From: a virus
Lineage: Duplodnaviria; Caudoviricetes
Virus record (IMG/VR): IMGVR_UViG_3300025678_000005
Reading direction: 5' to 3' (one strand)
DNA length: 64,000 bases
Shown: positions 1 to 64,000 of the stretch, in pieces
Position numbering within the stretch: position 1 is the stretch's first letter
How the letters are laid out: each line of letters opens with the position of its first letter
Program-made: the position numbers and the translations under genes
The notes under the pieces: generated by a model
The model's database searches: none
What the model was told of the DNA's origin: nothing
What the model saw: only the letters and a program-made list of their open reading frames with translations

Positions 1-1646
1 ATTCCAGAATCTAAAGAGTCATCTTTATATCTAGCTATATTCATTACAGTGCCACCACTTCCTTTAAAAGTACAAGATATATTAAAACCAAAAGTAGTTG
101 AAAAAAATCCAAAATTATTAATATCATAATTAGGAAACATTTGATTAGCTACATCTATATAAGCATATGAACCATTTTTTAATACAATACCTGGCGTTTT
201 TTCTCCATCAGTATCATTAATAAATCCAGTAGATATTCCATTTGTCTTTTTTAAATATAAATCTACACTACCATCAAATTGACTGGCAAAAGATCCTTCA
301 TATGCAAATATTCCTGTATTTGATATTGGATACTTTCAACTAGTATTACTTGACTGTGGAAAACCAGTTACCTTTGAATAATATGCCAATAAATTTTTAT
401 TAGTGTTATCGGCATACAAATCAATTTTTACTGCTTCTGTTATTTTTGCATAAACTTGCTTTGTATATTGTGCTGTTGAATCATCTGGACTAGATATAGC
501 ATAGGCATATAATTCTATAAGTAAATTATTATTTACATCAAAAGATACCGTGCTTATTGAAAAAGTATTATTTGTTCCCTTATTAATATTTGATATAGTT
601 CCAGACAATAATGAATTTCCTATTTTTTCACCATTTTCTTCTAAATATATATTATATATTATATTAAAAGTAGTATATTTTGTTGGAGCGTAACTCAAAT
701 AATAAGTAAAACTTAATTGAGATCCCTTTGATGTTTCAGTTAAACTGGTATAATCTTCTGATATTCCATCTGTAACAATAATTAATGAATTTGAGTCTGC
801 AATAGTAATACTAAATGTTAAAATATTTGATTTTAATTCAGTTCCATTTAATATTGTGCTTGCATATGCAGTAAAATTAAATTTTTGTCCAGTACGTATA
901 TTAGAAAAAAATATGTTTCCTAATAATATATCTTTTAAATCATATCTTAATGATTTCTGTTGTGTGGTTATATTTGATTGTTCATCTATTACAATATTAT
1001 TTACTGAAAATTTAAAATAAGTTACTGCTCCCGTAATATTATTTGTTATATCTATTACAAGAGGTATTTGTGAAGTAGATCCTATAATAATTGTTTTTGG
1101 TATATTGCTTTGTGTTTCAATTCTTATAGCTCCATATATTACATGCAAATATTGTGGCACCGCATAATTAGATAGTGAATCATAAGCAGTAATTTCATAA
1201 TCAGTATTCTCTGTAATACCAGATAATGTTATTTGTATTCAAGATAAAGAATATTTTTTCTCTGTATATATAATTTTTCCAGTAACTGTATTTTTAATAA
1301 CTATAGTAAATGGTTTTGAAATGGTTCCATTATTAATTAATAAATTAAATTTTACAGTTGAAGAAGAGGTATAAACAGTATTACCACCATCAATTTGAAT
1401 GGTAATATTGCCAGATTCTCCTCCTCCACCTCCAGTTCCACCATGCGCACCATTTATATATATTCAAGCTAAATTATTTTCTAGTTTTTGAATTTTATTA
1501 TATAATTTAGTAAATCCTTGACTAATAGATATAGAATTGCCTTCATTACTTAAAAAGGCTGGATTAGATAATTCTAAATCTACAGCATTAGAAGCACCAT
1601 CAATAATTCATTTCTGTAATATTTCATCAAAATGTTTTATTTTCAT
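1..1646 (-). CDS. Large virion/tail-associated protein, 5' part (runs off window); TGA=Trp
   Basis: ATG at 1646 (MKIKHFDEILQKW...). In frame with ORF 336..1160; the breaks read are TGA. Beta-rich, with a Gly linker. Confidence 0.75.
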
Positions 1647-4600
1647 TACTGTAATTTTTCTACTATTATATTATTATTTGGATTGGACGATCCATTTGAT
1701 TTTATTTTTGTTAATTGATTGACTGAAATAGGAACATTGTATTTATATGTTCAAGAAACAGATGGTTGTCCATTTAAAATTATCTTATAAACTTGTCCTA
1801 GTATTCTTTGTCTTGTATTTGTTGTTCCAGTTTCAGTTTCATTTCCATTTCCTATACTTCACATAATATAGTGTGGATTTTTTTGTGCAGAATTTACTGT
1901 AACTGTTACTGTATTTGTAAGAGGATCATAAGTTTCATTTGATACAGGATAATAGTTTTGTAATCAAGGAATATTTTTTGCTGGAAGTTCCTTATTTGAT
2001 ACTAATTTATATCCAGTTGCCTGATTCATTACATATTTTACATAATGTTGTGTGTTATCATTGCTTAATTGTACACACATTTTTCCTCTGTCTGAAAGAT
2101 TATTATATCAAGTAGGATAGATATTGTTAACAGGGTCATATGTTGGATCATATACAATAGGCTCCATGGTTGCATCTGGATTATCTCTTAATAATCTAGT
2201 TTCAGCATAAGTATGTTTATGTCCGCATAAACACATATCAAATAAGTTGTCTTCTAAAAATTTAGAAAATCAATAATTCCCTACTGTATTTAAATGAGAT
2301 CCACCTCTTTTAATTCCTGAATTTCTTTGTAAAATGCCTTGTGTATCTGGTTTTACATATGAATATATCAAATCTGCAGTTATAATACTAAAAGGAGATT
2401 CATGACAAAAAGCTATCTTTCAGTTAATGGTTGAATCTAAATAACTTAAATCATTATCACATCAATTTTTTATTGTATTTGTATATATATTAAATCCAGT
2501 AGCATCATTAAATATATCTTTTCTAGCTGTTTCTGTAATTTCAGAATTCATGCTTAGATAATAAGTATTACCATATATAAAACTATATAAAGAGGGAATA
2601 TAAATGCCTTCTGCTGTTTGTGGAATAGCATATGGATGTTCAAAAGTATAAAAATATTCTACATTTTTTGGATTTACTTTGCTAATATCATTTCCAACAC
2701 CTAAAGTATATACATCTAATGGACATAAATCATTATTTCCAACAGTAAACATATATTCATAATCTTTAAATAAAACATTGGCAGCATTAAAATGATCCAA
2801 TCATTCATTTATTCTATTTCCATTTTGAGTAGCATCTCCTGTATGTAATACCCAATCAAAAGTTTCATTATTTTTTATATATTCACACGGGAGTCTAAAA
2901 GTTTCATATTCTTCTGCATTAAATCCCTGTGGATCAGTTATATGTGCAACATTATATCCATTTTCTATTACCACATTTCTATTTCTTAACGTAAAAGATC
3001 TTTCTTCAGACCAAAATCCTTCTCTTCCTACTTTATATTTATATGTTTTACTTGTTGTGGGTTCTGGAAAATCTTTAATAAATTTATGTGTTGTAAAAGC
3101 AGTACCATCTGTTGTAATGGATCTTATTCTATTATAAATAGGACTATTTCAATTTTTATTGGATGTCCTTCCATCTCCAGATTTAAATGATTCAAACTTA
3201 TTGACCTCCGTATAATTTCCATTATCATCAGCAAATCAAATATATTCATCATAATATCCTTTAGATACTCAAGTAAAACATCTTGTAGTATGTGCATTAT
3301 ATCCAAAAGAACAAGTAATTATATTTACTCCTTCTTTTAAAAGAGTTTTATTATAAAATAAGTTCTTTTCTTTTGTTGGTGTATATTTTGTAAAGTCTAT
3401 TTTTGGATTTAATTGTCCTATATTAATGTAGGTAAAATCAGCAGAATTATCTCTAGCAGTAGCAGCTTTTATTGCTTGACTTACAAAATCCATAGTATAA
3501 TATCTTAAAATAAGTATATTCCTGCCTTTTACTGGAAATGGAGACTTTTCTGCTGGCATATTTATATTAGATATTTTACCTATACCAAGCAGATCAACAT
3601 AATAATGTGCAAACCCATCTGTGCTTCAGGGTGCAGTTGTATTAAGCATATTTTCTTGAAAATATCCATCAGTTTCTTCTCCAGATAAATAAAAAGAACA
3701 ATTGTCAGCAAATCTTATTAATCCATTCTCATCTCAGATATTATAATCTGGATCAGTTGTTTTAAACACATCTGGATGATAAGTTTGTTCTTTTGTTCAT
3801 TCCATGTCATAATTTAATACTTTAATATAAGTTGTATTTACATCCATAAATGAACATTGTGCCCCCCTAATAGTAAAAGTACCTTTTGATTTAATTACTC
3901 CTTTTAAAGGCAATGTAATCCATTGTCCTGATGTACTTTCTGTATAATGTAAATATAGTCCTTTTAGATTTAAATCCACATTAGTTAGATTTGATATTAC
4001 TATAAAATTATGTGAACATGGATTATAGTCTTTTGATGTTCCAGAACCACCAGCATACACTGTATCAATATAAATCATTGGAGATCCAGAATTTCCAGTT
4101 AAATCACTTAAAACAGGAAAATATGGTAATGTATAATATGTATTTTTTGATAATATTTGTGAATTACCAGCCAAAGTTTTTTTATCCAATCTATAATCAT
4201 ATAGATCCAATTTACCATTTTTTACACTTAATCTATAAGTATTTTCTAAGTTGCTCATATCTCCAAATTCTATTCCTACTATCTTTGTAGTAGCATTATT
4301 ACCTGAGCCTACTAGTTGTGTTAATATTTGTTCCATTGTTTCATCAGTTGGTGGTTCTTCTGTTCCATTTGAAGAACCTATTTGTATTAAATTATTTGTT
4401 TTTGGATCTTTAATTCATAATTGTTGTTTATCATAACATCATAATAATTCTTTTGGTAAAAAATTATTTTTATTGGCCATCATCTCTGCATATGTTCCAC
4501 TTTTTATACAAAGATGTGTTCCATTTGGTATTAAATCTTTATACTCTACAGGCTCTTCTTCAGTAACTATATTTTCTAATAATGTATCTAAATCTTCATC

Positions 4601-5230
4601 AGTATTTGATCCAAAATCAGGTTCTTCTGTAGTATGTCCAGTATATTCACTATAATGATTATTATTAAAATCACCAAAATCCATTTGATTACTAAAAGCT
4701 CATTCCAATCTATTTACTTTTTCTTGTAATATGGATATAACTTGTAGCAATTCCGTTATTATTGCATTCTCTGAACTAAAGGTATGATTATCTGATGTAT
4801 CTATTCATATTCCTGTAGAGTCTTCTGGTGGTGTAGATTGAATATATATTTTTGTAAAAGATTTTCAAATTTCTCCATCAAAATATCTTAAATCATTTAC
4901 TTCTTTAACAAAAACCAATTGTCCTGGAATTTTATAATCATCATTAGCTAAATCATTTAATAGGTTAACTTGTATAATTGTAGCTCCACCACCAGATCCA
5001 CTTATATTAAAAAGTTCTCAAGTTCCATTTGTATATTTATATATTTTATTGGTTTCAGATACATAAGCACACATACCAGTTCTTACTTTATTTGTATTTA
5101 ATAAAGCAGTTAATTGTGTAATAGTGTCTAATTGTATATAACCACCAATAAGATCTCTAGTATCAGCAATTGGAAAAGAACCATTATTTTTAGGTTTTAA
5201 TTGGCTTATTAATTCTATATATTCATTCAT
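1646..5230 (-). CDS. ~1194-aa putative virion protein with C-terminal purple-acid-phosphatase-like metallophosphoesterase; TGA=Trp
   Basis: ORFs 5018..5230, 4439..4684, 3797..4336, 3269..3559 and 2462..2800 share one frame and each ends at TGA; TAA at 1646. Motifs HITDPQG, LHTGDATQNG, VGNNDL, FCHES, CGHKHTY. Confidence 0.8.
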
Positions 5231-5668
5231 TTATTCTACAAATAAAGTATAAATTATTTCTAGAAAACTTAATGCATCAAGCTTAGAACCATTAATGTCT
5301 ATGTCATTTTCAGAATTAACATCTACTATTTGTGCATATTCATCTTCTGTAAATTTCTTATCAAATTTAACCTCTTCTTTTCCTTTCTCAATTAAGAATT
5401 GATTATATTCATCTGTTAATTTTTTATTTAATTCTTCTAATCTTTTCTTTTGTTTTTCTGTTGGTTTTTCTAAACTATTTAATTCTAAAAATTCTTCAGT
5501 TTGTAGTTGTTTTATCATTTCAATACAATCATTATCGAATTGATTTTTAATTTTATTCAATTCAATACGCATCATCATTATCTTTACTTTTAGATTTTTA
5601 TCAACATCATCTTTTATTAATATCTTATTAATAAAATTTTGTCTTATTAAAGCCTCATTTAATGTCAT
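5231..5668 (-). CDS. Hypothetical protein (coiled-coil, tail-assembly region)
   Basis: 145-aa ORF ending TAA, tightly packed. Confidence 0.75.
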   Translation of the reverse strand: MTLNEALIRQNFINKILIKDDVDKNLKVKIMMMRIELNKIKNQFDNDCIEMIKQLQTEEFLELNSLEKPTEKQKKRLEELNKKLTDEYNQFLIEKGKEEVKFDKKFTEDEYAQIVDVNSENDIDINGSKLDALSFLEIIYTLFVE

Positions 5669-5669
5669 A

Positions 5670-5927
5670 TTATTCTATAAATTTAGTGTAATCATTTTTC
5701 ACTTCTTCTAGTACATCAAAAATATCTTGTAATATTTCATTATCTATCATTCCATCATTTACAGAATAAGATGTTGGATACATGCCAGAAACATTTATAT
5801 TATTATATGTAAAATAATAAGATATTGTATTTGGTGTAGTTGTGTTAGATAACTCAAAATTTACGTAAACATTAACATCATTTACTTGTAAATTTCCTGA
5901 AATTCTTTTAACTTCTGTTAAAGCCAT
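5670..5927 (-). CDS. Hypothetical protein
   Basis: 85-aa ORF tightly packed between genes. Confidence 0.7.
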   Translation of the reverse strand: MALTEVKRISGNLQVNDVNVYVNFELSNTTTPNTISYYFTYNNINVSGMYPTSYSVNDGMIDNEILQDIFDVLEEVKNDYTKFIE

Positions 5928-5929
5928 AA

Positions 5930-8900
5930 TTAAATTTCCTCCATAATTAAATTTCCATTTTCTATACTAATATTATATGATTTATCAGTATTTTTATCTT
6001 TTAATGTAATATGATCTTTTAAATAATTTATTTGTTCTTGTTGTTCTTTAATTGCATTTGTAAGTAGTGCTACCATTTGGCTATATTTAACTCCATCAAC
6101 AATATCATCTTGATATAGAACAAGTTTATCATCAATCTCTTCAACTTCTTCTGCTATAAAACCAAAATCTTCTTTGTTATCACTTTTTCATTTAAATTGT
6201 CTTGGTTTTAATTTTAATACAGCATTCAATCCTAAATTAAAATCAATTATATCATATTTATATTTTTGACTTGAAGAGTATCTAACTAATTTATATACAC
6301 CAGAATCTGATGTAGCATATACAGCTGTTCCAGTACCTGTTGTTGGGAGTCCTAATTTAAGGTCTCCTGGTATTTTAACTGTATTAGTAAAATTACTGTT
6401 TACATTTGTAATTGTTAGACCAGAACTACAATCATTAGTAAATGAAAATCCACAAATTTCATTTAATGTTTCATCAACATAAGAAGAACTATAATATACA
6501 TATATAGTACTAGCATCATAAATTGAAACAACTCTAATCAAAATATTAAAATTTGAACTTTCAATATCCTGCCTCATATTTGATCATTGTAAATATGTAG
6601 TATATAGTGTTGAGCTTGCAGGAAAAGAAATTGGGCCACTGTTAGATAATTCGTTAATGTGACCATTTTTATCAATATATCCAAAAAAAATTGTCGCAAC
6701 ATTTAATATGCTAGATGATATATTAATAGTAATGCGTAAGTTTGTAATGCTTGATCCAGATCATAAATTAAATGAAAATCCATTAAAGACTAATCAATCT
6801 GATTCTTGATTTTCACTCAATGTAACAGAATTATTATCTCAATTTGGCCCATTATCATAATCAATATTTGAATAACTAATAGTACCTGTATTATTTGTTG
6901 ATCTTGTTTTTGTTCCAATTGATGTTAATTTTACAATTGCATTATTTGTTGAAGGATTGTGTACATGGAATTTAGTATTACTATTAATATTGGCAATCCC
7001 TATTCCAACATTACCACCACCAGTTGTCATATAAACATTAGAATCAGAAAAATGATTTAAATAAATATTTCCAGCAGTATCACCAGATGCTTTATAAGAA
7101 TCAATATGAAAATTTCCACCATCAGATCCAGAAGTATTGGTTCTTGCCAACACACCAATTCCTCCAGTTGTATTTGTTATTATAATATCTCCATTAACAT
7201 TGGACGTTCCATCAAATAATTGTCCTCAAAGAGTTCGAGTGGTCTGTAACTTTGTTGCAGACGCTACATTATCAGTTACTAGTGCCAACTTTACTCAATC
7301 AGTTGCTGTACCACTAACTCTTTTCCTTGTAAAAATATCATTTGAATAAAAATCAAAAGCCAATGCTCTATTATAATATGTATCTCCATTACCGTGATTT
7401 AATTTAATAACTGACCATCAATTATTAGTTGGTACATTTCCATATGAATCTACTGTATTTGTTTGTAAAAATTGTACTTTATCGGTTATATTATTAGCAT
7501 TATTATAATTAATCAAATTAGCAGTTACAGATCCATTTGTATATCCACCTAAACTATAAGCATTTATATTATTTAAATTAGAATATAATATTCTTCATCC
7601 TGGAGAATAATCTACTCCATTATTTTGATATATTAATGTACTGTTTATTATACCATTAGATACTCCTGTAGTTGATGGTGTGTGTATAACTATAGTATAA
7701 TAACTGGAACTTCCAAATGTTTCTACTGTACATCCAGCTAAATGTAAATTTCCAAATCCAGTATCTGTAATATAATTATTTGCAGCATAAGTTCATTTTC
7801 CTCTGGCAATTCAATGTGGTTGATTGAATGCTCCTAACGAAGTTAACATTGATACAAAAGCAGCAGTAGTTATTCCAGTTTGAGATCCACCAAAAGAATA
7901 TGAATCAGAAAATGCTCTAGCAAATCCATTTGATTGTATTCCATCTAAATATTGAGAATTTAAATTAGTCACAAGAGCATTAGATGATAAAATAAATGGA
8001 GGATTGCTTCCATTAACAAACGTAGATACTATTTGTCCAGATGCTGATAATGTTCCTATACCAGCTAAATTTAATGTACCACTAGATCTATTTATATTAA
8101 CAGCAGTAGTTCCTATATACATAACTTGATTTATAGCGGCAATACCAGCAGCAGATAAACTGTTATTTACTCAATTAGTACCACTTCATTTTAATATATC
8201 ATTATCAGTAAGTGTTGAAATACTAACATTAGATAAAGAATTTAAAGAATGATTATGTGACGATAAAGCATAACTACTACTATCTAATGATCATGAATTA
8301 GTTGCTGTTTTTTTAAGAAATCCAACAGAACTATCTGATAGAGCAGCAATAGCATTTAAATCACCATCCAAAGGTTGATATACTCCAGCATGATCATGTG
8401 TTAAAGATGCTATTCCAGCCTCTGATAATGTATTATTCACTCATTTAGAGCCATCTCATTTGAGAATTTCACCAATAGTGTTAGAATCAATTGTAACATT
8501 GGATAATGAATCCAATATATGATTATGTGTTGAAGTAGCAAAACTTGATGAATGATAACCATCCAATAGATCGGCATTTAAATTAGCAACTAATGTTGTA
8601 GAAGTAACTGATAATGGTGCAGTACCTGTTGTTGCTGTAGATATTAATTGGAACCCTTGAATAGCTCCACTTGCTGTAATATCAGTTACAGAAGTTAATG
8701 CTCCTGATACATTAGCGGTACCATTAAAACTTTGTCCCCAAATAGTTCTTGCTGTTTGAAGTTTGGTTGCACTACTCGCATTCCCACTTAAAGCTCCATA
8801 AAATGTATTTGCATATATATTTATTAAACTAGTTCCTCCGCCATAAAAACCATATTCTGTAAAGTTTCCTCCGTCGTTATAATTTACATATAATCTACCA

Positions 8901-9909
8901 CTAGCTAAACCTCCTCCAATATTAACTTCATTACCAGCATGTAATGAAACTGCGGCTGCACTTGTTGCTGTAGCGGCATTACCAATTAATGCCCCTGCAA
9001 ACGTCGGAGCTGTTACTATACCTGTAAATGTAGGCGAAGCAATATTTGCTTTTAGGTCAATAGCTGCCTGAACGTCTTCAGGTGCTGGTGTCCAGTCTGT
9101 GGCTTTGTTGCCTTTCTCTATTTTTATTGTGTTATTTCCACCCAATCGCCTGCATTAACAACTGTAGGGCGTGTCATAAACCAACTGCCTGTGCTCAAAT
9201 CGAAATTCGCTGAACCTGTTATTTTAGCATATGCTTTGACAAATGTTTCTTCATTCAAAGGTTGTTCATAAGTGAAACTTCCAAAGCTGGTATTTGCAAC
9301 GCCAGTATTCATTATATAGTTATATGCTAGAGGGACTGTCCCCCTAACTAGCAAGGAAATTGTATACTGTTCTCCTGCTCGCAACAACATTTTTCTTGCA
9401 TTCGAACCTTGTTGAATACTTATATACCCAGAGCCATTGTCGGTTGTCTTGACGGTTGTAAGACCTTTATATTCGCCAAAAGATATAGTTCCAAATATAG
9501 TTCCATCTGAGTACGGAACCCACTCTTTAGAATTTGTTAACCGTGCTAAATTCCTGCCACCTATCTGAATATTATTTACCGCCGTTGAGATGTCTGAAGG
9601 GGTTGCTATTCCTGCTTCTACTAATGTATTATTAATCCATTTACTACCGTCTCATTTAAGTATTTCACCAGCAGAATTTGAAGTAATAGTAACATTAGAA
9701 TGACTGTCTAATGTATGTGCAGAAGGTGCAAAAGTTGTTGGTTTACCTCCTATATAATTTCATAAGGTGTCAAAGAAGTTACCATGAGTCCAAATTCTTT
9801 TAGTATCTTGAATAAATACTATAGATTTACTATCAATTAATCCATTGGCTAAATCTGTATCGAATCTAGCTTGTGTAGCATAATTAAGAAATTTTGTTTT
9901 ATAAGCCAT
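5930..9909 (-). CDS. Tail fibre/receptor-binding protein with C-terminal S74 intramolecular chaperone; TGA=Trp; one frameshift near 9127
   Basis: ATG 9909 (MAYKTKFL...IWTHG). Contains KIEKGNKATDWTPAPED and ATKLQTARTIWGQ fibre motifs and an S74-like tail SSQKYK...LKPRQFK(TGA)KSDNKEDFGFIAEEV. Fragments 8456, 7811, 6839 and 6188 share one frame. Confidence 0.8.
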
Positions 9910-9918
9910 ATATTATTA

Positions 9919-12168
9919 TTAATAAGCATACGTTAATGTTCCATCAGACGCAATCTCGGCCCATCCCATTTTAACTTCTAAATTGGTAGTATCTCAGAAG
10001 AATTCTTCTCCAAATTTTAATGAATTAGTACCAATAGATGCTGCTGAAGTTGGATTTGAAGTTGTTCTTAATAATATATCTCTTCAGCTATCAGTTGGAT
10101 ATTCCCATTTAGGAAGACCTGTAGTAAGATCAAATGTTAAAACTCAATTATCAGATGTCGGATTAGCCAGTGCAGATAATGTATTAGTATTAGATCCATA
10201 TAGTATATTTCCTTTTCCTATAGAAGACAACCCAGTTCCTCCATAAACAACTCCTATTACAGAACCATTCCATGTTCCAGTTGTAATTGTACCTACTTTA
10301 GTTATTCCAGTACTTGCTGTGGTAAGATCAGAAATATCTGAAGTTACTATTTGATTTCATGCTGGAGCAGCACCAACAGTTCCAGTTCCAGTTTGAGTTA
10401 AATATTTTTTAGTAGTAGTGGTGTTTGGAGCCAACATAGATGTAGTATCTACATTAGACTGATAAGGTAATGAACCTAATACACCACCAGCCAAATTAGA
10501 AGCTTTATTAATTATATCAGTTGTCAATGCAATAATTCCACCATTATCTGGAAGAGTTCATGTTCTGTTTGCGGTTAAATTATTTCAAGTAAATATTCCA
10601 GTAAAAGCACTTGTAGCAGTACTATTTGGAGATATTTTAAATGTATCTGTTCCAGCTGTAGCATGTGTAAAGCTGACATCACCAACAAAAGTGGGACTTG
10701 TATTAAATACTACTTTTCCACTTCCAGTCTCATCACCAAGTATACTTGCTAATCCAGCAGAAGTATTAATATTAGAAGTATAAACTACTGTTCCTCCACT
10801 ACCAAAAGATATAGTAGAACCGTCTGTTCCACTTAATGTTACAGAATTATTTACCGTAAGAGTTTTTCCACTTGCAATAGTTAATGTTCCAGTGGTAGTT
10901 GTAATATTTAATCCATTTATAGATGTAGCAGTAGCAGCACCTAATATTGGTGTAGTAAAAGTTGGACTAGTTGTTAATGCTACTACATTTCCTGTTCCAC
11001 TTAATGTATAATTAGCAGATGCCACTCCACCAGAAGTTACAGAAATTAAAGATGTACTTGCTGGAGTAGACAAATTAAGCAAACTAAGTCCAGCCGTTGA
11101 AGTTGTTAAATTGGTTTGTATAACATCCCAACTATTTCAAGAAGATGCAGTAATACTACCATAAGCAACTGCAGCAGTATTATCTGTATTACAAATAAGC
11201 ATATCTCCTACTTCAACTGGTTTAGTATTATTAAAATTACCAGCTACAGATACTTTATATGTATCTCCTTTATTTGCAGCAGGTAATCCACTGGAAGTAG
11301 CATCTAATACACCTTTATAAACCATTGCATCTGTAGTAGCTATTATACTATTAACAGCTGAATAAACAGCTCCAGATGTAATTAATTTTGTGCTTCCAGA
11401 TGCTATAGAGCTATCTGCCTGCTGTCATACTGGTGCTCCGCTTGTAGTTGGCGTAAGATAGTAATCCGTTCCAGTTGTTCCAGAGGAAGTAGGAGCATAA
11501 AAAGTAGATGATTTTGCAGCACTATTATTATAAACAACAGCAGTTCCATTAATAGTTAATGTTAATGAATTTTGTAATGATCCAGAGAATATTAAAGCAT
11601 ATAATGTACTTGTTGATAAATCAACTTTTAAATTAGTATTAAAATTGGTTTCAGCAGAATTTGTTGTAGTAGCAGATGTTCCTGTTAATAAATAAGCAGT
11701 AGTAGAAGTAGTATTTAGATTCTGCTTAACTTGATTTAATGTAGCTGTTCTATTAGTTACTCCAGTATAATGTCCATATTTATCGAATACAAGTTGTGGA
11801 ACTGTTATAGAAGTAGAAGAATCTGCACTCGGGCCAGCAGATTGTGCTGCACTAAAAGGAGCACTATGTGTAAGAGTTGCAGCCCCATTAGTAGTTGTGG
11901 AGGATATAATAGTGTCTCCAGTTATTGACACTACACCAACATCAAAAGATGTTAATGTTTTATTAGATGCATCTTTTAGTGTAACAACTGATCCACTTAT
12001 ACTTGATGTAAATAATGGACTCGCAGAATCATTAAATATTCTAAAATATTGTCCATGTGTTCAAAGATAGCCATCTTCTGTAAATACTATTGATTTCTGA
12101 ATGGTATCTTTAGTTGGATAGGCGGTTTCAAATCCAGCTTTAGATTTTGCATAAATTAATTTACTCAT
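9919..12168 (-). CDS. Tail fibre protein (T/S/G-rich, ~749 aa); TGA=Trp
   Basis: ATG 12168 (MSKLIYAK...YL(TGA)THG). ORFs 11425, 11137 and 10585 are in the same frame; TAA at 9919. Confidence 0.8.
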
Positions 12169-12173
12169 TTTTA

Positions 12174-13391
12174 TTATATTATTTCTTCAATATTAATTGA
12201 TAAATTATTGTTTTCCAATAAGAAATCGTTTGTAAAATTTAAATTATTTCTTACAGAAACTTCTTGATTATCTTTATTAATTGCCTTTATATCTACAGAA
12301 GAAAAAATTAATTCTCCAGTTTCTGTATCTATTCTGCCAGTTAATCCGCCCTCAGTTTTTATTTTTACATTTTGACCAGCTATAACTTCAATTCCCAAAA
12401 AAGAGTCGTTAACCTTAATACCATTAATAGTTCTATTATCTATTTTTGTATTTAATTCATCTTTTACCTTTCATACCATATAAGGAGATGCAGCTATGCC
12501 ATTTGTTATATCTGAAGCATTCTTATCGGCAGAATTACTGGGTGGTGCTGGTATACCATTTAATTCTTTTTGCAGTTTAACATGTCCATATAATTCAGTA
12601 GAAGCTCCACCATATTCTGGATTTTCAGATAAGTGTATTTTTGGAGTGGCTTCACCAGAAACATTTCCCTGTAAATCTCCTATAATTAAACCATTTATAA
12701 CTTTTAAATCACCAGAAGTAATTGTTATATCATTATTTGTTACCAATCCTCCAGATATAGAAAGGATCTTTGTATAATCATTATATAATAATCCAGATGC
12801 TTTTCTTACTTGATTAATATCTGTATTATTGCTACTTTCGTTAAAAGATAATAAAATATTTCTATCTACATCCACTGTTGTAGGAGCAATTTGTGCTACA
12901 TAATCTCGAATAGATACAATACTATTTTTTATATTAGTAATATGACCATATTCATCAATTGTAATATTAGGTACATAAAAACTACTTGCATTTGATTGAT
13001 TATCTGAACCATAAATTCCTGTATCAGCACTACTTTTCTTATGTAATAGTTTTTTTGTATCTTCTACTCATTCAAGTGGATATTCTGTGTTAATATAACT
13101 TAAAGCATTACTTGATAATATAATATCATTATTTATTCCTTTATTTATACTAAGACTTGTTCCTATAGTTTGTAAAGTAAAAAAACTGTCTCCAATATTT
13201 ATAGTTACTTTTCCATTTGATTCATTTACAGATACAGTTGGAAATCCCATACTAAAGTATATTCCCTTAGTTCATAATTCTTTAGTGTCTTCTATAAATA
13301 CAATTGGATCAAGTCCTACGGGTATATTTTGTTTTTCTCTCTCAAAAGCTGCTTTTGTTTTTGCTAAAACAAACTTGCTTGTAATACTCAT
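12174..13391 (-). CDS. Tail fibre-like protein; TGA=Trp
   Basis: ATG 13391. N-terminal IVFIEDTKEL(TGA)TKG is paralogous to the other fibre N-termini; three ORF fragments share the frame. Confidence 0.75.
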
Positions 13392-13733
13392 TTATTCTAT
13401 TGTTTGTGTAGTTAAAATAGAGTCAATTATAGATAAAGAATCCTTTATCTTTTGTTGACTATTTATATAATTTCCATTTGCTTCTGATTTTATATCATTT
13501 CCAGATAGTACTGGATTATTTTTTATTAATTTTCCATTTATAGTATAATTTTCTATATTTTCTACTCTATCAATTAAAGCATTTACTCTTTCAATTGTAG
13601 TAACATCATCAACAAATGTAATTCATTCATTACCATCATACAACAACATTTTATTATCTTTTACTCATACATGATATATTGTTGGAGGAGGATCAGATCC
13701 TCTTCATAAATTTACCTGCCTATTATTTATCAT
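13392..13733 (-). CDS. Hypothetical structural protein (113 aa), absent from ORF track; TGA=Trp
   Basis: MINNRQVNL(TGA)RGSDPPPTIYHV(TGA)VKDN... ends at TAA abutting the next gene. Confidence 0.7.
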
Positions 13734-14796
13734 AAATTGTAATATTTAATTGTCCCAACCCTTTATATTTTGTTCTATATAATGTATATCTAACACTATT
13801 TAAAAGAAAAGTACCAATAGTCAGAAATCCACCAATAATATTATCAACAGCTATTCTATTTTTTGTATTATAAGGTAAGAAAATATATATATAATTATCT
13901 ATACCAGCGGTAATAGAAAAGTCTTTGTCTTTTGTTTTATACATGGATACTGTATTACTTGAAACACCATAATAAATTGGATAGTAAATATTAAATATAA
14001 GTGTCTTAGTATAATTTTTATTATCTATGGTATATTTTAATACAAAATTAGTTGAATGTGTAATATTAGGTATTGTTAAAGATCTTTCATTTATATCAAT
14101 AATATTATTATTTATTGATTGAAATGTTACTGGATTATCATAATCTCAACTTAAAGTAATATTTATAGGAATTTCATCTATAAAAGCATATGATTTATCA
14201 GATGTAAAGAATTTTAAATTAAAAGCATTTAACTCATCAATTTTAATATTAACTCACTCTGTATTAGCAATCTGTGATGAATTATCAAATAATTCTGGAG
14301 TTGGTACAGTAGGTATTCCTTTAAATGCTGGAGAAAATATATTTGCCTTTTCATCCAGTGCCATACGAATATCATATCCTCAATTTCCAAGCCTTATATT
14401 TAATTCATCAATTAAATTATTAAATTTTGATATTTCTAAATTAGATATTAATTCATATAAATCTGTTTGGTTTATAATATTACCATGTATATTTCCTCAA
14501 ACTAAAGTATATTCATCTGAAACGCCAAGGTTTCTTCTTGCAATTGCTCTTTCATATTCATTAGAAAGCTCTGAAAAAAGATTTATTATTTTAAAATATT
14601 CTTCTTCTTTTTTATAATAATCTGCTGGATCGCAAGTATCACATTCTTCTTCTAATACAACATCCTCTTTCTCAAAAACAATCACATTTTCAATTGGATA
14701 ATCTAGAAGTTCATCCACAAGATTCCCATTTAAAACCTGTGTATCAGGTTCTATATTGTCAATTGATAGAATATTAAAATCTTCTAGTTCATCCAT
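13723..14796 (-). CDS. Hypothetical structural protein; TGA=Trp
   Basis: ORFs 14497..14796 and 13723..13944 are in one frame, joined by TGA read-through. Confidence 0.7.
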
Positions 14797-14798
14797 AA

Positions 14799-15764
14799 TT
14801 ATATAATTATAATTTGTTGTGCATATGTAATTGGATCTAAAAATGTTAGAATTGTAGCTTCATTTACTTTATGAATTGTTTTTGTTATGGTTGTAGAAAA
14901 TGATGTATTTCCTATTGGAATTTTTTTATTATATATTGAACCAGAAACATAACATACTGGCTCATTAAAAAAATTATTTGCAGAGCCTCATCCAAGTGTT
15001 GTGTCATGACAGCCTCTTATAAAAGTATTATTTATACATGCATTTTCTAATGTATTATTGTATGTATCACCTATAAAAACATTGTTATAACAACCAGAGC
15101 TTAATTTATTATACTTTGTGTTTTGTAACTCAGACGAATCAATAACATTGCCATTAATTACATCTGAAAACGTATATAAATCTATATATGAAGTTTGTAT
15201 TGAAAAATTTGAATTTTCTAATTCACTAGATGTTCTTCTAAATTTAATATTTTTAAAATCATATTTTGCCGAATTACCATTATTATCCTTTAAAAAAGTA
15301 ATTGATCCTTTTGAAGATTTGCTGTCTGGAAAAATTTGTTTTGTTTGATTATATTCAACAATTCATTCTGGATGGGATAGTATAACTGCTTTCTTATTCA
15401 AAAGATTTGGAGAATCTGCCGTAACCAGTAATTGATATACAGAAGATGGATTTGCATCCAACCCTCAAGTAATATTAACTCCTTGGGAATTCTTTACATT
15501 AGAACTATAAATTGTTTGGAAATCAGTAATAATATATTTAGCTCCAGTAATTAAATTATTATGTATAAATAAATCATATAAATTACTATAATTTATTTCT
15601 ATTGGTGCTGGCTCAAGCGTTCCTCCAGCATAATCAATTATACCAATATTTCTCCTAAGCTGTGCCTGCTCAAGATCAGTAAGCCCAGATAACAATTCTG
15701 CCTTTTTAAAATAATTATTTAAATCTGACAGACACGCATATCTTTTAACTACAGGTTTTGCCAT
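14799..15764 (-). CDS. Hypothetical structural protein; TGA=Trp
   Basis: ORF 15465..15764 continues through TGA to an in-frame TAA at 14799. Confidence 0.7.
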
Positions 15765-15765
15765 A

Positions 15766-15951
15766 TTAACTATTTATTACAAATTCATATATAGCATCAA
15801 TATTTGTTAAATATTGATAGGTTTCTACAAACATTATTTTATTTAAAATATGACTATAGTCTACAGTATATCCAATACTTTCTTTATCAAGCCACTTGTT
15901 AAAAGAATCAATGATATTTAATTTTACATTAGTTAGTGCATCCACAATCAT
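15766..15951 (-). CDS. Hypothetical protein
   Basis: 61-aa ORF in the operon. Confidence 0.6.
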   Translation of the reverse strand: MIVDALTNVKLNIIDSFNKWLDKESIGYTVDYSHILNKIMFVETYQYLTNIDAIYEFVINS

Positions 15952-16666
15952 AAGTTATTTTAGTATCACATAAAAGACCACATTTTGATACTCTTTCAAG
16001 CATCTGTTGTGCTTCATAATATCTTGAAAAGGAAACTAGATATTTAATAGAATTAATTGCCATTCAAAACAAATCTCTATTGAATATTTTCTGTTTTATT
16101 GCATTATCATTTTCATTACAACTTTTTTGTAAATTTAAGAATAAATCTTTACATAAAATACCAAAACATTCATTTAAATGATATATGATAAATTTACCCT
16201 TTTCAGCTCTAATAATTGTAGAAGTAGCACTTGTTTCATTTAAAATATCATCTATAGTAACTTCTATTCCCTGTGGGTAATTTTTAAATTTATTACCCAA
16301 AGTATCATACCAATATATTTTAGAATATGCATCAAATGATTCTGATGAATGTCTTTCTAAGTACATTATCCAATTTTCATTTGGAATTATTAAATGTATG
16401 ATTTTGTATAGCCCATCATGCAAATCAGTAAAATAAGTTCTGTCTATTTCTGTTTCATGATTATTTATATTCATTGCTTCATATCTAGCATTGCCAACAG
16501 AATCAAGGCTATATAATACATTAACAGTAACAGTTTGACTATAAGTATAATTTCTTGTGCTTACAATTAATTGATCCTCAGTAAGGTATTCAGAATTATC
16601 ACTTTCTAATCCTTCTACACATATACCATAATTTTTAGTTTCAAATATATTAAATACTGCATCCAT
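15929..16666 (-). CDS. Hypothetical structural protein with C-terminal CGC motif; TGA=Trp
   Basis: ORF 16064..16666 read through TGA ends ...CGLLCDTKITYDCGCTN-TAA. Confidence 0.7.
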
Positions 16667-16668
16667 AA

Positions 16669-16905
16669 TTATTTTTTTGTTATTTTAGCGGATAGTCCTA
16701 CAGCTGCACAAAACGTAATAATATATCCACATATTTTAAATACTATTTCAGAAACTCCATATTCTTGTAAATTAAAGGCTTTGTCAGCCATCAATACTGC
16801 AACGGCAGATGAACCAATTATGGTTGCCAATTTTAACACTTTTTGTCAAAACTCTGGACTCTCTGCTTTTCATCTTTCTTTAAGTTCTTGAATTCAATTA
16901 ATCAT
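16669..16905 (-). CDS. Holin-like two-TM membrane protein (78 aa); TGA at codons 4, 12 and 20
   Basis: MINWIQELKERWKAESPEFWQKVLKLATIIGSSAVAVLMA...ICGYIITFCAAVGLSAKITKK: two hydrophobic segments and a basic C-terminus; absent from ORF track. Confidence 0.65.
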
Positions 16906-19093
16906 TTTTTATTTCGTCATTTCTTTTGTTTGTATCAATAAGCTGAACTCCCTCCAACTCTACTCTCTTTTGTTGTAACTTAACTAATTCTTCCTTATAA
17001 TTACTATCTGTTTTGGCTTTATATCACTGTATTTGTTTTTCAAATTCTAATTTTTCATTTTCAAGTCGTAGTTTCTCTTCATTTAAAGCCTCTATCTGTT
17101 TTTGAAGTTGCTCTGATTGCTTTGTTGAATCTTTTAAGGCACCATCTAGTTGTTGTAGTTGTTCTATAAGTTTTTCAACTTCATTTTTTTCATTCTGTTT
17201 TTTTACTAAAGATGATTTTACGGTTTCCTTCATCTGTGTCAGGCTACTAGATGTTATAATATCTACTAATATATCTGGATCTACCATATTATTTTTAGTT
17301 AGTTCTATTCCAAATTGTTTTATTAATTCTTGGTCTCTTATAATATCTGATGTATCTACAATACTTATGTCAAAATCAGTAAGTGTAAATTGTTCTGGCA
17401 ATGCAGTAAATACCTTATTTAATTTTTCTCCAAGAATGAGTGTTCCAGATAAACCATTCTTATATACTTTTTTTGCTACATTTAAAATATCAATAAGCAT
17501 TTCTGCTGTTAGAGTATTCATTATCTGATAATATTGTTTTGTAATATAGGATGATTGTCTAACACCAACTTGTACATTTGTAACAGCATCTCTTTGCTCA
17601 ATACCACCAAGTCTTTCTCGAAATACACCAGTTATTAGTGAACAAGCGTCTTCATTTCTCTGAATTGCAAGGTCTATGGCTTGTATAGCCTGTATTCTGA
17701 CTGTATCATCAAATCCACCAAATATTGTATTTGGCATGGAAGGCATACCTTCCTGTGTAGAATCGATCAATGCCATACCTGTTTTTTTATATGCTTTTCA
17801 TTTTAAAAGCCTTTCTTCTGGTGTATTTCCAAGAAAAGCGGGCAAATAACCAACATCAATTCAATCTCCAACAGTTCCAGATTCTGCTATAATATTGTCT
17901 TTGTAAAAATATAATATATCATTTCTGTCTTGTAAATCGGCAGTTTTAAGCATAATTGAAAACGGATCTCCATTCCTGTCAGAATAGAAAACACCATTAA
18001 TAGATAAACTTGTAGACTTTGGATCATCAATACTTCTTATTGCATCTTCATCTTTTCCATGTAAAATATAAATAGAACCTCCAATTCTAACTCCACTATA
18101 TCGATTTACAATATAACTTCCATCCTCTTTCTCCGTTTTTAACCATTCTACTTCATAACATGGAAAAGTTCTCATTTGCTTTGCAGTAGATGTTTGATAT
18201 GGAAGTAGTGGAGATACTTCAAATCCACCAAGAATTCCATCACTTTGTGTAGTATTATTTACAGAATTATCAAGTGTTCTGACATAAGTAAAGCTTCCAT
18301 TAGCCTCTAATCCTGATTTTGTTTCCAAACTCTCAAGATCATCTTTTGTTAAAAGATCTCCATATTTGGCAAGAATTTGGTCTTTTGTTAAATATTCTCT
18401 GATTACAGCTCTTGAAGAATTTTTTAAATAGATAGATTCTACATTTCTATCTACAAAAGTATTAAGAGGATTTAATACTTTTAAAACAATATTAGTTTTA
18501 GATGGAGATGGTTGAACACGGTAGTATGCCATTCCAGAAACTAATAGGTCTATTAATAATGTTTTTCTTTGGTTTAAAAAATCAATTTTTCTATTTTGTA
18601 ATACTCAATTAACAATATTTTGTCCAGCAATTTCATAATCAGAAATAAAATTATTTTCTATACTTTCTTTTAATTTTTCCAGTCTATTTTCTACTTCCTT
18701 GTCATAACCATCCGAACTTATATTATTATAAATTCTGTCTTTTAAATATTTACGTAATTCACTTGCTATTGCATTATTTATAGCTATTTGTTTTTCTTTA
18801 AATATGTTTGATAGTGTAGCTTCATCTTTACATGTAACTCTAGGCAACAATTCTGTTGATATATATTCTCCAACTAAAACATCTACATGTTTTCTAACCA
18901 TTGGTATAAATTCAACAGATGTTGGCGTTCCTATTCCATAATTAAATTCTAGATGTCTATACTGCTCTGGGTCTCTTTTACCATGGTAATAGTTGTAAGC
19001 TTTTAAAACCTGTACTTTATCATATACAAGTTCAGATATTGCCTTATTTATAATATCTATATACTCTTGTTCCTTTTTTGTTCTATTTTCCAT
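16898..19093 (-). CDS. Portal protein; TGA=Trp
   Basis: ORFs 18605, 17861 and 17024 are in frame (~731 aa). Lies next to terminase; crAss-like portal motifs (KAYNYYHGKRD, ITGVFRERLGGIEQRDAVTNV) and a C-terminal coiled coil. Confidence 0.8.
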
Positions 19094-19096
19094 AGT

Positions 19097-19372
19097 TTAT
19101 TTCTTATTAGGTGTACGAATTGTTCTATAATATTCAAAACGAATATAATTACGTGTTGCCAATTCATTATATATATATTTTAAAAAATCTTCATCATTAG
19201 ATGCTTCACAAATTAAAACAGTCGGATACATATAACTTGGTATTCCCAATTTTAATGTATATATAGAATCTTCTTTAATTACTTCTAGAAGTCCATTAAA
19301 AATTGCTCCATATTGAGTCTTTATAAAGTCACGAATCCTGTTCTCCAGGTCTTTCCTGTAAATTTCGTTCAT
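19097..19372 (-). CDS. Hypothetical protein
   Basis: 91-aa ORF between terminase and portal. Confidence 0.7.
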   Translation of the reverse strand: MNEIYRKDLENRIRDFIKTQYGAIFNGLLEVIKEDSIYTLKLGIPSYMYPTVLICEASNDEDFLKYIYNELATRNYIRFEYYRTIRTPNKK

Positions 19373-21386
19373 AATCGTTTGTTGGAATTATTCCATAATG
19401 TTTGTATCCTCTGAAATCTGTTCATCATCCCACATGATGAAATTCTTTATTTTTCTTTATTCTCTCTTTTGGTTTTAATACAGCCAATTCCTCATCTCCA
19501 AGTTCAGCCATTCCCATTGCTGCCACAATATCAAATTCTTTCTTTTTTGCATCAGAATATCTTAATAATTGATCAACCATGTCCCTAAAATGCATCGTAT
19601 GTGAGTAATCAAGAATAAAATCATATAACAATTCTCTATAATGTGTAATTGTTTTAACTGTTGCTGGAGCGCCATACATATTTGAATTTCCCTTTACTAC
19701 ATCCGTCATTGTAGACCTTGGTCTTTTCATTAATAAATGTATCAGTTTATTATCTCTAAAATAGGTTAATATGGCTGTTCTCGTAGATTCAAGTACTGCT
19801 TTGCAACCATAATATACTAATAATTTAGCAGCAGTATCATAAGCTTCTTTTAAATATTTTGGCCTATCATTATACATTGCTACATACATTGGATCTTTTA
19901 ATCCAAATATTCTTTTTTTGATTACAATACAAAATTTAGATCCACCAGAACCAGAAGCAGAATCTTCAAGTCCTATATCAATAGAGTCTATTCCACCAAC
20001 ATATAAATTATCATAATATTCTCCATCTTCTGTTTTAATTGGATGTTCTATGATAGAAATTTTTCCAAATTTAGCATCTTCAACTCACTCAACTCCAATT
20101 ATTTCGTCTTTTTCATTTCTTTTCCAAACCAAATAACCTACTGAAGGTTTTTTTGTATTTTTATGTACTTCAATATTTGTCATTTGGTTTGCCAGTTGTT
20201 CTTGGGGGAAAAAATTATCTCCTTCCAAACTAAAAGCCTCATCTAATGTAAAACAGTATTCTGCTTTATAAATCATTAAGTCCTTTGGCTTATGTTCAAG
20301 AACTTTTCTTTCTTTTTCATAATGAGCCTTTGCCAAATCTGGATCACACCACCCTCTATTATCAAGCAATTCAAAAACAATTTTAGTTGCTGGAATAAAG
20401 AATGCAGAAAATGTATAAGATCCATCTTTAGTATAATTATGTCTATATTTTAAAATATTATATGCTTCTGGGTCTGTTACAATATCTTTTAACCCAGCTA
20501 ATTGTGGCCCAGTATCTCCACCAGTTCCTCACACAATTCTAGTTCCTACTCTACTTCCTCCTAATACTTTAATTAATGCTTCTCCCTGAATATATTTACT
20601 TTTTAAATTTGGATCAGATCCAGCCTCTTCAAATAATAGCCTTTCTGTTCTATCACCCCTTATTTTTTCTGCAGAGTCTGCAATTACCCCCTCTATTTCT
20701 GACATATGTCCTTTTTCAGAACCATCCTTTGTTTTTTTGGATGCTCTTTTATACGTATTAGTGTCAATTGCCATTCTTAAATGCTTAAATCCTTTTTCAG
20801 TTTCTTCATTTAATCAGTTAAGCTGTGCCCATATTTTAGATAAAATTGGAGACAAATGTCTTTCTGATGGAGCGGTAACAAGAGTTCTATAATTAGGAGT
20901 AGTTGTATATGGTCTTACAGCCAACTCTGCACCTATTTCAGATAAACCAACACCTCTTGATTTTATAAGCCCAATATCATATCCCAACAATTCACACATT
21001 TCAACATAATGAAAATATTCATATTGAAATACTAAGAACATTGGAAATTCTATTTTTCTACCCCTGCTCTTTTCATTTCTAGACCCTTTTAGTCTATGAA
21101 AATTTAATCAAAAATAATTATCACCAGAAATCCTATATCCATTTGATTCATAACCTTCAACGCATCTCCTAATTCTTTCAGATCAAAAATCTCTATAAGA
21201 TTGTGTACCAAACACTGTATCACTATATTTACCAGTATTCATTTTATGTATAGCGTCCTCTCTAAATCAATCAGGATTAAAGTCCAATCCACTTGTTTTA
21301 TTAATTGGTATATATTTTGTTAACTCATAAGATAAATTAGTATCAAAATATTCTATAGGATCAGTTATTTTTACATCTCATTCCAT
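19296..21386 (-). CDS. terL: Terminase large subunit; TGA=Trp
   Basis: Starts ME(TGA)DVKITDPIEYFD. Walker A-like KSRGVGLS, Walker B LLFEEAG, coupling motif (TGA)GTGG, RNase H-like YVGGIDSID and FDIVAAMG. Four fragments share one frame. Confidence 0.88.
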
Positions 21387-21392
21387 ACATTG

Positions 21393-21950
21393 CTAATCAA
21401 AAAATCCTTCTTCTACATCACCTCTAAGTGTAGATTCTTCTTCTAAATCTTGTTTAACCTGCTTTTCAAGAGATTGTAAACTAATTATAAGGTCTTTACA
21501 TCCTTTAATCTCGGCAATTAAATCTTTTGTTTTAACAATTGGTTTGTTTGTAGCTGGGTCTCTCTCACTAACGTCTACATTTTGTAAATAATGTATAACA
21601 GTTTCTACAGATGCCATCGCTGCTCTTAAAAGTCTAATTGACAATCCAGAATTCTGAATTTCATCATATTTTCTGCAGGCAGCCCTAAAATCTGGATCAC
21701 CAAATTCTTCCTCCGTTAATCCAGAACTATCTAAGGCACTTAAATGTCTGTCTTGTTCCATGAAATTAAAAAATGGACTTTCCCAATCAAAAAATAAATA
21801 AATGTATGTGAATTCTTTAAAAGCAAGTCTGTCGTTTTTATATTTTGATCTGCTTTTATTTATTAACGTAGCAAACTCTTTTACTAACAATATTTCATCT
21901 TTATTTAAAGATAACTTAGCATTAATTTTATCATATGTAAAAAACTTCAT
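21393..21950 (-). CDS. Hypothetical protein upstream of terL (small terminase candidate)
   Basis: 185-aa helical ORF; the function guess rests on position only. Confidence 0.6.
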   Translation of the reverse strand: MKFFTYDKINAKLSLNKDEILLVKEFATLINKSRSKYKNDRLAFKEFTYIYLFFDWESPFFNFMEQDRHLSALDSSGLTEEEFGDPDFRAACRKYDEIQNSGLSIRLLRAAMASVETVIHYLQNVDVSERDPATNKPIVKTKDLIAEIKGCKDLIISLQSLEKQVKQDLEEESTLRGDVEEGFFD

Positions 21951-21995
21951 AATTAGTATGTGCTTTTATTTTATATAAACTATCAATTATTAAAA

Positions 21996-22517
21996 TTATA
22001 GTTTTTTCTTTAAATGTTTATTTATAATATCAGTAATAGGATTTTCTATTTTATTGGGGTTGTTTTTTGAATCAATGTTTTCTTTTTTATTTTGAATATT
22101 TCCGCCATTCTTATCCTTCTCTGCTTTTGAATTTTTGCACCCACAAGCACAAACCTCTACCATTTTACCACCAGCCCTTTTCAATACAATATCACACCCA
22201 CATTTACACTTCTTTCCAGTTGATTTTGTTTGATACTTTTGAAGCTTTTTTAATTTCATTCCCTTTTTAGCAAGGGCCGTTTGATCTTCTTGATTTTTTT
22301 GTGATTCTATTAAACTTGTAATAGCTGTTTCTGGATCCTCTGCATAGTTTTTTCAAAATTCTTCACTAAGAGATGGAATTAGTTGTGAGAACATATTTAC
22401 ATATTCTTCTTTTAAATTCCCATTTTCATCGGCAGCTTCTTCTTCGGATACTCCCATTAATGTTAAATAATTTCTTGCAAAATCAGAAATAAGATTTTGA
22501 AATTCGTTTTCGTCCAT
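21996..22517 (-). CDS. Hypothetical protein with Cys-rich (CKCGC/CACGC) C-terminal part; TGA=Trp
   Basis: ATG 22517 is in frame with ORF 21996..22259 via one TGA. Confidence 0.65.
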
Positions 22518-22536
22518 ATTATTATTTTAATATATT

Positions 22537-22764
22537 TTATAATTTAATTAAATCTTTTGTGTTAAATATAGCTTCCTGTAGTTCTCCACTAACAGTAAAT
22601 CATCTGCATAAAATTCCCTGGAAATACTCATTCATTGTATGATCTCTAGTTATAACAGTTTTGCTTATTTTTTTAACTACAAGCATAATTGGTTTATTTG
22701 GTATTTCCTGTCTTATTGTTACCAAGTCTCCTGGTAAGAAAAATTGTTTAGTCTCGTCCGCCAT
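22537..22764 (-). CDS. Small YodC/DUF2158-like protein; TGA=Trp
   Basis: MADETKQFFLPGDLV...PIMLV...GIYCR(TGA)FT...EAIFNTKDL. Confidence 0.6.
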
Positions 22765-23260
22765 AAAATCTATCTTTTAATCCTTCATTTAAAACACATA
22801 ATAGTTGTGATTCAGAAGTAATTACATATCCAAGTGACATAAAAGGCAATGGATAGACTGTACGTGTATCATAATATACATCATCTCCAGGTTTAACATA
22901 TTTACATTCTGGGCCAACCTCTATTACTTTTGCACATCCAACTAATACTTTTAACTTATCTTTTTCTCCAGAATCTGGATTTAAAAAGTCTCCATGATAA
23001 TCTACAATAATATTCCCATCTACTATTTTTCTATATGGATTTTCTGGATAGGCCATTAAAATAACCCTATTTTGCATTGGAATCATCTCTAATTTATCGG
23101 CCTTCTCATCAATTTCTTTTTGTTTCTGTTTTTCAGCTTCAAGAAGAATATTATTAAGTTCTTCCATTTCACGTTTTTCTTGAATACTTAATCCATTAAT
23201 ATCTACAAGATTTTTACTATTAAAAAAAATCTTGTTGTTCATGTTTTCATACTTACTCAT
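22748..23260 (-). CDS. GroES-like co-chaperonin
   Basis: PMQNRVIL...AKVIEVGPECKYVKPGDDVYY...ITSESQLLCVL. Confidence 0.7.
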   Translation of the reverse strand: MSKYENMNNKIFFNSKNLVDINGLSIQEKREMEELNNILLEAEKQKQKEIDEKADKLEMIPMQNRVILMAYPENPYRKIVDGNIIVDYHGDFLNPDSGEKDKLKVLVGCAKVIEVGPECKYVKPGDDVYYDTRTVYPLPFMSLGYVITSESQLLCVLNEGLKDRFYGGRD

Positions 23261-23266
23261 AATTTT

Positions 23267-23542
23267 TTATCATTTATTCATTGGACATTTAGCATCTGGC
23301 ACTCTACATTTTGAAGCAAGTATACAACCACAACCATGTATATATCCAGGTTCTTTAGAAGAAGAAATCTCTTCTGTTTCTGGATTTATATATAGTCTTG
23401 GATTACAAACCTCTCCAAAAATATTATCTATTTTGTGTAATTTACAACATCTACATATTTTAATTCTATTATTAAATAATTCTTCTTCTTTATTGAAAAC
23501 ATTATTTAAAGTTCCTTCTATTATTTGCTCAATATTAAACAT
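23267..23542 (-). CDS. Cys-rich Zn-binding hypothetical protein ending CPMNKW
   Basis: CRCC...GCGC...KCPMNK then TGA TAA. Confidence 0.65.
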
Positions 23543-23961
23543 ACTATTAAAGTTATTGCTGCGCTTCCTCCTGCTATAAATGGAATTGATCTTTTTTGTC
23601 TATTATATGATTTAATAACATTGGAATTAATTTCAAGCAATTTATTATATTCAATTTTTTGCTCATCTATTCACTTGTTATTCAACAATATAATTGAATC
23701 TTTCAAAACAATTTCGCTGTTTTTTACAGATAACAATGAATCTTGTATATTAGTATATTCTATACTTCATTCATATAATTCTTTATACTTTTCAAGATCA
23801 GTTACATATAATCTTAAACCAAGTAAATCTTCTTTAAAGAAATTATAAGTTATTACAGTGTCCGAATTATTTTCTCACACTGTTCATTTTGACGATTGAG
23901 TCCAGCCATTCCGCATGATTAACAGCAGAAGCATCATACACAAACTTAATTTTTTTATCAT
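23521..23961 (-). CDS. Secreted/membrane protein, spanin-like partner; TGA=Trp
   Basis: N-terminal signal-like MIKKLSLCMMLLLLIM, coiled coil, C-terminal TM. Overlaps the 3' end of 23867..24208; absent from ORF track. Confidence 0.55.
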
Positions 23962-24208
23962 ATTTTATATAAATAATTTGTTTTTCGTTTTTTAAAGAAT
24001 CTATTTTTTCAGTTAATATAGAATCTTTTACTTTTAATACAGTATTAATACTGTCTAATTTTGATATTTTTAATTCATATTCATTTATTATTTGTTTTCT
24101 ATCTTTTTTATATTTGTTTGAAAAACAAAAAATTATTGATATAAATATAATCAATATCAATATAATTTTAAAATACGATTTTATTTCTTGATGCTTTAAA
24201 TTTATCAT
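23867..24208 (-). CDS. i-spanin-like protein (N-terminal TM plus coiled coil)
   Basis: KIILILIIFISIIFCF followed by heptads. Confidence 0.55.
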   Translation of the reverse strand: MINLKHQEIKSYFKIILILIIFISIIFCFSNKYKKDRKQIINEYELKISKLDSINTVLKVKDSILTEKIDSLKNEKQIIYIKYDKKIKFVYDASAVNHAEWLDSIVKMNSVRK

Positions 24209-25058
24209 GTTCTAATTCTTTTTTATAGTATAATAACATTCTTTCCACATCATTTTTTAAATAATTACATGGATAGTAGTTAATATTATCTGCATGATCA
24301 TAATGCGCTATCGTCAAAGATTTAATAATTGCATCTGGATTATTTTTTTCTATTATCCATGCATATGTTGACAACTGTAAACTATATTGCCAATAATTTG
24401 AATCCATTAAATTATTCAATGGAAACTTCATCATTACATTTTTCTTTTCTTTTCTATCATAAAAAGATTCCATATCTATTTTTGAAGAAGACTTATAATC
24501 TACAACATGTATTTCATTATTATCAACAATAACTAGATCTGCTTGTCCAGCTAATCTAAAACTACTATCTTTTGTAATATGTGATAATAAAATTTCTGGA
24601 TATATGGCTTGTGTTCCTAATTGTATTGTGTTAGTTGTATTAGGTAAAAATTTACCTCCTAATTTTAAATAACTTAATTCCTTAATGTCACCAACCAAAT
24701 TACCAGATTCTAATTCTTTATGTAGTTTTGTTCCTCTAATACAAGATTCCCTTGATTTGTTATTCCACTCTTCTATTACTTGCTGCTTTGTTATTAAAAA
24801 TATGTCTTTATCAATAGACCACTCATCCAAAAGAGATTCTTTAAAAGTTTTTGTATCTAGAAGCCACATCTTGAATTCATGAAATCTTGGACTTATCTTT
24901 TCAAGAGCTTTATAGGATGCCCAAAAATCACTATCGAATGTTGTAAACTTATGTATTAAAGTAGTAACAGAAATACATTCTTGTAATGTATTTTTTGTTA
25001 AATATTTGTGTGAAGCATCTTCATAAATAACATCTCTATTTTCCTTGTCAATATTCAT
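24168..25058 (-). CDS. PD-(D/E)XK exonuclease-like nuclease
   Basis: ISVTTLI, RGTKLH, LAGQADL, VVDYKS, YSLQLSTY. Confidence 0.8.
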   Translation of the reverse strand: MNIDKENRDVIYEDASHKYLTKNTLQECISVTTLIHKFTTFDSDFWASYKALEKISPRFHEFKMWLLDTKTFKESLLDEWSIDKDIFLITKQQVIEEWNNKSRESCIRGTKLHKELESGNLVGDIKELSYLKLGGKFLPNTTNTIQLGTQAIYPEILLSHITKDSSFRLAGQADLVIVDNNEIHVVDYKSSSKIDMESFYDRKEKKNVMMKFPLNNLMDSNYWQYSLQLSTYAWIIEKNNPDAIIKSLTIAHYDHADNINYYPCNYLKNDVERMLLYYKKELEHDKFKASRNKIVF

Positions 25059-25061
25059 ATT

Positions 25062-25745
25062 TTATTTTAATTTTTGCTTTAAGTCTTCTAAATTAATTAA
25101 AGAACTTATAATTTGTGCTGCTTCTGTTACTTTTGGTAATATTTCTTTTTTATTCAAACAGCTACCTTTAGATTCTATTGAAATAAACCCAAGTATTGTA
25201 TCAATACCATATAATGGAAAAAAAAGAACAGATTTTACATCTTTTAATATACTATATAATACTGGATATGAATCTTTTATATCTTGTATGTCTTCTATAC
25301 AAAAATATCCTTGCTCCTCTAATTCATCTATGAAAGATGCTAATAATGACATATTTATTTTATTATATGCATCTGCCGTACTCAATATTCCATCAGATAC
25401 TACTTCATACGTAGCATTAACAAATAAAAAAGGCATTCCACTTAAATTGTGAGAACTATTAGAAAATTCAAATAATAAAATTCTGTCGGCCCCAGTTTCG
25501 TCTAATAAAGTTGCTAATATTTTTTGTATTTCTTTTGATGCTTTTCTTCTTTTTGTTGAGGCTGTTTTTTTATGTTCATCTACTGAATCTAATTTATTTT
25601 GAACTATTTCCCTGGCTATGTCTGGAAAAGTTTTAATAAGAAATTGTATTATAAGTGTAATAAAAATTAATAATAAAAAAAGCATTCCAAATGTAGATCC
25701 ATAGCTACTAGAAATACGTTCAAAAAATTTAAAAAGTCCTTCCAT
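25062..25745 (-). CDS. Membrane-anchored protein with GAF-like domain (possible T4 T-like holin)
   Basis: N-terminal TM, then GADRILLFEFSN...GFISIE. Confidence 0.5.
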   Translation of the reverse strand: MEGLFKFFERISSSYGSTFGMLFLLLIFITLIIQFLIKTFPDIAREIVQNKLDSVDEHKKTASTKRRKASKEIQKILATLLDETGADRILLFEFSNSSHNLSGMPFLFVNATYEVVSDGILSTADAYNKINMSLLASFIDELEEQGYFCIEDIQDIKDSYPVLYSILKDVKSVLFFPLYGIDTILGFISIESKGSCLNKKEILPKVTEAAQIISSLINLEDLKQKLK

Positions 25746-25777
25746 TCAATCAATTTAATTTGGTAAAATTTAATTTA

Positions 25778-25785
25778 CAAAGTTA
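25778..25785 (-). promoter_or_regulatory. Bacteroidota-type -7 promoter box TAACTTTG
   Basis: Matches TAnnTTTG, 33 nt upstream of ATG 25745. Confidence 0.5.
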
Positions 25786-25935
25786 TTAACTTTTAAAATA
25801 AAAAAATTAATATCATATTAAATATTATAATTAATAGTGAAATAAATAAAAGAGCTAATATAATTTAATATTAATTAAAACAAATAATTAATAAAATATT
25901 ATATTACTCTTTTATAATAATAATTCTTTAATATA

Positions 25936-28194
25936 TTATAGATGCAATATTTCACAGGAATTGCCATTACAAGCCTGTGCAGAATAATGATTAATTTCTT
26001 TATATTCTGGTTTTGTTAAAATAGTATTAAATTTAACTGTTTTAAATTGTCTGTTAATAACTTCTCATTTGTGTAAAAGATTCAAATCCTTTAAACAATA
26101 TATAGTCTTTTGTAAATCTCCACCAAAATAATTATTTGCAAACTTTTTAACTCTGCTAATCCAATACTTTTTTAATATTATTTGTTCCTTTGTTCCAGTT
26201 ATTTGTAGTTTTCTATCTTTAACCAAATCACATGCAGCTCATAAATTTTCATTAAAGTAATGCAATCCATCAACTATTAAACCAGAAGCAAATAATACAC
26301 CACGACCATATCTATCCATTAGTTCTTGTTCTGCAAGTATAGATGTATATGGAGCTTGATTATAATCTTTATCTATAGAATCAGTAACAAATGATACTGC
26401 TGTAAAATATTCTCTATTATCTCATATATAATCTATCATTTCTGAAAGATTATCTATAATAACAGTATTAGAAGTATTATGATGTGTTCCTTTATAAGCG
26501 CCAAGTTCTTCATTTACACCAATATTTACTCAATTTTCCTGTACAAATTTTATTAACTCAAGATGTTTTATTCCTTTTAAATCTTGTTTATATAAACCAT
26601 CTGTATTGTTTTCTATTGGAATAAATATAGCATAATCAGAATTATTCTGTGAGTCTAAGGCATCTTCTAATAAAAAAGACATATTTTTATTTAACCATTT
26701 TGCTATTTCATTTGATTTATTTATTCGCATTATTCTAAAATATTTTTTTGCATGTTCTGGATGTATGCCAGAAGCAGTGCCAAGAATAACGGAAGAGTTG
26801 CCAGAAGGTTTTACACAAGTCAATCTGGCTGCTGGAGATACATTTATAAAATTACCAATGACTTTATTTGTTTCTTTAATTACTTTAACTCCGTGTTCTA
26901 ACCATTCCTCATTAAATAACTTTGTATTATTCATCCACCCTGTAATAGAAATACCCAGCAGTGAATCTTGTTGAACTATTTCTTTTGTTGTGTCACCCAA
27001 ATAATCAAAATTATTATAACCACACTGTACTGTTCCAAGTATAGCAGCAGCTTTACAGGCATCTATGAATTTTTCTTCAGTAGTACAATTCTCTGCATTT
27101 ATCTCAGTTAAATTGCAAAAAGAAACTCCAAGATCTTGAAGATGATCTTTTATAAATTCTTCTAATTCATTATAAGATAATTCATTTATCTTTTTATCAA
27201 ATCTTTTATAAGCTATTGGATGTTGTAAAATTTCAAAACAAGGATTGAACATATCAAATCAAGAATTTGCAAAAGCAAATCCAATATCGTTTTTTTCATT
27301 ATTTAAAGAAATAATTTTATCAAATTGTTCTTTACTTGTTTCATTTCTTAATAATAAGACAGAATTATTTGTTCTGCTTCTTTGTGGATTGTCTATCCAC
27401 CAATTTCCAGTCTTGGCATTAATCATCTCTTCATCATTAATATCAACAATCATACACATTGCTGACCTTCTAATACCACCACTTAATACTGCTTCAGATG
27501 CAAAACATAAAATGTCACAAACAAGTATTGGTCTAATAACACATCCTTCTGTCTTTATTCAATTGTCAAGTAATTTTTCTATATTATTAAGTGCTTTTCT
27601 AAGGCCTTCCGATCCAGGGGCTTTAAATCCACCAGATATATAAGATCCTTCTGGTCTTATTCTTGAATAATCAAATTTTATTTTTTTACCAGCATATTGT
27701 GGAAAAGGTTGATTTGTGCTAAAATAAGATGACATTAAAACACCAAGAGCATCTGCTCAACTTTCTATATTGTCTTCAATATAAAAAGTCTCTGTTCCAG
27801 TAGTTCTTTCTTGTAGTCTTGGTAAATTATTAACAAATGGAAGTAATAATCCTATTCCAACACCACAACCACACAAAGAAAGATAAAACACTTCTTGAAA
27901 TACTCTTGGCCTTGCAGCATATATTGTAGAACAATTATATAATCTTGCATTATGTTTTTCTATTTGTTCATTCCTATATTGCAAACTTCTTTGTGATGCT
28001 AAAACATTTTTTGATTTCATTTGCTTAAGAGCAAATTCTAAATATCTATTTAAATCTTCATTATTATAATGCTTGATATGTCCAGATATAATATCCTCAC
28101 AAGCCTCCTCTCATGTTTCATATCTATCATCTTTCCATTTCAGGTAATCTGAATACAGTTTTAAATCACTTAAAAATTTTTTTCCTTTTTCCAT
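25936..28194 (-). CDS. nrdJ: Ribonucleotide reductase (probably class II, NrdJ-like); TGA=Trp
   Basis: ATG 28194. RYET(TGA)EE, LYNCS, GGIRRSA, NPCFEI, FCNLTEI, TCVKPSG and C-terminal ACNGNSCEI all in one frame. Confidence 0.8.
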
Positions 28195-28216
28195 ATAATA
28201 TAAATATAGTTTATTA

Positions 28217-28250
28217 AAAAAGCCCATTATTCCAATATAAAATAATGGGC
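28217..28250 (-). terminator. Intrinsic terminator-like hairpin
   Basis: GCCCATTATT...AATAATGGGC followed by a T-run on the minus strand. Confidence 0.55.
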
Positions 28251-28322
28251 CTGTAATTGGTTAATGTGAGATGTTTATACTTTAAAATATTCTAATATTT
28301 TCTCTTGTCACATACCGCATAC

Positions 28323-28490
28323 TTATAATCTATGATAATTTTTTACCTTATCTCCTACTAAATCTGGCTCGTATTCAAGTAATGTCTGTCTTATAAATTT
28401 TTTTGATGGGTTGCCCAACATTAGTTGTATGCCAGCATACGTATATCCTTCTTTTCTCAGTTCTATAATTTTCTCTTGTAGTTCTGTCAT
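28323..28490 (-). CDS. Small HTH-like protein
   Basis: MTELQEKIIELRKEGYTYAGIQLMLG. Confidence 0.55.
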   Translation of the reverse strand: MTELQEKIIELRKEGYTYAGIQLMLGNPSKKFIRQTLLEYEPDLVGDKVKNYHRL

Positions 28491-28508
28491 TTTATGTACT
28501 TTTAGCTG

Positions 28509-28581
28509 CACCCTCGCCCCGATTCGAACAGAGATCTGACAATTTTGAAGATTGTGGTTTTACCAATTAAACTACGAAGGT
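28509..28581 (-). tRNA. Opal suppressor tRNA (anticodon UCA), probably Trp-accepting
   Basis: Cloverleaf ACCTTCG/CGAGGGT; D arm GTTT-AATTGGTA-AAAC; anticodon arm ACAAT-CTTCAAA-ATTGT; T arm CTCTG-TTCGAAT-CGGGG. A1-U72 and G73, short variable loop, no encoded CCA. Confidence 0.92.
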
Positions 28582-28597
28582 ATTTATTTTTCATATA

Positions 28598-28605
28598 CAA
28601 AGTTA
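28598..28605 (-). promoter_or_regulatory. TAACTTTG promoter box upstream of the suppressor tRNA
   Basis: TAnnTTTG consensus 17 nt upstream of the tRNA 5' end. Confidence 0.55.
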
Positions 28606-28744
28606 TGTAAAATTATATGATATATATTAAAAAATTTATTGTTTATGAAAATATTACTTTGTTTTAATTGGTAGACATATTTCTATATAATTTTATTTGT
28701 TTTATATATTATTTTTTAATTATATTGCCTATAAAATAGAAATT

Positions 28745-28966
28745 TTAATTAATATCTTCAAATATTTGTTTTAAAAATTCAAATGTAAGAGCATTTAATT
28801 TTGTTGAAATATATTTATCTAAATCAAGTCCAGTAGAGTAAATTTCTATTGTCTCGTCATCAAATCTAATAGTTCAAAAATCTTTTTTAAATTCATCCAT
28901 TATACTGTTATAATTTCTAGAAAATACACTCTCATCTAATAGTTTAATTATTTCTTTTTTTGTCAT
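28745..28966 (-). CDS. Hypothetical protein (73 aa); TGA=Trp
   Basis: MTKKEIIKLL...KDF(TGA)TIRFD...EDIN-TAA. Confidence 0.5.
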
Positions 28967-29146
28967 AATACATTAATTATATTGTTTTAAATATAATATT
29001 AAACATCTACACATCATCTTTACTATATGTATTTTTGTCATATAAAACTTATATTTTCTGTCATTTAGTCATTAAATCTATATTGGTATTAGATTTGATA
29101 TTTATATTTTAGATAATTTATTTATAAATCATTAAATCTTTATAAT

Positions 29147-29422
29147 ATGTTTACCGATATACTAAGTCAACTATTTAATAACTATCCAATTTCAACAGAT
29201 GATACTACAATCAGACTACTGGTTCCTGGATATGGAAAAGAAGATCTAATACTAGAACAAGAAAATAATACACTAACAATCAAAGATACAAATAAAGATA
29301 TTCTAAAGATAATAAGAATACCAAATGATATTGAATCTATTGAAGCTAAATGTGATAAAGGAATCCTAGAACTAAAACTAAATAAAAGTACAGAGAACAA
29401 GAAGGTGATTGCTATACAATAG
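29147..29422 (+). CDS. Small heat-shock protein (Hsp20/alpha-crystallin)
   Basis: VPGYGKEDL...NTLTI...IEAKCDKGILELKL. Confidence 0.8.
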   Translation: MFTDILSQLFNNYPISTDDTTIRLLVPGYGKEDLILEQENNTLTIKDTNKDILKIIRIPNDIESIEAKCDKGILELKLNKSTENKKVIAIQ

Positions 29423-29696
29423 CAGTCACCTCTTCATTTATAGGTTTAAAAGCATTTTTAATTCTAATCATCTTTTCTATTTCTGGTATTAACAAAAATA
29501 ATATATCAGCAGCCTCAGTTACAGTTGGAGCAACTACTTCAAAATCTGCATTTTCTGGATTAATAATAGATGGAATACCCAATAATATTGTATTATCTAT
29601 ATTAGCAGTTATATGCATTTGCTTATTATAAGGTTCTAATAATTTATTTATTGTATTATAATTATCCAACATTCTATCCTCATCAAGTAGTATCAT
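29412..29696 (-). CDS. Hypothetical protein
   Basis: 94-aa ORF. Confidence 0.6.
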   Translation of the reverse strand: MILLDEDRMLDNYNTINKLLEPYNKQMHITANIDNTILLGIPSIINPENADFEVVAPTVTEAADILFLLIPEIEKMIRIKNAFKPINEEVTAIV

Positions 29697-30138
29697 AGTT
29701 TATAAAATTTAAATATTCAAAATTACCTGTGTTTCTAAAGATATTTACAATCTTTAATATTCTATATTAATCTGATTTTTAATTATTTCTACTTAAATTA
29801 TTATACATTATAATTTAATTGAAATGAAAGTACAAATATACATCTTTTCTATTAAAAAAATTAGAGTTATACACTTTAAATAAATACTTCAAATAATTAC
29901 TAATTACATCCAAGATTTTTATAAAATTGTGTTTTGTACAGTCATTTAGTTTGTGTATATTTATTTTTTATTATCATATTAAATATTTGTTGTTATATAG
30001 AAATTTTTTATAACCTACTATAAAAATCATTCATAAATAATATTTTATACAGTAAAATTAATATCAAAGTAATATATTTGTAACTTAAATATAATATTTT
30101 ATCTATACTTTTGTATATTATTTTAATAAAGCATTTTT

Positions 30139-30384
30139 ATGAAAAAACTATTCTTAATTTTATTTTCTTTTATTTTACCATCTTTCAATTTACCTGTTCC
30201 AAAATTTACAGAAAAACAAATTTTAGATGCAATAAGTAATTATAAACAATTTGCATTAAATTGTGTTCCAAAAAATTTAAAAACAGACACTATTGAATAT
30301 CAAAGAAATGATACAATATTTATTTTAAGATTAGACTACAACTATATTCCATGGGTTGTAGAAATAAAAAGGCCAAACAAATAA
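30139..30384 (+). CDS. Hypothetical secreted protein
   Basis: Signal-peptide-like MKKLFLILFSFIL. Confidence 0.55.
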   Translation: MKKLFLILFSFILPSFNLPVPKFTEKQILDAISNYKQFALNCVPKNLKTDTIEYQRNDTIFILRLDYNYIPWVVEIKRPNK

Positions 30385-30398
30385 AGTTTGGCATTTTA

Positions 30399-30659
30399 TT
30401 ATTTTACTGTATTATTTTTGTCTGCTAATGATGAACCTGTTGTATACCAAATCCTATTTTTTCAATCCATATATGGATAAACTGGACGGGGATCTACTGG
30501 ATTAACTATATCAATAGATGCTCTTACTGGTACAATTGTATATTCTTTATAATCAACATCCATTTTATTTAATTGTTCCATCAACTCATTTATTTTAACT
30601 TCATCTACTATTTCAATTGTTTTATTATTTGTATCGATTGTAAATTTCATAATATTCAT
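30399..30659 (-). CDS. Hypothetical protein (ends at 30462 if TGA is a stop)
   Basis: ORF 30462..30659; the next in-frame TAA is at 30399. Confidence 0.5.
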
Positions 30660-30694
30660 TATTAAAATTATATTTTTATTTATCTTATAGTATA

Positions 30695-31417
30695 TTATAT
30701 TACTATCTCATCATCAATCTTCTTCTCAATTTTATCAAGTCTCTTATTTAATCTCTGTATCTCATTAATTAATAAATCTACATCCTTTGCGGTAGCACTT
30801 GTTTTTTCTTTCAAATCATTAATATCTTCTTCGTGTTTCTTAAGTATCCATATAATGGCTTGTCCCAGAGCATTTAAATTAAATATCTTTTCATTAATAA
30901 TAATTCCAGTGGTAGAATCCTTTGCTTCCGTCCTAATAGTTGTTAAAAATCCCTTCTTTTCCAAAGACTTATGATACTTTACAATAGAATTATATGACAT
31001 GTTTATCTTCTTTGATAACTCATAATCTGTGTATGTAACTTTTCCATATCCAGGCAAATCTTTATACATATATTGTTGCTCTGCAATGATTAAAGCCTTC
31101 TCTTCTGTAGTTATATCTGTTCTATCTAAAAATTCATAACTGAAAGGCTCAAAACCCTTATACATGTTAAACACATATAGATTACTTCTGCCCCTCTTTT
31201 TTATCATAATATAGCTATACTTAACCAATTTATTAATTGCCTTTAGAACTGTTTTCTTGGATACTCCTGACTTCTTTACAATGGTAGACAAAGAAGGAAA
31301 ACAACTATAAGTATTTCTATTTATAAATTTCTTTATTGTAACATAAACTAATAAATCTTTTGGAGTTAATTCCTCATTTATTGTCATATCATTTGGTAAT
31401 TGTACATGTTGCTTCAT
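30695..31417 (-). CDS. Double winged-HTH protein (replication-initiator/regulator-like)
   Basis: CFPSLSTIVKKSGVSKKTVLKAINKL, a second HTH ELSKKINMSYNSI, and a C-terminal coiled coil. Confidence 0.7.
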   Translation of the reverse strand: MKQHVQLPNDMTINEELTPKDLLVYVTIKKFINRNTYSCFPSLSTIVKKSGVSKKTVLKAINKLVKYSYIMIKKRGRSNLYVFNMYKGFEPFSYEFLDRTDITTEEKALIIAEQQYMYKDLPGYGKVTYTDYELSKKINMSYNSIVKYHKSLEKKGFLTTIRTEAKDSTTGIIINEKIFNLNALGQAIIWILKKHEEDINDLKEKTSATAKDVDLLINEIQRLNKRLDKIEKKIDDEIVI

Positions 31418-31438
31418 ATATTATATTTTATTATTCTG

Positions 31439-31446
31439 CAAAGATA
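31439..31446 (-). promoter_or_regulatory. TATCTTTG promoter box
   Basis: TAnnTTTG 22 nt upstream of ATG 31417. Confidence 0.55.
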
Positions 31447-31515
31447 CAAAAAAATTTTCAAATAACTACCAAAAGGACATCAAAAATATGAACATACTCT
31501 TTCAAAAAGTACCCT

Positions 31516-31547
31516 CTAACTATACTTAATACTAACTATACTTAATA
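31516..31547. repeat. 16-bp tandem direct repeat CTAACTATACTTAATA x2
   Basis: Two exact adjacent copies at 31516 and 31532. Confidence 0.9.
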
Positions 31548-31682
31548 GGAAAATCTTTCTGAAATTTTTTAAAATTTTTTTTGAAAATTTTTTTTAAAAT
31601 TTTTTGTATGTCGAATGTATGAAACCAGTCTATTATCCTACCCCCAATAGGGTTTGATGTAAAACTCTTAAAAATTATTCTT

Positions 31683-32084
31683 ATGAAGACGTTAAAAAGC
31701 GGGATTGAGTTGTACGACTCAATACCTACAACTTTACGGCTACGGTACTCAAACCGCAGTCAGTTGCAAAAAGGTTCTACCTATACCGTTTTAGGTGTGG
31801 GTAAAATACCACTACGCAACGGAGGGTCATACGACGCCGTTGTTATGGAGAATAATGGGATAGAAACATACGTCTCTATTCCAACGTTTTTGGGGATTGT
31901 TTTCCGAAAGGAAGACAATGCCTGGACACGCAATTTGATCAACAACGGTGGGATAAATACCGTTGACAAATTGGAAACTTTGATCGATAAAAAGATCAAA
32001 GTTTCTGATTTTATTACCGAAGAGATAACAAATTTCTCTGGTAATAATGTAGAGAGAGAATTTCCTGTTTGGGAAATTCTCTAA
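31683..32084 (+). CDS. Hypothetical protein, first gene of the right arm
   Basis: 133-aa ORF followed by a terminator. Confidence 0.7.
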   Translation: MKTLKSGIELYDSIPTTLRLRYSNRSQLQKGSTYTVLGVGKIPLRNGGSYDAVVMENNGIETYVSIPTFLGIVFRKEDNAWTRNLINNGGINTVDKLETLIDKKIKVSDFITEEITNFSGNNVEREFPVWEIL

Positions 32085-32092
32085 TAAAAAGA

Positions 32093-32126
32093 TAGAGAGG
32101 GAGAAGAAATTCTCTCTCTCTTTTTT
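32093..32126 (+). terminator. Intrinsic terminator
   Basis: AGAGAGGGAGAA-GAAA-TTCTCTCTCTC followed by T6. Confidence 0.75.
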
Positions 32127-32151
32127 AAAATAGTATAGTATAAAATAATAT

Positions 32152-32420
32152 AAGTCCTGAGCAAGACAGCAAACTGCTTTGGTAGCAACTTACACTCTAC
32201 CAATAATATGATGAAGTATAGTAGTCATATTTAAAAGGAAAGGTAAGAGGTATAAGAATAAGACATGTGTACATGATCTTATCGCCTAAATAGGGAGCTT
32301 GGCATGTGATTAAACTGGTACACCAGTCCGTAGTAGTCACTAAGTTTGTACCTTTAATAGATGAAAGGTATGGTGCAGGGATTGGGAATGCCTGTTATAG
32401 AGAATACCTGAAAGTTCTCT
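32152..32420 (+). ncRNA. Candidate multi-hairpin structured RNA
   Basis: ORF-free and GC-elevated; 5' H-type pseudoknot plus several consecutive hairpins. Confidence 0.4.
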
Positions 32421-32432
32421 AATTATATTTTT

Positions 32433-32471
32433 AAGAGGAGTATGCTGAAAATCCTTTAAAAGAGTAGGCAA
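32433..32471 (+). promoter_or_regulatory. Leader RNA motif, copy 1
   Basis: AGGAG-TATGCT-GAAAA-TCCT-TTAAAAG-AGTA-GGCA. Confidence 0.55.
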
Positions 32472-32491
32472 ACTAAATAATAAATAAAATC

Positions 32492-32941
32492 ATGAATACA
32501 AATATATTTAAGGCGGTAAAAATGCAAGATGCAAATGAAAAATTTAAAGCGCTAAGATTGCAAGATACGGCTAAAAAGATTGCTATTGACATCTCTTATA
32601 ACTTGTCTTTTTTATATAATGAGGCTATAAGAGAAGGATTTATAAATAGTTATAATCTTGAAATTTTTCCTAACGGAGAATATGGTTATGAGATAATAGT
32701 TTATCCCGAATATCAAAGCAATAATAAAAAGTTGGATTTCTTTCGTTATAATCTAATAGTATTTATTTATACCGACGGAGGATTAGATGATTTTCGAGTA
32801 TGGAAAGATAGCAATATTGTTAATATATCTATTCATATGTACAGCAAACCAATTAAAACAGTAAGAAAAGAATTTAATGAATTATTTGAAATTGGTTTGA
32901 AAGAAATTAACGAAGCAATAGCGTCATTGATTTATGAATAA
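32492..32941 (+). CDS. Hypothetical early protein
   Basis: 149-aa ORF. Confidence 0.7.
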   Translation: MNTNIFKAVKMQDANEKFKALRLQDTAKKIAIDISYNLSFLYNEAIREGFINSYNLEIFPNGEYGYEIIVYPEYQSNNKKLDFFRYNLIVFIYTDGGLDDFRVWKDSNIVNISIHMYSKPIKTVRKEFNELFEIGLKEINEAIASLIYE

Positions 32942-33061
32942 ATGGGAAATGAAATATAGTAGTAAGCAAAAAACAACAATGGATTTACTTAAGTTGTTCT
33001 AAAATGGAACATGTTAGATAGTTATTAGCAAACAAAAAACAACAACTTAAAATGCAAAAAT

Positions 33062-33718
33062 ATGGAAACAAACGAATTACAATTGACTGAAAAAAGCACT
33101 GGAAGATATAAAAGTGCATACGAGTTTATTGATGCATTAAAACCGCAGGACATGTTGTCGGTAATCAGAATGTGCCCAAGCGAAAAATTGAAGATTTTCA
33201 AAAGCGAAACAAACATAGAATACCTTGAGAAAGGATTAGAAGCCATGAAACAGGCAAGAAATGAATATTTAAAGCGAATTAAAGAAAAGACGGTAAGAAG
33301 GGATAATGATTTAATAAGGTGGAATAAAAACCTTGTCGAAGATGCCGAATCATATTTAAACGATTTAAAAACAAAAGAAATTATAAAACGAGGGGCTACT
33401 CAATCAGAATTAGATAGTTTTTTGAAAGCATTGGAAACCAAATATGCTTCTGACATAATAGGTGTTGACACGTTTTATAAAAAACTTACAGAGCAACAAG
33501 TTGATTACTTATTGCTTAAACTAACCGACAATTGCAAATATAAACCGTTTTTAAGAGAGTGTGACTTTAAGACGAAGGCAGATTATCGACGATATAGGAT
33601 AAAAACCGACGTTATTCAAAATCTTTTGTATCAGAAAACAAAGAAATATCCTTATTTTGATATTTTCGAATCCGAACTGAATAATTTTTACAATACAGTC
33701 AATAAAAACAACAATTAA
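33062..33718 (+). CDS. Hypothetical protein
   Basis: 218-aa ORF with more CG-containing codons than its neighbours. Confidence 0.7.
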   Translation: METNELQLTEKSTGRYKSAYEFIDALKPQDMLSVIRMCPSEKLKIFKSETNIEYLEKGLEAMKQARNEYLKRIKEKTVRRDNDLIRWNKNLVEDAESYLNDLKTKEIIKRGATQSELDSFLKALETKYASDIIGVDTFYKKLTEQQVDYLLLKLTDNCKYKPFLRECDFKTKADYRRYRIKTDVIQNLLYQKTKKYPYFDIFESELNNFYNTVNKNNN

Positions 33719-34061
33719 AATTTTATTAAAATAAGCCTAATTGAAGACAGATTAGAATTTAGTTTAATGGTAGATACATTTCATGGTACAGATGAAGAAA
33801 TGTATGTTGCTTTTAGTCAAGTTAGTGAGGCTATAAGAGAACTAAGAAGATTAAGAGATAAATGTGATGAATTAAATAAAAGAATATTTGAATTAGAAAA
33901 CAAAAATTAAAGATTATAGATACGAAAAGAGAGCAAATTATGGAGTTTCTCGAAACATTGCCGACGCCAATTGACGTTTTGAGTCTTGTCGATATCGGTG
34001 ATGTATAAATGGCGTTGCCGACTTTGAAACAAATAATTATCAATTAAAAACGAAGATAGAT

Positions 34062-34328
34062 ATGAAATACAAACTTACAATTACAGACGGATACGGTAAT
34101 GAACATTTATACAATGTTGTGCGCAGTTCTTCTGATGAGCCAAAAAATTTGAATGACTTCATTTTAGAAGCCCTTTCAATTAGTGAAGATAAAAGACAAT
34201 TGCCGTTTTTAATTCAATGCCCTAATGGATTAGAAGTACATCCTTCAATTAAAATGAAGTTTGAAAATTATGGTAGTTCGTTGTTTGGTGATAAACTCGA
34301 AGCAATGATGGTAACGTGGCGTGATTGA
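34062..34328 (+). CDS. Hypothetical cassette protein (TGA stop)
   Basis: 88-aa ORF whose start lies inside a hairpin. Confidence 0.65.
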   Translation: MKYKLTITDGYGNEHLYNVVRSSSDEPKNLNDFILEALSISEDKRQLPFLIQCPNGLEVHPSIKMKFENYGSSLFGDKLEAMMVTWRD

Positions 34329-34410
34329 ATTGCGCACAACGTTCCGATTATTTGCGTTCGGTGGGAATTAAAACCACTGAACCTCATTTTAAAAACAAAA
34401 CTTTAATAAT

Positions 34411-34671
34411 ATGCAAAACGATGATTTGAAAAATAACACCCCCACTGACGCAAATAATGTATTAGTGGCTGGGCTTTCTCTCATTCAAGCTAAATATGCC
34501 GCAATGATTGAAAGTAAAAAAATAAGACACTGTTCCTTTATGGATGATGAATATCTCTACTATAAAAATGGTTGTTGGTTCACTCATGATGATTATCAAT
34601 TACCAGATGTGTGTTTTTTAAATGAACAAGAACAAGGGTGGTGGAATAATAGTTGGTCGGTGGTGTCATAG
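34411..34671 (+). CDS. Hypothetical cassette protein
   Basis: 86-aa ORF whose start lies inside a hairpin. Confidence 0.65.
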   Translation: MQNDDLKNNTPTDANNVLVAGLSLIQAKYAAMIESKKIRHCSFMDDEYLYYKNGCWFTHDDYQLPDVCFLNEQEQGWWNNSWSVVS

Positions 34672-34686
34672 CCTTGCCACTAACAT

Positions 34687-34722
34687 AAGGAGGTTGCCGA
34701 AAATCCATAAAAGAGTAGGCAA
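34687..34722 (+). promoter_or_regulatory. Leader RNA motif, copy 2
   Basis: AAGGAGG-TTGCC-GAAAA-TCCA-TAAAAG-AGTA-GGCAA. Confidence 0.55.
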
Positions 34723-34744
34723 AACAAAAAAAACAAATAAACAA

Positions 34745-34987
34745 ATGGAAAAATTAAAAAAAATCCAAGTAGAAGCAGCATCAGAAAAAGCTGCTATGGT
34801 TCTTTACAGGTATTTAAATAGTTTAAATACCATTGATTTTGAAGGATCAATTTTTATTGAAAATCTTCAAAATGAAATTTTTGGAGCCGATCTTAATCCT
34901 GTTGATGATTCGTTTAATTTAATCATCGAAACAGATTTAAGAATATGTAAAGTTTCATATGAAATCAGTACTTATAGATACAATTAA
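34745..34987 (+). CDS. Hypothetical protein
   Basis: Likely start at ATG 34745 within ORF 34622..34987. Confidence 0.6.
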   Translation: MEKLKKIQVEAASEKAAMVLYRYLNSLNTIDFEGSIFIENLQNEIFGADLNPVDDSFNLIIETDLRICKVSYEISTYRYN

Positions 34988-34989
34988 AT

Positions 34990-35217
34990 ATGAAACCTAT
35001 TGTAAAAAATGTTAAAGTGTCGGCCTATTCTCCAAAGGCCATGTCTATGTTACTACCTTATATTGGAGATATTAAAGGTAGCATTTTTGATCCTCGTGCT
35101 TTTAAACACGAACTTTATTTTATGATAAATAAATATAATTTAGACCCAGTAAAAGATAGTTTTACTATCAATATTTCTGCTGGAAATAAATTGTATACTT
35201 TTCAGTATAAAGATTAG
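34990..35217 (+). CDS. Hypothetical protein
   Basis: 75-aa ORF. Confidence 0.6.
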   Translation: MKPIVKNVKVSAYSPKAMSMLLPYIGDIKGSIFDPRAFKHELYFMINKYNLDPVKDSFTINISAGNKLYTFQYKD

Positions 35218-35240
35218 TTAAATACTTTAAAACTAAAAGT

Positions 35241-35615
35241 ATGGTAGAAGATAAAATTGCTAATCTGCTTATAAAAAATAAATCCTATTTAATTGATGTC
35301 ATTTCAATAAGAATTAAGGATTGTATCAATATGCTCGCACAATCCATAGAAGAGATTTATGATGTAAATGAGACTTATATTTTTTATAAGCGCAATGGAT
35401 TAGATTTAGCCTATAATAAGAAGTCTGCCAAAGAAATGAAACTTCTTATTGAAAATTTGAAAAAAGAAGATATTGAAGCAATTAATGCTATACAGTATGC
35501 TTCTTTAATTAAAGCTTTGGCGATAGTTGGTAATAAAACTATCGACCCATATGAATATGAACTTATTCTTGCTTATTGTATGGATAAACTCATACAAATT
35601 AACCTTACAATATAA
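35241..35615 (+). CDS. Hypothetical protein
   Basis: 124-aa ORF. Confidence 0.65.
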   Translation: MVEDKIANLLIKNKSYLIDVISIRIKDCINMLAQSIEEIYDVNETYIFYKRNGLDLAYNKKSAKEMKLLIENLKKEDIEAINAIQYASLIKALAIVGNKTIDPYEYELILAYCMDKLIQINLTI

Positions 35616-35638
35616 TAGGGTATCCTATTATATTTTTT

Positions 35639-35671
35639 AAAGAGTGTGCTGAAAATCTTAAGAGTAAGCAA
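35639..35671 (+). promoter_or_regulatory. Leader RNA motif, copy 3
   Basis: AAGAGTG-TGCT-GAAAA-TCTT-AAG-AGTA-AGCA. Confidence 0.55.
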
Positions 35672-36030
35672 ATTAAAATAATGTATCATGAAAGAATATT
35701 ATTTATTACCAGATGGGTCTTTATCTAATACAAGACCTGTCGATTATGATAGAAGATGAATTCTATTGTAATAACAGTTTTAAAGTTTGTACTGTTAAAC
35801 GAACTTTATGTTTTATTTATTAACTTGTTAAACTAAATTATATTTATGCTAAAGAAGTATTATCTTACTACCAATGGAAATATCCTAGATACAAAAAAGA
35901 AATGTTTTTTAACTCCAACTGGACACTTCTTAAGAGATGTATCTGAAGAAGAACTGGGTTACTATACTAAAAAATTAACCCCAATTATTCTTTTTAAAAA
36001 TATTAATAAACAGTAAAAAAGTTTAAAAAT

Positions 36031-36342
36031 ATGAAAAAGGAAAAAGAAGCTATTTATTTCTTTATTTGTTTATTGTTTCTAATAGCAATTACTTCTTTTA
36101 TGCTTTGTAACTGTACAGAGACAAAAAGAAGTGCTTCTATTACTATAAAAGAACAAAAGAATATAATAAGAGAGTCTCCAAGAAAGGTTTACATTAATCC
36201 TTACAAATATTTTGTTTTGTATGGAGACTCTTTTAAATTGAAAGAGCAAATAATAATCACCAATCAAAAGAAAGCAAAGAGAATTATTCATTGTCTTGAG
36301 AGAGATAACATAAAATATATATATTATGAAAAAGGTGAGTAA
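36031..36342 (+). CDS. Hypothetical membrane/lipoprotein
   Basis: N-terminal hydrophobic stretch followed by Cys. Confidence 0.6.
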   Translation: MKKEKEAIYFFICLLFLIAITSFMLCNCTETKRSASITIKEQKNIIRESPRKVYINPYKYFVLYGDSFKLKEQIIITNQKKAKRIIHCLERDNIKYIYYEKGE

Positions 36343-36498
36343 TAAACAAGCGAAAGAAACCGCATTAAAAGATATGCGGGAAGAAGGAATGCATTATAAT
36401 CCTTCTTTTGATTATAGAATGCGAAATTAAAAAGTTGGTTTGACGGATAGTCATCACTGGGAGTACCTCAAGCTCCTTTATAAAAAAATTAATTAATT

Positions 36499-36864
36499 AT
36501 GGATCTATACAAAGAAATAGAGTATATTGTTGGTACTAATAAAGACACAATAAAATATATTTGTATCGACAGTTTAAACAATTATATGGATATAATGTTC
36601 TATGCTTTTCGACATAAAATAAATGAAACAGAACATCTTATAAAATATATAAAGGATTCTCATGTATTTTATTTTGATAAAAATGTTATTCCTGTTTTGA
36701 GTAATGTTATTGAAAAGATAGAAAAAGAAGATTTTGGTTTCACAGCAGAGGAATGCTATTATTTTAGCAAAGCTCTTATACTTAGAAAAGATATTCAAGT
36801 AAATAACTTTCTACTGGATGAATTGGCTTCCTGTCTGCTTTCTGTAATTACTAAAGAATTTTAA
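36499..36864 (+). CDS. Hypothetical protein
   Basis: 121-aa ORF. Confidence 0.6.
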   Translation: MDLYKEIEYIVGTNKDTIKYICIDSLNNYMDIMFYAFRHKINETEHLIKYIKDSHVFYFDKNVIPVLSNVIEKIEKEDFGFTAEECYYFSKALILRKDIQVNNFLLDELASCLLSVITKEF

Positions 36865-36865
36865 C

Positions 36866-37063
36866 ATGAAAACTCTTAAAGGAGTGTTTAAAACTGTTAA
36901 TAAATTTGAATGTAATGATGAAATTTTAACAGTTATTCCAATTGAATTAATCATAAATAAAATTGAATTGGAGAGGGAATGCTTTGTGAATGTGAGAGTT
37001 AACTCCTCTAATTCCCTCGTCATAACTTCGATCTGTTATCTTTCAGATCTTAATTTTCAATAA
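36866..37063 (+). CDS. Hypothetical protein
   Basis: 65-aa ORF. Confidence 0.5.
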   Translation: MKTLKGVFKTVNKFECNDEILTVIPIELIINKIELERECFVNVRVNSSNSLVITSICYLSDLNFQ

Positions 37064-37153
37064 AAAAACTCTTATATACTAAAAATTCACTTTTTTTCAT
37101 TATTATCCTTTTTTAAACAATTAAACTATTTATTAATATAAAATTAGAAAATT

Positions 37154-37465
37154 ATGAACCCAAACATTGAAAATTTAATGATTTTGTTGGAAGAATTAAA
37201 GAAAAAAGATTTATCTACCGACGATTTGATTTTTGAAGTTGAACAAAGTATTGCCTCTTGGAAGCCGTATCATCATTTAGACCCTGATGTAAGAAATGCT
37301 TGTAGTGTAAAAGAACTAGCTGCAGAAGATATTATGGAAGTTTTGCTTAATAATGCTATAAAAAATCCATCTTATCTTGTAGAAAATTTGGAAAAAGTAT
37401 TTTCAAAAAGATCTTTAGCTTTCATGATGTATAGAGCCATAATGCAAGCTATTGAGCAAAAATAA
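37154..37465 (+). CDS. Tandem paralogue family, member 1
   Basis: NIENL...SWKPYHH...AC...ENLEKVFSKRSL motif shared with the downstream copies. Confidence 0.75.
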   Translation: MNPNIENLMILLEELKKKDLSTDDLIFEVEQSIASWKPYHHLDPDVRNACSVKELAAEDIMEVLLNNAIKNPSYLVENLEKVFSKRSLAFMMYRAIMQAIEQK

Positions 37466-37477
37466 ATTTCATAAAGT

Positions 37478-37800
37478 ATGGAACAAATTATTGAAAATTT
37501 AAAAGCTCTTTTAAAAAAATTAAAAAAAGAAAAACCAGTATCAAATGAAACAGTTTTAGAGTTTGAACAAAATATTACAGCTTTAAAACCTTATAATCAT
37601 CAGGAATCTTAGTTAAGAAAAGCTTGTGATGCCTGATATAAACAGGATAATAGAAACAATATCTGATGAAGAAACAGAACATTCATCTCAAACGATAGAA
37701 GCTTTAAAAAAACTTTTTCTAAGAGATCTTTAATTTATGGAATGTACTTAATTATATTAAGGTTATTAAAAGAAATACAAACTTTACAAAATTAGTATTA
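37478..37800 (+). pseudogene. Tandem paralogue family, member 2, degraded
   Basis: MEQIIENL...LKPYNHQES, then TAG at 37610 with further stops and a frameshift. Confidence 0.7.
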
Positions 37801-37802
37801 AT

Positions 37803-38132
37803 ATGGATCAAAGAATAGAAAATTTTATAGATTTTTTGATAGATCTTGATAAAAAAGATCTATCAACAGAAAAGATTATTCAAAAGATAGAAAGTTATTT
37901 ATCTTCTTGGAGGCCTTTTGATCATGATGCAGATTCATTAGAAGACGCTTGTAAACCAGAAATGGCACCTGTACAAAGTATAACCGATCTTTTTACAAAA
38001 AATGCAGATGATTCTATGTCTTCAATTGTAGAAAACTTAGAAAAACTTGTTACAAAAAGAACCCTTACATTTGCTTTATATAAAAGTATGTTAGAAGAAT
38101 TTGAAATTTTTAAATCAGAACATAAATTATGA
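37803..38132 (+). CDS. Tandem paralogue family, member 3 (TGA stop in ATGA overlap)
   Basis: RIENF...SWRPFDH...AC...ENLEKLVTKRTL. Confidence 0.75.
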   Translation: MDQRIENFIDFLIDLDKKDLSTEKIIQKIESYLSSWRPFDHDADSLEDACKPEMAPVQSITDLFTKNADDSMSSIVENLEKLVTKRTLTFALYKSMLEEFEIFKSEHKL

Positions 38133-38449
38133 ATCAAAATATCTCAAATCTAATAGATATGCTATTAGATATAAATGATGATTTACCTATTGAATCATTA
38201 ATATTAAAAATTGAAAATCAAGTAGCAACTTGGACACCGTATAATCATGCTTCTGATTCAATGCTCGAAGCTTGCAATATTTCAGAAAAAACTTTAGACA
38301 GATTAAAGAAAAATATACTTAAATCTTTAGATTTTAAACCATCTGAATTTATTGAAGAAGTAGAAAAAACGCTGCCTAAAAGAGCGGTCACATATGTGTT
38401 ATTTAGAAGCATATTGAATGTTTGTGATCATCACATGCAAAAAAAGTAA
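38129..38449 (+). CDS. Tandem paralogue family, member 4
   Basis: NISNL...TWTPYNH...AC...EVEKTLPKRAV. Confidence 0.75.
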   Translation: MNQNISNLIDMLLDINDDLPIESLILKIENQVATWTPYNHASDSMLEACNISEKTLDRLKKNILKSLDFKPSEFIEEVEKTLPKRAVTYVLFRSILNVCDHHMQKK

Positions 38450-38580
38450 TAACCTTTATGTGTCTAGAAATAAAATCTTCATTAATTGTGTCAAAGGAAC
38501 TCATTATTTGTTATAAGGCCATTAAACGAATAAAGAAGGCAGATAAAATCTTTATAATAAAATAATCAATTAACTAAAAT

Positions 38581-38649
38581 GGGGCAGTCTGGGTTGGTTT
38601 TCCTCTATTGAGAGAAAACATTACGTGGGTTCAATTCCCACCTGCTCCA
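38581..38649 (+). ncRNA. tRNA-Ala/tmRNA tRNA-like-domain mini-RNA lacking a D stem and canonical anticodon loop
   Basis: Acceptor GGGGCAG/CTGCTCC-A with G3.U70; T arm GTGGG-TTCAATT-CCCAC; central stem GTTTTCCTC-TATT-GAGAGAAAAC. Confidence 0.7.
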
Positions 38650-38846
38650 CTTTTTAAATCTTTAAGGTTATGGCTATAATAGTGACATTTAATTTAAAAA
38701 AACAAAAAGATACTTTAATATGGGATCAATATTTTATGAATTATGATGATCTCTTAAGATATAAGAAAAGAATAGAAAGTGAAGAAAAATCTTCTATATT
38801 GATTACTAATATAAGAGAAGTTTAATTTAATAAAAATAAAATTAAA

Positions 38847-39276
38847 ATGAAAAAAGAAATATTAACCGCTGAATTGGTAAATAAATTTGGTATAGAAGGA
38901 AATGGTAGAAAATTATTTTATAAATTATCTCATAAAATAAAAAGGGGACAAGTACCATTTCATAATGATGATATTGTAAAAAGTTTGGAAGAAGACAAAG
39001 AATTTCTTCTTAAGGATGAATTTAAACAATATGTTGATGATTGTTTAGATGGAATTGAATATGTGTGTATTTCGGATGCTTTTGGATTTTATGAACGTTG
39101 CTGCAACTTCTTGTGAAAGATGTGGAAAGAAAGAATATTTAATATTCCCAACTGCTATAGGAGGTGAAAATACATTTTCAATGTCTGGTGGAGATAGATT
39201 TTCTATGAAAGAACCAGAATTTTATCTTAAAGAACTTGCTGAATTAAACGGCTTTAAATGGGGAGGTATAAAATAA
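38847..39276 (+). pseudogene. Possibly frameshifted hypothetical gene (ORFs 38847..39116 and 39049..39276)
   Basis: Two overlapping frames that both read as protein and meet at a TGTGTGT repeat near 39062. Confidence 0.4.
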
Positions 39277-39500
39277 TGGAACAAAATGAAAAACAAAGAC
39301 TTGAAAAAATTATACGTACAGAAAAATCATTTACAGATGAAGAGCTTTTTAAAGAAATTTTATCTCTTTTAGAGAAACAAAGACACTATGCAAGATTATT
39401 ATATAATGAAGAATATGTTAATGAAGAAGAAGAAAAGAAATTTGAAGTGTATCTTTATTATATAGAAAAACAAATAAGACTTCTTCTTGCTTTAATTTAA
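39276..39500 (+). CDS. Hypothetical protein
   Basis: ATG overlaps the upstream TAA. Confidence 0.6.
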   Translation: MEQNEKQRLEKIIRTEKSFTDEELFKEILSLLEKQRHYARLLYNEEYVNEEEEKKFEVYLYYIEKQIRLLLALI

Positions 39501-39599
39501 AAAAATTTATTATATAATTGATTTCAATATCAAAATAAAGAAAGAAAATACAAATCAAATAAAAAAAATTAAAATTTAACAATTTAAAAATTTACAACT

Positions 39600-39788
39600 A
39601 TGCAATTTATTGAAATTAAAACTAAGAGAGGGATAAATGTTTTGATAAATATAAATTTTATTGATTGTGTAATTGAAGATTTAATTACTCAAGAAATTAA
39701 TATTTATTCAGTAGGCTTTGATTCTCCTCTTACAGTAAACATGTCTTTAAAGGAATTTAAAGACAAATATTTATTATCAACAATTTAA
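39600..39788 (+). CDS. Hypothetical protein
   Basis: 62-aa ORF. Confidence 0.6.
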   Translation: MQFIEIKTKRGINVLININFIDCVIEDLITQEINIYSVGFDSPLTVNMSLKEFKDKYLLSTI

Positions 39789-39862
39789 AAATTTACAAGT
39801 CAAAATTTGAAATTAACATAAATACAAACTTAGATGCACGAAAGGCATGTTTTATACTTGCT

Positions 39863-40103
39863 GTTAGGCATCTGTAAAAATTACGGTTATGAGAACAGAT
39901 GGTAAAAAAGAAATTTTAACGTATTGGGTAAGGCATACGAATGAAAAGAAACACTACTTTAAATGGGATTGGAGTATGATATGGATACTTGTAAAATATA
40001 GACTTTTGTGGGGAATGAAAATTTCTTTTACAGTAATAAAGGCAATAGATAGAGAAGAATACTTGGTGCAGTTTTTCGCCGAGTAATTTTTATTGTGCCT
40101 AAC
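39863..40103 (+). mobile_element. Solo cassette-like unit containing ORF 39889..40086
   Basis: GTTAGGCATCTGTAAAAATTAC ... GTAATTTTTATTGTGCCTAAC complementary ends (GTTRRRY/RYYYAAC). Confidence 0.55.
39889..40086 (+). CDS. Hypothetical cassette protein
   Basis: 65-aa Trp-rich ORF, all Trp as TGG. Confidence 0.55.
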   Translation: MRTDGKKEILTYWVRHTNEKKHYFKWDWSMIWILVKYRLLWGMKISFTVIKAIDREEYLVQFFAE

Positions 40104-40320
40104 AGTTGTTTGATTATACAAGGAATAAGAGCGAGAGAAAGTAAGGCAAGGAGCGAAATGCCTATTGAATATAGTTATTTGTTTTGCAATGAAGCACAAA
40201 TTCAAGGCTTCAATTACAAACTATGGTTTTGTAATATTAGTCAGACAATTTAAAACTAAATATTATTCAGGAATTTATAGAACAACTCTAACTTGAGTGA
40301 CAACTTATAATAATAAAAAT

Positions 40321-40506
40321 ATGGAGCTAGAAATAACAAACTTAACTATTGTGGCTGAAATGAAAGATGGCAAACATTATGTTATTTTACCAAAAAAAGA
40401 AACATCTTCAGAAATTTTGAAACTTATTGTAGAAAAAGAAGGACATATTCCACTGTTTGATAAACCGTTAGAGAATTTTAACATACAAAATAATAATATA
40501 TTATAA
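40321..40506 (+). CDS. Hypothetical protein
   Basis: ORF from ATG 40321. Confidence 0.55.
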   Translation: MELEITNLTIVAEMKDGKHYVILPKKETSSEILKLIVEKEGHIPLFDKPLENFNIQNNNIL

Positions 40507-40534
40507 TTGTATTAATATTAAAATAATTAAAAAC

Positions 40535-40741
40535 ATGGCAAATATAAATGCTAAATTATATATTATGTCAAAAGAAACAACTATCAAAATACGTTTAGCA
40601 GAAGCAGAGCATTTATTACATCTTATTAAAATAAATGAAAGAGAGCATATGTATTATGGGTCTTATAAACAATATAGAAAAAGGAGTGATGATCTTAAAA
40701 ATAAATTGTTATTGGCCATTAATGAATTGACAAATAAATAA
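40535..40741 (+). CDS. Hypothetical protein
   Basis: 68-aa ORF. Confidence 0.55.
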   Translation: MANINAKLYIMSKETTIKIRLAEAEHLLHLIKINEREHMYYGSYKQYRKRSDDLKNKLLLAINELTNK

Positions 40742-40746
40742 AAATT

Positions 40747-41004
40747 ATGGAATTTATACAAGAATCTACCATCAGTAAAATTTTTGATTCTATTTTAAGA
40801 AAACAAGAAGAAGTTTATATACAGGCTTTACGTATGAATGCCGTTCCACCAATTAAAGGTAAGATTACAAAAGGAAAGTTGAAATGGAGAGGTATCAAAC
40901 ATGTAACATATTATAATAATTTGGTACACGAAGAATGGTTAGAACAAAGAGGGAAACAAATTAGCGATAAAATAATTATTGAAATATCTCTTCCTGAAAT
41001 ATAA
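40747..41004 (+). CDS. Hypothetical protein
   Basis: 85-aa ORF. Confidence 0.6.
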   Translation: MEFIQESTISKIFDSILRKQEEVYIQALRMNAVPPIKGKITKGKLKWRGIKHVTYYNNLVHEEWLEQRGKQISDKIIIEISLPEI

Positions 41005-41018
41005 ATATTATTTTAATT

Positions 41019-41384
41019 ATGAAAAAGATAAATGTAAAAGAATTAAATAAAAAGATAAAACTCTTAATATTAAAGAAAAAATATAAGTGGGCTGATAAGT
41101 ATCAATTGAAGGAAATTTTGAAGGGTATAAAAGAAAAATTAGATGTTTCTATTTATGCTAAACCAGTATTTAATTATATACAAATGGAAATAATTCGTTG
41201 GGGATTAGAAGAAGGATTGGATGTTCATTTGTATGCCGATAAAAAATTTAATTCAGAGCAAATGCTTCAAATTTATTTTGGATTAATAGATGAAATCAAT
41301 GTTGAAACATATGCTGATCCTAAAATACCTGCGGATGTAATGGAAAAAATTCGTAATGAGCTGATTTACAAAACATATAAATGA
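41019..41384 (+). CDS. Repeat-containing hypothetical protein (DVxxYA...QM...GL repeats)
   Basis: Three internal ~24-aa repeats. Confidence 0.65.
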   Translation: MKKINVKELNKKIKLLILKKKYKWADKYQLKEILKGIKEKLDVSIYAKPVFNYIQMEIIRWGLEEGLDVHLYADKKFNSEQMLQIYFGLIDEINVETYADPKIPADVMEKIRNELIYKTYK

Positions 41385-41433
41385 TTTTAAATATAAAAAA
41401 TTGTTTATTTCTATTTAAATTCAATGAAAATAA

Positions 41434-41718
41434 ATGAAATATTATTTTATACACAGAGAAGATGAGTCTTGTTATTCTAAAAGTATTATCAAAAAATATT
41501 TAGTAGAAAATAACTTAAAAGAAATCAATGTCTTTGAAGCTAAAAAATCAGAAAATTTAGATTTTTTGTATTGTAAAAAATTTCAAGAAATTGGTGATAA
41601 AAAATATTGTGGCAAAAATTGTGATGAGTATATTCCAAGAAATGGAAAAAATGGATGCTGTAAATATTTTGGTTACTGTTATGAACCTACAGATAAAATT
41701 ATAAAAATTAAAAAATAA
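41434..41718 (+). CDS. Cys-rich hypothetical protein
   Basis: CGKNCDEYIPRNGKNGCCKY. Confidence 0.65.
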   Translation: MKYYFIHREDESCYSKSIIKKYLVENNLKEINVFEAKKSENLDFLYCKKFQEIGDKKYCGKNCDEYIPRNGKNGCCKYFGYCYEPTDKIIKIKK

Positions 41719-41722
41719 AAAT

Positions 41723-41843
41723 ATAGAAAAATCAAATTCAAATAATAATAATTCAACACAATCAATTTTAGAAAGTAAATTTAGATAATTAGAGTCCGTG
41801 CCCGATGAATTAGAAATTTTTTGTGAATATCTATTAAGATAAG
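41723..41843 (+). pseudogene. Degenerate copy of the 5' part of gene 41902..42189
   Basis: Aligns by eye (CAATCAATTTTAGAA vs CAACCAATTTTAGAA; TGTGAATATCT vs TGTGAACATCT); ATA in place of ATG and an internal TAA. Confidence 0.6.
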
Positions 41844-41901
41844 AAAAATAAAGAAAGAAAAATAAAAGTTTTTAAATATAAAATAAAAAAATTAAACTAT
41901 T

Positions 41902-42189
41902 ATGGAAACATTAAATTCAACTGAAAATGGTCTAACTCAACCAATTTTAGAAGGCCAACTTAAAAAGTTAGAATCTATGGTTAATGAATTTGAATGTTAT
42001 TGTGAACATCTTGCACAAAAAGCAAGACAGTTTAAAAAAATAGATTTTAAATATGCTAAAATGGATGAAGAAAATGATAATGAGACAGCTAATTATTATA
42101 CTGATAGATTTGATGGTTTATTAGAAAGATTTGATTTTTGTCTTAATTATATAAGACAAATAAAAAATTTTTTCGATATTTTAATTTAA
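41902..42189 (+). CDS. Hypothetical protein
   Basis: 95-aa ORF. Confidence 0.65.
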   Translation: METLNSTENGLTQPILEGQLKKLESMVNEFECYCEHLAQKARQFKKIDFKYAKMDEENDNETANYYTDRFDGLLERFDFCLNYIRQIKNFFDILI

Positions 42190-42851
42190 TGATGGCACCT
42201 ACTGATATAATAGACAAAATAATTTTATGCAATGCTGATTGTATGGAAGTTATGAAACAATTCAATGATAAAGAATTTGATCTTGCCATAATTGACCCTC
42301 CATATGGAATAGAATCTTCTGGTAAATCTTTTGGGGCTGGTTCTGGTAAATTAAAAAATAGAGTATTAAATAAAAATAGCAAAAAAATTATTGAATGGGA
42401 TAATAAACCTGGCGATGATTATTTTACTGAATTATTTAGAATATCAAAAAATCAAATAATTTGGGGATATAATTATTTTTATCTTCCTCCAACAAGATGT
42501 GTTATTTGTTGGGATAAAGTACAGCCATGGGATAATTTTAGTCAAATTGAATTAGCTTGGACGTCTTTTAATCATCCAGCAAAATTATTTAGGTTTGACA
42601 ACAGAACTGGAGATAAAATTCATCCAACACAGAAACCAGTAAAATTATATGAATGGCTTTTAACCAATTTTGCAACCAAAGGTGATAAAATTTTAGACAC
42701 TCACTTTGGAAGCTTATCGATTGGAATAGCCTGTGATATATTAAATTTTGATTTAACAGCAATAGAAATTGATAAAACTTATTATCAAGCAGGAAAGAAA
42801 AGATTATTAGATCATAAATCACAATTAAAATTTGATATTGATTGTTTATAA
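42189..42851 (+). CDS. DNA methyltransferase (N6-adenine/N4-cytosine, beta-class order)
   Basis: IIDPPYG, HPTQKPVKLY, ILDTHFGS, AIEID. Confidence 0.88.
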   Translation: MMAPTDIIDKIILCNADCMEVMKQFNDKEFDLAIIDPPYGIESSGKSFGAGSGKLKNRVLNKNSKKIIEWDNKPGDDYFTELFRISKNQIIWGYNYFYLPPTRCVICWDKVQPWDNFSQIELAWTSFNHPAKLFRFDNRTGDKIHPTQKPVKLYEWLLTNFATKGDKILDTHFGSLSIGIACDILNFDLTAIEIDKTYYQAGKKRLLDHKSQLKFDIDCL

Positions 42852-42877
42852 AAATAAAATTAAATAAAATAAAAATT

Positions 42878-43171
42878 ATGTTACATGTACAACAATACAT
42901 AACTTTTTGGAAGACTAAAAAAGCATGTAAATTTTTGGGATTGCTCGACAAAGACGGATTTGCCTTTTTGCCTGAAGCTGAAATAATTAATTATATTGGA
43001 CATTATACTCTTAATAATGTAACTATTCCTGTTAACACGTATCATTATAAAATGGGAAAATTTCAGGGTGATGATCCGTTTTTATCTTCGATAAATTGGT
43101 ATAATATATTATTAGCCCACAAAACAGCGAAACAAAATAAAAAAAATAAAAAATTGTTAAATATAAATTAA
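42878..43171 (+). CDS. Hypothetical protein
   Basis: ORF from ATG 42878. Confidence 0.55.
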   Translation: MLHVQQYITFWKTKKACKFLGLLDKDGFAFLPEAEIINYIGHYTLNNVTIPVNTYHYKMGKFQGDDPFLSSINWYNILLAHKTAKQNKKNKKLLNIN

Positions 43172-43183
43172 AAATTAATTATT

Positions 43184-43399
43184 ATGGAAACATTCATGCT
43201 TATCTTATTATTTATTATTTCTTTATTATTGGGTATTTTAAATTTAAAGCAACGTGCTCATATAGATGATTTAAAATCTGAGAATCAGGAACTAAGAAAT
43301 GAAAATAAGAATTTAATGGACAACATTCGTTCTTTATGTGAACAAAACAAAGCAACGTCTGATAAAAAGAAAACTAAAACAACAAAGAAAAGTGAATAA
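43184..43399 (+). CDS. Small membrane-anchored coiled-coil protein
   Basis: N-terminal TM. Confidence 0.6.
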   Translation: METFMLILLFIISLLLGILNLKQRAHIDDLKSENQELRNENKNLMDNIRSLCEQNKATSDKKKTKTTKKSE

Positions 43400-43406
43400 A
43401 TTTATA

Positions 43407-43445
43407 ACAATCCATAGCTATTAATTAATGGTAGCTATGGATTAT
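43407..43445 (+). terminator. Hairpin, possible terminator
   Basis: ATCCATAGCTA...TAGCTATGGAT. Confidence 0.45.
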
Positions 43446-43461
43446 CTAAAAATTTTATATT

Positions 43462-43746
43462 ATGGATATAACCAAAACATTTGAAGAAATGGTGCTTAAA
43501 TTTCAAAATGAAATTAATGCATTTATAAATGATAATAAACAAGAAGATTTACAAAAAGATGATGTTTCTATTATCATGTTAGCTTCTTGTAAAAAAAGCC
43601 AACTTTATTCTATTTTACTTGGAGATGAAATTAATTTAGTAAAAATGTTATTAAATGCAACATCAAACAGTGATGGATGGTCATCTATTATAGTTGATAC
43701 ATATACTGTTATACAAAGATTGTCACAAAAAAATGAAAATATATAA
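43462..43746 (+). CDS. Hypothetical protein
   Basis: 94-aa ORF. Confidence 0.6.
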   Translation: MDITKTFEEMVLKFQNEINAFINDNKQEDLQKDDVSIIMLASCKKSQLYSILLGDEINLVKMLLNATSNSDGWSSIIVDTYTVIQRLSQKNENI

Positions 43747-43966
43747 TAATATATATAAAAAAATATCATGGAATCTTAAATCCATGATGGCAATTTCTTT
43801 TATAAATATAGAATGGAACAAATATAATGGATTTGTCTTTCAAATAGGATATATTTGCTCCAATAAAATAGATGGATCTTTTTTCAGCATTAATTTTTCT
43901 AAAAGATTTTTATATATAGAAATTTTTTGGAAAGAATATAAGATTTATGAAAATTTTATAACTTAA
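43733..43966 (+). CDS. Hypothetical protein
   Basis: ORF; start uncertain. Confidence 0.5.
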   Translation: MKIYNNIYKKISWNLKSMMAISFINIEWNKYNGFVFQIGYICSNKIDGSFFSINFSKRFLYIEIFWKEYKIYENFIT

Positions 43967-43976
43967 CGACAATAAT

Positions 43977-44300
43977 ATGAAAAAGCATATAAATTTTTAT
44001 GATTTTGCTGAATCCTTTTATAGAATGAAAAGATATAATTTTTCGTATGAAGGATTGGAAGCACTGTTTAATTACTTTGAAGATTTAGAAGATAGTTTAG
44101 AAATTGAAATAGAATTTGATGTAATAGGTATTTGTTGTAATTATACAGAATATGAAAATTTAGATGAATTTAAAAAAGACTTTACAGATGAAAAATTTAT
44201 AGATTTAGAATCTATACAAAATGAAACAAATGTCATTTGTATTGATTCAGAAGAAGAAATAAATCAAAATAAAGGTAGATTTATTATAGAAAACTTTTAA
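43977..44300 (+). CDS. Phage hypothetical protein
   Basis: FSYEGLEALFNY...EFDVIGICCNYTEY. Confidence 0.7.
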   Translation: MKKHINFYDFAESFYRMKRYNFSYEGLEALFNYFEDLEDSLEIEIEFDVIGICCNYTEYENLDEFKKDFTDEKFIDLESIQNETNVICIDSEEEINQNKGRFIIENF

Positions 44301-44337
44301 ATTATTAATAGTATTAATTGATAAAATAAAATAAAAA

Positions 44338-44844
44338 ATGTCAAATATATGTAAAAATGAATTTGTTGTTTCTGGAAAAAAGAAAACAATTTTAAAATTT
44401 TTATCTGACGGAATGAAAGTTGAATCTGTTTCAAAAGATTTAAATGAGTTGAAAATACTTTTTAATGGGAAAAAAGTTACCTTAGATTCCTATATTCCAA
44501 TGCCAGAAGATTTAAAAGATATATCTGATAAAAATATGTTAGAATTAATAAAAAAATATGGTTATAGTAACGAATATTTGTGGAGAATGAAGAATTATGA
44601 TACTCTGAATAGTGTTATTAATTTAAAAGAAATCGAAGATAATAAATCAACTATAACACTCTATATGGTTATTTATACTTCATGGCAACCACCAATTTCA
44701 TGGTTAAAAAAGGTACAAAAAAAATATAAATCCTTAAAATTTTATATGGAATTTGAAGAGCCTAATATGGAATTAAAAGGCTTTTGTAAAACATCTGTAA
44801 TTAATCCTGTTCAGCTAATTACTCATTATTGTAATAAGATTTAA
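44338..44844 (+). CDS. DUF1281/YubB ferredoxin-like domain protein
   Basis: MSNICKNE...PMPEDL...WRMKN...TSWQPP...EEPNM. Confidence 0.6.
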   Translation: MSNICKNEFVVSGKKKTILKFLSDGMKVESVSKDLNELKILFNGKKVTLDSYIPMPEDLKDISDKNMLELIKKYGYSNEYLWRMKNYDTLNSVINLKEIEDNKSTITLYMVIYTSWQPPISWLKKVQKKYKSLKFYMEFEEPNMELKGFCKTSVINPVQLITHYCNKI

Positions 44845-44848
44845 AAAT

Positions 44849-45079
44849 ATGGATGATAAAATAAAAGGAAATATTAGAAGGTTAAATAGGCTTATTAAAG
44901 TATTTCAAGATTGTGATTTCTATTTTGTTGGAGCTGCGAGTTTTGAAGTACGCATGCAAGCTAAATTTGATCCAAAGATTGTTAAAATAGCACTAAAGAA
45001 TAAATTTACCGTGAGTGCAAGTAAAGAGCTGGGTTTTATAGAATTAATAAGAGATAATTATACAATTACATTAATTTAA
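44849..45079 (+). CDS. Hypothetical protein (paralogue of 51156..51365)
   Basis: NIRRL...GFIELIRDNYTITL. Confidence 0.6.
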   Translation: MDDKIKGNIRRLNRLIKVFQDCDFYFVGAASFEVRMQAKFDPKIVKIALKNKFTVSASKELGFIELIRDNYTITLI

Positions 45080-45085
45080 TTAAAT

Positions 45086-45331
45086 ATGATAACTGTAACA
45101 ATAAATAACGATGAAAATTCACATGTATTAAATCTTTTCTTTAAGAGAAAAGAAGAAAATACCCTATCTTTTTCTGTATCTGCTTCCAGTGAATTAACTG
45201 AATATCTTGAAAAAATTAGAGATGGTGGAGAAATGGAAGATCAAATAGAAGATACTATAATAATGGCTATTCTAAACGCTTTAAATGAAAAATTTCTTAT
45301 TGTAGAAGCTGTATTAGGAAAAAAAGAATAA
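45086..45331 (+). CDS. Hypothetical protein
   Basis: 81-aa ORF. Confidence 0.6.
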   Translation: MITVTINNDENSHVLNLFFKRKEENTLSFSVSASSELTEYLEKIRDGGEMEDQIEDTIIMAILNALNEKFLIVEAVLGKKE

Positions 45332-45356
45332 TATTATAACAAATAAAAAAAACATT

Positions 45357-45734
45357 ATGAAAAGGTTAATATTTAGTTTTTGTATATTTTTAACAAGTAT
45401 TTGTGCTTTTAGCCAAGCGAATAATTTCGTTGCAACAAAGGCAATGGTTATAACAGAAAATAATACTTTTTCCTTACCAATTGAACTTTATATTTCTTGG
45501 GATATAGATAATAATATCTGTATAATTCGTTCCAAAGAACAACAATTAATAAAATATAAAATAGTTGAATATAAAGAAGATGATAAATTTTATATTTTCA
45601 ATTGTACTGCATTAGATAAAAATAATAAAGACATTCTTTTTGTTATAAATATGCCAAAAAAAGAAGATTATTTTTATTTTAGTGTGGCATATGATGATGT
45701 TATATATATTTATGAGTGTAAATTAATAAATTAA
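45357..45734 (+). CDS. Secreted hypothetical protein
   Basis: Bacteroidota-style signal peptide ending AFS-Q. Confidence 0.65.
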   Translation: MKRLIFSFCIFLTSICAFSQANNFVATKAMVITENNTFSLPIELYISWDIDNNICIIRSKEQQLIKYKIVEYKEDDKFYIFNCTALDKNNKDILFVINMPKKEDYFYFSVAYDDVIYIYECKLIN

Positions 45735-45737
45735 TTT

Positions 45738-46340
45738 ATGGACAGAATCTATAAACTAACAAATAATTCAATTACTTTTGATGAACATGTTTTAAAACAA
45801 GTAGAATATATAGATTCCTCTTTATCAACAAATAAAAAACTTGGTGGTTATATTGAAACAATAGAAAACTTAACAGGCAACGCTTTAATAGAAGAAAGAG
45901 TAAAAGTATATAACCAATCTTTAGTTACTGATAAGGCATATATTTCTGGAGGTTGTATTATAAGAAATAATGCATCTGTTCGTGATAGGGCGGTAATATA
46001 TGGTAATCTTATAACAATTGAAAATAGTGCTTGTGTTTGTGAAAATGCTTTAATACGAGGAAATGATATTATTATAAGTAATCATGTATATCTTGGTTAT
46101 GGTGCTTGTATAGGTAATGGTGCTAGAATTTTAAGCCCAGAGGACTGTATTGTGCTTTTAGTATCAGACTTTGGTCCAATAACAATTTATTGTACTACAG
46201 AAGATTATCATATTAGTCTTAGTTATATGGATTATTCTATAAAAAATTTTTTAAACATAAATGATGATGAAATAATCACTCCTAAAACTAAAAAAATAAT
46301 AGAAAATATAATAAGAACCCTATCAAGAGACAAAACATGA
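45738..46340 (+). CDS. Left-handed beta-helix-like repeat protein (TGA stop in ATGA overlap)
   Basis: LGGYIE followed by NAxV/I hexapeptide-like repeats. Confidence 0.65.
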   Translation: MDRIYKLTNNSITFDEHVLKQVEYIDSSLSTNKKLGGYIETIENLTGNALIEERVKVYNQSLVTDKAYISGGCIIRNNASVRDRAVIYGNLITIENSACVCENALIRGNDIIISNHVYLGYGACIGNGARILSPEDCIVLLVSDFGPITIYCTTEDYHISLSYMDYSIKNFLNINDDEIITPKTKKIIENIIRTLSRDKT

Positions 46341-46573
46341 GTACAATTTTATATGCAATTATTATTTTATTACTTCTAATCTTTTTATTCTTCTTAATGT
46401 TAAATAGCACATTTATTTGGAGCTTAATTTGTTTCATTAAATTACATATAATATATACAAGTTTAAAAAGAGAAAACAGTAAAAAATTAAAAAACTACAA
46501 AAATTTTGATGCTTTTGCAGATTATTACTTAACTTACATTTATCCAAATTTTCCAAAGAAATTAAATTTTTAA
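46337..46573 (+). CDS. Membrane protein
   Basis: Long hydrophobic N-terminus. Confidence 0.55.
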   Translation: MSTILYAIIILLLLIFLFFLMLNSTFIWSLICFIKLHIIYTSLKRENSKKLKNYKNFDAFADYYLTYIYPNFPKKLNF

Positions 46574-46583
46574 TAATACAATT

Positions 46584-46889
46584 ATGGAAAGAAGAATATT
46601 TATTACTTATTACAGGAAACCCTGTAAAGATAAAACTAAAAAGGGAGCTCCACGTGGAGTTGTAGTTGCAACAGAAAAGGGAATTATCGGATGGTCATTA
46701 TGTGGAAAACGCGATGTCTTTGATAAAAAACTGGGTTTAACAATTGCATTACAAAGAGCTGAAAAAGCAGAAAAACTTTCTAAAAAAGAAAGAGAGGAAT
46801 TTTATTCTAGAGTTCCAAATTCTTTAAAAGAAAAATTTAATTGGTTATTAGTAAAATCACATCAAATAATATGGAAAAATATGAAGTAG
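46584..46889 (+). CDS. Hypothetical protein
   Basis: GWSLCGKRDVFDKKLGLTIALQRA. Confidence 0.65.
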   Translation: MERRIFITYYRKPCKDKTKKGAPRGVVVATEKGIIGWSLCGKRDVFDKKLGLTIALQRAEKAEKLSKKEREEFYSRVPNSLKEKFNWLLVKSHQIIWKNMK

Positions 46890-47146
46890 GCTATATTCAA
46901 GAATATCCTGTTTATTTTATTAAAGAAAAAAATATGCTGTATTGTAAAGATGTAACAATACCATATGATAAAATAAGGGATGCGCTATTTAAATCTTCTT
47001 TGGACAGAGTTCATATAAAAAGTGATATAACTGTAATTAAAAACAATAGTCTAATTACTATAGGCTGTCTAAATACAACAATTGAAAATTTAACAAATAT
47101 TAATAAAAACATAAAAAAAATTAAAACATGTCAAAAGTATTATTAA
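46871..47146 (+). CDS. Hypothetical protein
   Basis: ORF from ATG 46871. Confidence 0.6.
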   Translation: MEKYEVGYIQEYPVYFIKEKNMLYCKDVTIPYDKIRDALFKSSLDRVHIKSDITVIKNNSLITIGCLNTTIENLTNINKNIKKIKTCQKYY

Positions 47147-48957
47147 AGAACAGAATCAGTAAATATGAAGAAGCTCAGAAAGCAAAGTTAGTTGAATTAG
47201 GTTTAAGTAAAAAATCTTATTCTGCAATATTAAGTTATTTGAAGGATGAGATTGAAAAATCTACTACTATTTGTACATTTAACTATGAAATATTTTGCTT
47301 TAAAAATGATGGTGTTTATCAATTAAACAAGGCAATAGAAGAAATATATGGTGTTGCAAGTGGTAAAAAAGATGCCAATCCATCTGGTGGAACTTCTAAA
47401 TTAAAAACAATAGATGTTCAATTATTTGATGGTACTAGATTAAAAGTTCCTTATGGAAAAATTTCTCTTGCAGAAGCAGGTGAAGGAGCTAATATTGATA
47501 TTAGTTATGATACAGAAAGAAACATGCTTATGTTAACTGGATCATGTGAATATAGATTTGCTCCGATGATTGACGATATTGTAGAAAGAACAAAAGAATT
47601 ATTAAATACTAATTCAATCTATAGAAATCAAGCGTTAGAAATAACTACATTGGATGAAGAACCAAAAGTAATTGATCTCTCTAATATTGATAAAGAATTT
47701 CTTATTCTTTCTGATGATGTAAAATATTCTTTAACTCCATTAGATGCAAGAATTCAACGTACTGATATTTGTAGAAAAAAGGGCATTTCTTTAAAATATG
47801 GAGCCCTTTTAGAAGGAGCATATGGTTGGTTCATTTAATTAAATTTAATTATTGTAAATATCAGAGTATATTTCAAATAATTTTGTTATCTTTGTACGTG
47901 ATATTAAATTAAATGAACTTGCCTCTATATAAAGTAATTTATATAGGAAATCATGTGAATTGCTGGAACTTCCTTAGAGTCTTATAAACTACAACATAAC
48001 TAGCAATAGTAAGTGTGAATGTTTAAAAATTATAAGAATTGGAAAATCAGCAGCCAAGTATCCTGATAAAGGATAAAGGTTCAACGACTATGGGTGAAAC
48101 TCTCAGTACAATCAAGTGATTGGAAGTGCATGACATCTAAGTAATTAGATGAAGATATAGTCTGGACTGTATAGAAATATACAGAAGTTTATAGAAAAAC
48201 TGCATAAGATTAACGACCTTATGTGAACAATACGACAGGAAAAACTCTTCTTGCATTTAAAAAGGCAAAAGAAGCTATTGAGAATGGTTGGATATTTATT
48301 TATTTAAAAGATCCAACTTTATTGTCTAAGGTTCTTCGTTTGGCTAAAGTAATTGATAAAAATGGTAAAGGTGTTCTTATCTTTGTTGAAGATATTGATC
48401 AAGTAACAAGAGGTTCAAGAAATGCCGCTTTACAAGACATTTTAAATACTCTTGATGGAGGAGATACTAAAGATATGAATGTAATTACTATTTTTACAAC
48501 TAATCATCTTGAATTAATTGAGCCTACTTTTTTAAGAGGTAAACGTATAGGATCAATTATATCTTTAGGTTTTCTAAATAAAAAGACAGCAAAAGAATTT
48601 ATGGAAACTGCTTTCTTAAAAGATAATTATGTTATAGAATACGAAGGATTGGATCCAGTGTTGGATTTAATTGCAGAAAGTGATATTGCACCTGCTTTTA
48701 TGGCTGAAATAGTTGAAACTATAAAATCAAATTTAATTTTAACTGATGAAAATGTTGTAAAACCAGAATATATCAGAAGCAGTGTATTATCTTATCTAAG
48801 ACAAGTACAATTATCAAGAAAGAAAGATACCACAGAAACAGTAGAAAATAAATTCTATAATGCATATTTGAACTTAATAGAGCAAGGAGCACATAAAGCA
48901 GTTAAAGAACCTTTCGATGAAGTTCTTAATGCAATTGATGATATTGATAATAATTAA
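47128..48957 (+). CDS. AAA+ ATPase (spliced ~473 aa; exons 47128-47826 and 48235-48957)
   Basis: Splicing restores Walker A GALLEGAYG|TGKT; Walker B IFVEDID; SRH TTNHLELIEPTFLRGKR. Confidence 0.88.
47827..48234 (+). mobile_element. Group I self-splicing intron (408 nt, no homing endonuclease)
   Basis: 5' exon ends in U and intron ends in G. P AATTGCTGGAA (47958), Q AATCAGCAG (48045), R GTTCAACGACTA (48079), S AAGATATAGTCT (48152); P3 TCATGT/GCATGA; P7 GACTA/TAGTC. Confidence 0.92.
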
Positions 48958-48965
48958 TAACAAAT

Positions 48966-49000
48966 AGGTTGTAGTAATGCAAATTACTACAACCTTTATT
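48966..49000 (+). terminator. Hairpin terminator
   Basis: AGGTTGTAGTAAT-GCAA-ATTACTACAACCT-TTATT. Confidence 0.65.
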
Positions 49001-49007
49001 CTAAAAA

Positions 49008-49691
49008 ATGATGAAAACAAAAATATTAGCAACTAGTGATTTACATGGATTTTTACCACAAATTAAACAAAGAGCACACATTCTCCTTATAGCTGGAGAT
49101 ATAAGTCCATTATATATACAAGAAGATAGATTAAAGATGAAGAATTGGTTGTCTGATACATTTATTCCATGGACAAAAACAGTTCCTGTAGATAAAATAG
49201 TTTTAATTGCTGGAAATCATGATTTTTTCTTCATGGATACACCAAAACATGAGATATTAACTTTATTTAAACCTATTAATAAAATCATGTATTTGGATAA
49301 TGAAGCTGCTCCATGTTATGTAAATAATACCAAATTAATGATTTATGGAACACCCTATTGTCATAAATATGGATTATGGGCATTTATGGAATCTGATGAT
49401 AAGTTAAAAGAGTTATATAATAATATACCGAAAAATGTAGATATAATAATTTCTCATGATGCTCCACATTCATTTGGAGATACCGATGTTCTTTTAGAAT
49501 ATGGTCAAACTGATCATTTAGGAAATAAACCTTTAGCAGATAAATTGTTACAAACAGACTATAAATTAGCTGTTTGTGGCCATATACATTCTGGTGATCA
49601 TTCTTTTAATGAAACTTTTAAAATAGCAAATGTTTCATACTTAAATGAATATTATAAACCAGCATATCCAATTTTTAACTTTGATTTATAA
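49008..49691 (+). CDS. Calcineurin-like metallophosphoesterase
   Basis: SDLHG, AGD, AGNHD, SHDAP, CGHIH. Confidence 0.88.
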   Translation: MMKTKILATSDLHGFLPQIKQRAHILLIAGDISPLYIQEDRLKMKNWLSDTFIPWTKTVPVDKIVLIAGNHDFFFMDTPKHEILTLFKPINKIMYLDNEAAPCYVNNTKLMIYGTPYCHKYGLWAFMESDDKLKELYNNIPKNVDIIISHDAPHSFGDTDVLLEYGQTDHLGNKPLADKLLQTDYKLAVCGHIHSGDHSFNETFKIANVSYLNEYYKPAYPIFNFDL

Positions 49692-49714
49692 ACAAACAAT
49701 TAATAAAAAAGATT

Positions 49715-50071
49715 GTGGCAACTTTAACTAATAGACAAATTAATGCTTTAGTAGATAAAATTATATATTCTATTGAAAATCCTATAATACAGCATAATAA
49801 AAAAATTAAAGACAGTGAATCATATAAAAATTTCATACATAAAAATGGAGATTGTAAAAAAATTATAGAAATTGGTAAAAAATGGGGATTAGAAGAAGAT
49901 TCTTGGTTAATACAGGATTTTTGTGAACACATTAGAGATGTAGCATTTAAACAACATTTTATCCCAATTCCACCTTTACATAGAAAGATGATTGAAAATG
50001 ATATAATTATAGAAACAATGGATGGTATTTATTGGAGCATTTACAAACTACACGGAAGCTCTTGCATATAA
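49715..50071 (+). CDS. Hypothetical protein (3' end possibly fused/deleted)
   Basis: GTG start; overlaps the next frame. Confidence 0.5.
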   Translation: MATLTNRQINALVDKIIYSIENPIIQHNKKIKDSESYKNFIHKNGDCKKIIEIGKKWGLEEDSWLIQDFCEHIRDVAFKQHFIPIPPLHRKMIENDIIIETMDGIYWSIYKLHGSSCI

Positions 50072-50258
50072 GGATTTGATAAAAATTAATATTAACCAAA
50101 TTCTTAATGAAACTGAATATATAGATACTTTAGATATTATATCTATTAGCGATGAAGAATATTTAAAATATTTAGAAGATAATAGAAAAAGAGAAGATGC
50201 TTTGGATTATGTAGACACTTATATAAACGAATATGTACTAAATAAGTTATACTTTTAA
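50022..50258 (+). CDS. Hypothetical protein (possibly 5'-truncated)
   Basis: 78-aa ORF. Confidence 0.45.
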   Translation: MVFIGAFTNYTEALAYKDLIKININQILNETEYIDTLDIISISDEEYLKYLEDNRKREDALDYVDTYINEYVLNKLYF

Positions 50259-50260
50259 TT

Positions 50261-50589
50261 ATGAAAAAATATAACTTACTTTAAAAGATTTAAATCATCA
50301 AATCCTTATAGTATCTGATAATAATGAATTTAAGGATATTTGGGATGAAGTAAATGGATTATACTCTACATCTGATACTAATATCTCTGAATTTGAAAAG
50401 GGAAAAGTAATTCCAAAAGGATTTCTTAATAAATATAATTTTAAGAAATTTTATCCTAAAGATTCATGGTTTCGATATTATATATTAGAAATAAAGAAAT
50501 TAGGATTATCTTCTTTACGAGGTAGAGTAACAAAACAAACAAGTAATGAAATTGATTTACAGTTAAAAGAGTTACGAAATGAATATTAA
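50261..50589 (+). pseudogene. Frameshifted hypothetical gene
   Basis: ATG AAA AAA TAT AA is out of frame by 1 nt with a ~100-codon open frame (LTLKDLNHQ...LRNEY). Confidence 0.55.
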
Positions 50590-50607
50590 TTTTTTATATT
50601 AAGAAAT

Positions 50608-51159
50608 ATAAAAAAATATAGATTAATAAATCCATATGGAGTATTTGTAGGTACTTTTATTACTAAATTAGAGGCTGCAATTGAGGTGGATAAATTAATA
50701 AAATCTATGCAAGATTCTTATAAAGAAACAAAAGAAGATATATGTACTCCATTTGATTTTACAGTAAAAGAAATTAAATTGGATATTCCATACATAATTT
50801 GTTCTTATGAAGAAGCAACAAAATATTTAGATAAGGATCTTATTATAGACTAGTCAGAGCCTTATAATGCTCCTATCAATGAGATAAAGGTTACAGCTTA
50901 TAATAAATTACTTACTATTGCAGAAGCATGGAATAAAGCTGATAAATTTAATCCTGATTATTATAATTATCAAGATAAATTTTATCCAGTTTTTAAATAT
51001 AATTTTGATGTAAAACAATATATATTATACAAGGCAGAATGTGAAATATTTCCATATGGATTACACTTTTGTTTTTAAACGGAAAAAAGATCATTACAAT
51101 TTGGACTTCAATTTCTAAAATATTGGAATGAATTTTTATTACAAAATAAAATAATATGA
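50608..51159 (+). pseudogene. Degraded phage gene
   Basis: Single frame with ATA start, TAG at 50851 and TAA at 51076; reads KLLTIAEAWNK...FCF*TEKRSLQFG. Confidence 0.65.
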
Positions 51160-51365
51160 ATGACAATTTAAGAAGATTAAGATTATTAAGTAGAAAATAT
51201 GATTTATCTATTTTTTATGTTATAAATATATTTAGAGGTAATATATATTTTCAAGTTGACCATTCTCTAGAGTTAGCTTCACAACTTAAGAAATTTAAAT
51301 GTGAATGTAAAGTACAGGATAGTGGTTATATTGAATACATTAAGGGAATATATCAAGTTACTTAA
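51156..51365 (+). CDS. Hypothetical protein (paralogue of 44849..45079)
   Basis: NLRRL...GYIEYIKGIYQVT. Confidence 0.55.
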   Translation: MNDNLRRLRLLSRKYDLSIFYVINIFRGNIYFQVDHSLELASQLKKFKCECKVQDSGYIEYIKGIYQVT

Positions 51366-51382
51366 ACATAAGTTATATCTAG

Positions 51383-51703
51383 ATGAAAGCATATAAATTA
51401 GTTAGAAAAATGAAAGACGGTTCTTTATCTCCGTTATTTATTAATAAAAGATATAGATTTAAAATTGGAGATTGGATAGAAGCAGAATATTTTCCAACTA
51501 AAGGGTTTGCCTGTAGAAAAGGATTTCATTGTACTTTTAAACCTGTAGCTCCACATTTATCAAAAAATAATAGAGTCTGGGTAGAAGTAGAGATACAAGA
51601 TTATGAAACTTATAAAAGACCAGAAAATCAAGGTGGTTTATGGTGCTTAGCACAAAAAATGAAAATAATAAGAGAATTAGAAATTAATAACAACATAAAT
51701 TAA
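51383..51703 (+). CDS. Phage hypothetical protein
   Basis: AYKL...PLFIN...GFACRKGFHC...QGGLW. Confidence 0.7.
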   Translation: MKAYKLVRKMKDGSLSPLFINKRYRFKIGDWIEAEYFPTKGFACRKGFHCTFKPVAPHLSKNNRVWVEVEIQDYETYKRPENQGGLWCLAQKMKIIRELEINNNIN

Positions 51704-51731
51704 TTATTTGTATAATATATTAAAATTTAAT

Positions 51732-52286
51732 ATGATAAGAACAATTGTTGAGGAAAGTCAAAGAAATATAGCTATAATGGATGTTTTCTCAAAATTAATA
51801 CAGGAAAGAATTATTTTTATAGATTCAACTATCGATTCTGAATTAGCTAATGGAGTAATTGCTCAAATGTTATATTTAGATTCATTAAGTCATGAAGAAC
51901 CTATCAGTGTTTATATAAATTCTGATGGCGGGTCTGTATATGATGGATTGGCTATTTACGATACTTCTGAAATTATTAAATGTCCAATAAAAACATTTTG
52001 TGTTGGATTAGCAGCTTCTATGGGTGCTATATTAATGTTGATGGGAAAAGAACGTTATGCAACAAAGAGGTCTCGTTTAATGTTACATCAAGTATCAGGA
52101 GGTGTGATAGGAACTGCAGAGGAAATTCGTATTACAAATGAGGAAACTCAAAAAGTAGAAAAAACTTTATATGATATTATAGAATCAAAAACTAAATTAA
52201 CAAAAGTTAATAAATTATTAAAAAATGATACATGGTTTTCGGCAGAAGAAGCTTTAAAGGTTGGGTTAATAACAGATATTCTATAA
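51732..52286 (+). CDS. clpP: ATP-dependent Clp protease proteolytic subunit
   Basis: DVFSKLIQERIIF, YINSDGGSV, GLAASMGA (Ser), MLHQ (His), DTWFSAEEA. Confidence 0.92.
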   Translation: MIRTIVEESQRNIAIMDVFSKLIQERIIFIDSTIDSELANGVIAQMLYLDSLSHEEPISVYINSDGGSVYDGLAIYDTSEIIKCPIKTFCVGLAASMGAILMLMGKERYATKRSRLMLHQVSGGVIGTAEEIRITNEETQKVEKTLYDIIESKTKLTKVNKLLKNDTWFSAEEALKVGLITDIL

Positions 52287-52708
52287 CAAAACTAGAAAAA
52301 AATATTATTGCTTTACAAAAAGAAATTTTCGAGAAAATTCGTTATATAAATTCTGGTGGATGCATACATTTTGCTTATTATATGGCAAAAAAACTAGAGA
52401 AGTTGAACATTCCTTATAATATAATATTTATAGATATGACATCTATAGTGACGAATCTAGACTGCTTTAAAGCTGTAGATCATGTTGTTGTATATGTAAA
52501 AGGAATTGGTTTTTTCGATGGAACAGTTTTATGGAAAAATAAATCAGAATTTATTGCACGATATGACGGTTATTATATTACAACAGTATCAAATATTAGA
52601 TCAGATGATTTAAAGGTTTTAACTGACTATAATTTTGGTTGGAATAAATTGTATAAGATAGAAAATAATATTTTATTAGAACAGTTAATAGATAAGCATT
52701 TAAAATAA
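52232..52708 (+). CDS. Hypothetical protein (INSGGC...H motif)
   Basis: ORF; start uncertain. Confidence 0.6.
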   Translation: MVFGRRSFKGWVNNRYSITKLEKNIIALQKEIFEKIRYINSGGCIHFAYYMAKKLEKLNIPYNIIFIDMTSIVTNLDCFKAVDHVVVYVKGIGFFDGTVLWKNKSEFIARYDGYYITTVSNIRSDDLKVLTDYNFGWNKLYKIENNILLEQLIDKHLK

Positions 52709-52725
52709 ATTTAAATTATTATAAG

Positions 52726-53226
52726 ATGAATAGAAAACTTGAATTAGTTTCCGAAACGATTGGAGAATTATTAGTAAAACAACTAGCACATGAATTAAAA
52801 AATTATAATTTGTATATGAGTTTTGCTAATTATTTTGGAGTTGAAGGAATAGATGATTTAAAAATTTATTATGAAAAAAGAGCCAATGAAGAATTAAATC
52901 ATCATAAATGGATTTATGATTATTTAACAGAGGCAGATTATAAATTTATATATCCTGTAGTTATACAGAATGACGCACAAATAGAAGATTATATAACTCC
53001 ATTCAAAGCTACTATAGATAGAGAAATTCAAACAACACAGCTTATTTATACTATTTATAAAGCTGCACAAACTGAAGGAGATATAATGACTGTAGTATGG
53101 CTTGAAAACTTATTAATAAGAGAGCAAATTGAAGAAGAAAATATAAGTAGACAAGCCCTAACAATCATAGAAGAAGAATCAGATATATATGAAAGAGCAG
53201 AACAAATTTTAAATTTATTAGAATAA
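52726..53226 (+). CDS. Ferritin-like protein
   Basis: QLAHE...Y...ANEELNH...RE...EQIEEE ferroxidase pattern. Confidence 0.85.
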   Translation: MNRKLELVSETIGELLVKQLAHELKNYNLYMSFANYFGVEGIDDLKIYYEKRANEELNHHKWIYDYLTEADYKFIYPVVIQNDAQIEDYITPFKATIDREIQTTQLIYTIYKAAQTEGDIMTVVWLENLLIREQIEEENISRQALTIIEEESDIYERAEQILNLLE

Positions 53227-53411
53227 TGTATGCAATATTTAATAAAAACGGTGATCTATTAGATGTAACTGATTTTGAATCTCAGGATGAAATTGATGAA
53301 TATTTGCAAAAAAATCCAGAACATATAATTAGATCAGATGAAGATCTGCTATTCTTAAAAAACAATTCATACTTTGAAGATGGTGATTTGTTTTATGATG
53401 ATGATCTTTAA
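53226..53411 (+). CDS. Acidic hypothetical protein
   Basis: 61-aa coupled ORF. Confidence 0.6.
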   Translation: MYAIFNKNGDLLDVTDFESQDEIDEYLQKNPEHIIRSDEDLLFLKNNSYFEDGDLFYDDDL

Positions 53412-53416
53412 ACCTA

Positions 53417-53713
53417 ATGACTGAAAGTATTAAGGAAGTAAAATTAATAGCAAAAAGAGATGATACTTACACTGTCTATGTTTTTCAAGATATATACACA
53501 AAAGAATATATTATGTGTACAAGGTTGCCTGATTGGCAGACTCCTGAAGTTGACATAGGCAGTGTTGGGTATCTAAAATATGTAGATGTGATGGCTGGAG
53601 AACAATATGTTACATCATCATTAGAAACCTTTTATTATAGGTTTACTAATTGTTATTTCATAGATTTTTTGCATAAAATAGATAATGATGAACATGTAAA
53701 AATAATAATATAG
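53417..53713 (+). CDS. Hypothetical protein
   Basis: 98-aa ORF. Confidence 0.65.
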   Translation: MTESIKEVKLIAKRDDTYTVYVFQDIYTKEYIMCTRLPDWQTPEVDIGSVGYLKYVDVMAGEQYVTSSLETFYYRFTNCYFIDFLHKIDNDEHVKIII

Positions 53714-53718
53714 GTAAG

Positions 53719-54528
53719 ATGGATAAAAAAGAACAACTTACTGCGTATATTTGGAAAGGCGCCAAATTAGTTGATGCAGATGGTAATATTGTACAAGAAT
53801 CTAAAAAATTAATAGATATGTCAGAAGATGAACTAAATATTTGTTATAGTCATTGCAAAACAATGCTATTCAATCAGGATCCACAAAATCCTGGAAGATA
53901 TTTAGTTTTAAAAATGATTGCAGAACAAAAAGATAAACTTGGTACAGAATTATTTTTAAGATATATAGAACAAAATTATAATTTTACCAGATTTACTTTA
54001 TTAACTTCAATAAATGAATTTTTAAACAATAATAAAGAACTTGCAAAAAGTTGTAAACTAACTATTGCAGAAGCAATTCCAAGTGCACCAACAGAATATC
54101 TAAAAATTCCTCTTTCTCTGATTATTGATGGTTGTTTAGATAGACTTGGTACTTTTGATAAGAGTAAAATAACACGTACTTTTATTTTAAAACAGGGTAT
54201 TTGGCTTACACCAACTGAAGCAAAAGAAATTTTTACTGATATTGATCCAAGTGTAAATAAGTTAGATGTATTAAGAGAAAGGTTAAATTTAAAAGAACAT
54301 GAAAGATTGTATCTAAATTCTAAAGGTTTAAATTACACACAAATGCGTGCAATGTTAACGTTAAGACCAAATAAGAAATATTCTGATTTAACTACTGTTC
54401 AATTAGAAACTTTAAGATACAGACTTTTATTTAATTTAGAGGAAGAAATTCAACAACATATAAATTCATGGGAGGAAAGAATGAAACAAATAGAAGAGAT
54501 TGCAGAATATAAAAACATTAAATTATAA
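53719..54528 (+). CDS. Hypothetical protein
   Basis: 269-aa ORF. Confidence 0.75.
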   Translation: MDKKEQLTAYIWKGAKLVDADGNIVQESKKLIDMSEDELNICYSHCKTMLFNQDPQNPGRYLVLKMIAEQKDKLGTELFLRYIEQNYNFTRFTLLTSINEFLNNNKELAKSCKLTIAEAIPSAPTEYLKIPLSLIIDGCLDRLGTFDKSKITRTFILKQGIWLTPTEAKEIFTDIDPSVNKLDVLRERLNLKEHERLYLNSKGLNYTQMRAMLTLRPNKKYSDLTTVQLETLRYRLLFNLEEEIQQHINSWEERMKQIEEIAEYKNIKL

Positions 54529-54532
54529 GAAA

Positions 54533-54817
54533 ATGAAATTTTTTGTGGATTATAAATGTACAGTTTGGCAAAGAGTTTTTTATGAGGCAGATGTAAATAG
54601 TAAAGAAGAATTAATTAAAAAATATGGTGAAAACATTATAAATACATTTAAAGATGGTGAGCCTACATCTGATTGTGAATTAATTGATTCTACAATATTA
54701 TTTGATACTGTAATGCCTATACTTCCAGAAGATAATCAGGGAAATCCAACTGTTGAGATATATGATATGGAAGGTAATTTACTTATGGATAATGTCAATA
54801 ATACATCTTATAAATAA
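54533..54817 (+). CDS. Hypothetical protein
   Basis: ORF from ATG 54533. Confidence 0.6.
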   Translation: MKFFVDYKCTVWQRVFYEADVNSKEELIKKYGENIINTFKDGEPTSDCELIDSTILFDTVMPILPEDNQGNPTVEIYDMEGNLLMDNVNNTSYK

Positions 54818-56720
54818 TAAAGGAACTTCCACAATCTCACTTGAAGAATCTATTAAAATTCTTGATAATCTTGATGAAATAAGTCTTGATACAGAAACTA
54901 CTGGTTTGGATCCACACACAAAAAAATTATTATTACTTCAATTAGGTAATTATGATGTACAATTATTGTATGATATAGAAAGTTTTAATTATAAAATTCC
55001 AGAACAATTAAAAAAATTTCTAAATACAACCAAATCGTTATTTATTATACAAAATGCTAAATTTGATTTAAAATTTTTATTCAAGCAAGGAGTGATTATT
55101 AAAAAAGTTTTTGATACTTTTTTAGCTGAAACAATTATAACTATTGGAGAAAAATTTTATGAAAAGAGCCTTAAAGCATTAGCGGAAAAATACTGCAATG
55201 TGACATTGGATAAGACTGTAAGAGGAAAAATTATAAAAGACGGTTTGACTGATGAAGTTTTACTTTATGGAGCGAATGATATTAAATATTTACAGCAAAT
55301 TAAAGAAAGACAAGTTCAAACAGCAAAAAAATTAAATTTAATCAATGCAATTAATTTGGATAATAATTTTGTTATAGTTTTAGCCTACGTTGAATTCTGT
55401 GGTATTAAATTAGATTATAATAAATGGCGAATTAAAGTTAATAATGATTTACAAATATTAAAAAATGCAGAAAGTAAATTAAATAGTTATGTTATAGAGA
55501 ATGGATATAAAGTATGTGCACAACACAATTTATTTTCTACAGAATTGGATGTTGAAATTAATTGGACTTCTCCACAACAAGTAACTAAAATATTTAATTT
55601 TTTTGGTATTAATACAACAGTTACAGAACATGGAGAGATTAAATATTCAATTTCTAAAAATGTGTTAGAATCACAAGCAAGAGATTTTGAATTAGTTAGA
55701 CTGTATCTAGAGTATAAAAAAGCTGAAACAAATGTAACAAAATTTGGTTATAAGTGGAAAGAATATATTAATCCTGTTACAGGAAGAATACATACTTCTT
55801 ATAAACAAATTTTAAATACTGGTAGAATTTCAAGTGGAGATAGAAACGATAATGCTCCAAATTTACAAAACTTAAGTTCTGATAATTTAACTAGAAGTTG
55901 TTTTATACCAGAAAATGGTAATCTACTAATAGATGCAGATTATCACGCACAGGAACAAATAATTCTAGCTAATTTTTCACAGGAGCCTAATTTACTTCGT
56001 TTTTATGAAAGAGGTTTTACTGATATTCATTCTTATGTTACATTTTTAATGTATCCAGAAGTGAGAAGGTGTAGTTTAGAGGATTTAACTCCAAAAGAGC
56101 TAGATTATATAAAAGAAACCTTTCCACAACTAAGAAAAAAAGCCAAATCCGCTGGATTTGCGATAAATTACGGCGGAAATGGCCTAACAATTGCAGCAAG
56201 ATGTAATATAAGTAAAGATGAGGGTGAATATGTATATATAACTTACTTTCATGCTTTTCCAAAATTAAAGGAATATTTTGATTATGTTACGTCTAAAACA
56301 TTAAATAGTGGATATATTACCTTCAATAATATTACTGGTAGAAAATTCTTTTTTAACATTAAAGAAAATCCTTATTATCAGTATAAAGAAACTCATAATG
56401 AAAAATTAAGAAGATCAGCAGATCAGATAAGGTCTCAAATAGCCAGATATTCACAGAATTATCCTATACAAGGTACTGCTGCGGATATTACAAAATTTGC
56501 TGGTATTTTACTATTTAAACAGATACTTGATCATAATCTATTTAATGTAGTAAAAATAATTAATTTGGTTCATGATGAAATATTAATTGAAGTTCCACAA
56601 GAAATGTCTGAAGAATGGAAAGAAATATTAATAAATTGTATGGAAAAAGCAGGTAATTTATTTTGCAAAATTTTTCCTTTACATGCAGAAGCATTAATTG
56701 GAAATTATTGGATACACTAA
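54792..56720 (+). CDS. polA: Family A DNA polymerase with 3'-5' exonuclease
   Basis: SLDTETTG, QNAKFD, TGRISS, PNLQN, DADYHAQE, RKKAKSAGFAINYG, NYPIQGTAAD, LVHDE. Confidence 0.93.
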   Translation: MSIIHLINNKGTSTISLEESIKILDNLDEISLDTETTGLDPHTKKLLLLQLGNYDVQLLYDIESFNYKIPEQLKKFLNTTKSLFIIQNAKFDLKFLFKQGVIIKKVFDTFLAETIITIGEKFYEKSLKALAEKYCNVTLDKTVRGKIIKDGLTDEVLLYGANDIKYLQQIKERQVQTAKKLNLINAINLDNNFVIVLAYVEFCGIKLDYNKWRIKVNNDLQILKNAESKLNSYVIENGYKVCAQHNLFSTELDVEINWTSPQQVTKIFNFFGINTTVTEHGEIKYSISKNVLESQARDFELVRLYLEYKKAETNVTKFGYKWKEYINPVTGRIHTSYKQILNTGRISSGDRNDNAPNLQNLSSDNLTRSCFIPENGNLLIDADYHAQEQIILANFSQEPNLLRFYERGFTDIHSYVTFLMYPEVRRCSLEDLTPKELDYIKETFPQLRKKAKSAGFAINYGGNGLTIAARCNISKDEGEYVYITYFHAFPKLKEYFDYVTSKTLNSGYITFNNITGRKFFFNIKENPYYQYKETHNEKLRRSADQIRSQIARYSQNYPIQGTAADITKFAGILLFKQILDHNLFNVVKIINLVHDEILIEVPQEMSEEWKEILINCMEKAGNLFCKIFPLHAEALIGNYWIH

Positions 56721-57946
56721 TGAATAGAACAGAAAGACAAAATCTTGGAATACAGAAATGGATAAATGCTGGTTGCAGGGGAACTTTAGAGTGGACTACT
56801 GGAACTGGAAAAACTTATGCAGCCTTAACTGCAATAAAGAGTTTTCTCACTACAAATAAAAATAAAATAATAACTGTAATTGTTCCTACAGAAAATTTAA
56901 AAGTACAATGGTTGGATAAATTAACAAAATATAATTTATTTCAATATGTTAATGTAGAGATTATCAATTCAGCTATTAAAAGAAATGATAAAATAAATTT
57001 TATTATTTTAGATGAAGTTCATAAAATACCTACTAATACTGCAATAAGCATTTTTAAAAAAAGAAATCCAGATTTAATTTTAGGGCTTTCTGCTACGTTT
57101 AATAGGTTAGATGGAAGACATATATGGTTAAATGATTTATGTCCTGTTATAGATACTATTTCTGTAAAAGAAGCAGTTGAAAATAACTGGTTATCTACTT
57201 ATAGAGAATATAAAGTTTTAATTGAACCTGACGACATAGAAGTATTTAATGATTATAGTTTAAAATTTACAGAAGCTTTTTCTATTTTTAATTTTGATTT
57301 TAAGTTAGCAATGAATTGTGTTACAGATATTGTTGAAAGACGAAAATATGCTAAAATGCTAGGAATAACACAATCAGAAATGACTGCTATAACTTTTTTA
57401 TGGAAAAATATGTTACATGAAAGAAAAGCATATATAGCAAACCATCCTAAAAAATTAGAAATAGCCAGGAAGATTATACAAAATAGACCTACAAGTAAGA
57501 TAATAACTTTTTCTTCAACTATTAAACAGGCAGAATTGATTGGATATGGAATAACTGTTCACTCTAAAAAAACAAAACTACAAAATAGAATTCTGATTAA
57601 TGATTTTATAAGTAAACCAAGCGGTGTCATAAACACAGCAAAGTCACTTGATGAGGGAATAGATATTCCAGATTTAGATGTTGCAATTATATTATCTAAT
57701 ACTTCTTCAAAAACACAAAAAACTCAAAGAATTGGTAGAGTTATCCGTTATGAAGAAAACAAAGTAGCAGAAATATTTAATTTAATATTAAAAGGAACTA
57801 ATGAAGAAAATTGGTTTCAAAAATCTACTGTTAATCAAAAATTTATAGAAATTAATGAAAAAGAATTGGAAGATGTTTTACTTTATATTCCGACTTATAA
57901 AATTGAACAAGAAGGAAAAGACTTAGATTCATTATTTATTTATTAA
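56720..57946 (+). CDS. Superfamily 2 (DEAD/DEAH-like) helicase
   Basis: TGTGKT, LDEVH, GLSAT, LDEGID, QRIGRVIR. Confidence 0.9.
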   Translation: MNRTERQNLGIQKWINAGCRGTLEWTTGTGKTYAALTAIKSFLTTNKNKIITVIVPTENLKVQWLDKLTKYNLFQYVNVEIINSAIKRNDKINFIILDEVHKIPTNTAISIFKKRNPDLILGLSATFNRLDGRHIWLNDLCPVIDTISVKEAVENNWLSTYREYKVLIEPDDIEVFNDYSLKFTEAFSIFNFDFKLAMNCVTDIVERRKYAKMLGITQSEMTAITFLWKNMLHERKAYIANHPKKLEIARKIIQNRPTSKIITFSSTIKQAELIGYGITVHSKKTKLQNRILINDFISKPSGVINTAKSLDEGIDIPDLDVAIILSNTSSKTQKTQRIGRVIRYEENKVAEIFNLILKGTNEENWFQKSTVNQKFIEINEKELEDVLLYIPTYKIEQEGKDLDSLFIY

Positions 57947-58034
57947 AAATAGATAATATATTTATATCTATATTACCTCTTTATAAAAGACTATAAAAGT
58001 TTATAAGAGAGCTGGGTACAAAGTTTTTATATAT

Positions 58035-58649
58035 ATGATTAAAAATAATTTATCTTTTGAAGAAGAAATATCCATAATGATTCATTATGATATAAGTCCT
58101 AATGAGTTATTTATACTGAGATTGTTGATGTTGGCAAAAGATGGAGATACTTCATTAATAAAAAGATATATTACTAATGTACCTTCTGGAAAGAAAATAC
58201 TTATAGATTGTTTAGATACATTAAAAAACAAAAAAATAATATCCTCTTCATTTAATCTACCAGAAGATGGGGAAACATTAAGTTTAACAACAGTACCTAT
58301 TAATAAGAATTTTATTAAGACTTTTATAAGAGAGGCCAATCAAATAGGCAAAGAGTTTTTTGATGCATATCCTCCATTTATTTATATTAATGGAAAAATG
58401 ACGCCAATTAGAAACTTTGCAAAAGCAGGTTTATATACCTTTGATGAATTTTGTTTGTTTTATGCTAAGACTATAAAAGATTCTGCTGTTACACATGAAA
58501 GAATATTGGAAGATTTACAATTCGCTAAAGAAAATAATTTAATTTCTTTCTCAATATTAGAATTTTTAGCTTCTCATAAGTGGGAAGAAATTGAATATAT
58601 TAGAAATAGTGGAGAGATAAATGGATATAACAATACAGAATTAATCTAA
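58035..58649 (+). CDS. Hypothetical replication protein
   Basis: 204 aa, EFFDAYP motif, upstream of DnaB. Confidence 0.6.
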   Translation: MIKNNLSFEEEISIMIHYDISPNELFILRLLMLAKDGDTSLIKRYITNVPSGKKILIDCLDTLKNKKIISSSFNLPEDGETLSLTTVPINKNFIKTFIREANQIGKEFFDAYPPFIYINGKMTPIRNFAKAGLYTFDEFCLFYAKTIKDSAVTHERILEDLQFAKENNLISFSILEFLASHKWEEIEYIRNSGEINGYNNTELI

Positions 58650-59656
58650 TGGATTATATAAAAGATTTTATTGATAATGTCAATAATGGTAAGAAAGGAA
58701 AAAATGTTGGTATATCTACTGGATTAAATAAATTAGACAATTTAATTTATGGAATTCAAAAGAAATATTTATATTTAATTGGATCAGATTCTGGGGCGGG
58801 TAAAAGTTCTTTTGTAATTGATATTTTTCTTTATAATCTATTTAAAAATAATAAAAACAACAAAATAGAAATATTACTATATTCGTTTGAAATGGATGTA
58901 AATGTAATATTTGCAAAATTATCCTCTCTTTACATTTATGATACATATCATGTAGTTATTAATTATGGAGACATTTTATCTCTAAGTAGTCCAATTAATG
59001 ATTTGTATTATAGTTATGTATTAAACAGTGTTGAATGGATAAAAACAATAGTAAATCATATTACTATTTATGATAAACCACTTTCACCAACTGCTATATA
59101 TGGAACTTGTAAGGAATGGTTAAGTAAATTTGGTGAATTTATTAGACTTGGCGAGCATAAAGAAGATTATATAGAAAAAGATTCAGATATTTATAAAATA
59201 GTTATAATAGACCACCTAGGCTTAATTAGTGGGCCTGAATCAAAAAAACAAAAGATGGATACCGTTTCTGATTATTTTATTTACTTTAGAAATAAATGTA
59301 AAATAACTGGTGTATTTATACAACAATTAAATAGAAATTCAAAGTCTGTTGAACGAAAAACTAATGGATATGAACTTTTGGATAATGCAGATTTAAGTGA
59401 TTCTTCTGTTCCCGCACAGGCAGCAGAAACAATTCTTTTATTATATTATCCTTATAGAGAAAAAATACCTAGAGTAGAAGGGTATCCAATACAAAATGTT
59501 TTAAAACATAAGTTTAGATTATTACAATGCACTAAAAATAGATTTGGACAAGCAGATAAGAATATAGGATTGGTTTTTCATGGAGAGATAGGCCTCTTCA
59601 AAGAATTACCAAAACCAGAAGATATAAGTGATTATAGTAAATATATTATGTTATAA
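58649..59656 (+). CDS. DnaB-like replicative helicase
   Basis: ISTGLNKLD, GSDSGAGKS, YSFEM, IIDHL, QQLNR, TKNRFG. Confidence 0.88.
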   Translation: MDYIKDFIDNVNNGKKGKNVGISTGLNKLDNLIYGIQKKYLYLIGSDSGAGKSSFVIDIFLYNLFKNNKNNKIEILLYSFEMDVNVIFAKLSSLYIYDTYHVVINYGDILSLSSPINDLYYSYVLNSVEWIKTIVNHITIYDKPLSPTAIYGTCKEWLSKFGEFIRLGEHKEDYIEKDSDIYKIVIIDHLGLISGPESKKQKMDTVSDYFIYFRNKCKITGVFIQQLNRNSKSVERKTNGYELLDNADLSDSSVPAQAAETILLLYYPYREKIPRVEGYPIQNVLKHKFRLLQCTKNRFGQADKNIGLVFHGEIGLFKELPKPEDISDYSKYIML

Positions 59657-59660
59657 AAAT

Positions 59661-60410
59661 ATGGAACTACCAAAAGTAAAAATACCAGCAGAACATAAAG
59701 ATCCTAAATATTTAATAATGTTTGGCTTGCCAAAAGTTGGTAAAACAACTATAGTAGCTCAATTACCAAAATGTCTAATAGTAGATTTAGAAAAAGGTTC
59801 TACTTATGTAGAGGCTTATAAAGTAAAAGCTTCTAATTATGTAGAATTGTTTGAAATAGCCAAAGCATTAAGAGCAAATCCAGGACAATATAATTTTGTA
59901 GCTCTTGATACAGTAACTGCTTTGGAAGATATAGCTTTACCATATGCAAATAAATTATATAGAAATACTCCTATGGGTGTAAATTTTGACCCAAAAGAAA
60001 ATATTTTAAAACTTCCAAATGGAGCTGGATATTTATATTTTAGACAGGCTATGGAAGAAATAATTGGTTGGTTTACTAATGCTGTACAGAATGTTATATT
60101 AATAGGACACGTTAAAGAAAAATCTTTAAATGAAAAAGGAACTGAAATGAATGTTATAGACCTAGATGTAACTGGAAAAATGGGAAGAATATTATCTTCT
60201 CTTTCAGATGCTATTTGTTATGTCTATAGAGATCCAGAAACAAATGAGTTATATGCTAATTTTGGGACAAGTGCTTCAGTCTTATCTGGTTCAAGATTAG
60301 ATAACCTTTCTGGTCAAACAATTCTTCTATCTAAAAAAGAAAAAGATGGTACAATTAAAACTTATTGGGAAAATATTTATCCATCTTTAAAAGATAACAA
60401 AAAGGAATAA
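59661..60410 (+). CDS. AAA_24/Sak4-like ATPase
   Basis: FGLPKVGKTT, DLEKG, ALDTVT, GAGY, LIGH. Confidence 0.8.
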   Translation: MELPKVKIPAEHKDPKYLIMFGLPKVGKTTIVAQLPKCLIVDLEKGSTYVEAYKVKASNYVELFEIAKALRANPGQYNFVALDTVTALEDIALPYANKLYRNTPMGVNFDPKENILKLPNGAGYLYFRQAMEEIIGWFTNAVQNVILIGHVKEKSLNEKGTEMNVIDLDVTGKMGRILSSLSDAICYVYRDPETNELYANFGTSASVLSGSRLDNLSGQTILLSKKEKDGTIKTYWENIYPSLKDNKKE

Positions 60411-60435
60411 TATTATTTATAAAAATTAAGATAAA

Positions 60436-60936
60436 ATGTTAAAATTAATAACAATTACAATGCAATTAGATACTTTAACACAAAAAATATCTAATGTAAG
60501 AACAACGATCAAAGATATAAATACAATTATAGAATCTGATCCTATTGCTATTTTAAATGAAAACACATTGGAATTCAATCAGGTCGCTTTAGAATTATTA
60601 GGTGCGGTTCCAGGAGACAGAATTGAAATAGCATGGGTCTATATTGAAAATAAATTCAAACCTGTTGTATTTAAGTCTGAAACACGAGGAAATTTATTAT
60701 CTAAAAATAATAGAATAATTTGTAAGGGAACAACTTCAAAGGATTTAGGTAAAATAGCAAATAAATTTTATATTGTTCCATTTGAAGATATGTTTCTTCT
60801 TGTTACTGAAGATGAATATAGTTTTCCAGAAAGTGATGATCTAAATGATTTAACTAAAATTGATTTGGAAAACTATAATATAAATAATTTAGATGATGAT
60901 AATTTTCAGATAAATATGCTAGACTCTAAAATTTAA
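60436..60936 (+). CDS. Hypothetical protein
   Basis: 166-aa ORF. Confidence 0.65.
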   Translation: MLKLITITMQLDTLTQKISNVRTTIKDINTIIESDPIAILNENTLEFNQVALELLGAVPGDRIEIAWVYIENKFKPVVFKSETRGNLLSKNNRIICKGTTSKDLGKIANKFYIVPFEDMFLLVTEDEYSFPESDDLNDLTKIDLENYNINNLDDDNFQINMLDSKI

Positions 60937-60941
60937 AAAGT

Positions 60942-61658
60942 ATGAATTTTTCATTTGACATTACTGCAAAAGCATCACAAAATTTAACACAACAAAGATT
61001 GCCTGGAAATGCTGTACACAAAGTAACTTTTGTAAAATGTGAAGCAGTAGATATACCTGGGGTTAAACATCCTGGAGAAGTTTATAAAGTATTAAGATTT
61101 AGATTTGAAAATGAAAATGGTTATTTTGAACACACTGTTTTTGAACCGAAGGAGGGAGACGACCAAAGAAAAAGTATAACTGTTCGTGATAAAAATGGTA
61201 ATATGAATGAAATCGAACAGTCATCTAATATTGAAAATATAATGTTACTTTTTAAACATATTATTGATGCTATTAATCCAGAAGTTGCCGCTAAAATAGA
61301 TGCTGGAACTGCAAGTTTAAAAGCTTCAAATTGGGATGAGTTAAGAAATATAATGTGTAAGATTTTAAACCCAAAAGCAGGTACAGAAACAAATATTAAA
61401 TTATTAAAAAATAATAATGGAGATGCAGTTTTTCCAAGTTATTTTACGAGGGTTGTAAAAACTGAAAAATATCCTAATGGTTTAGCAGTTATTAGGAATA
61501 ATTTCATTGGAGATAAAATAGCTTTTACAGCTTATGAAATGGATCGTATTCAAAAACAAATAATAAAAGAAAAAGATACCGCTCCAAGTACTGTTTTTGA
61601 AGACACCCAAACAGATGATGCACCAGAATATTTATCTTTTGATGTAGATACATTATAA
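60942..61658 (+). CDS. Putative ssDNA-binding protein
   Basis: Lies after the Sak4-like gene; acidic C-terminal tail. Confidence 0.5.
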   Translation: MNFSFDITAKASQNLTQQRLPGNAVHKVTFVKCEAVDIPGVKHPGEVYKVLRFRFENENGYFEHTVFEPKEGDDQRKSITVRDKNGNMNEIEQSSNIENIMLLFKHIIDAINPEVAAKIDAGTASLKASNWDELRNIMCKILNPKAGTETNIKLLKNNNGDAVFPSYFTRVVKTEKYPNGLAVIRNNFIGDKIAFTAYEMDRIQKQIIKEKDTAPSTVFEDTQTDDAPEYLSFDVDTL

Positions 61659-61660
61659 TA

Positions 61661-62662
61661 ATGAATTTTGAATTGGTTGTTTTACCTAAATTAACCAGAG
61701 AACTTTTATTGGAAAATAACACCCAGGAGACATATTTTGAACACTACCTGGGTGTTCCAATAAAAAAGGGCTTATTTAGAAGCCCTGCAATGATAAGAAA
61801 AGATATTAATCCAACTTGTGCTTTTTATAAAGATAAAAAAGGAAGATTAATCTATAAAGATTTTGCTGGGCCTACATTTGATTTTGTTGGCTGTGTAATG
61901 TATTTATATGGTTGTAATTACTATAATGCTTTAAAAATTATTGCAAATGATTTTAATATAATAAATTACACTAATTTAGAAAAACATCAACCAAAAATTC
62001 AATACACTAATACTGTATTAGAAAAGACTACAAGAGCTAAAATTTTTGTTACTATAAAAGATTTTACTACCGAAGAACTCGATTGGTGGAAATCTTTTGG
62101 TATTTCTTTATCAACTTTAAAAAAATTTAAAGTTTTTTCAATAGATGAGGTTTATCTTAATGGTGTATTTATAATAAAATCTACTACAAAAAATCCAATT
62201 TTTGGTTATTATGGTGGTCAGACAAAAGAAAAAGATTATTTATGGCGTTTATATATGCCAAACAAAATAAAAAATAGATTTATAAGTAACTGGCCAGCAA
62301 GTATGATACAGGGTATAAAGCAATTACCTAAAAATGGTAATTATATTATTATTACTAAATCTCTAAAAGATGTTATGTCTTTATTTGAATTTGGAATTCC
62401 AGCTATAGCTCCTAATACAGAAAATATTTTTCTTACTGAAAAACAGTATGAAAAGTTAAAATTAAGATTTAACGATATATATCTATTATATGATCGAGAT
62501 CTTCCTGGTGTTAAAGCAGCACAGAAAATTAGAAAACAATTTAGTGATATAAAGGTATTATTAATGCCTGGATCGAAGGATTTTTCAGATTATGTAAAAA
62601 AATATGGCATTCTAAAAACTTTTAATTTAATAGAGTTATGGCAAAAAAGAACAAATCAATAA
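61661..62662 (+). CDS. DNA primase (Toprim)
   Basis: RKDINPTCAF, KDF, ITKSLKDV, YDRDLPG, KDFSD. Confidence 0.85.
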   Translation: MNFELVVLPKLTRELLLENNTQETYFEHYLGVPIKKGLFRSPAMIRKDINPTCAFYKDKKGRLIYKDFAGPTFDFVGCVMYLYGCNYYNALKIIANDFNIINYTNLEKHQPKIQYTNTVLEKTTRAKIFVTIKDFTTEELDWWKSFGISLSTLKKFKVFSIDEVYLNGVFIIKSTTKNPIFGYYGGQTKEKDYLWRLYMPNKIKNRFISNWPASMIQGIKQLPKNGNYIIITKSLKDVMSLFEFGIPAIAPNTENIFLTEKQYEKLKLRFNDIYLLYDRDLPGVKAAQKIRKQFSDIKVLLMPGSKDFSDYVKKYGILKTFNLIELWQKRTNQ

Positions 62663-63039
62663 GACAAAATATTGGAAAATACTCTAAAAGAAAGGGAAGT
62701 TCTTATGAGAGACAAATAGCAAAAGAATTAAGAGAATTAACTGGTAATGAAAATATAACGACTAGTAGGGCTTCTAATAAAAAATTAGATAGTATGAAAA
62801 TTGATATACATGATGAAGATAATATTCTTCCATGTTATATACAAACAAAAAAGACACAGTCAACGCCACAAATTAAAAAAATAAATACAGAAGTTGGTAA
62901 AATTGATAAACCTTTAGCAATCTTTTGGAATATACAAGAAAAAAAAGATGGTAATATAAATATTACATCTGCTGGCGAATATGTAATAATTTCAAAAGAT
63001 TTTTTTTATAAGATTCTAAAACAAGTAATGAAAAAATAA
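62638..63039 (+). CDS. Holliday-junction-resolvase-like PD-(D/E)XK nuclease
   Basis: SKRKGSSYERQIAKEL...KIDI...IQTK. Confidence 0.7.
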   Translation: MAKKNKSIRQNIGKYSKRKGSSYERQIAKELRELTGNENITTSRASNKKLDSMKIDIHDEDNILPCYIQTKKTQSTPQIKKINTEVGKIDKPLAIFWNIQEKKDGNINITSAGEYVIISKDFFYKILKQVMKK

Positions 63040-63040
63040 T

Positions 63041-63538
63041 ATGAGGCAATTAAGAATTGCATTGGATATAGATGATACATTGTCTAATTTTTCTGAAGAA
63101 TATGCTATATTTTGTAATGATCCGACATTAAAAAATATTACTAAAAATGTATATTATTTAAGGAATCATAAAAATTTTTGGGAAAATTTAAAAGTAATAC
63201 ATTATCCAGATTTTGTACCACACGTTTATTGTACCAGACGTATAAATTCAAAAAGATTTACAAAAAATTGGCTTTTAAAAAATAATCTTCCAGATAGACC
63301 AGTATATCAAATATATAGTCAAACTAAAAACAAAGCAGACGTCTTAAGGGGTAGATGCGATCTATTAATTGATGATGATTTTAATAATGTTTTACAGTGT
63401 ATAAATTCTAATTTCCCAGCATTATTGATACATAGTCAGAGAAATAAAGATATATGCACACCTTATAAGATTTATGAATTGAAATATAAAGAAATAGAGA
63501 AAAAGTACGATGAGTTATTTAGAAATCATTTTAGATAG
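63041..63538 (+). CDS. HAD-family 5'-nucleotidase-like protein
   Basis: ALDIDDTL ... LLIDDD. Confidence 0.75.
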   Translation: MRQLRIALDIDDTLSNFSEEYAIFCNDPTLKNITKNVYYLRNHKNFWENLKVIHYPDFVPHVYCTRRINSKRFTKNWLLKNNLPDRPVYQIYSQTKNKADVLRGRCDLLIDDDFNNVLQCINSNFPALLIHSQRNKDICTPYKIYELKYKEIEKKYDELFRNHFR

Positions 63539-64000
63539 TATAAGATTTGAAAAAATATCTGATGAAGAATATTTTTCTGACAAATATAAGGATTATATTA
63601 GTAGCAGCCAATTAAAATTATTAGACCCAAGTAATGGAGGTTCTTTAGAAAAATTTCATTTAGGGTTACAACCTTTATCATCAGATTATATAGAATTGGG
63701 CAATGCAATACATTGTATGTTATTACAACCAGATTTTTATGAAATTTCTAATATAACTAAACCAGCTGGAAAACTTGGTAAATTTGCTGATAGAATGATA
63801 GAAATAAATGGAGTGACTGTGGATGACTATATTAGAGTTGCAAAAGAAATTGATTATTATTCTGGTAAATTAACAAAAAAACGCATTGAAAATATAGAAA
63901 ATGAATATTTCTTTTATTGGCAACAAAGACGTGATGAACAAAAATCAGAAAAATGCAAAATTTATCTATCTAATAGTAATTTAAACAAATATAATAATTG
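63510..64000 (+). CDS. PD-(D/E)XK/DUF3799-like exonuclease, 5' part (runs off window)
   Basis: SDEEYFS...ISSSQLKL...LGNAIHCMLLQP. Confidence 0.65.
   Translation, partial: MSYLEIILDSIRFEKISDEEYFSDKYKDYISSSQLKLLDPSNGGSLEKFHLGLQPLSSDYIELGNAIHCMLLQPDFYEISNITKPAGKLGKFADRMIEINGVTVDDYIRVAKEIDYYSGKLTKKRIENIENEYFFYWQQRRDEQKSEKCKIYLSNSNLNKYNN

Follow-up and report, generated by a model that had tools for sequence, protein, structure and literature searches.

The 64,000-nucleotide stretch of DNA analysed here (the window) comes from a ~138-kb (138.5-kb) crAss-like phage contig with two oppositely oriented arms, a leftward structural (late) arm and a rightward replication arm. The leftward arm runs from window position 1 to ~28,966, goes on beyond the window and, if the contig is circular, is ~87 kb long; it encodes proteins of packaging, head and tail as well as giant virion proteins, the giant genes that adjoin the tail genes being five in number (489-2921 aa) and having no PHROG match. 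GC content is about 26%, with a GC3 of 0.12. The features of the window are as follows.

1..1646, minus strand: C-terminal portion of a 2641-aa virion protein whose gene extends past the window edge; 4 TGA in the window, 26 in the whole gene
1646..5230, minus strand: 1194-aa protein with Metallophos and weak lamin-tail domain matches; 20 in-frame TGA
5930..9909, minus strand: tail-fibre gene with a C-terminal Peptidase_S74 chaperone domain; 18 in-frame TGA
9919..12168, minus strand: 749-aa virion structural protein, its N-terminus paralogous to the tail fibre; 9 TGA
12174..16666, minus strand: additional late genes that are tail, tail-fibre-like or unknown (405, 113, 357, 321, 61 and 245 aa); 1-4 TGA in five of the six, none in the 61-aa gene
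16898..19093, minus strand: portal protein (PHROG/Pfam; phrog_6547); 4 in-frame TGA
19296..21386, minus strand: terminase large subunit, TerL (PHROG/Pfam; phrog_6681); 10 TGA, 4 TGG
24168..25058, minus strand: PD-(D/E)XK nuclease within the recoded arm (PF12705, just over the cut-off); 6 TGG, 0 TGA
25936..28227, minus strand: class II (monomeric RTPR-like) ribonucleotide reductase (RNR); 8 TGA, 7 TGG
28252-28220, minus strand: terminator-like hairpin after the 55-aa ORF
28323..28491, minus strand: 55-aa helix-turn-helix-like ORF without Trp codons, immediately downstream of the tRNA
28508..28581, minus strand: tRNA of 74 nt, anticodon UCA (opal suppressor)
28745..28966, minus strand: 73-aa ORF containing a single in-frame TGA, upstream of the tRNA and at the upper limit of the stretch marked in the preliminary description
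30399-30659: small ORF upstream of the tRNA, one TGA
30695..31417, minus strand: first gene of the leftward arm, a 240-aa HTH_36/DnaD_N protein, no TGA
31418..31682, no strand: point from which the arms diverge; GC skew and the coding strand both flip here
31683..64000, plus strand: standard-code arm with many small ORFs and the replication module; no in-frame TGA
37803..38132, plus strand: gene whose TGA end overlaps the next start (ATGA, 38129-38132)
45738..46340, plus strand: 200-aa gene whose TGA end overlaps the next start (ATGA, 46337-46340)

The preliminary description of this DNA had proposed that the left arm reads TGA as Trp while the right arm uses it as a stop, and that two-code observation was borne out in every detail examined. 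Translated with table 11, positions 1-28,966 give only fragments on the minus strand, the longest of 301 aa; when TGA is read as sense, the same strand yields ORFs of 1194, 1071, 763, 749, 731 and 696 aa, and coverage by frames of at least 100 aa rises from 0.67 to 0.95. In this comparison of coding density, which had been put forward as a check, table 11 performed poorly and the gain was equal for tables 4 and 25; reading TAG as sense left the left-arm ORFs unchanged. The fragments of the terminase, portal, RNR and tail genes join in frame across TGA, as had been claimed, and PHROG and Pfam matches confirm what these genes are. Every break in the gene calls is a TGA, apart from a 1-nt indel in the tail-fibre gene at 5930..9909, which in the contig consists of a 261-aa and a 1071-aa frame broken by a T deletion at about 9126. 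The frameshift noted earlier near 9127 is real, in that one T is missing relative to a 99.98%-identical independent assembly in which the gene is a single 1326-aa ORF. The six paralogue motifs quoted as instances of interchange between TGA and TGG were all found where they had been placed, with the codons given. Across the leftward arm, in-frame Trp codons comprise 251 TGA and 76 TGG, and TGA occurs in 39 of the 52 recoded-arm genes. The TGA share, 0.77, is near the A-share of other NNR pairs (0.80-0.88), and TGA positions are evenly distributed along genes with a marginal difference in the next base (p = 0.04). TGA in the left arm behaves like any A-ending synonymous codon.

Homologues support Trp as the amino acid. 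The alignment of TGA columns with homologues had been set beforehand as the refutation test, and in the RNR comparison those columns proved to be Trp: 6 of 8 are conserved Trp in cultured standard-code phages (of Rhizobium, Pseudaeromonas, Microcystis and Oceanospirillum), 2 of these also in PDB 1l1l, and syntenic RNR orthologues have TGG in 49 of 53 informative cells. The TGA columns of TerL hold TGA, TGG, Phe or Tyr across 59 relatives and, in the standard-code contig MT835470, Trp, Phe or Tyr, with Ile at one. Genome-wide, comparison with two relatives gave TGA 53 times, TGG 17, Tyr 11, Leu 9 and Phe 5, and Gly in none of the 114 aligned columns. Code 25, in which TGA is Gly and which is of the Gracilibacteria/Absconditabacteria-host type, was rejected on these 0 of 114 columns and on the TGA-free right arm. 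Taken as alignment evidence, the data support the reading of left-arm TGA as Trp. The proteomic validation published in PMC9523058 concerns TAG-to-Gln only.

In the right arm, TGA is supported as a stop. Its named genes encode a DNA methylase, an AAA ATPase, ClpP, a ferritin-like protein, PolA, a SNF2/DEAD helicase, a DnaB-like helicase, AAA_24 and a Toprim primase. As previously described, these genes are uninterrupted: the 91 called genes contain 144 TGG and 0 in-frame TGA, and they end in TAA (74), TAG (9) or TGA (8). The two ATGA overlaps reported at 38129-38132 and 46337-46340 are present, and at one orthologous right-arm C-terminus the stop is TGA, TGA and TAA in three phages. Plus-arm Trp columns in relatives are TGG in 81 cases and TGA in 1. 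No convincing TGA-bridged right-arm gene was found among stop-to-stop frames with at least 40 codons on each side of a TGA; of two such frames, one is two separate genes by orthology and the other matches no called gene. Chance is excluded as the cause of the TGA-free right arm, since, were the left-arm share of 0.77 to apply, 144 Trp codons without a single TGA would have a probability of ~1e-92. The density of off-frame TGA is alike in the two arms (3.3% vs 3.1%), and other A-ending codons account for 79-87% of use in the right arm. Because 8 of the 91 early genes end in TGA, these would be extended after the switch.

The leaders of this phage are A-rich, as in Bacteroidota, with a Shine-Dalgarno core in just 3% of genes; together with the crAss-like TerL, this points to a Bacteroidota host. 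Bacteroidota use the standard code. The indications of a standard-code host are indirect, namely the crAss-like TerL, the lack of Shine-Dalgarno motifs and a TGA-free early arm with TGA stops.

The tRNA at 28508-28581, detected by ARAGORN and by Rfam (55 bits), is the sole tRNA detected in the 138.5-kb contig. It has a short variable loop, an A1-U72 pair, G73 and the anticodon loop CUUCAAA. In E. coli, the G73 discriminator and the A1-U72 pair are identity elements of tRNA-Trp. With G73, A1-U72 and an anticodon loop like CUCCAAA, tRNA(UCA) is of the bacterial tRNA-Trp type and is a predicted TrpRS substrate. G73 is present in 14 of 14 related suppressors inspected, and in the 178-kb relative G001, which has 27 tRNAs including an apparently unused tRNA(CUA), the suppressor anticodon arm is near-identical to that of its own tRNA-Trp(CCA); the extra Trp-anticodon-like hairpin carried by the tRNA of some relatives is absent here. 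In this phage and its relatives alike, the gene is located at the recoded arm's head, and its position upstream of TerL and its strand are kept in at least 18 related loci, also in G001 and G003. Searches of the contig found no TrpRS, release factor or other recognisable helper. The TAACTTTG box upstream of the tRNA is not callable as a promoter on statistical grounds: in a genome this AT-rich, TAnnTTTG is no more frequent than chance would give.

The division of codes by arm holds overall and is slightly too simple, since within the recoded arm the nuclease uses TGG only and the RNR is recoded in this phage only. Clade-wide, the PD-(D/E)XK nuclease has 8 TGA vs 100 TGG (26 orthologues), and 8 TGG-to-TGA changes in the RNR are absent from the syntenic orthologues of relatives, which are almost all TGG. 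At the head of the arm, in keeping with the idea that the code times late expression, the TGA share is 7% for the nuclease and 5% for the relatives' RNR; the larger packaging and tail genes reach 56-88%, and several small ORFs 40-50%. The major capsid gene is TGG-rich (TGA 2/7 and 1/7), the copy of this phage, beyond the window, having 2 TGA. TGA use does not cleanly equal late structural genes, because the ORFs at 28745-28966 and 30399-30659 have one TGA each. The recoded RNR is a DNA-metabolism gene that adjoins the tRNA, and it counts against a model in which the code times late expression.

With many Crassvirales, TerL shares 26-32% identity over ~90% of its length (E 1e-42 to 1e-54), and with the nearest GenBank contig 47%; the nearest GenBank contigs are unclassified. 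The phage falls in a distinct clade, many members of which are uncultured (59 IMG/VR loci at 55-66%). TerL and portal homology, the replication block and the nuclease in the structural block place the phage, by sequence criteria, among the crAss-like phages (Crassvirales in the broad sense). In that group, TGA-to-Trp reassignment in the late-gene part is described mostly for groups Beta, Delta and Zeta (Yutin et al. 2021, Nat Commun, PMC7886860), and the preliminary description was right that late-biased stop-codon reassignment is known there (Yutin 2021; Borges 2021; Pfennig 2022). This phage shares with those of PMC7886860 a crAss-like TerL and portal, opposed arms, late-only TGA = Trp and its own suppressor tRNA; a replication block with PolA, a DnaG-type primase, DnaB and SNF2 helicases and an AAA ATPase; and a PD-(D/E)XK nuclease in the structural block, with a block of giant genes after the tail genes. 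It differs from them in having only one tRNA where they have an array, and in its separate TerL clade. By its published description, the Zeta phage Lera (PMC12386605) is also similar, with TerL and structural genes that read TGA as Trp, a tRNA-Sup(TCA), a large genome and Trp at suppression sites shown by alignment; its 26 tRNAs, including an unused tRNA-Sup(CTA), resemble the set of G001 and not that of this phage.

The Agate and Jade gut phages (10.1101/2021.08.26.457843) likewise combine a standard-code replication module with structural TGA, a suppressor tRNA and low GC, for which Borges et al. proposed a role in timing late and lysis genes; unlike this phage, they are of other lineages with predicted Firmicutes hosts, and Jade has a 'code change module' of TrpRS, RF1 and tRNA whereas this contig lacks TrpRS and release factor. 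The block-wise dual coding recognised with Mgcod (Pfennig et al., 10.1101/2022.06.29.495998) is also matched: code and strand switch coincide, the early block is translatable in both codes, in-frame TGA aligns with TGA or TGG, and the strand block of late genes has the suppressor tRNA at its 5' end. A Sup-TCA tRNA was detectable in only 3 of 17 complete code-11/code-4 genomes in that study, whereas one is present here.

Our model, which we regard as very probable, is that the phage is written in two codes, that its own tRNA(UCA) decodes the TGA = Trp arm, and that the switch couples virion production to middle or late infection. An unmodified standard-code host can read the right arm, in which TGA serves as terminator. 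Given its A1-U72 pair and G73, and a contig without TrpRS, we infer that tRNA(UCA) would be charged by the host TrpRS. It would compete with host RF2 at UGA, so that full-length late proteins would be made only after the tRNA had accumulated; the code change would in this way tie virion production to a middle or late infection stage, and genes required before the tRNA stage would be kept TGA-free. Since up to 26 TGA occur in one protein, near-complete suppression would be needed, yet the contig holds no recognisable helper. Both the tRNA position and the late-timing idea have been published (PMC7886860; 10.1101/2021.08.26.457843; 10.1101/2022.06.29.495998), and our data are consistent with that hypothesis.

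Passive codon capture is possible, if somewhat doubtful: the pattern would be real without being a regulatory device, AT-biased mutation having turned TGG into TGA where the tRNA was already present while selection purged early genes. The TGA share of 0.77 lies near the equilibrium, mutational or compositional, of other NNR pairs, GC3 is merely 0.12, the 8 changes in this phage's RNR are expected from drift, and a low-GC route to recoding was proposed by Borges et al. (10.1101/2021.08.26.457843). Gene by gene, its prediction is identical to that of the regulatory model, so no evidence here tells the two apart; conservation of architecture and tRNA position across phages with only 55-65% TerL identity suggests selection without proving it.

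A more specific version of the two-code model, which we offer tentatively and consider rather unlikely, is a minimal code switch in which a lone, plain 74-nt tRNA(UCA), with no TrpRS or release factor, implies an unrecognised early-arm factor that improves charging or else disables or outcompetes host RF2. The recoding frontier would recently have advanced to the tRNA gene, as this lineage alone has a recoded RNR. Besides a phage ClpP, the early arm has numerous small ORFs of unknown kind, and such a factor might be encoded there.

It is improbable that the suppressor tRNA mainly harms the host, through UGA read-through and weaker defence proteins, with phage recoding secondary. Such a role has been raised for Zeta crAss-like phages (PMC12386605), relatives retain suppressor tRNAs and the tRNA(CUA) of G001 is apparently unused; this phage plainly needs its tRNA for the 39 genes with TGA, and sequence is silent on any host effect. 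Far less probable is a host whose own code (4 or 25) assigns an amino acid to TGA, with the phage following suit and its right arm TGA-free for some other reason. The low GC resembles that of code-4 bacteria and the density gain is equal under tables 4 and 25, yet none of the 144 right-arm Trp codons is TGA despite the prevalence of A-ending codons there, eight right-arm genes end in TGA (one end being orthologous to TAA), no Gly occurs at TGA columns, the phage's own tRNA(UCA) would be superfluous, and TerL and the leaders point to Bacteroidota. There is a negligible probability that the contig is decaying or chimeric and its broken genes are pseudogenes or errors of assembly: the tail-fibre gene does contain one true 1-nt indel, yet all other breaks in gene calls are TGA, sense TAG adds nothing, the independent assembly shares the TGAs over 22 kb, and 59 relatives carry TGA or TGG at the corresponding columns.

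Altogether, this phage offers a clean, well-controlled example of a phenomenon that is already published, not new, and the nuclease, RNR and capsid details leave the current picture unchanged. The two-code layout must be recognised to annotate the phage, as the standard code leaves about one third of the late arm outside long ORFs and fragments the terminase, portal, RNR and tail genes. The clade-wide standard-code nuclease, the RNR recoded in one lineage only and the TGG-biased capsid make the system useful for studying the spread of recoding and the efficiency of suppression.

Read with table 11, the minus strand to the left of ~29,000 contains short ORFs only, whereas with TGA read as sense the same stretch opens into ORFs of 1194, 1071, 763, 749, 731 and 696 aa. 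Coding density by translation table changes accordingly: coverage of the left arm by stop-to-stop frames of at least 100 aa rises from 0.67 under table 11 to 0.95 with TGA as sense, while reading TAG as sense has no effect on left-arm coverage by such frames. The window spans bases 32,019-96,018 of a 138,532-bp IMG/VR phage contig, and the remainder of the minus-strand arm (genome 1-32,000 and 112,000-138,532) behaves alike when TGA is sense. Matches to PHROG and Pfam identify the terminase large subunit (TerL), portal, ribonucleotide reductase, tail-fibre proteins and a PD-(D/E)XK nuclease and also, beyond the window, the major capsid protein; the giant proteins have no match in PHROG. Based on simple ORF-based gene calls, the 52 genes of the minus arm contain 251 in-frame TGA versus 76 TGG, with TGA present in 39 of them, and the 91 genes of the plus arm contain 0 in-frame TGA versus 144 TGG. 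The observation of two codes, made in the preliminary description, is fully confirmed: genes broken by TGA on the left become long ORFs, all six paralogue motifs that it quoted lie where it placed them with the codons it gave, and right-arm ORFs are uninterrupted and encode Trp as TGG. Its reading of both codes, with TGA as Trp on the left and as a stop on the right, is supported.

Features of the window discussed in the text
24168-25058, minus strand: PD-(D/E)XK nuclease within the recoded arm, 6 TGG and 0 TGA
25936-28227, minus strand: class II ribonucleotide reductase (RNR), 8 TGA here
28508-28581, minus strand: tRNA with anticodon UCA (ARAGORN; Rfam, 55 bits)
29147-29422 and 30139-30384, plus strand: two gene calls inside the head of the leftward arm, a weak Hsp20-like ORF and an 81-aa ORF
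51708-52286 and 52726-53226, plus strand: ClpP protease (PF00574, 3e-53) and ferritin-like protein

The cleanest test of what TGA means is RNR. Of its eight TGA columns, six hold a conserved Trp when compared with RNRs from cultured phages that use the standard code (Rhizobium, Pseudaeromonas, Microcystis and Oceanospirillum), and at two of these six the Lactobacillus enzyme of solved structure, 1l1l, has Trp as well; in syntenic orthologues from related phages the TGA columns are TGG in 49 of 53 informative cells. In TerL, each Trp column switches between TGA and TGG over 59 related loci, the only other residues being Phe, Tyr and Leu, plus Arg in two cells; the TerL of MT835470, the nearest standard-code contig, has Trp, Phe or Tyr at 9 of 10 TGA columns and Ile at the remaining one. 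Genome-wide alignment with two relatives (G001 and G003) placed TGA 53 times, TGG 17 times, Tyr 11 times, Leu 9 times and Phe 5 times at TGA columns, and Gly at none. Comparison with homologues thus upholds Trp at the TGA positions, and the genome-wide residues therefore exclude both table 25, in which TGA is Gly, and selenocysteine-type readings. Within the left arm, TGA makes up 77% of Trp codons, near the A-ending share of the Lys, Glu, Gln, Leu and Arg pairs (80-88%), and sense TGA is evenly distributed along genes, with no positional bias found within them and with the following base differing only marginally (p = 0.04). TGA therefore behaves as an ordinary synonymous codon in this arm.

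A frameshift near 9127 had been singled out as an exception to the TGA breaks, and it is real. Frames 9124-9909 and 5930-9145 (minus strand) are offset by one base, and a near-identical ENA assembly has one more T at the 9120-9130 site (L089 ~19960), where the tail fibre is a single 1326-aa ORF. By comparison with that assembly the break is a 1-nt deletion, either a strain variant truncating the fibre or an assembly error, and does not belong to the code phenomenon. The surrounding region (8000-12000) has a GC content of 0.34-0.35 versus ~0.26 elsewhere and spans paralogous tail-fibre modules that are richer in TGG than their neighbours; both features may stem from a recent swap of fibre modules.

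The right arm carries the replication genes (PolA with exonuclease, SNF2/DEAD and DnaB-like helicases, an AAA_24 ATPase and a Toprim primase), together with a DNA methylase, ClpP, a ferritin-like protein and many small ORFs; ClpP and the ferritin-like protein are unusual cargo in a phage replication arm. Its 91 genes end in TAA (74), TAG (9) or TGA (8). The two arms are alike in their use of other A-ending codons and in the frequency of off-frame TGA. Only two right-arm stop-to-stop frames have sizeable parts on either side of a TGA, and one of these corresponds to two distinct genes in both relatives, the first of which ends at the same point with TGA in this phage, TGA in G001 and TAA in G003. 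Of the eight TGA-ended genes, no more than two have a match in these two relatives and just one match reaches the C-terminus, so that orthologue support for TGA as a stop comes from one gene; a 200-aa TGA-ended early gene has no relatives in viral contigs. Both of the ATGA overlaps claimed as TGA gene ends were found. This orthologous gene and the two overlaps provide direct comparative evidence that TGA ends genes in the right arm. Trp columns in the plus arms of relatives are TGG in 81 cases and TGA in 1.

The sole tRNA found in the contig is the opal suppressor tRNA(UCA), which lies ~3 kb inside the leftward arm and is followed by a 55-aa HTH-like ORF, a terminator-like hairpin and RNR. At least 18 related loci have a tRNA(UCA) at this position upstream of TerL and in this orientation, as do G003 and the complete 178-kb genome G001, which both share the two-arm, two-code layout. 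In the cloverleaf, assigned from ARAGORN and Rfam, the variable loop is short, A1 pairs with U72, position 73 is G73 and the anticodon loop reads CUUCAAA; A1-U72, G73 and this loop are bacterial tRNA-Trp identity features, apart from position 34. Because similarity searches were uninformative, finding nothing in E. coli genomes and only weak phage matches to tRNA-Met and tRNA-Lys, the isotype is assigned from these identity elements and the decoded columns. The minimum-energy fold is not better than that of shuffles, and a search of the contig found no release factor or TrpRS families. A TAnnTTTG box upstream of the tRNA was discarded as a host-type (Bacteroidota -7) promoter, since the motif occurs at 160 and 130 sites per strand versus ~125 expected, and a sigma-70 scan was at chance level. 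The tRNA(UCA) of some relatives is 93-100 nt long with an extra hairpin in the variable region (L018:3281-3376, L025:1555-1654, L052:990-1082 and L069:1331-1425), an arm that the 74-nt tRNA of the window lacks; in three of the four the hairpin loop is CUCCAAA or GUCCAAA, which copies the anticodon loop of tRNA-Trp, and in L052 it is CUUCCAACC. G001 (L076-L084; 19.8-33.6 kb and 24197-24271) has 27 tRNAs, among them an amber suppressor tRNA(CUA) besides tRNA(UCA).

TGA use corresponds better to gene class than to strand. The PD-(D/E)XK nuclease has 8 TGA versus 100 TGG over 26 distinct orthologues from relatives (L013-L071), compared with 357 TGA versus 171 TGG for TerL; the nuclease gene resembles a standard-code island conserved in the clade and may be expressed before the switch. 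Syntenic RNRs of relatives are nearly pure TGG (4 TGA versus 81 TGG in L029, L034, L045, L052, L069 and others), and the eight TGA in this RNR are therefore the mark of recoding that has spread as far as the tRNA gene in this lineage only. The major capsid gene (genome 22166-23593, outside the window) uses TGA in 2 of 7 Trp codons, and its G001 orthologue in 1 of 7, versus 77% for the arm overall, hinting that suppression has a cost. One TGA is present in each of two small ORFs upstream of tRNA(UCA). Genes required before tRNA(UCA) accumulates would have to avoid TGA, and the uneven use fits such avoidance; passive codon capture fits it equally well.

Coding strand and GC skew switch at ~31,500. 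Of the two plus-strand genes in the head of the leftward arm, one, the weak Hsp20-like ORF, is followed by a terminator-like hairpin, and the other, the 81-aa ORF, has a signal-peptide-like N-terminus and is followed by a bidirectional hairpin. Some 77 nt are common to both contig ends with 1 mismatch, followed by an inverted assembly hairpin (genome 1-77 and 138,440-138,516, outside the window); a circular genome of ~138.4 kb, complete despite its label of linear and 75% complete (CheckV estimate), is therefore probable. The independent ENA assembly (136 kb) is 99.98% identical to the contig across 22 kb. GC content is ~26%. The TerL of the phage is 26-32% identical to those of many Crassvirales. 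A Shine-Dalgarno core precedes only 3% of genes, leaders are A-rich, and where the early arm begins, two plus-strand sites (32435-32470 and 34687-34721) match the Rfam DUF805b RNA motif above its gathering score. TerL similarity, leaders and RNA motifs are together consistent with a host in the Bacteroidota, members of which use the standard code.

Recoding of this kind has been described before. Yutin et al. (PMC7886860) described 243 crAss-like phages in which TAG is recoded to Gln or TGA to Trp, mostly in the late-gene part alone, with suppressor tRNAs present. In the model proposed by Borges et al. (10.1101/2021.08.26.457843), late and lysis genes are timed by the switch and the suppressor is charged by host TrpRS; a role in timing late expression, as the preliminary description also suggested, is the standard hypothesis. 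Block-wise dual coding was formalised by Pfennig et al. (10.1101/2022.06.29.495998), who observed that the late-gene strand block carries the suppressor gene at its 5' end and that TGA or TGG stands opposite in-frame TGA in alignments. Proteomic proof in PMC9523058 is of TAG-to-Gln only. Zeta phage Lera (PMC12386605), like this phage, has recoding in TerL and structural genes. Given these precedents for the same pattern, the two-code layout described here is a further case of a published phenomenon.

Follow-up and report, generated by a model that had tools for sequence, protein, structure and literature searches.

A phage that encodes a tRNA with the anticodon UCA raises the question of what this tRNA does: whether it reads UGA as tryptophan for the phage's own genes, and if so, how it is charged, when it is made and how it prevails over RF2. 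We analyzed one such gene, located in a window of 64,000 nt (the whole stretch of DNA considered here, positions 32019-96018 of a single 138,532-bp IMG/VR viral contig). The original prediction held that the gene encodes an opal suppressor tRNA, with its own host-type promoter, at the head of a recoded arm. ARAGORN found a single tRNA in the window (minus strand, 28508..28581, anticodon tca), and the same gene is the sole tRNA gene of the whole 138.5-kb contig. Coordinates of the features considered below are collected in Table 1.

Table 1. Features of the tRNA(UCA) locus, of the two arms of the window and of long-arm tRNA(UCA) genes in relatives. Coordinates are those of the window unless a relative's locus is named.
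Feature	Position	Strand or source	Basis and remarks
tRNA(UCA), class I, putative Trp-type opal suppressor	28581..28509	minus	ARAGORN; Rfam tRNA; covariation in 10 orthologues; Trp-specific D-arm
TAACTTTG box, Bacteroidota -7-like, candidate promoter element only	28605..28598	minus	pattern match
HTH55, 55-aa ORF, no Trp, no TGA	28323..28490	minus	start 18 nt after tRNA; predicted three-helix HTH
Small ORF, 73 aa, directly upstream of tRNA	28966..28745	minus	TGA at codon 31, where Trp is conserved (W31)
ORF of 86 aa upstream of tRNA, one in-frame TGA (W66)	30659..30399	minus	ORF translation
Terminator-like hairpin, 15 pairs and T run, between HTH55 and RNR-like gene	28252..28220	minus	hairpin search
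Bidirectional terminator-like hairpin	30392..30372	both	hairpin search
RNR-like gene, 752 aa, 8 in-frame TGA	25936..28194	minus	PHROG 367, E 1e-70
TGA-recoded arm, window part: TerL, portal, tail, giant virion proteins	3..31417	minus	ORFs, PHROG
Standard-code arm: PolA, helicase, many small ORFs	31581..64000	plus	ORFs; Trp is TGG, TGA a rare stop
tmRNA-like gene	38581..38652	plus	both ends of the Rfam tmRNA model, whole middle missing; 42 bits, gathering score 47
Long-arm tRNA(UCA) genes	L004:3281-3376, L013:1555-1654, L040:990-1082, L057:1331-1425	relatives	also many loci in L078-L212

The general tRNA model of Rfam matches the gene end to end, with 55.2 bits (E 3.7e-9) against a gathering score of 29. 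At 73 nt, the tRNA forms a class I cloverleaf of 7/5 acceptor/T geometry, with a 7-bp acceptor stem (ACCUUCG/CGAGGGU, including A1-U72), a 4-bp D stem, a 5-bp anticodon stem closed by the loop CUUCAAA, a variable loop of 5 nt and a 5-bp T stem that includes two G-U pairs. The discriminator is G73 (the G at 28509), and the CCA end is not encoded. Among 10 orthologous class I tRNA(UCA) genes of related phages, compensatory changes are seen at 14 of the 22 pairs, and the anticodon loop CUUCAAA, G73 and a Watson-Crick U11-A24 pair are invariant. The tRNA calls and the compensatory changes in the orthologues place this gene far beyond chance and indicate that it is under selection. The complete UCA cloverleaf with a short variable loop, seen originally in the sequence alone, is thus upheld by both ARAGORN and Rfam.

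The D-arm speaks for the isotype. In a pattern search of bacterial genomes, 61 of the 78 bacterial tRNAs that carry the D-arm pattern of tRNA(UCA) were tRNA-Trp(CCA). Together with G73 and the anticodon loop (C-U-[U]-C-A-A-A), this D-arm identifies the body of the molecule, as far as sequence can tell, as that of a tRNA-Trp in which C34 has become U. The anticodon is UCA and not the CCA that defines tRNA-Trp, pointing to a suppressor rather than an ordinary tRNA-Trp. Two Trp identity elements had been singled out at the start; one of these, G73, is invariant in the 10 orthologues, whereas the other, A1-U72, is present here yet not conserved (pair 1-72 is AU in 4, GC in 2, GU in 2 and CG in 2 of the 10). 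BLASTN did not help to assign the isotype: the 74-nt tRNA had no matches in E. coli genomes, and matches among GenBank phages were limited to generic 80% core matches to tRNA-Met and tRNA-Lys. At position 24, all 62 bacterial tRNA-Trp(CCA) that share the D-arm pattern have G, and the window tRNA and its 10 orthologues have A. The Hirsh UGA suppressor of E. coli is tRNA-Trp G24A. A24 of the phage tRNA(UCA) may be the same change, and we regard it as a lead on decoding efficiency.

That the gene encodes a selenocysteine tRNA, which would read TGA as Sec at special sites, is vanishingly improbable: the anticodon UCA and the ARAGORN label 'tRNA-SeC' (a label that reflects the anticodon only) would suit it, but the structure refutes it, with a length of 73 nt, 7/5 geometry, a 4-bp D stem, a 5-nt variable loop and a match to the general tRNA model, as do the Trp-specific D-arm and the 252 in-frame TGA codons at Trp or aromatic columns described below.

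What kind of phage carries the gene can be judged from its terminase and portal. TerL (PHROG 6681) and portal (PHROG 6547) were both recognized. TerL is about 29% identical to those of named crAss-like phages of Bacteroides and 47% identical to the nearest GenBank record, an unannotated human-gut phage; it also matches TerL of Flavobacterium and Cellulophaga phages. By these protein comparisons we class the phage as a divergent crAss-like phage. Its host, judged solely from crAss-like kinship, is probably a member of the Bacteroidota.

Two codes are used in this genome, largely according to strand. Under translation table 11 the minus-strand genes are shattered, and reading TGA as Trp joins them into continuous ORFs, the longest in the genome having 2,921 aa. 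In-frame TGA occurs in 40 of 53 minus-strand ORFs (252 TGA versus 77 TGG genome-wide), and these ORFs end in TAA or TAG throughout. The recoded minus arm does not stop at the window edge: it reaches genome position 380 and, past the contig ends, takes in 112148..138460. The 48-kb plus arm holds 77 ORFs with 133 TGG codons; TGA serves as the stop codon in eight of them, four of which have TAA or TAG within the next 12 codons. Beyond the end of the window, plus-strand ORFs at genome 99556-100749 and 111559-112158 (397 and 199 aa) each apparently need one TGA read-through, and hence the code boundary is not perfectly strand-bound. As a separate observation, the Rfam DUF805b RNA motif has two matches above gathering score in the standard-code arm, at 32435-32470 and 34687-34721 on the plus strand.

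The meaning of TGA was read from TerL. All 59 IMG/VR relatives, found through TerL at 55-65% identity, have in-frame TGA in this gene. We aligned TerL of the window phage with that of 37 relatives (38 sequences); a TerL homologue search returned members of the same recoded clade only and yielded no standard-code alignment independent of it. Columns opposite the TerL TGA codons hold TGA, TGG-Trp or Phe/Tyr, and this interchange indicates that TGA equals Trp at the codon level. In three relatives (L047, L048 and L055), TerL is interrupted by large inserts. Protein P0117 carries Pfam PF05204, PF05203 and PF14528, which we take to be homing-endonuclease/intein domains. These features would echo the intron and intein richness reported for the Zeta crAss-like phages.

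The host might itself read TGA as Trp (code 4), in which case the phage tRNA would merely supplement the host's own and no code switch would take place. A G+C content of about 26%, as in many code-4 lineages, and the spread of recoding to non-structural genes such as the RNR-like one would suit such a host. However, the plus arm, with TGG for Trp, essentially no in-frame TGA and some TGA stops, presents an asymmetry that would not be expected there. Moreover, TerL groups the phage with crAss-like phages of Bacteroidota, and standard-code hosts have been reported for such phages (10.1101/2021.08.26.457843). We consider a code-4 host highly improbable.

A tRNA(UCA) in a standard-code cell must be aminoacylated and must compete with release factor. 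We found no RF-1, PCRF or class Ib synthetase (tRNA-synt_1b) domain in the 138.5-kb contig (75% complete by CheckV), nor in two relatives (178 and 213 kb) that are 100% complete. The original claim that no release factor or TrpRS gene is visible in the window therefore holds and can be extended to the whole contig and to both complete relatives. That a release factor or TrpRS gene was missed in the contig at hand seems unlikely in view of a 138,591-bp sibling contig and of both complete relatives. The clade thus appears to rely on host TrpRS and to encode no release factor. These absences agree with the report that release factor and TrpRS genes are only rarely found in recoded phages (Borges et al., 10.1101/2021.08.26.457843) and with the insertion of Trp by all 13 phage tRNA(UCA) species analyzed by mass spectrometry in E. 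coli extract (10.1101/2025.10.30.685624). In the latter study, suppression yield depended on RF2 strength. A weak-termination context does not provide the phage's answer to this competition: the base following in-frame TGA is near background, except that C is depleted (4% versus 10%), not enriched.

We favor, with a probability of roughly 85%, the reading that the gene encodes a TGA-to-Trp suppressor tRNA of a recoded crAss-like phage, charged by host TrpRS and serving translation of the minus arm. The tRNA and its conservation, the strand-specific recoding, the equivalence of TGA and Trp at the codon level and the absence of phage release factor and TrpRS genes carry this reading; charging by the host's TrpRS, expression timing, promoter and the way in which RF2 is outcompeted we infer. 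The transcript would be processed and its CCA end added by host enzymes, and the host's own TrpRS would charge the product with tryptophan. The charged tRNA(UCA) would then read UGA as Trp, enabling translation of the minus arm with its about 250 in-frame TGA codons (roughly three quarters of its Trp codons), and thus the production of terminase, portal, tail and giant virion proteins, the RNR-like protein and others. The plus-strand replication arm, written in the standard code, would be translatable before the tRNA is present. The tRNA itself probably comes from a short unit, bracketed by hairpins, that runs from small ORFs through the tRNA to the 55-aa HTH gene.

The placement at the head of the recoded arm, as first described, is correct in that the gene lies near the 5′ end of the arm, but the gene is 2.8 kb inside it, and two minus-strand ORFs upstream already contain TGA. 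Hence tRNA(UCA) is near the head of the recoded arm, though neither its start nor its first recoded element. The first large recoded gene downstream encodes the RNR-like enzyme and no late structural protein. A clean early/late timer is not evident, because the two ORFs upstream of the tRNA already need tRNA(UCA) and the RNR-like enzyme gene is recoded.

The same position in the arm, behind ORFs that already need it, would suit a suppressor that acts mainly as a weapon or a shield, either by causing read-through of TGA stops of the host or of competitors, thereby crippling proteins of the host and of defence, or by making essential phage genes untranslatable for competitors. An anti-defence role of this kind has been proposed by Yutin et al. 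(PMC7886860) and in PMC12386605. The tmRNA-like gene of the plus arm is consistent with a tag-less tmRNA reduced to its tRNA-like domain, which would make sense if read-through flooded host ribosome rescue. Nevertheless, the strict partition of codes between strands is no less consistent with a temporal or modular logic, and we consider it unlikely that attack or protection is the main role of the suppressor. The two roles, in attack or protection and in timing, do not exclude each other.

A further possibility is that the tRNA is an independent early gene, transcribed from its own host sigma-type promoter. In Bacteroides, the promoter consensus consists of TAnnTTTG at -7 and TTTG at -33, about 19-21 nt upstream. 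The predicted box just upstream of the tRNA does exist: TAACTTTG, on the same strand, ends 16 nt before the first base of tRNA(UCA). Also in keeping with a dedicated promoter, the window phage, unlike its relatives, has a 163-nt AT-rich spacer between the tRNA and the upstream ORF, and a few other start codons are preceded, at a distance of 29-54 nt, by boxes resembling TAACTTTG. Yet TTTG is missing from the 40 nt that precede the box, and so of the two elements recognized by the housekeeping sigma factor of Bacteroidota only the -7-like one is present. TAnnTTTG occurs 130 times in the window, compared to 126.6 expected, and a count over 41 upstream intergenic regions gives 7 sense and 6 antisense copies, arguing against a phage-wide promoter of this type; 7-mers enriched in the same 41 regions are AT-rich words only. 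Nor is the box conserved. In all 12 relatives examined it is absent within 110 nt upstream of the tRNA, which in most of them abuts the preceding ORF, starting about 10-40 nt past the stop codon of a conserved small ORF. The chance frequency of the box, its lack of strand bias, the missing -33 element and the lack of conservation all go against the promoter originally proposed, and we find separate early expression from TAACTTTG doubtful.

Hairpins at the locus offer another view of how the tRNA is transcribed. There are four terminator-like sites in 3.8 kb, compared to 0.3 expected. One of these, the bidirectional hairpin upstream, may be the upstream limit of a transcription unit ending in the tRNA and HTH55, and another follows HTH55. 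These two hairpins suggest a short unit, comprising small ORFs, tRNA and HTH55, that would be kept apart from both the RNR-like gene and the structural operons. Homologues of the 73-aa small ORF precede tRNA(UCA) in all 12 relatives examined.

HTH55 is a conserved companion of the tRNA. In relatives it is found downstream of class I tRNA(UCA) at 49-75% identity. An alignment-based search yielded 36 homologue loci, in 27 of which a class I tRNA(UCA) of 72-74 nt precedes the homologue in the same orientation at a distance of 15-2,280 nt; 5 more are set among other tRNA genes, and none adjoins a long-arm tRNA(UCA) of the kind described below. Close orthologues contain few Trp residues, all encoded by TGG, as expected for a module that needs to be translated in the standard code. 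The AF2 model predicts a three-helix HTH (pLDDT 84) whose fold matches are weak and generic (LuxR/GerE/sigma-region-4), and no Pfam family matched. Neither result gives any sign of a translation factor. The simplest reading is that HTH55 is a small regulator that would bind DNA and be expressed together with the tRNA. The conserved pairing of tRNA(UCA) with HTH55 is, judging from the loci compared, new here. At one relative's locus (L044:3600-3800), only the 3′ half of tRNA(UCA) is recognizable upstream of the HTH55 homologue, the 5′ half being displaced; this tRNA gene may contain an intron or be disrupted.

Another form of tRNA(UCA) occupies the same locus in four relatives. There, after the same small ORF, lies a tRNA(UCA) of 93-100 nt with a long variable arm, and HTH55 is absent; one of these carriers is a complete genome without any HTH55. 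In the TerL tree, long-arm carriers fall into three separate supported clades among class I carriers. The loop of the long-arm hairpin reads N-U-CCA-A-N, i.e. the anticodon loop of tRNA-Trp. In an IMG/VR pattern scan that did not require this motif, it was present in 37 of 51 distinct long tRNAs, and across all loci in 59 of 76 long tRNA(UCA), on 34 different stems. Among long tRNAs with other anticodons, the motif was found in just 2 of 91; both of these have the anticodon loop CUUCAAA and thus are mis-called UCA tRNAs. Infernal alignment assigns the UCA hairpin to the anticodon arm and the CCA hairpin to the variable arm. Many long-arm tRNA(UCA) have A1-U72, G73 and an encoded CCA end. TGA still aligns with Trp in TerL of the long-arm lineages. 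In the literature searched, we found no suppressor tRNA or tRNA-Trp described as having a variable arm that resembles an anticodon arm. Apart from these genes, the tRNA arrays of two complete relatives contain a tRNA-Trp(CCA) of 82-84 nt whose variable arm is extended, an unusual feature in tRNA-Trp (L072:6327-6410 in G001; L073:7043-7124 in G002), and G001 also has an amber suppressor tRNA(CUA) despite its TGA-recoded TerL.

The CCA anticodon is the main identity element for TrpRS. Given this, the CCA arm may be a decoy anticodon for TrpRS. It is conceivable, though we would bet against it, that tRNA(UCA) and HTH55 form a dedicated code-switch module, the plain tRNA being invariably accompanied by HTH55, and that in this clade the module is one of two interchangeable solutions at the locus, the other being the HTH55-less long-arm tRNA(UCA), whose copied CCA arm would recruit host TrpRS. 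HTH55 would then perform a task for the plain form that has become dispensable in the long-arm form; candidates would be control of the dosage or timing of the tRNA unit, or help against RF2. One caveat here is that the link between the long arm and loss of HTH55, which comprises three independent contrasts only, could also be explained by physical linkage in cassette replacement.

The gene confirms the published picture rather than altering it. With one tRNA, no release factor, no TrpRS and two strand-separated codes, it is a very clean example, and this makes the phage a minimal system for studying how one suppressor tRNA can recode a cell that uses the standard code. Of wider interest are the small HTH gene almost always attached to the plain suppressor, and the widespread, apparently undescribed family of long-arm tRNA(UCA) with a second, CCA-bearing anticodon-like arm. 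Should this arm indeed recruit TrpRS, nature would have solved the charging problem that UGA suppressors pose for genetic-code engineers. The putative tag-less tmRNA could matter as well, if stop-codon read-through loads host ribosome rescue.

Several known tRNAs and systems resemble this one in part. Bacterial tRNA-Sec shares the anticodon UCA, but its 8/5 (or 9/4) geometry, 6-bp D stem, long variable arm and SelA/SelB/SECIS apparatus are all lacking here. The code-4 tRNA-Trp(UCA) of Mycoplasma and mitochondria is similar in having a Trp-type body with C34 changed to U, and it reads both UGA and UGG. Code-4 organisms have no RF2, however, and hence no competition, whereas the window tRNA has to function where RF2 is presumably present. 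With the Hirsh suppressor it shares A24, although the Hirsh tRNA keeps the CCA anticodon.

Among phages, the 'code change module' of Jade, described along with a temporal code-switch model and consisting of tRNA, TrpRS and RF1 (Borges et al., 10.1101/2021.08.26.457843), is similar in that tRNA(UCA) sits in a small, standard-code-compatible module upstream of recoded genes; this module has been proposed to change the code of the cell in the course of infection. The Jade module contains TrpRS and RF1 and precedes the lysis cassette, and its hosts are Firmicutes. In the window phage neither of these two genes was found, so the full set of tRNA(UCA), TrpRS and RF1 is not assembled there, and the partner is the 55-aa HTH protein instead. 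The closest likeness is to TGA-recoded crAss-like phages. In 243 crAss-like phages, Yutin et al. (2021, PMC7886860) described the reassignment of TGA to Trp and of TAG to Gln, for the most part in late genes, together with suppressor tRNAs; the Zeta-group phage Lera is a described TGA-recoded example (PMC12386605). Like these, the window phage combines a recoded structural or late block, a standard-code replication block and its own tRNA(UCA). It differs from the named gut crAss groups in the low identity of its TerL, and its relatives, unlike the named crAss-like phages, are metagenome-derived viral contigs of IMG/VR, the complete ones with arrays of 25-28 tRNAs compared to the single tRNA seen here. 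The window tRNA is therefore of a known kind, and the mechanism first proposed for it, in which its accumulation unlocks the late genes, restates a published hypothesis. It also differs from the described crAss-like suppressors in its pairing with a conserved HTH gene.

Follow-up and report, generated by a model that had tools for sequence, protein, structure and literature searches.

Results

Two tandem gene units lie at positions 33997 to 34340 (unit A) and 34341 to 34684 (unit B) of a 64,000-nucleotide stretch, here referred to as the window, of a linear phage DNA from IMG/VR (IMGVR_UViG_3300025678_000005; Duplodnaviria, Caudoviricetes). The full record (G000) is 138.5 kb long, has ∼27% GC, and is estimated to be ∼75% complete. 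Genes to the left of ∼32 kb are on the minus strand, and their open frames require that TGA be read as tryptophan; genes to the right, on the plus strand, are read with the standard code, and a family A DNA polymerase and a helicase are among their products. The two-unit cluster is placed 2 kb inside the plus-strand arm, amid small ORFs without known function. A DNA search of phages with positions 33000 to 36000 and a protein search with ORF A gave no match.

Both units follow the same order, i.e., a spacer of 5 to 6 nt, a hairpin of ∼112 nt, 2 nt, an arm that begins with GTT or ATT, the body of the ORF, and a second, complementary arm that closes with AAC (Table 1). An initial annotation of this DNA had described tandem units with complementary ends, each preceded by an imperfect hairpin of ∼110 nt with asymmetric spacing. 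The sequences that it quoted are all in place, the arms of both hairpins were found, and the spacing is 5 nt after ATC in unit A, 6 nt after AAC in unit B, and 2 nt before GTT or ATT. It also holds that the ATG and the first 17 to 18 codons of each ORF are inside the hairpin, with the ATGs at 34062 and 34411 falling in the loops, and reading continues via the 3′ hairpin arm into the 5′ end arm. The unit A loop contains a conserved A/T-rich motif (TTTGAAAC...TTAAAA) together with codons 1 to 17 of ORF A, and the unit B hairpin encodes the leader peptide MQNDDLKNNTPTDANN. Residues 26 to 88 of ORF A are present in other phages outside the cassette format. Where the left array junction lies, relatives of the ORF-A unit carry (Y)TAAC-G-N4-6, and the spacer that opens unit B also stands 5′ of the same hairpin family at two other loci (L026 and L032). 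The array ends at AAC and is followed closely by a resident leader, as had been noted; we identify this leader as a DUF805b RNA, which precedes a resident gene starting at 34745 and has another copy at 32435 to 32470.

Table 1 Features of the two-unit array and of nearby DNA, in window positions
Feature	Positions	Strand	Description
Left array junction and spacer	33991-34001	+	GATATC (ATC at 33994-33996 where other units have TAAC), then 5-nt GGTGA
Unit A hairpin	34002-34113	+	Arms 34002-34020 and 34094-34113; L-box-like, ∼19 bp, 73-nt loop
ORF A	34062-34328	+	88 aa; no Pfam or PHROG family
Unit A 5′ end arm, R′-like	∼34116-34129	+	GTTGTGCGCAGTT, translated VVRSS; pairs with ∼34327-34340
Unit A 3′ end arm, R″-like	∼34327-34340	+	AATTGCGCACAAC; overlaps the TGA stop
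Spacer opening unit B	34341-34346	+	6 nt, GTTCCG, after AAC at 34338-34340
Unit B hairpin	34347-34458	+	Arms 34347-34365 and 34441-34458; ∼18 bp plus one bulge, 75-nt loop
ORF B	34411-34671	+	86 aa; PHROG 3474 (function unknown)
Unit B 5′ end arm	34461-34475	+	ATTAGTGGCTGGGCT; GTT in relatives
Unit B 3′ end arm (array end)	34670-34684	+	AGCCTTGCCACTAAC
DUF805b RNA (Rfam RF02914)	34687-34721	+	Flank outside the cassettes; full-length, 48.6 bits
Possible degenerate third unit	39863-40103	+	GTTAGGCAT...(65-aa ORF, 39889-40086)...ATTGTGCCTAAC

A further two-unit cluster is found at genome positions 105466 to 106094 of the record. With low confidence, the stretch listed last in Table 1 may be a degenerate unit, with 8 to 9 bp of end complementarity and no full upstream hairpin. 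The frames at 33941 to 33996 and from 34685 onward join in frame across the first array, which would suggest an interrupted gene; because the downstream stretch is the DUF805b leader, we take this join to be a coincidence. Relatives of the flanking genes (33062 to 33718 and 34745 to 34987) provided no empty site for the array, and the sole close relative contig of this phage (G005) does not include the region.

Mobility and boundaries of the units

Relatives of ORF A occur on 21 phage contigs and relatives of ORF B on 12, with no contig shared between the two sets. Homology of unit A to its relatives, including those that are 92 to 93% identical, starts at 33991 to 34003 and ends at 34340 to 34342. 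One relative (L002) is 92% identical over 33991 to 34342 and has nothing else in common with the phage within 2.5 kb on either side. The unit is also found in a Weeksellaceae MAG (93.5% identity, confined to 34003 to 34340) and in Petrimonas sulfuriphila DSM 16547 (91.8% identity, confined to 33991 to 34342). At two other loci (L014 and L016), sequences that are 99.1% identical exactly from TAAC to TAAC lie in unrelated contexts, with nothing else in common within 4 kb. Throughout the ORF-A unit relatives, the hairpin with the ATG and N-terminal codons always accompanies the ORF that it starts. Because homology is confined to 33991 to 34342, the mobile block is, on this sequence evidence, the spacer and hairpin plus everything from GTT through the ORF to AAC, with both of its boundaries at an AAC.

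These alignments support the proposal of the initial annotation that the units are discrete, mobile, integron-like cassettes common to Bacteroidota phages, and relatives do differ by insertion or deletion at the unit boundaries, with homology breaking exactly at AAC. They revise its geometry. The crossover had been placed between G and TT after the hairpin; for the ORF-A unit, the boundaries are instead at the AAC before the hairpin and at the terminal AAC of the unit, which makes the hairpin the opening (5′) segment of its own cassette and not the attC of the upstream one.

Exchange at a fixed position is apparent at the second array of the record, which lies 19 to 22 nt into the start of an apparent repeat-protein gene (read with TGA as tryptophan). 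At locus L052, from a close relative of this phage, the repeat-protein gene is 99% identical to this one and the last cassette is a different one, of the ORF-B family, so that the end of a unit B cassette meets another flank there. The junction, TAAC followed directly by AATTATATTGG, is the same in both, and cassette content therefore turns over at a fixed site. Cultured isolates show a comparable pattern: the Polaribacter phages Freya_5, Freya_9, and Freya_10 have flanks that are 100% identical and differ by blocks of 0.3 to 3.2 kb ending in AAC, and these differences fall exactly at a site 49 nt upstream of the Freya integrase.

Hairpins are also combined with different arms and ORF bodies. 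The leader MQNDDLKNNTPTDANNVL of the unit B hairpin is fused in frame to at least six unrelated bodies; the arm pair differs in three of these fusions, and in three others the pair GTTAGTGGCTGGGCT/AGCCTTGCCACTAAC encloses unrelated bodies, so that the same flanks do enclose unrelated ORFs. Since hairpin families likewise recur with different arms in the arrays of relatives, hairpin modules are re-used, and the mosaicism of hairpins, arms, and bodies exceeds what a single crossover point per site explains. The suggestion that shuffling creates N-terminal fusions thus stands in part: ordinary cassette shuffling would not make them, because the hairpin travels with the ORF that it starts, but over evolutionary time the one leader has come to precede all of these unrelated bodies.

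Covariation and a shared architecture

We wrote a detector for units of this design (a hairpin, no more than 3 nt to a GTT arm, and a complement ending in AAC 90 to 1,400 nt downstream). It returned exactly four GC-rich units from the 138.5-kb record, compared to 0 to 2 hits from shuffled genomes, and dozens of units from relatives. In an alignment of 16 homologous ORF-A units from 16 phage contigs, 96.6% of cells pair, versus 30 to 46% when the partners are slid; 11 pairs have changed on both sides, and the covariation score was reached by none of 500 shuffles. Covariation is present in 7 of the 17 pairs of the unit A hairpin, and the unit A end arms have undergone compensatory changes in relatives. 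Among the ORF-A units, for example, GTGCGCA/TGCGCAC is replaced by AGCCGTA/TACGGCT, and TATAAATGG/GAACATTTATA by TATTGCTGA/TTCAGCAATA.

The same architecture is kept in a wider set of 67 non-redundant units that carry unrelated ORFs. Their end stem is 14 bp long, with positions 1 to 3 invariant (GTT/AAC), all four Watson-Crick pairs and almost no mismatches at positions 4 to 10 and 12 to 14, and a G·T pair at position 11 in 62 units. A unit's own ends pair at 10.6 of the 11 variable positions, whereas the adjoining ends of neighbors pair at 6.1 of 11, against a random level of 6.6. The asymmetric spacing seen in the window is general: the previous AAC is 4 to 7 nt 5′ of the hairpin in 60 units, and GTT follows the hairpin by 0 to 3 nt in all 67. 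Loops are 35 to 80 nt long, the sites span ∼145 to 150 nt, and boxes like GCCTAAC/GTTAGGC are found among the units; no conserved extrahelical bases were established.

Every one of the 67 units contains one sense ORF, of 52 to 263 aa (median, ∼87), and these ORFs cover 76% of the unit, compared to 17% for the antisense strand. The ATG is within the hairpin in 44 units and just 3′ of the GTT arm in the other 23. In 60 units, translation stops at the TAA of the terminal TAAC or at a codon inside the 3′ arm or no more than 12 nt away from it. N6_N4 DNA methyltransferases, likely counter-defense genes, are among the cargo of the larger cassettes. The loops are enriched in the A/T-rich words TTTGAAAC and AAACTTAAA. 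No promoter was established in them, and inspection by eye showed no host-type Bacteroidota promoter (TTTG ... TAnnTTTG). No T-run was seen 3′ of the stems, and stem sequences differ between cassettes.

A recombinase gene at the end of arrays in relatives

The initial annotation reported no integrase in the window, and we found no tyrosine recombinase (Phage_integrase) there or elsewhere in the 138.5-kb record, which is ∼75% complete. The co-occurring enzyme that it anticipated is present in relatives. Four complete large relatives (265 to 640 kb) have one Phage_integrase-family gene each, intact in two and broken in two, and in all four this gene is 40 to 95 nt downstream of the terminal AAC of a cassette, on the same strand. 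In one genome (G004), at least 24 units run across the terminal repeat up to the recombinase, and in another (G003) at least 12 units extend over 10 kb; both arrays end ∼50 nt short of the recombinase ATG. Searching with the G004 recombinase recovered 33 full-length loci at 60 to 81% identity, around which 60 units are upstream and co-oriented and none are downstream. At 27 of 27 loci, the cassette end is followed by a conserved site, ..YATAAC joined directly to TATWATATATAC, ∼53 nt 5′ of the recombinase ATG.

The recombinase is 267 aa long. Its best models are XerA/XerC-like and it falls under every curated NCBIfam cutoff: TIGR02249 scores 158 bits against a cutoff of 265, and the best model, of XerA type, is likewise below its cutoff. 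Residues 172 to 210 align to residues 174 to 260 of VchIntIA (2a3v), so that ∼48 residues are missing, the IntI-specific domain included. Among cultured phages, the enzyme is closest to the integrases encoded by Cellulophaga phage Ingeline and Polaribacter phage Freya (36 to 38% identity). These integrases were taken by the authors who described the phages as a sign of temperate life, with no mention of cassettes (PMC8776804), and because of that reading as lysogeny enzymes, the conserved site near the recombinase could be an attP. Single-strand transposition of the IS200/IS605 type was also considered and set aside, as a Y1 transposase is absent from G000 and present in only one of the four relatives.

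Discussion

We propose, with a probability of roughly 0.7, that both units are mobile cassettes and belong to an integron-like system in circulation among Bacteroidota phages, prophages, and chromosomes, with an Xer-like recombinase as its likely mover. A cassette would consist of a spacer of 5 to 7 nt, a hairpin of 19 to 21 bp with a loop of 35 to 80 nt, 1 to 3 nt, the GTT arm, a small ORF, and an arm ending in (T)AAC. The loop would supply expression signals and, in two thirds of cassettes, also the start codon and ∼17 codons. Cassettes would be cut and joined immediately 3′ of the AAC, with the AA/C step of the sense strand as the most likely point. The probable enzyme is the small Xer-like tyrosine recombinase that larger relatives encode where the main array ends on its downstream side, and the conserved site ∼53 nt from that gene (..YATAAC with TATWATATATAC) would be attI-like. 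In an excised circle, the 14-bp complementarity of a cassette's own ends would give one continuous R-box/L-box hairpin.

The two 2-cassette clusters of G000, for which the assembled 75% of the genome holds no recombinase, resemble the clusters of attC sites without an integrase that are known as CALINs. A CALIN has at least two tandem attC-type sites and no integrase nearby, and the clusters qualify only by analogy, as their sites are not canonical attC. As no recombinase was found in the record, activity in this phage would need one from the missing 25% of the genome, from a co-infecting phage, or from the host.

At end-stem positions that are not Watson-Crick (detection having used Watson-Crick pairs only), the sense strand has 62 pairs of G·T type versus 8 of A·C type; most of the G·T pairs are the conserved position 11, and the hairpins hold conserved G·T pairs too. 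Because the wobble positions are G·T on the sense strand, we infer that it is this strand that folds, but an RNA structure would account for the bias just as well as a fold of the sense DNA strand. In integrons, the bottom strand is cleaved in its 5′ RYYYAAC box, between the last A and the C. By analogy, if the sense strand is the one that folds, crossover is expected at the AAC 5′ of the hairpin, where the boundaries indeed lie. A site-specific role in DNA is well supported by context and boundaries, and single-stranded DNA is the putative substrate.

The stems could instead act in mRNA. Each cistron of a polycistronic early transcript would then be closed by its own end stem stacked on its leader hairpin, forming a quasi-continuous helix of ∼35 bp that serves RNA processing (of RNase III type), stability, or translational control, and the modules would be shuffled by short-homology recombination at the conserved motifs, in the manner proposed for the promoter-early stem-loops (PeSLs) of T4-type phages. 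All four stems are indeed present in the RNA minimum-energy structure of 33980 to 34700 (RNAfold; z = −2.1), whereas DNA-parameter folds of the window junctions are no better than shuffles (z = −0.9 to +0.7) and omit hairpin A from the minimum-energy structure. The wobbles are G·U compatible only on the sense strand (62 versus 8), conserved G·U pairs occupy fixed positions of both stems, and the translation start and conserved A/T-rich motifs are inside the hairpin loop. Furthermore, a transcript naturally allows a unit's own ends to pair over an entire ORF, and T4-type phages are documented to undergo PeSL-mediated shuffling and to form mini-circles (PMC2839356, PMC4122927). We nonetheless consider this account unlikely as the whole explanation, since it leaves unexplained the arrays that end at a conserved site ∼53 nt before a tyrosine recombinase gene, the 99%-identical copies that lose homology exactly at AAC, and the cultured isolates that differ by AAC-cut blocks beside an integrase. 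In addition, junction identity between different cassettes is only 6 to 7 nt (GCTAAC-G), which is insufficient for homologous recombination. The stems may still have an mRNA role, either in place of the one in DNA or alongside it.

Among phages, PeSLs are the nearest precedent for regulatory stem-loop modules at shuffling breakpoints. Like the units described here, they are short, conserved regulatory modules with a stem-loop. They border small ORFs that are not essential and lie in the plastic parts of large phage genomes, and both modular shuffling and mini-circles have their breakpoints at them (PMC2839356, PMC4122927). They differ in that they combine a sigma-70 promoter with a terminator stem-loop and act via homologous recombination between similar copies, whereas the units described here have sequence-variable, covarying stems, own-end pairing, breakpoints at a single trinucleotide, and a linked tyrosine recombinase.

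Could these simply be ordinary integron cassettes, a CALIN that was acquired from a bacterial integron and depends on a host IntI for movement? In layout, the system resembles an integron. Cassettes are tandem and carry a single ORF; the site combines an R box, with AAC/GTT at its core, and an L-box stem with an unpaired spacer and a variable loop; and the 5′ end of a cassette is complementary to the box at the 3′ end of the same cassette, which is the signature of a crossover inside the R box. Arrays have at one end a conserved insertion site and the gene for a tyrosine recombinase (seen in relatives only), hairpin families recur within them, and their cargo includes DNA methyltransferases. 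The closest integron types are sedentary chromosomal integrons, each with one homogeneous attC family, which the recurring hairpin families in the arrays of relatives recall, and the “inverted integrase” group. The AAC/GTT cores with boxes similar to GCCTAAC/GTTAGGC speak for ordinary integron cassettes.

Phages are known to carry such sites: CALINs have been reported in virulent phages (Qi et al. 2023; PMC9892861). As in the present case, these are clusters of attC-like sites without a nearby integrase, and methyltransferase cargo was reported for them too. The layout of one site, P12002L_attC1 (..GCTAAC-GGCTAC-hairpin-AT-TGTTAGGC), is that of the sites here. Our detector is blind to Polaribacter phage P12002L, which has short-loop hairpins, and we located its sites by reading the intergenic regions. 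The P12002L site was called by IntegronFinder and HattCI, and IntI1 recombined other phage attC sites; P12002L_attC1, the closest published site of this class, was the only one that it failed to recombine (PMC9892861). This failure counts against a host IntI and is neutral with respect to a dedicated enzyme. That study differs from ours in treating the sites as canonical attC, tested with IntI1, and it describes no long arrays, Xer-like platform, own-end arms, or in-site start codons (PMC9892861).

Several features make movement by a host IntI very improbable. The recombinase at the 33 loci is Xer-like, scores below the cutoff of all NCBIfam models, and, unlike IntI, lacks the IntI-specific insert (I2 helix, between patch III and box II). 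In contrast to integrons, its gene follows the cassette ORFs in the same orientation, so that they point toward it from upstream. The ORFs are on the G·T-wobble strand, opposite to the canonical one, and in two thirds of them the start codon is within the hairpin. This hairpin is at the 5′ end of its own cassette, whereas an integron ORF is mostly promoterless, is upstream of its own attC, and depends on a common Pc promoter. Own-end arms are 14 bp rather than 7, and the adjoining ends of neighbors are random beyond the core. The spacers are asymmetric (5 to 7 versus 1 to 3 nt), and the loops of 35 to 80 nt and the span of ∼145 to 150 nt set the sites apart from attC, which usually spans 57 to 141 nt. 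Finally, the system is carried by virulent-type large phages. The most trivial explanation, that these are functionless chance inverted repeats of AT-rich DNA, could appeal to a region rich in short inverted repeats and to the modest z scores of single-sequence folds, but it is already refuted by the comparative data, namely, the covariation, the architecture kept in 67 unrelated units, and the shuffled controls.

The absence of the IntI-specific domain, which is held to be necessary for recognition of folded attC, also counts against an integron-like use of folding by the enzyme that we favor. Xer-family enzymes without the IntI insert are able to act on a folded single-stranded hairpin or to move gene modules. 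CTXφ integrates at dif as a folded single-stranded hairpin via Xer enzymes, and the pdif modules of Acinetobacter plasmids are discrete gene modules between short sites that are moved by Xer. The phage system differs from Xer/dif in that its junctions show no evident dif-like site (two 11-bp arms around a 6-bp spacer) and in that it has a single recombinase gene.

Taking the cassettes and the enzyme together, we somewhat favor the view that large Bacteroidota phages and their hosts have a second kind of integron, one that was built independently. It would use an Xer-like recombinase without the IntI insert; its hairpin would double as an expression module that provides the leader, start codon, and N-terminal peptide; and its 14-bp arms would favor the excised circle as a substrate over the array sites. 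In the literature searched, we found no published account of an Xer-like cassette platform, the nearest being the phage CALIN study (PMC9892861) and the PeSL papers.

If an Xer-like enzyme does move the cassettes, cassette capture is not bound to the IntI insert that is held to define integrons, and this would bear on the origin of integrons from Xer recombinases. It would also name a mechanism for the fast turnover of small accessory genes in large Bacteroidota phages, including crAss-like and jumbo phages, and the same mechanism would account for gene flow between phages and host chromosomes. The design is unusual in that a recombination structure constrains the coding sequence, as the site encodes a start codon and a shared leader peptide. 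Cultured Polaribacter and Cellulophaga phages make the system experimentally approachable.

Further cassettes and sites

The phage carries a second array of two cassettes (units of spacer, hairpin, GTT arm, one small ORF, and a complementary arm ending in AAC), whose ORFs begin downstream of the GTT arm and not inside the hairpin. This array lies 19-22 nt past the point where a repeat-protein gene begins with ATG-TGA, and the array's right-hand flank holds TATTATATATC, similar to the attI-like site that precedes the Xer-like recombinase gene of relatives. Approximately 1 kb past the array lies a GC-rich insert with a 382-aa ORF that has zinc-finger and RuvC-like motifs at its C-terminal end. 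Within the window, a stretch around a 65-aa ORF has only a vestigial upstream hairpin and is possibly a decayed cassette.

Polaribacter phage P12002L has short-loop versions of the window-type site, laid out as ..GCTAAC, 5-6 nt, an ~40-nt hairpin, 2 nt, and GTTAGG.., with own-end complementarity; the published P12002L_attC1 is one of them. The array-linked recombinase genes are disrupted in two complete giant relatives (L010 4372-5150 in G002; L037 1522-1968 in G001). In one, the region around the HxxR motif has suffered a deletion and a frameshift; the other lacks its N-terminal part. Cassettes still adjoin both broken genes.

Features of the window, of a stretch of its phage genome outside the window (L051), and of phage P12002L (L080)
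Feature	Location	Strand	Detail
tRNA	window 28509-28581	minus	
DUF805b RNA, full-length	window 32435-32470	+	45.5 bits
DUF805b RNA, full-length	window 34687-34721	+	48.6 bits
12-bp stem within ORF A	window about 34155-34166 with 34250-34261		A1 columns 181-192 with 276-287; GACTTCATTTTA / TAAAATGAAGTT
Possible decayed cassette	window 39863-40103	+	GTTAGGCAT...65-aa ORF...ATTGTGCCTAAC
Second two-cassette array	L051 2444-3094; genome 105444-106094, outside window		
382-aa ORF	L051 4095-5243; genome about 107.1-108.2 kb, outside window		TnpB/IS605-OrfB-like C-terminal motifs
Methyltransferase genes with short-loop sites between them	L080 29150-32300 and 38000-38960	minus	

Internal stem, leaders, and genetic code

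The stem within ORF A, the 88-aa gene of the window's first unit, is predicted in 16/16 homologues (alignment A1) and is invariant; because no covariation was found among these 16, its invariance may simply reflect conserved codons.

Two Rfam DUF805b matches score above the gathering score of 35.6, each with a plus-strand ORF starting 22-24 nt downstream. Its place ahead of an ORF start at both sites marks this RNA as a 5' leader motif that recurs before resident early genes of the phage.

The large minus-strand late genes (window 1-32000) stay open only with TGA read as Trp (table 4), with 4-20 in-frame TGA codons per ORF, and TGA is a stop in the plus-strand arm, ORF A included.

What the first reader, a model, noticed from the sequence alone, without database searches (positions are those of the whole stretch)
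38581..38655. 69-nt alanine-tRNA/tmRNA-like mimic without a D stem or reading frame
Seen: a perfect acceptor stem with G3.U70 and A73 (AlaRS determinants) and a perfect T arm. An unpaired TCTGGGTTG replaces the D arm, and a long bulged stem with a 4-nt loop replaces the anticodon arm. This is the architecture of the tmRNA tRNA-like domain with the mRNA part missing. Inference: a decoy for SmpB, EF-Tu or tRNA-targeting defences. Interfering with trans-translation could matter for a phage whose ribosomes pause at recoded UGA codons.
Basis: partly seen in the sequence, partly recalled or inferred. Interest (0 to 1): 0.7.

Follow-up and report, generated by a model that had tools for sequence, protein, structure and literature searches.

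The report
Phage tag-less mini-tmRNA gene
A crAss-like gut-type phage that reads TGA as tryptophan in its late genes carries a 69-base RNA gene made only of the alanine-accepting, tRNA-like end of the bacterial ribosome-rescue RNA (tmRNA); this kind of RNA is already known from mycobacteriophage DS6A, so it is a new member of a known kind, not a new device.

Summary
No reading frame overlaps it. It is a sharp GC island (49% against 27%).

A covariance model built from nine other phage "tRNA-like-domain-only" RNAs, including the published DS6A one and excluding this one, finds it full length. It scores 41.5 bits (E 2e-7) and is the only hit in 64 kb. Rfam tmRNA aligns both its ends at 42.0 bits; DS6A scores 43.2. 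Rfam tRNA gives 25.5 bits and ARAGORN finds nothing.

So it is a tag-less mini-tmRNA, a kind reported for DS6A, where a similar molecule inhibits tmRNA in E. coli. This scan has already found the same kind on many other phage DNAs.

The most likely action is competition with host tmRNA for SmpB, EF-Tu and AlaRS. That is inferred, not shown. The proposed link to TGA recoding is untested. The other carriers checked use the standard code.

Weak points:
- Only 97-99% identical copies were found.
- The usual GAC/GGAC motif is missing.
- Expression could not be checked.

The parts
38581..38649 (+). Whole 69-nt TLD-only mini-tmRNA-like RNA, from mature 5' G1 to discriminator A73. CCA is not encoded.
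38581..38587 (+). Acceptor stem, 5' strand GGGGCAG. G3 is at 38583.
   Evidence: It pairs with 38642-38648.
38588..38596 (+). Stemless D-loop analogue UCUGGGUUG. It keeps the GG that contacts the T loop in tRNA and tmRNA.
   Evidence: It aligns to the UGGgUU block of model R1.
38597..38619 (+). Helix in the place of tmRNA H2 (P2): 6 bp, a bulged A and 3 bp, capped by UAUU. There is no anticodon and no coding part.
   Evidence: Model R1 skips this segment as a local insertion.
38620..38624 (+). Linker AUUAC. The AC just before the T stem is invariant in the phage TLD-only alignment.
38625..38641 (+). T arm: 5-bp stem GUGGG/CCCAC with loop UUCAAUU.
38642..38649 (+). Acceptor stem, 3' strand CUGCUCC (U70 at 38646), plus discriminator A73 (38649).
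38650..38655 (+). CTTTTT run directly after the discriminator. It is a possible transcription stop and 3' trailer that would be trimmed before CCA addition.
   Evidence: This is inference only; the terminator scan does not call it.
38553..38558 (+). TATAAT hexamer 23 nt upstream, a possible -10 box. No good -35 box accompanies it. Weak evidence.
   Evidence: Promoter-like sites are not more frequent than in shuffles.
38066..38073 (+). TACATTTG, a Bacteroidota-type -7 box (TAnnTTTG) ahead of ORF 38129-38449. It could drive co-transcription of that ORF with the RNA.
   Evidence: Inference.
28509..28581 (-). Phage tRNA with anticodon UCA, A1-U72 and G73 (Trp-like). It is the opal suppressor that reads the late genes. 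Given as context, not as part of the element.

Best explanation
This is a real small RNA gene of the phage. It is a tag-less mini-tmRNA that keeps only the tRNA-like domain (TLD). It lies in the standard-code early arm, so it is probably made early or in the middle of infection, either from its own weak promoter or as the tail of the upstream small-ORF transcript. RNase P would cut at U(-1)/G1, the U-rich trailer would be trimmed, and the host CCA-adding enzyme would add CCA. G3:U70 and A73 then make it a substrate for host alanyl-tRNA synthetase. With an intact acceptor-T arm, a D/T-loop elbow and a helix in the place of tmRNA H2, it would present the surfaces that SmpB, EF-Tu and AlaRS use on tmRNA. 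It cannot offer a resume codon or a tag. It should therefore compete with host tmRNA and reduce the tagging and degradation of proteins made on stalled ribosomes, or cap them with a single Ala instead. What is shown: the structure, the identity elements, family membership by profile, and the genomic setting. What is inferred: expression, processing, charging, SmpB binding and the effect on trans-translation. I put about 0.85 on a real gene of this family and about 0.5 on this mechanism.
For: - The fold and identity elements can be read directly and are the minimum-free-energy structure.
- It is a GC island of 0.49 in a 0.27 background, in the top 0.16% of windows.
- It is intergenic and on the same strand as the surrounding early genes.
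- Model R1 was built without this sequence, from DS6A and eight IMG/VR elements, with 12 of its 19 pairs covarying. It hits the element full length at 41.5 bits, E 2e-7, as the only hit in 64 kb. True tRNAs score 28 bits or less with R1.
- Rfam tmRNA aligns positions 1-374, that is both ends, at 42.0 bits, against 43.2 for the published DS6A element. The tRNA model gives 25.5 bits, below its cut-off of 29.
- All known tmRNA partners except S1 bind the TLD. G3:U70 plus the discriminator A are the AlaRS determinants. SmpB needs the D/T-loop interaction (PMC3968760).
- The record encodes no SmpB and no full tmRNA of its own, so the partners must come from the host.
Against: - It lacks the GA of the GAC block, which is invariant in my alignment of nine phage TLD-only RNAs, and the matching GGAC or GAC on the 3' side. 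It has GGU and UUAC instead. SmpB binding is therefore less certain than for DS6A-type members.
- Its R1 score lies between clear TLD-only RNAs (45-92 bits) and tRNA-Ala-like RNAs with a reduced D arm (26-38 bits).
- Both Rfam scores are below their gathering cut-offs.
- Only three other copies were found, all 97-99% identical strains, so conservation and covariation of this lineage cannot be judged.
- The nearest phage records by terminase, MT835470 and MT835539, have no such RNA.
- No promoter or terminator stands out above chance.
- No expression data could be obtained.
Confidence: 0.55

Rival explanations
1. It is part of the phage's code-switch kit. While late genes full of UGA are read by the phage tRNA(UCA), ribosomes waiting at UGA are exposed to mRNA cleavage and tmRNA tagging. 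The mini-tmRNA would block this so that structural proteins are finished and not degraded.
For: The late arm has 85 in-frame TGA against 38 TGG. The early arm has 7 TGA against 82 TGG, and most of those 7 sit at ORF ends, where TGA acts as a stop. The RNA lies in the standard-code arm, so it can be made before the switch. [quoted passage not shown] Phage code switching with early-made factors is the published model (Borges et al. preprint).
Against: Three other carriers checked (G002, G003, G004) show no gain in open frames when TGA or TAG is read as sense, and DS6A's annotated genes around its element are intact under the standard code. The RNA class is therefore not tied to recoding. A host with RF2 terminates at UGA instead of stalling, so tmRNA is not the obvious threat.
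Confidence: 0.1
2. It is a non-functional relic: a decayed tRNA-Ala or tmRNA gene that merely still folds.
For: This lineage is an orphan. No homologue more distant than 97% identity was found in IMG/VR, JGI metagenomes or GTDB genomes. The closest phage records lack it. The GAC/GGAC motif is missing.
Against: All 21 stem pairs are intact in a 27% GC genome that would erode them. G3:U70, A73, the T-loop consensus and the D-loop GG are all kept. It forms a sharp GC island. Similar small forms of 59-85 nt recur in many unrelated phages, with covariation. No leftover of a tag frame or pseudoknots lies nearby.
Confidence: 0.1
3. It is a tRNA-shaped processing or stability signal. It would be a site for RNase P and 3' end formation that punctuates or protects the early transcript of ORF 38129-38449, with no role on the ribosome.
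For: It lies 131 nt after the stop of the upstream ORF and has no convincing promoter of its own. A Bacteroidota-type -7 box lies ahead of that ORF. A T run follows the element, and a good promoter-like site (10 of 12 matches) starts right after it at 38653.
Against: A processing signal does not need the alanine identity set (G3:U70, A73), which is invariant across the family. The closest profile match is to the tmRNA ends, not to tRNA.
Confidence: 0.1
4. It is a charged Ala carrier or a decoy for something other than trans-translation. Examples are bait for a host defence that attacks tRNA acceptor ends or aminoacyl-tRNA, or an Ala donor kept off the decoding pathway.
For: It has alanine identity but no anticodon. 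The DS6A-type GAC motif is absent, and the element sits near tRNA-Ala-like RNAs with a reduced D arm in R1 score.
Against: No partner gene was seen; the neighbours have no family matches. It cannot bait anticodon nucleases. There is no precedent in the papers read.
Confidence: 0.08
5. It is a phage attachment site (attP) copied from the 3' end of a host tmRNA or tRNA gene.
For: tmRNA genes are common integration sites (PMC11915505 abstract).
Against: Both halves of the acceptor stem are present. No tyrosine integrase was found in the 138.5 kb. The 26-nt 3' end has no exact match in 185,579 species genomes. The phage is crAss-like, and no integrase was seen.
Confidence: 0.02

Closest known systems
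TLD-only ('Standard, no CDS') tmRNA of Mycobacterium phage DS6A (JN698994: 28478-28560; tmRNA Website tmID 11587; Mao et al. 2009 as cited in PMC4131195 and PMC11915505)
   Same: Both are phage-borne. Both have a 7-bp acceptor stem with G3:U70 and A73, a stemless D-loop analogue with GG, a capped helix in the place of H2, a T arm, no tag frame and no encoded CCA. The Rfam tmRNA scores are nearly equal (42.0 against 43.2 bits).
   Different: This one is 69 nt, against 80 nt. It has GGU and UUAC where DS6A-type RNAs have GAC and G(G/C)AC. Its helix is a plain 9-bp stem with one bulge and a UAUU loop, not a bulged helix with an inner GC-rich hairpin. The carrier is an AT-rich, TGA-recoded crAss-like phage that probably infects Bacteroidota, not an actinobacteriophage.
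Bacterial tmRNA (SsrA), Rfam RF00023
   Same: The tRNA-like domain: acceptor stem, alanine identity, reduced D loop and T arm. The model aligns to both ends.
   Different: There is no mRNA-like domain, resume codon, tag frame or pseudoknots. The score is 42 bits against a cut-off of 47.
CDS-less tmRNAs of jakobid mitochondria (Rfam RF02544) and of Mallomonadaceae plastids (PMC11915505)
   Same: A tmRNA reduced to a short TLD with no tag reading frame.
   Different: There is no match to RF02544 at E up to 10. Those RNAs are organellar and, at least in mitochondria, co-occur with an SmpB gene, whereas this one is viral with no SmpB in the record.
tRNA-Ala and alanine minihelices
   Same: G3:U70 and A73 in a 7-bp acceptor stem stacked on a T arm. 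From established knowledge (Hou and Schimmel 1988; Francklyn and Schimmel 1989), that is enough for AlaRS charging.
   Different: There is no D stem and no 7-nt anticodon loop. Rfam tRNA gives 25.5 bits, below its cut-off of 29, and ARAGORN is silent.

Membership tests
Phage TLD-only (CDS-less) mini-tmRNA, DS6A type | 7-bp acceptor stem with G3:U70 and discriminator A73 | tested here: met
   Direct reading and minimum-free-energy fold. These positions are invariant in all nine family sequences.
Phage TLD-only (CDS-less) mini-tmRNA, DS6A type | T arm (5 bp, 7-nt UUCRAnU loop) and a stemless D-loop analogue carrying GG | tested here: met
   GUGGG-UUCAAUU-CCCAC and UCUGGGUUG.
Phage TLD-only (CDS-less) mini-tmRNA, DS6A type | A capped helix replaces everything between the D analogue and the T arm; no tag frame; total length about 60-85 nt | tested here: met
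   A 9-bp bulged helix with a UAUU loop, 69 nt in all, and no ORF. Family sizes run from 59 to 85 nt.
Phage TLD-only (CDS-less) mini-tmRNA, DS6A type | Match to a profile of the family built without the candidate | tested here: met
   R1 gives 41.5 bits, E 2e-7, full length, as the only hit in 64 kb. tRNAs score 28 bits or less. The score is at the low end of the family range of 45-92 bits.
Phage TLD-only (CDS-less) mini-tmRNA, DS6A type | GAC after the D analogue and G(G/C)AC before the T stem, flanking H2 | tested here: not met
   G19 and A20 are invariant in alignment A1. This element has GGU on the 5' side and UUAC on the 3' side, so only the AC is kept.
Phage TLD-only (CDS-less) mini-tmRNA, DS6A type | Binds SmpB and inhibits trans-translation | not testable with these tools
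   Known only for a DS6A-like molecule in E. coli, as cited in PMC4131195 and PMC11915505.
Phage TLD-only (CDS-less) mini-tmRNA, DS6A type | Expressed and processed into a CCA-tailed small RNA | not tested
tmRNA (RF00023) | mRNA-like domain with resume codon, tag ORF and pseudoknots | tested here: not met
   Only 69 nt. ARAGORN finds no tmRNA. RF00023 gives 42 bits, below its cut-off of 47, with only the ends matched.
tRNA (RF00005), tRNA-Ala | Cloverleaf with a D stem and a 7-nt anticodon loop | tested here: not met
   No D stem and a 4-nt loop. RF00005 gives 25.5 bits, below its cut-off of 29. ARAGORN finds nothing.
mt-tmRNA (RF02544) | Match to the family model | tested here: not met
   No match at E up to 10 in the whole record.

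The most novel reading that the evidence does not exclude
The mini-tmRNA is a working part of the genetic-code switch of a TGA-recoded crAss-like phage. By blocking host tmRNA-SmpB, it would protect ribosomes that wait at the 85 or more in-frame UGA codons of the late genes from rescue and tagging while the phage tRNA(UCA) competes for them. That would make interference with trans-translation a requirement for stop-codon reassignment in phages.
Probability: 0.1. Interest if true: 0.7.

Novelty: new member of a known kind. Interest (0 to 1): 0.35.

Why it matters
Tag-less mini-tmRNAs are still documented in the literature by essentially one phage example, DS6A. This case extends the kind to the crAss-like phages of Bacteroidota and to a phage that switches genetic code during infection. 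It also shows a stripped-down form without the usual GAC/GGAC motif, which helps to define what such an RNA minimally needs. If it does silence host ribosome rescue, it is a compact, easily tested anti-host RNA. If that action turned out to be tied to UGA read-through, it would add a missing piece to how recoded phages get their late proteins made. On present evidence it is an ordinary member of a known, and apparently common, phage RNA class.

Tried and rejected
- Search for relatives. BLAST of the locus against 50,697 phage records found nothing. A short-query BLAST gave only T-arm-sized matches to tRNAs. An exact or near-exact pattern in IMG/VR found nothing.
- Broader patterns found many other TLD-only RNAs but none of this lineage.
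- The metagenome scan gave only three near-identical copies, L059, L061 and L062. The element shows 0 changes, but only about 1-3 would be expected, so this says nothing.
- Two scans of species genomes found no host tmRNA with the same 3' end and no prophage copy. The two hits were chance matches.
- The flanking 106-aa protein has no relative in IMG/VR. PolA found only two distant loci.
- The closest phage records (MT835470, MT835539) and five Steigviridae crAss phages have no such RNA. The R1 hits there are ordinary tRNAs.
- An unannotated stretch in the tRNA array of Kehishuvirus 'tikkala' shares the T arm but has no G3:U70 and a mismatched acceptor stem. It was rejected as a relative.
- The promoter and terminator scan gave no more sites than shuffled sequence.
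- Relatives cannot be drawn for a virus record, so host tmRNA could not be compared.
- The neighbouring small proteins have no Pfam or PHROG family.
- The crude all-frame ORF metric could not tell recoding apart and was replaced by the long-ORF test.
- Mao et al. 2009 is not in the library, so it is cited only through PMC4131195 and PMC11915505.

Full report
**1. What is there**

Window 38581-38649 (+) reads as follows:
- GGGGCAG and CTGCTCC form a 7-bp acceptor stem, with G3:U70 at 38583/38646.
- A73 lies at 38649.
- TCTGGGTTG is unpaired.
- A helix of 6 bp, one bulged A and 3 bp is closed by TATT.
- ATTAC is a linker.
- GTGGG-TTCAATT-CCCAC is a perfect T arm.

RNAfold returns exactly this structure as both the minimum-free-energy fold and the centroid: -27.4 kcal/mol, z = -3.1, with 1 of 200 shuffles folding as well. 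No ORF of 40 aa or more overlaps it. CCA is not encoded; CTTTTT follows. The 69 nt have 49% GC in a 27% GC window. This is the top 0.16% of all 69-nt windows, and the island has exactly the size of the element. ARAGORN sees no tRNA or tmRNA here.

**2. The genome around it**

The window is part of a 138.5-kb IMG/VR virus record, estimated 75% complete.
- The terminase matches only crAss-like phages, with Bacteroides, Flavobacterium, Cellulophaga and Azobacteroides hosts. The best match is 47% identity to MT835470.
- The best near-full-length PolA matches are also crAss-like phages, at 35-38% identity.
- The minus-strand arm (1-32 kb) holds the portal, terminase, tail-fibre and ribonucleotide reductase genes. 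It has 85 in-frame TGA against 38 TGG.
- The plus-strand arm (32-64 kb) holds small ORFs, PolA, helicases and a methylase. It has 7 TGA against 82 TGG. Most of those 7 sit at ORF ends, so there TGA is a stop.
- One tRNA(UCA) with the Trp-like A1-U72 and G73 lies at 28509-28581 (-).

This is the published picture of phages that begin infection in the standard code and switch to TGA = Trp for late genes. The element lies in the standard-code arm, between ORFs 38129-38449 and 38670-38825, on their strand. Its neighbours match no protein family. The record has no SmpB, no tyrosine integrase and no full tmRNA.

**3. Is it one of a family?**

A loose pattern (GGGGCNG, TGGRTT, T loop) found 52 IMG/VR loci, and a wider pattern found more. 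Among them are many RNAs of 59-85 nt with the same plan: an acceptor stem with G3:U70 and A73, a stemless D analogue, a capped helix, a T arm and no coding part.

The published DS6A element (JN698994: 28478-28560) has this plan too. An alignment of DS6A with eight IMG/VR elements gave a consensus fold in which 12 of 19 pairs show compensatory changes and G3:U70 never varies.

The covariance model R1 was built from these nine sequences without the window's element. It finds the element full length at 41.5 bits, E 2e-7, and nothing else in 64 kb.

| RNA class | R1 score (bits) |
|---|---|
| Clear TLD-only RNAs | 45-92 |
| This element | 41.5 |
| tRNA-Ala(UGC)-like RNAs with a tiny D hairpin | 26-38 |
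| Ordinary phage tRNAs | 28 or less |

| Rfam model | Sequence | Score (bits) | Cut-off |
|---|---|---|---|
| tmRNA (RF00023), both ends aligned | this element | 42.0 | 47 |
| tmRNA (RF00023) | L103 | 68.8 | 47 |
| tmRNA (RF00023) | L076 | 59.5 | 47 |
| tmRNA (RF00023) | L003 | 48.3 | 47 |
| tmRNA (RF00023) | DS6A | 43.2 | 47 |
| tmRNA (RF00023) | L002 | 33.9 | 47 |
| tRNA (RF00005) | this element | 25.5 | 29 |
| mt-tmRNA (RF02544) | this element | no match | 65 |

By profile, then, the element is as much a TLD-only tmRNA as the type example, and more tmRNA-like than tRNA-like.

**4. Where it departs**

The family alignment has an invariant GA (of GAC) after the D analogue and AC before the T stem. 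This element keeps the AC but has GGU in place of GAC. Its helix is a plain stem with a UAUU loop. One member-like RNA, L002, shares its acceptor stem and also has a bulged A on the 3' side of the helix, but it has a 7-nt loop. The element is therefore a divergent, stripped-down member.

**5. Conservation**

Only three other copies were found, on metagenome contigs that are 97-99% identical to the window. The element is unchanged in all three. With 1-3% divergence that is expected about as often as not. L062 shares only a 581-bp block around the element; its flanks match nothing in the record. That contig has 1.7x coverage and may be chimeric. No copy exists in 185,579 species genomes, and the nearest phage records have none. 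Conservation therefore neither supports nor weakens the case. The argument rests on structure, composition and profile matches.

**6. How it most likely works**

[quoted passage not shown] PMC11915505 repeats that the DS6A form inhibits the endogenous tmRNA in E. coli. A review, PMC3968760, makes these points:
- All tmRNA partners except S1 bind the TLD.
- G3:U70 and the discriminator A are the AlaRS determinants.
- SmpB binds the elbow and needs the D/T-loop interaction.
- H2 takes the place of a long variable arm.

The element offers all these surfaces and no message. The best reading is a competitor of host tmRNA for SmpB, EF-Tu, AlaRS and stalled ribosomes. Processing by RNase P (U at -1), 3' trimming, CCA addition and alanylation are inferred from the tRNA-like features. 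None was tested.

**7. The recoding idea**

It has a basis in principle. In an E. coli strain with unassigned UAG, tmRNA rescue and degradation block UAG-containing viruses, and deleting ssrA restores them. Against it:
- G002, G003 and G004, which carry clear or candidate TLD-only RNAs, gain nothing when TGA or TAG is read as sense, unlike this record.
- DS6A's annotated genes around its element are intact under the standard code.
- A host with RF2 terminates at UGA instead of stalling.

I give this special reading about 0.1.

**8. Rivals**

A decayed relic is unlikely, given 21 intact pairs and all identity elements in an AT-rich genome. A pure processing or stability signal would not need alanine identity. 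attP is excluded in practice, because both acceptor strands are present, there is no integrase and there is no matching host 3' end. A decoy or Ala carrier for another pathway cannot be excluded.

**9. Verdict**

This is a real, divergent member of the phage tag-less mini-tmRNA class. That class is known from DS6A, and this scan has already met it on many other phage DNAs. The carrier, a crAss-like code-switching phage, is new, and so is the loss of the GAC motif. The kind is not new.

Noticed in passing
window 1-32000 (-) versus 32000-64000 (+): There are two codes in one genome. The late or structural arm has 85 in-frame TGA against 38 TGG. The early or replication arm has 7 against 82, and several early ORFs appear to end at TGA (for example at 38130, 39114, 41382 and 46338).
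   Followed up: partly
window 32435-32470 and 34687-34721 (+): Two matches to the Rfam DUF805b RNA motif score above the gathering cut-off (45.5 and 48.6 bits). Both end in AAAGAGTAGGCA. The first lies about 20 nt before the start codon of a small ORF at the head of the early arm. Their role in a phage is unclear.
   Followed up: no
L012, L013, L015, L016, L018, L020-L022, L024-L026, L029-L032, L046-L048, L073, L100, L102, L114, L118 (IMG/VR): This is a large group of RNAs of about 70 nt with G3:U70, an anticodon loop carrying UGC (Ala) and mostly an encoded CCA. In place of a normal D arm they have a tiny hairpin of the GUAAUGGGUUAC type set directly against the acceptor stem. They look like reduced phage tRNA-Ala genes and grade into the TLD-only RNAs in model score.
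   Followed up: partly
L035:11205-11270 (-) and L002:10167-10234 (-): These are TLD-like RNAs with alanine identity whose central helix ends in a 7-nt loop, UAUUAAU or CUUAUAA, so an anticodon-like triplet (UUA or UAU) is possible. L002 shares this element's acceptor stem and 3'-side bulged A.
   Followed up: no
L062 (ERZ795050 contig, 1211 bp): Only a 581-bp block (window 38345-38925: the tail of the upstream ORF, the mini-tmRNA and the 51-aa ORF) matches the record, at 97.4%. Both flanks are unrelated. This is either a mosaic module in another phage or a chimeric low-coverage contig.
   Followed up: partly
L200:549-625 (Kehishuvirus 'tikkala', OQ198717: 95577-95653): An unannotated tRNA-like stretch lies between tRNA-Trp and tRNA-Met in the tRNA array of a cultured crAss-like phage. 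Its T arm is identical to this element's, but its acceptor stem is mismatched and it has no G3:U70.
   Followed up: partly
G000 outside the window: An open frame of 2924 codons appears only when TGA is read as sense. It may be the giant virion RNA polymerase typical of crAss-like phages.
   Followed up: no
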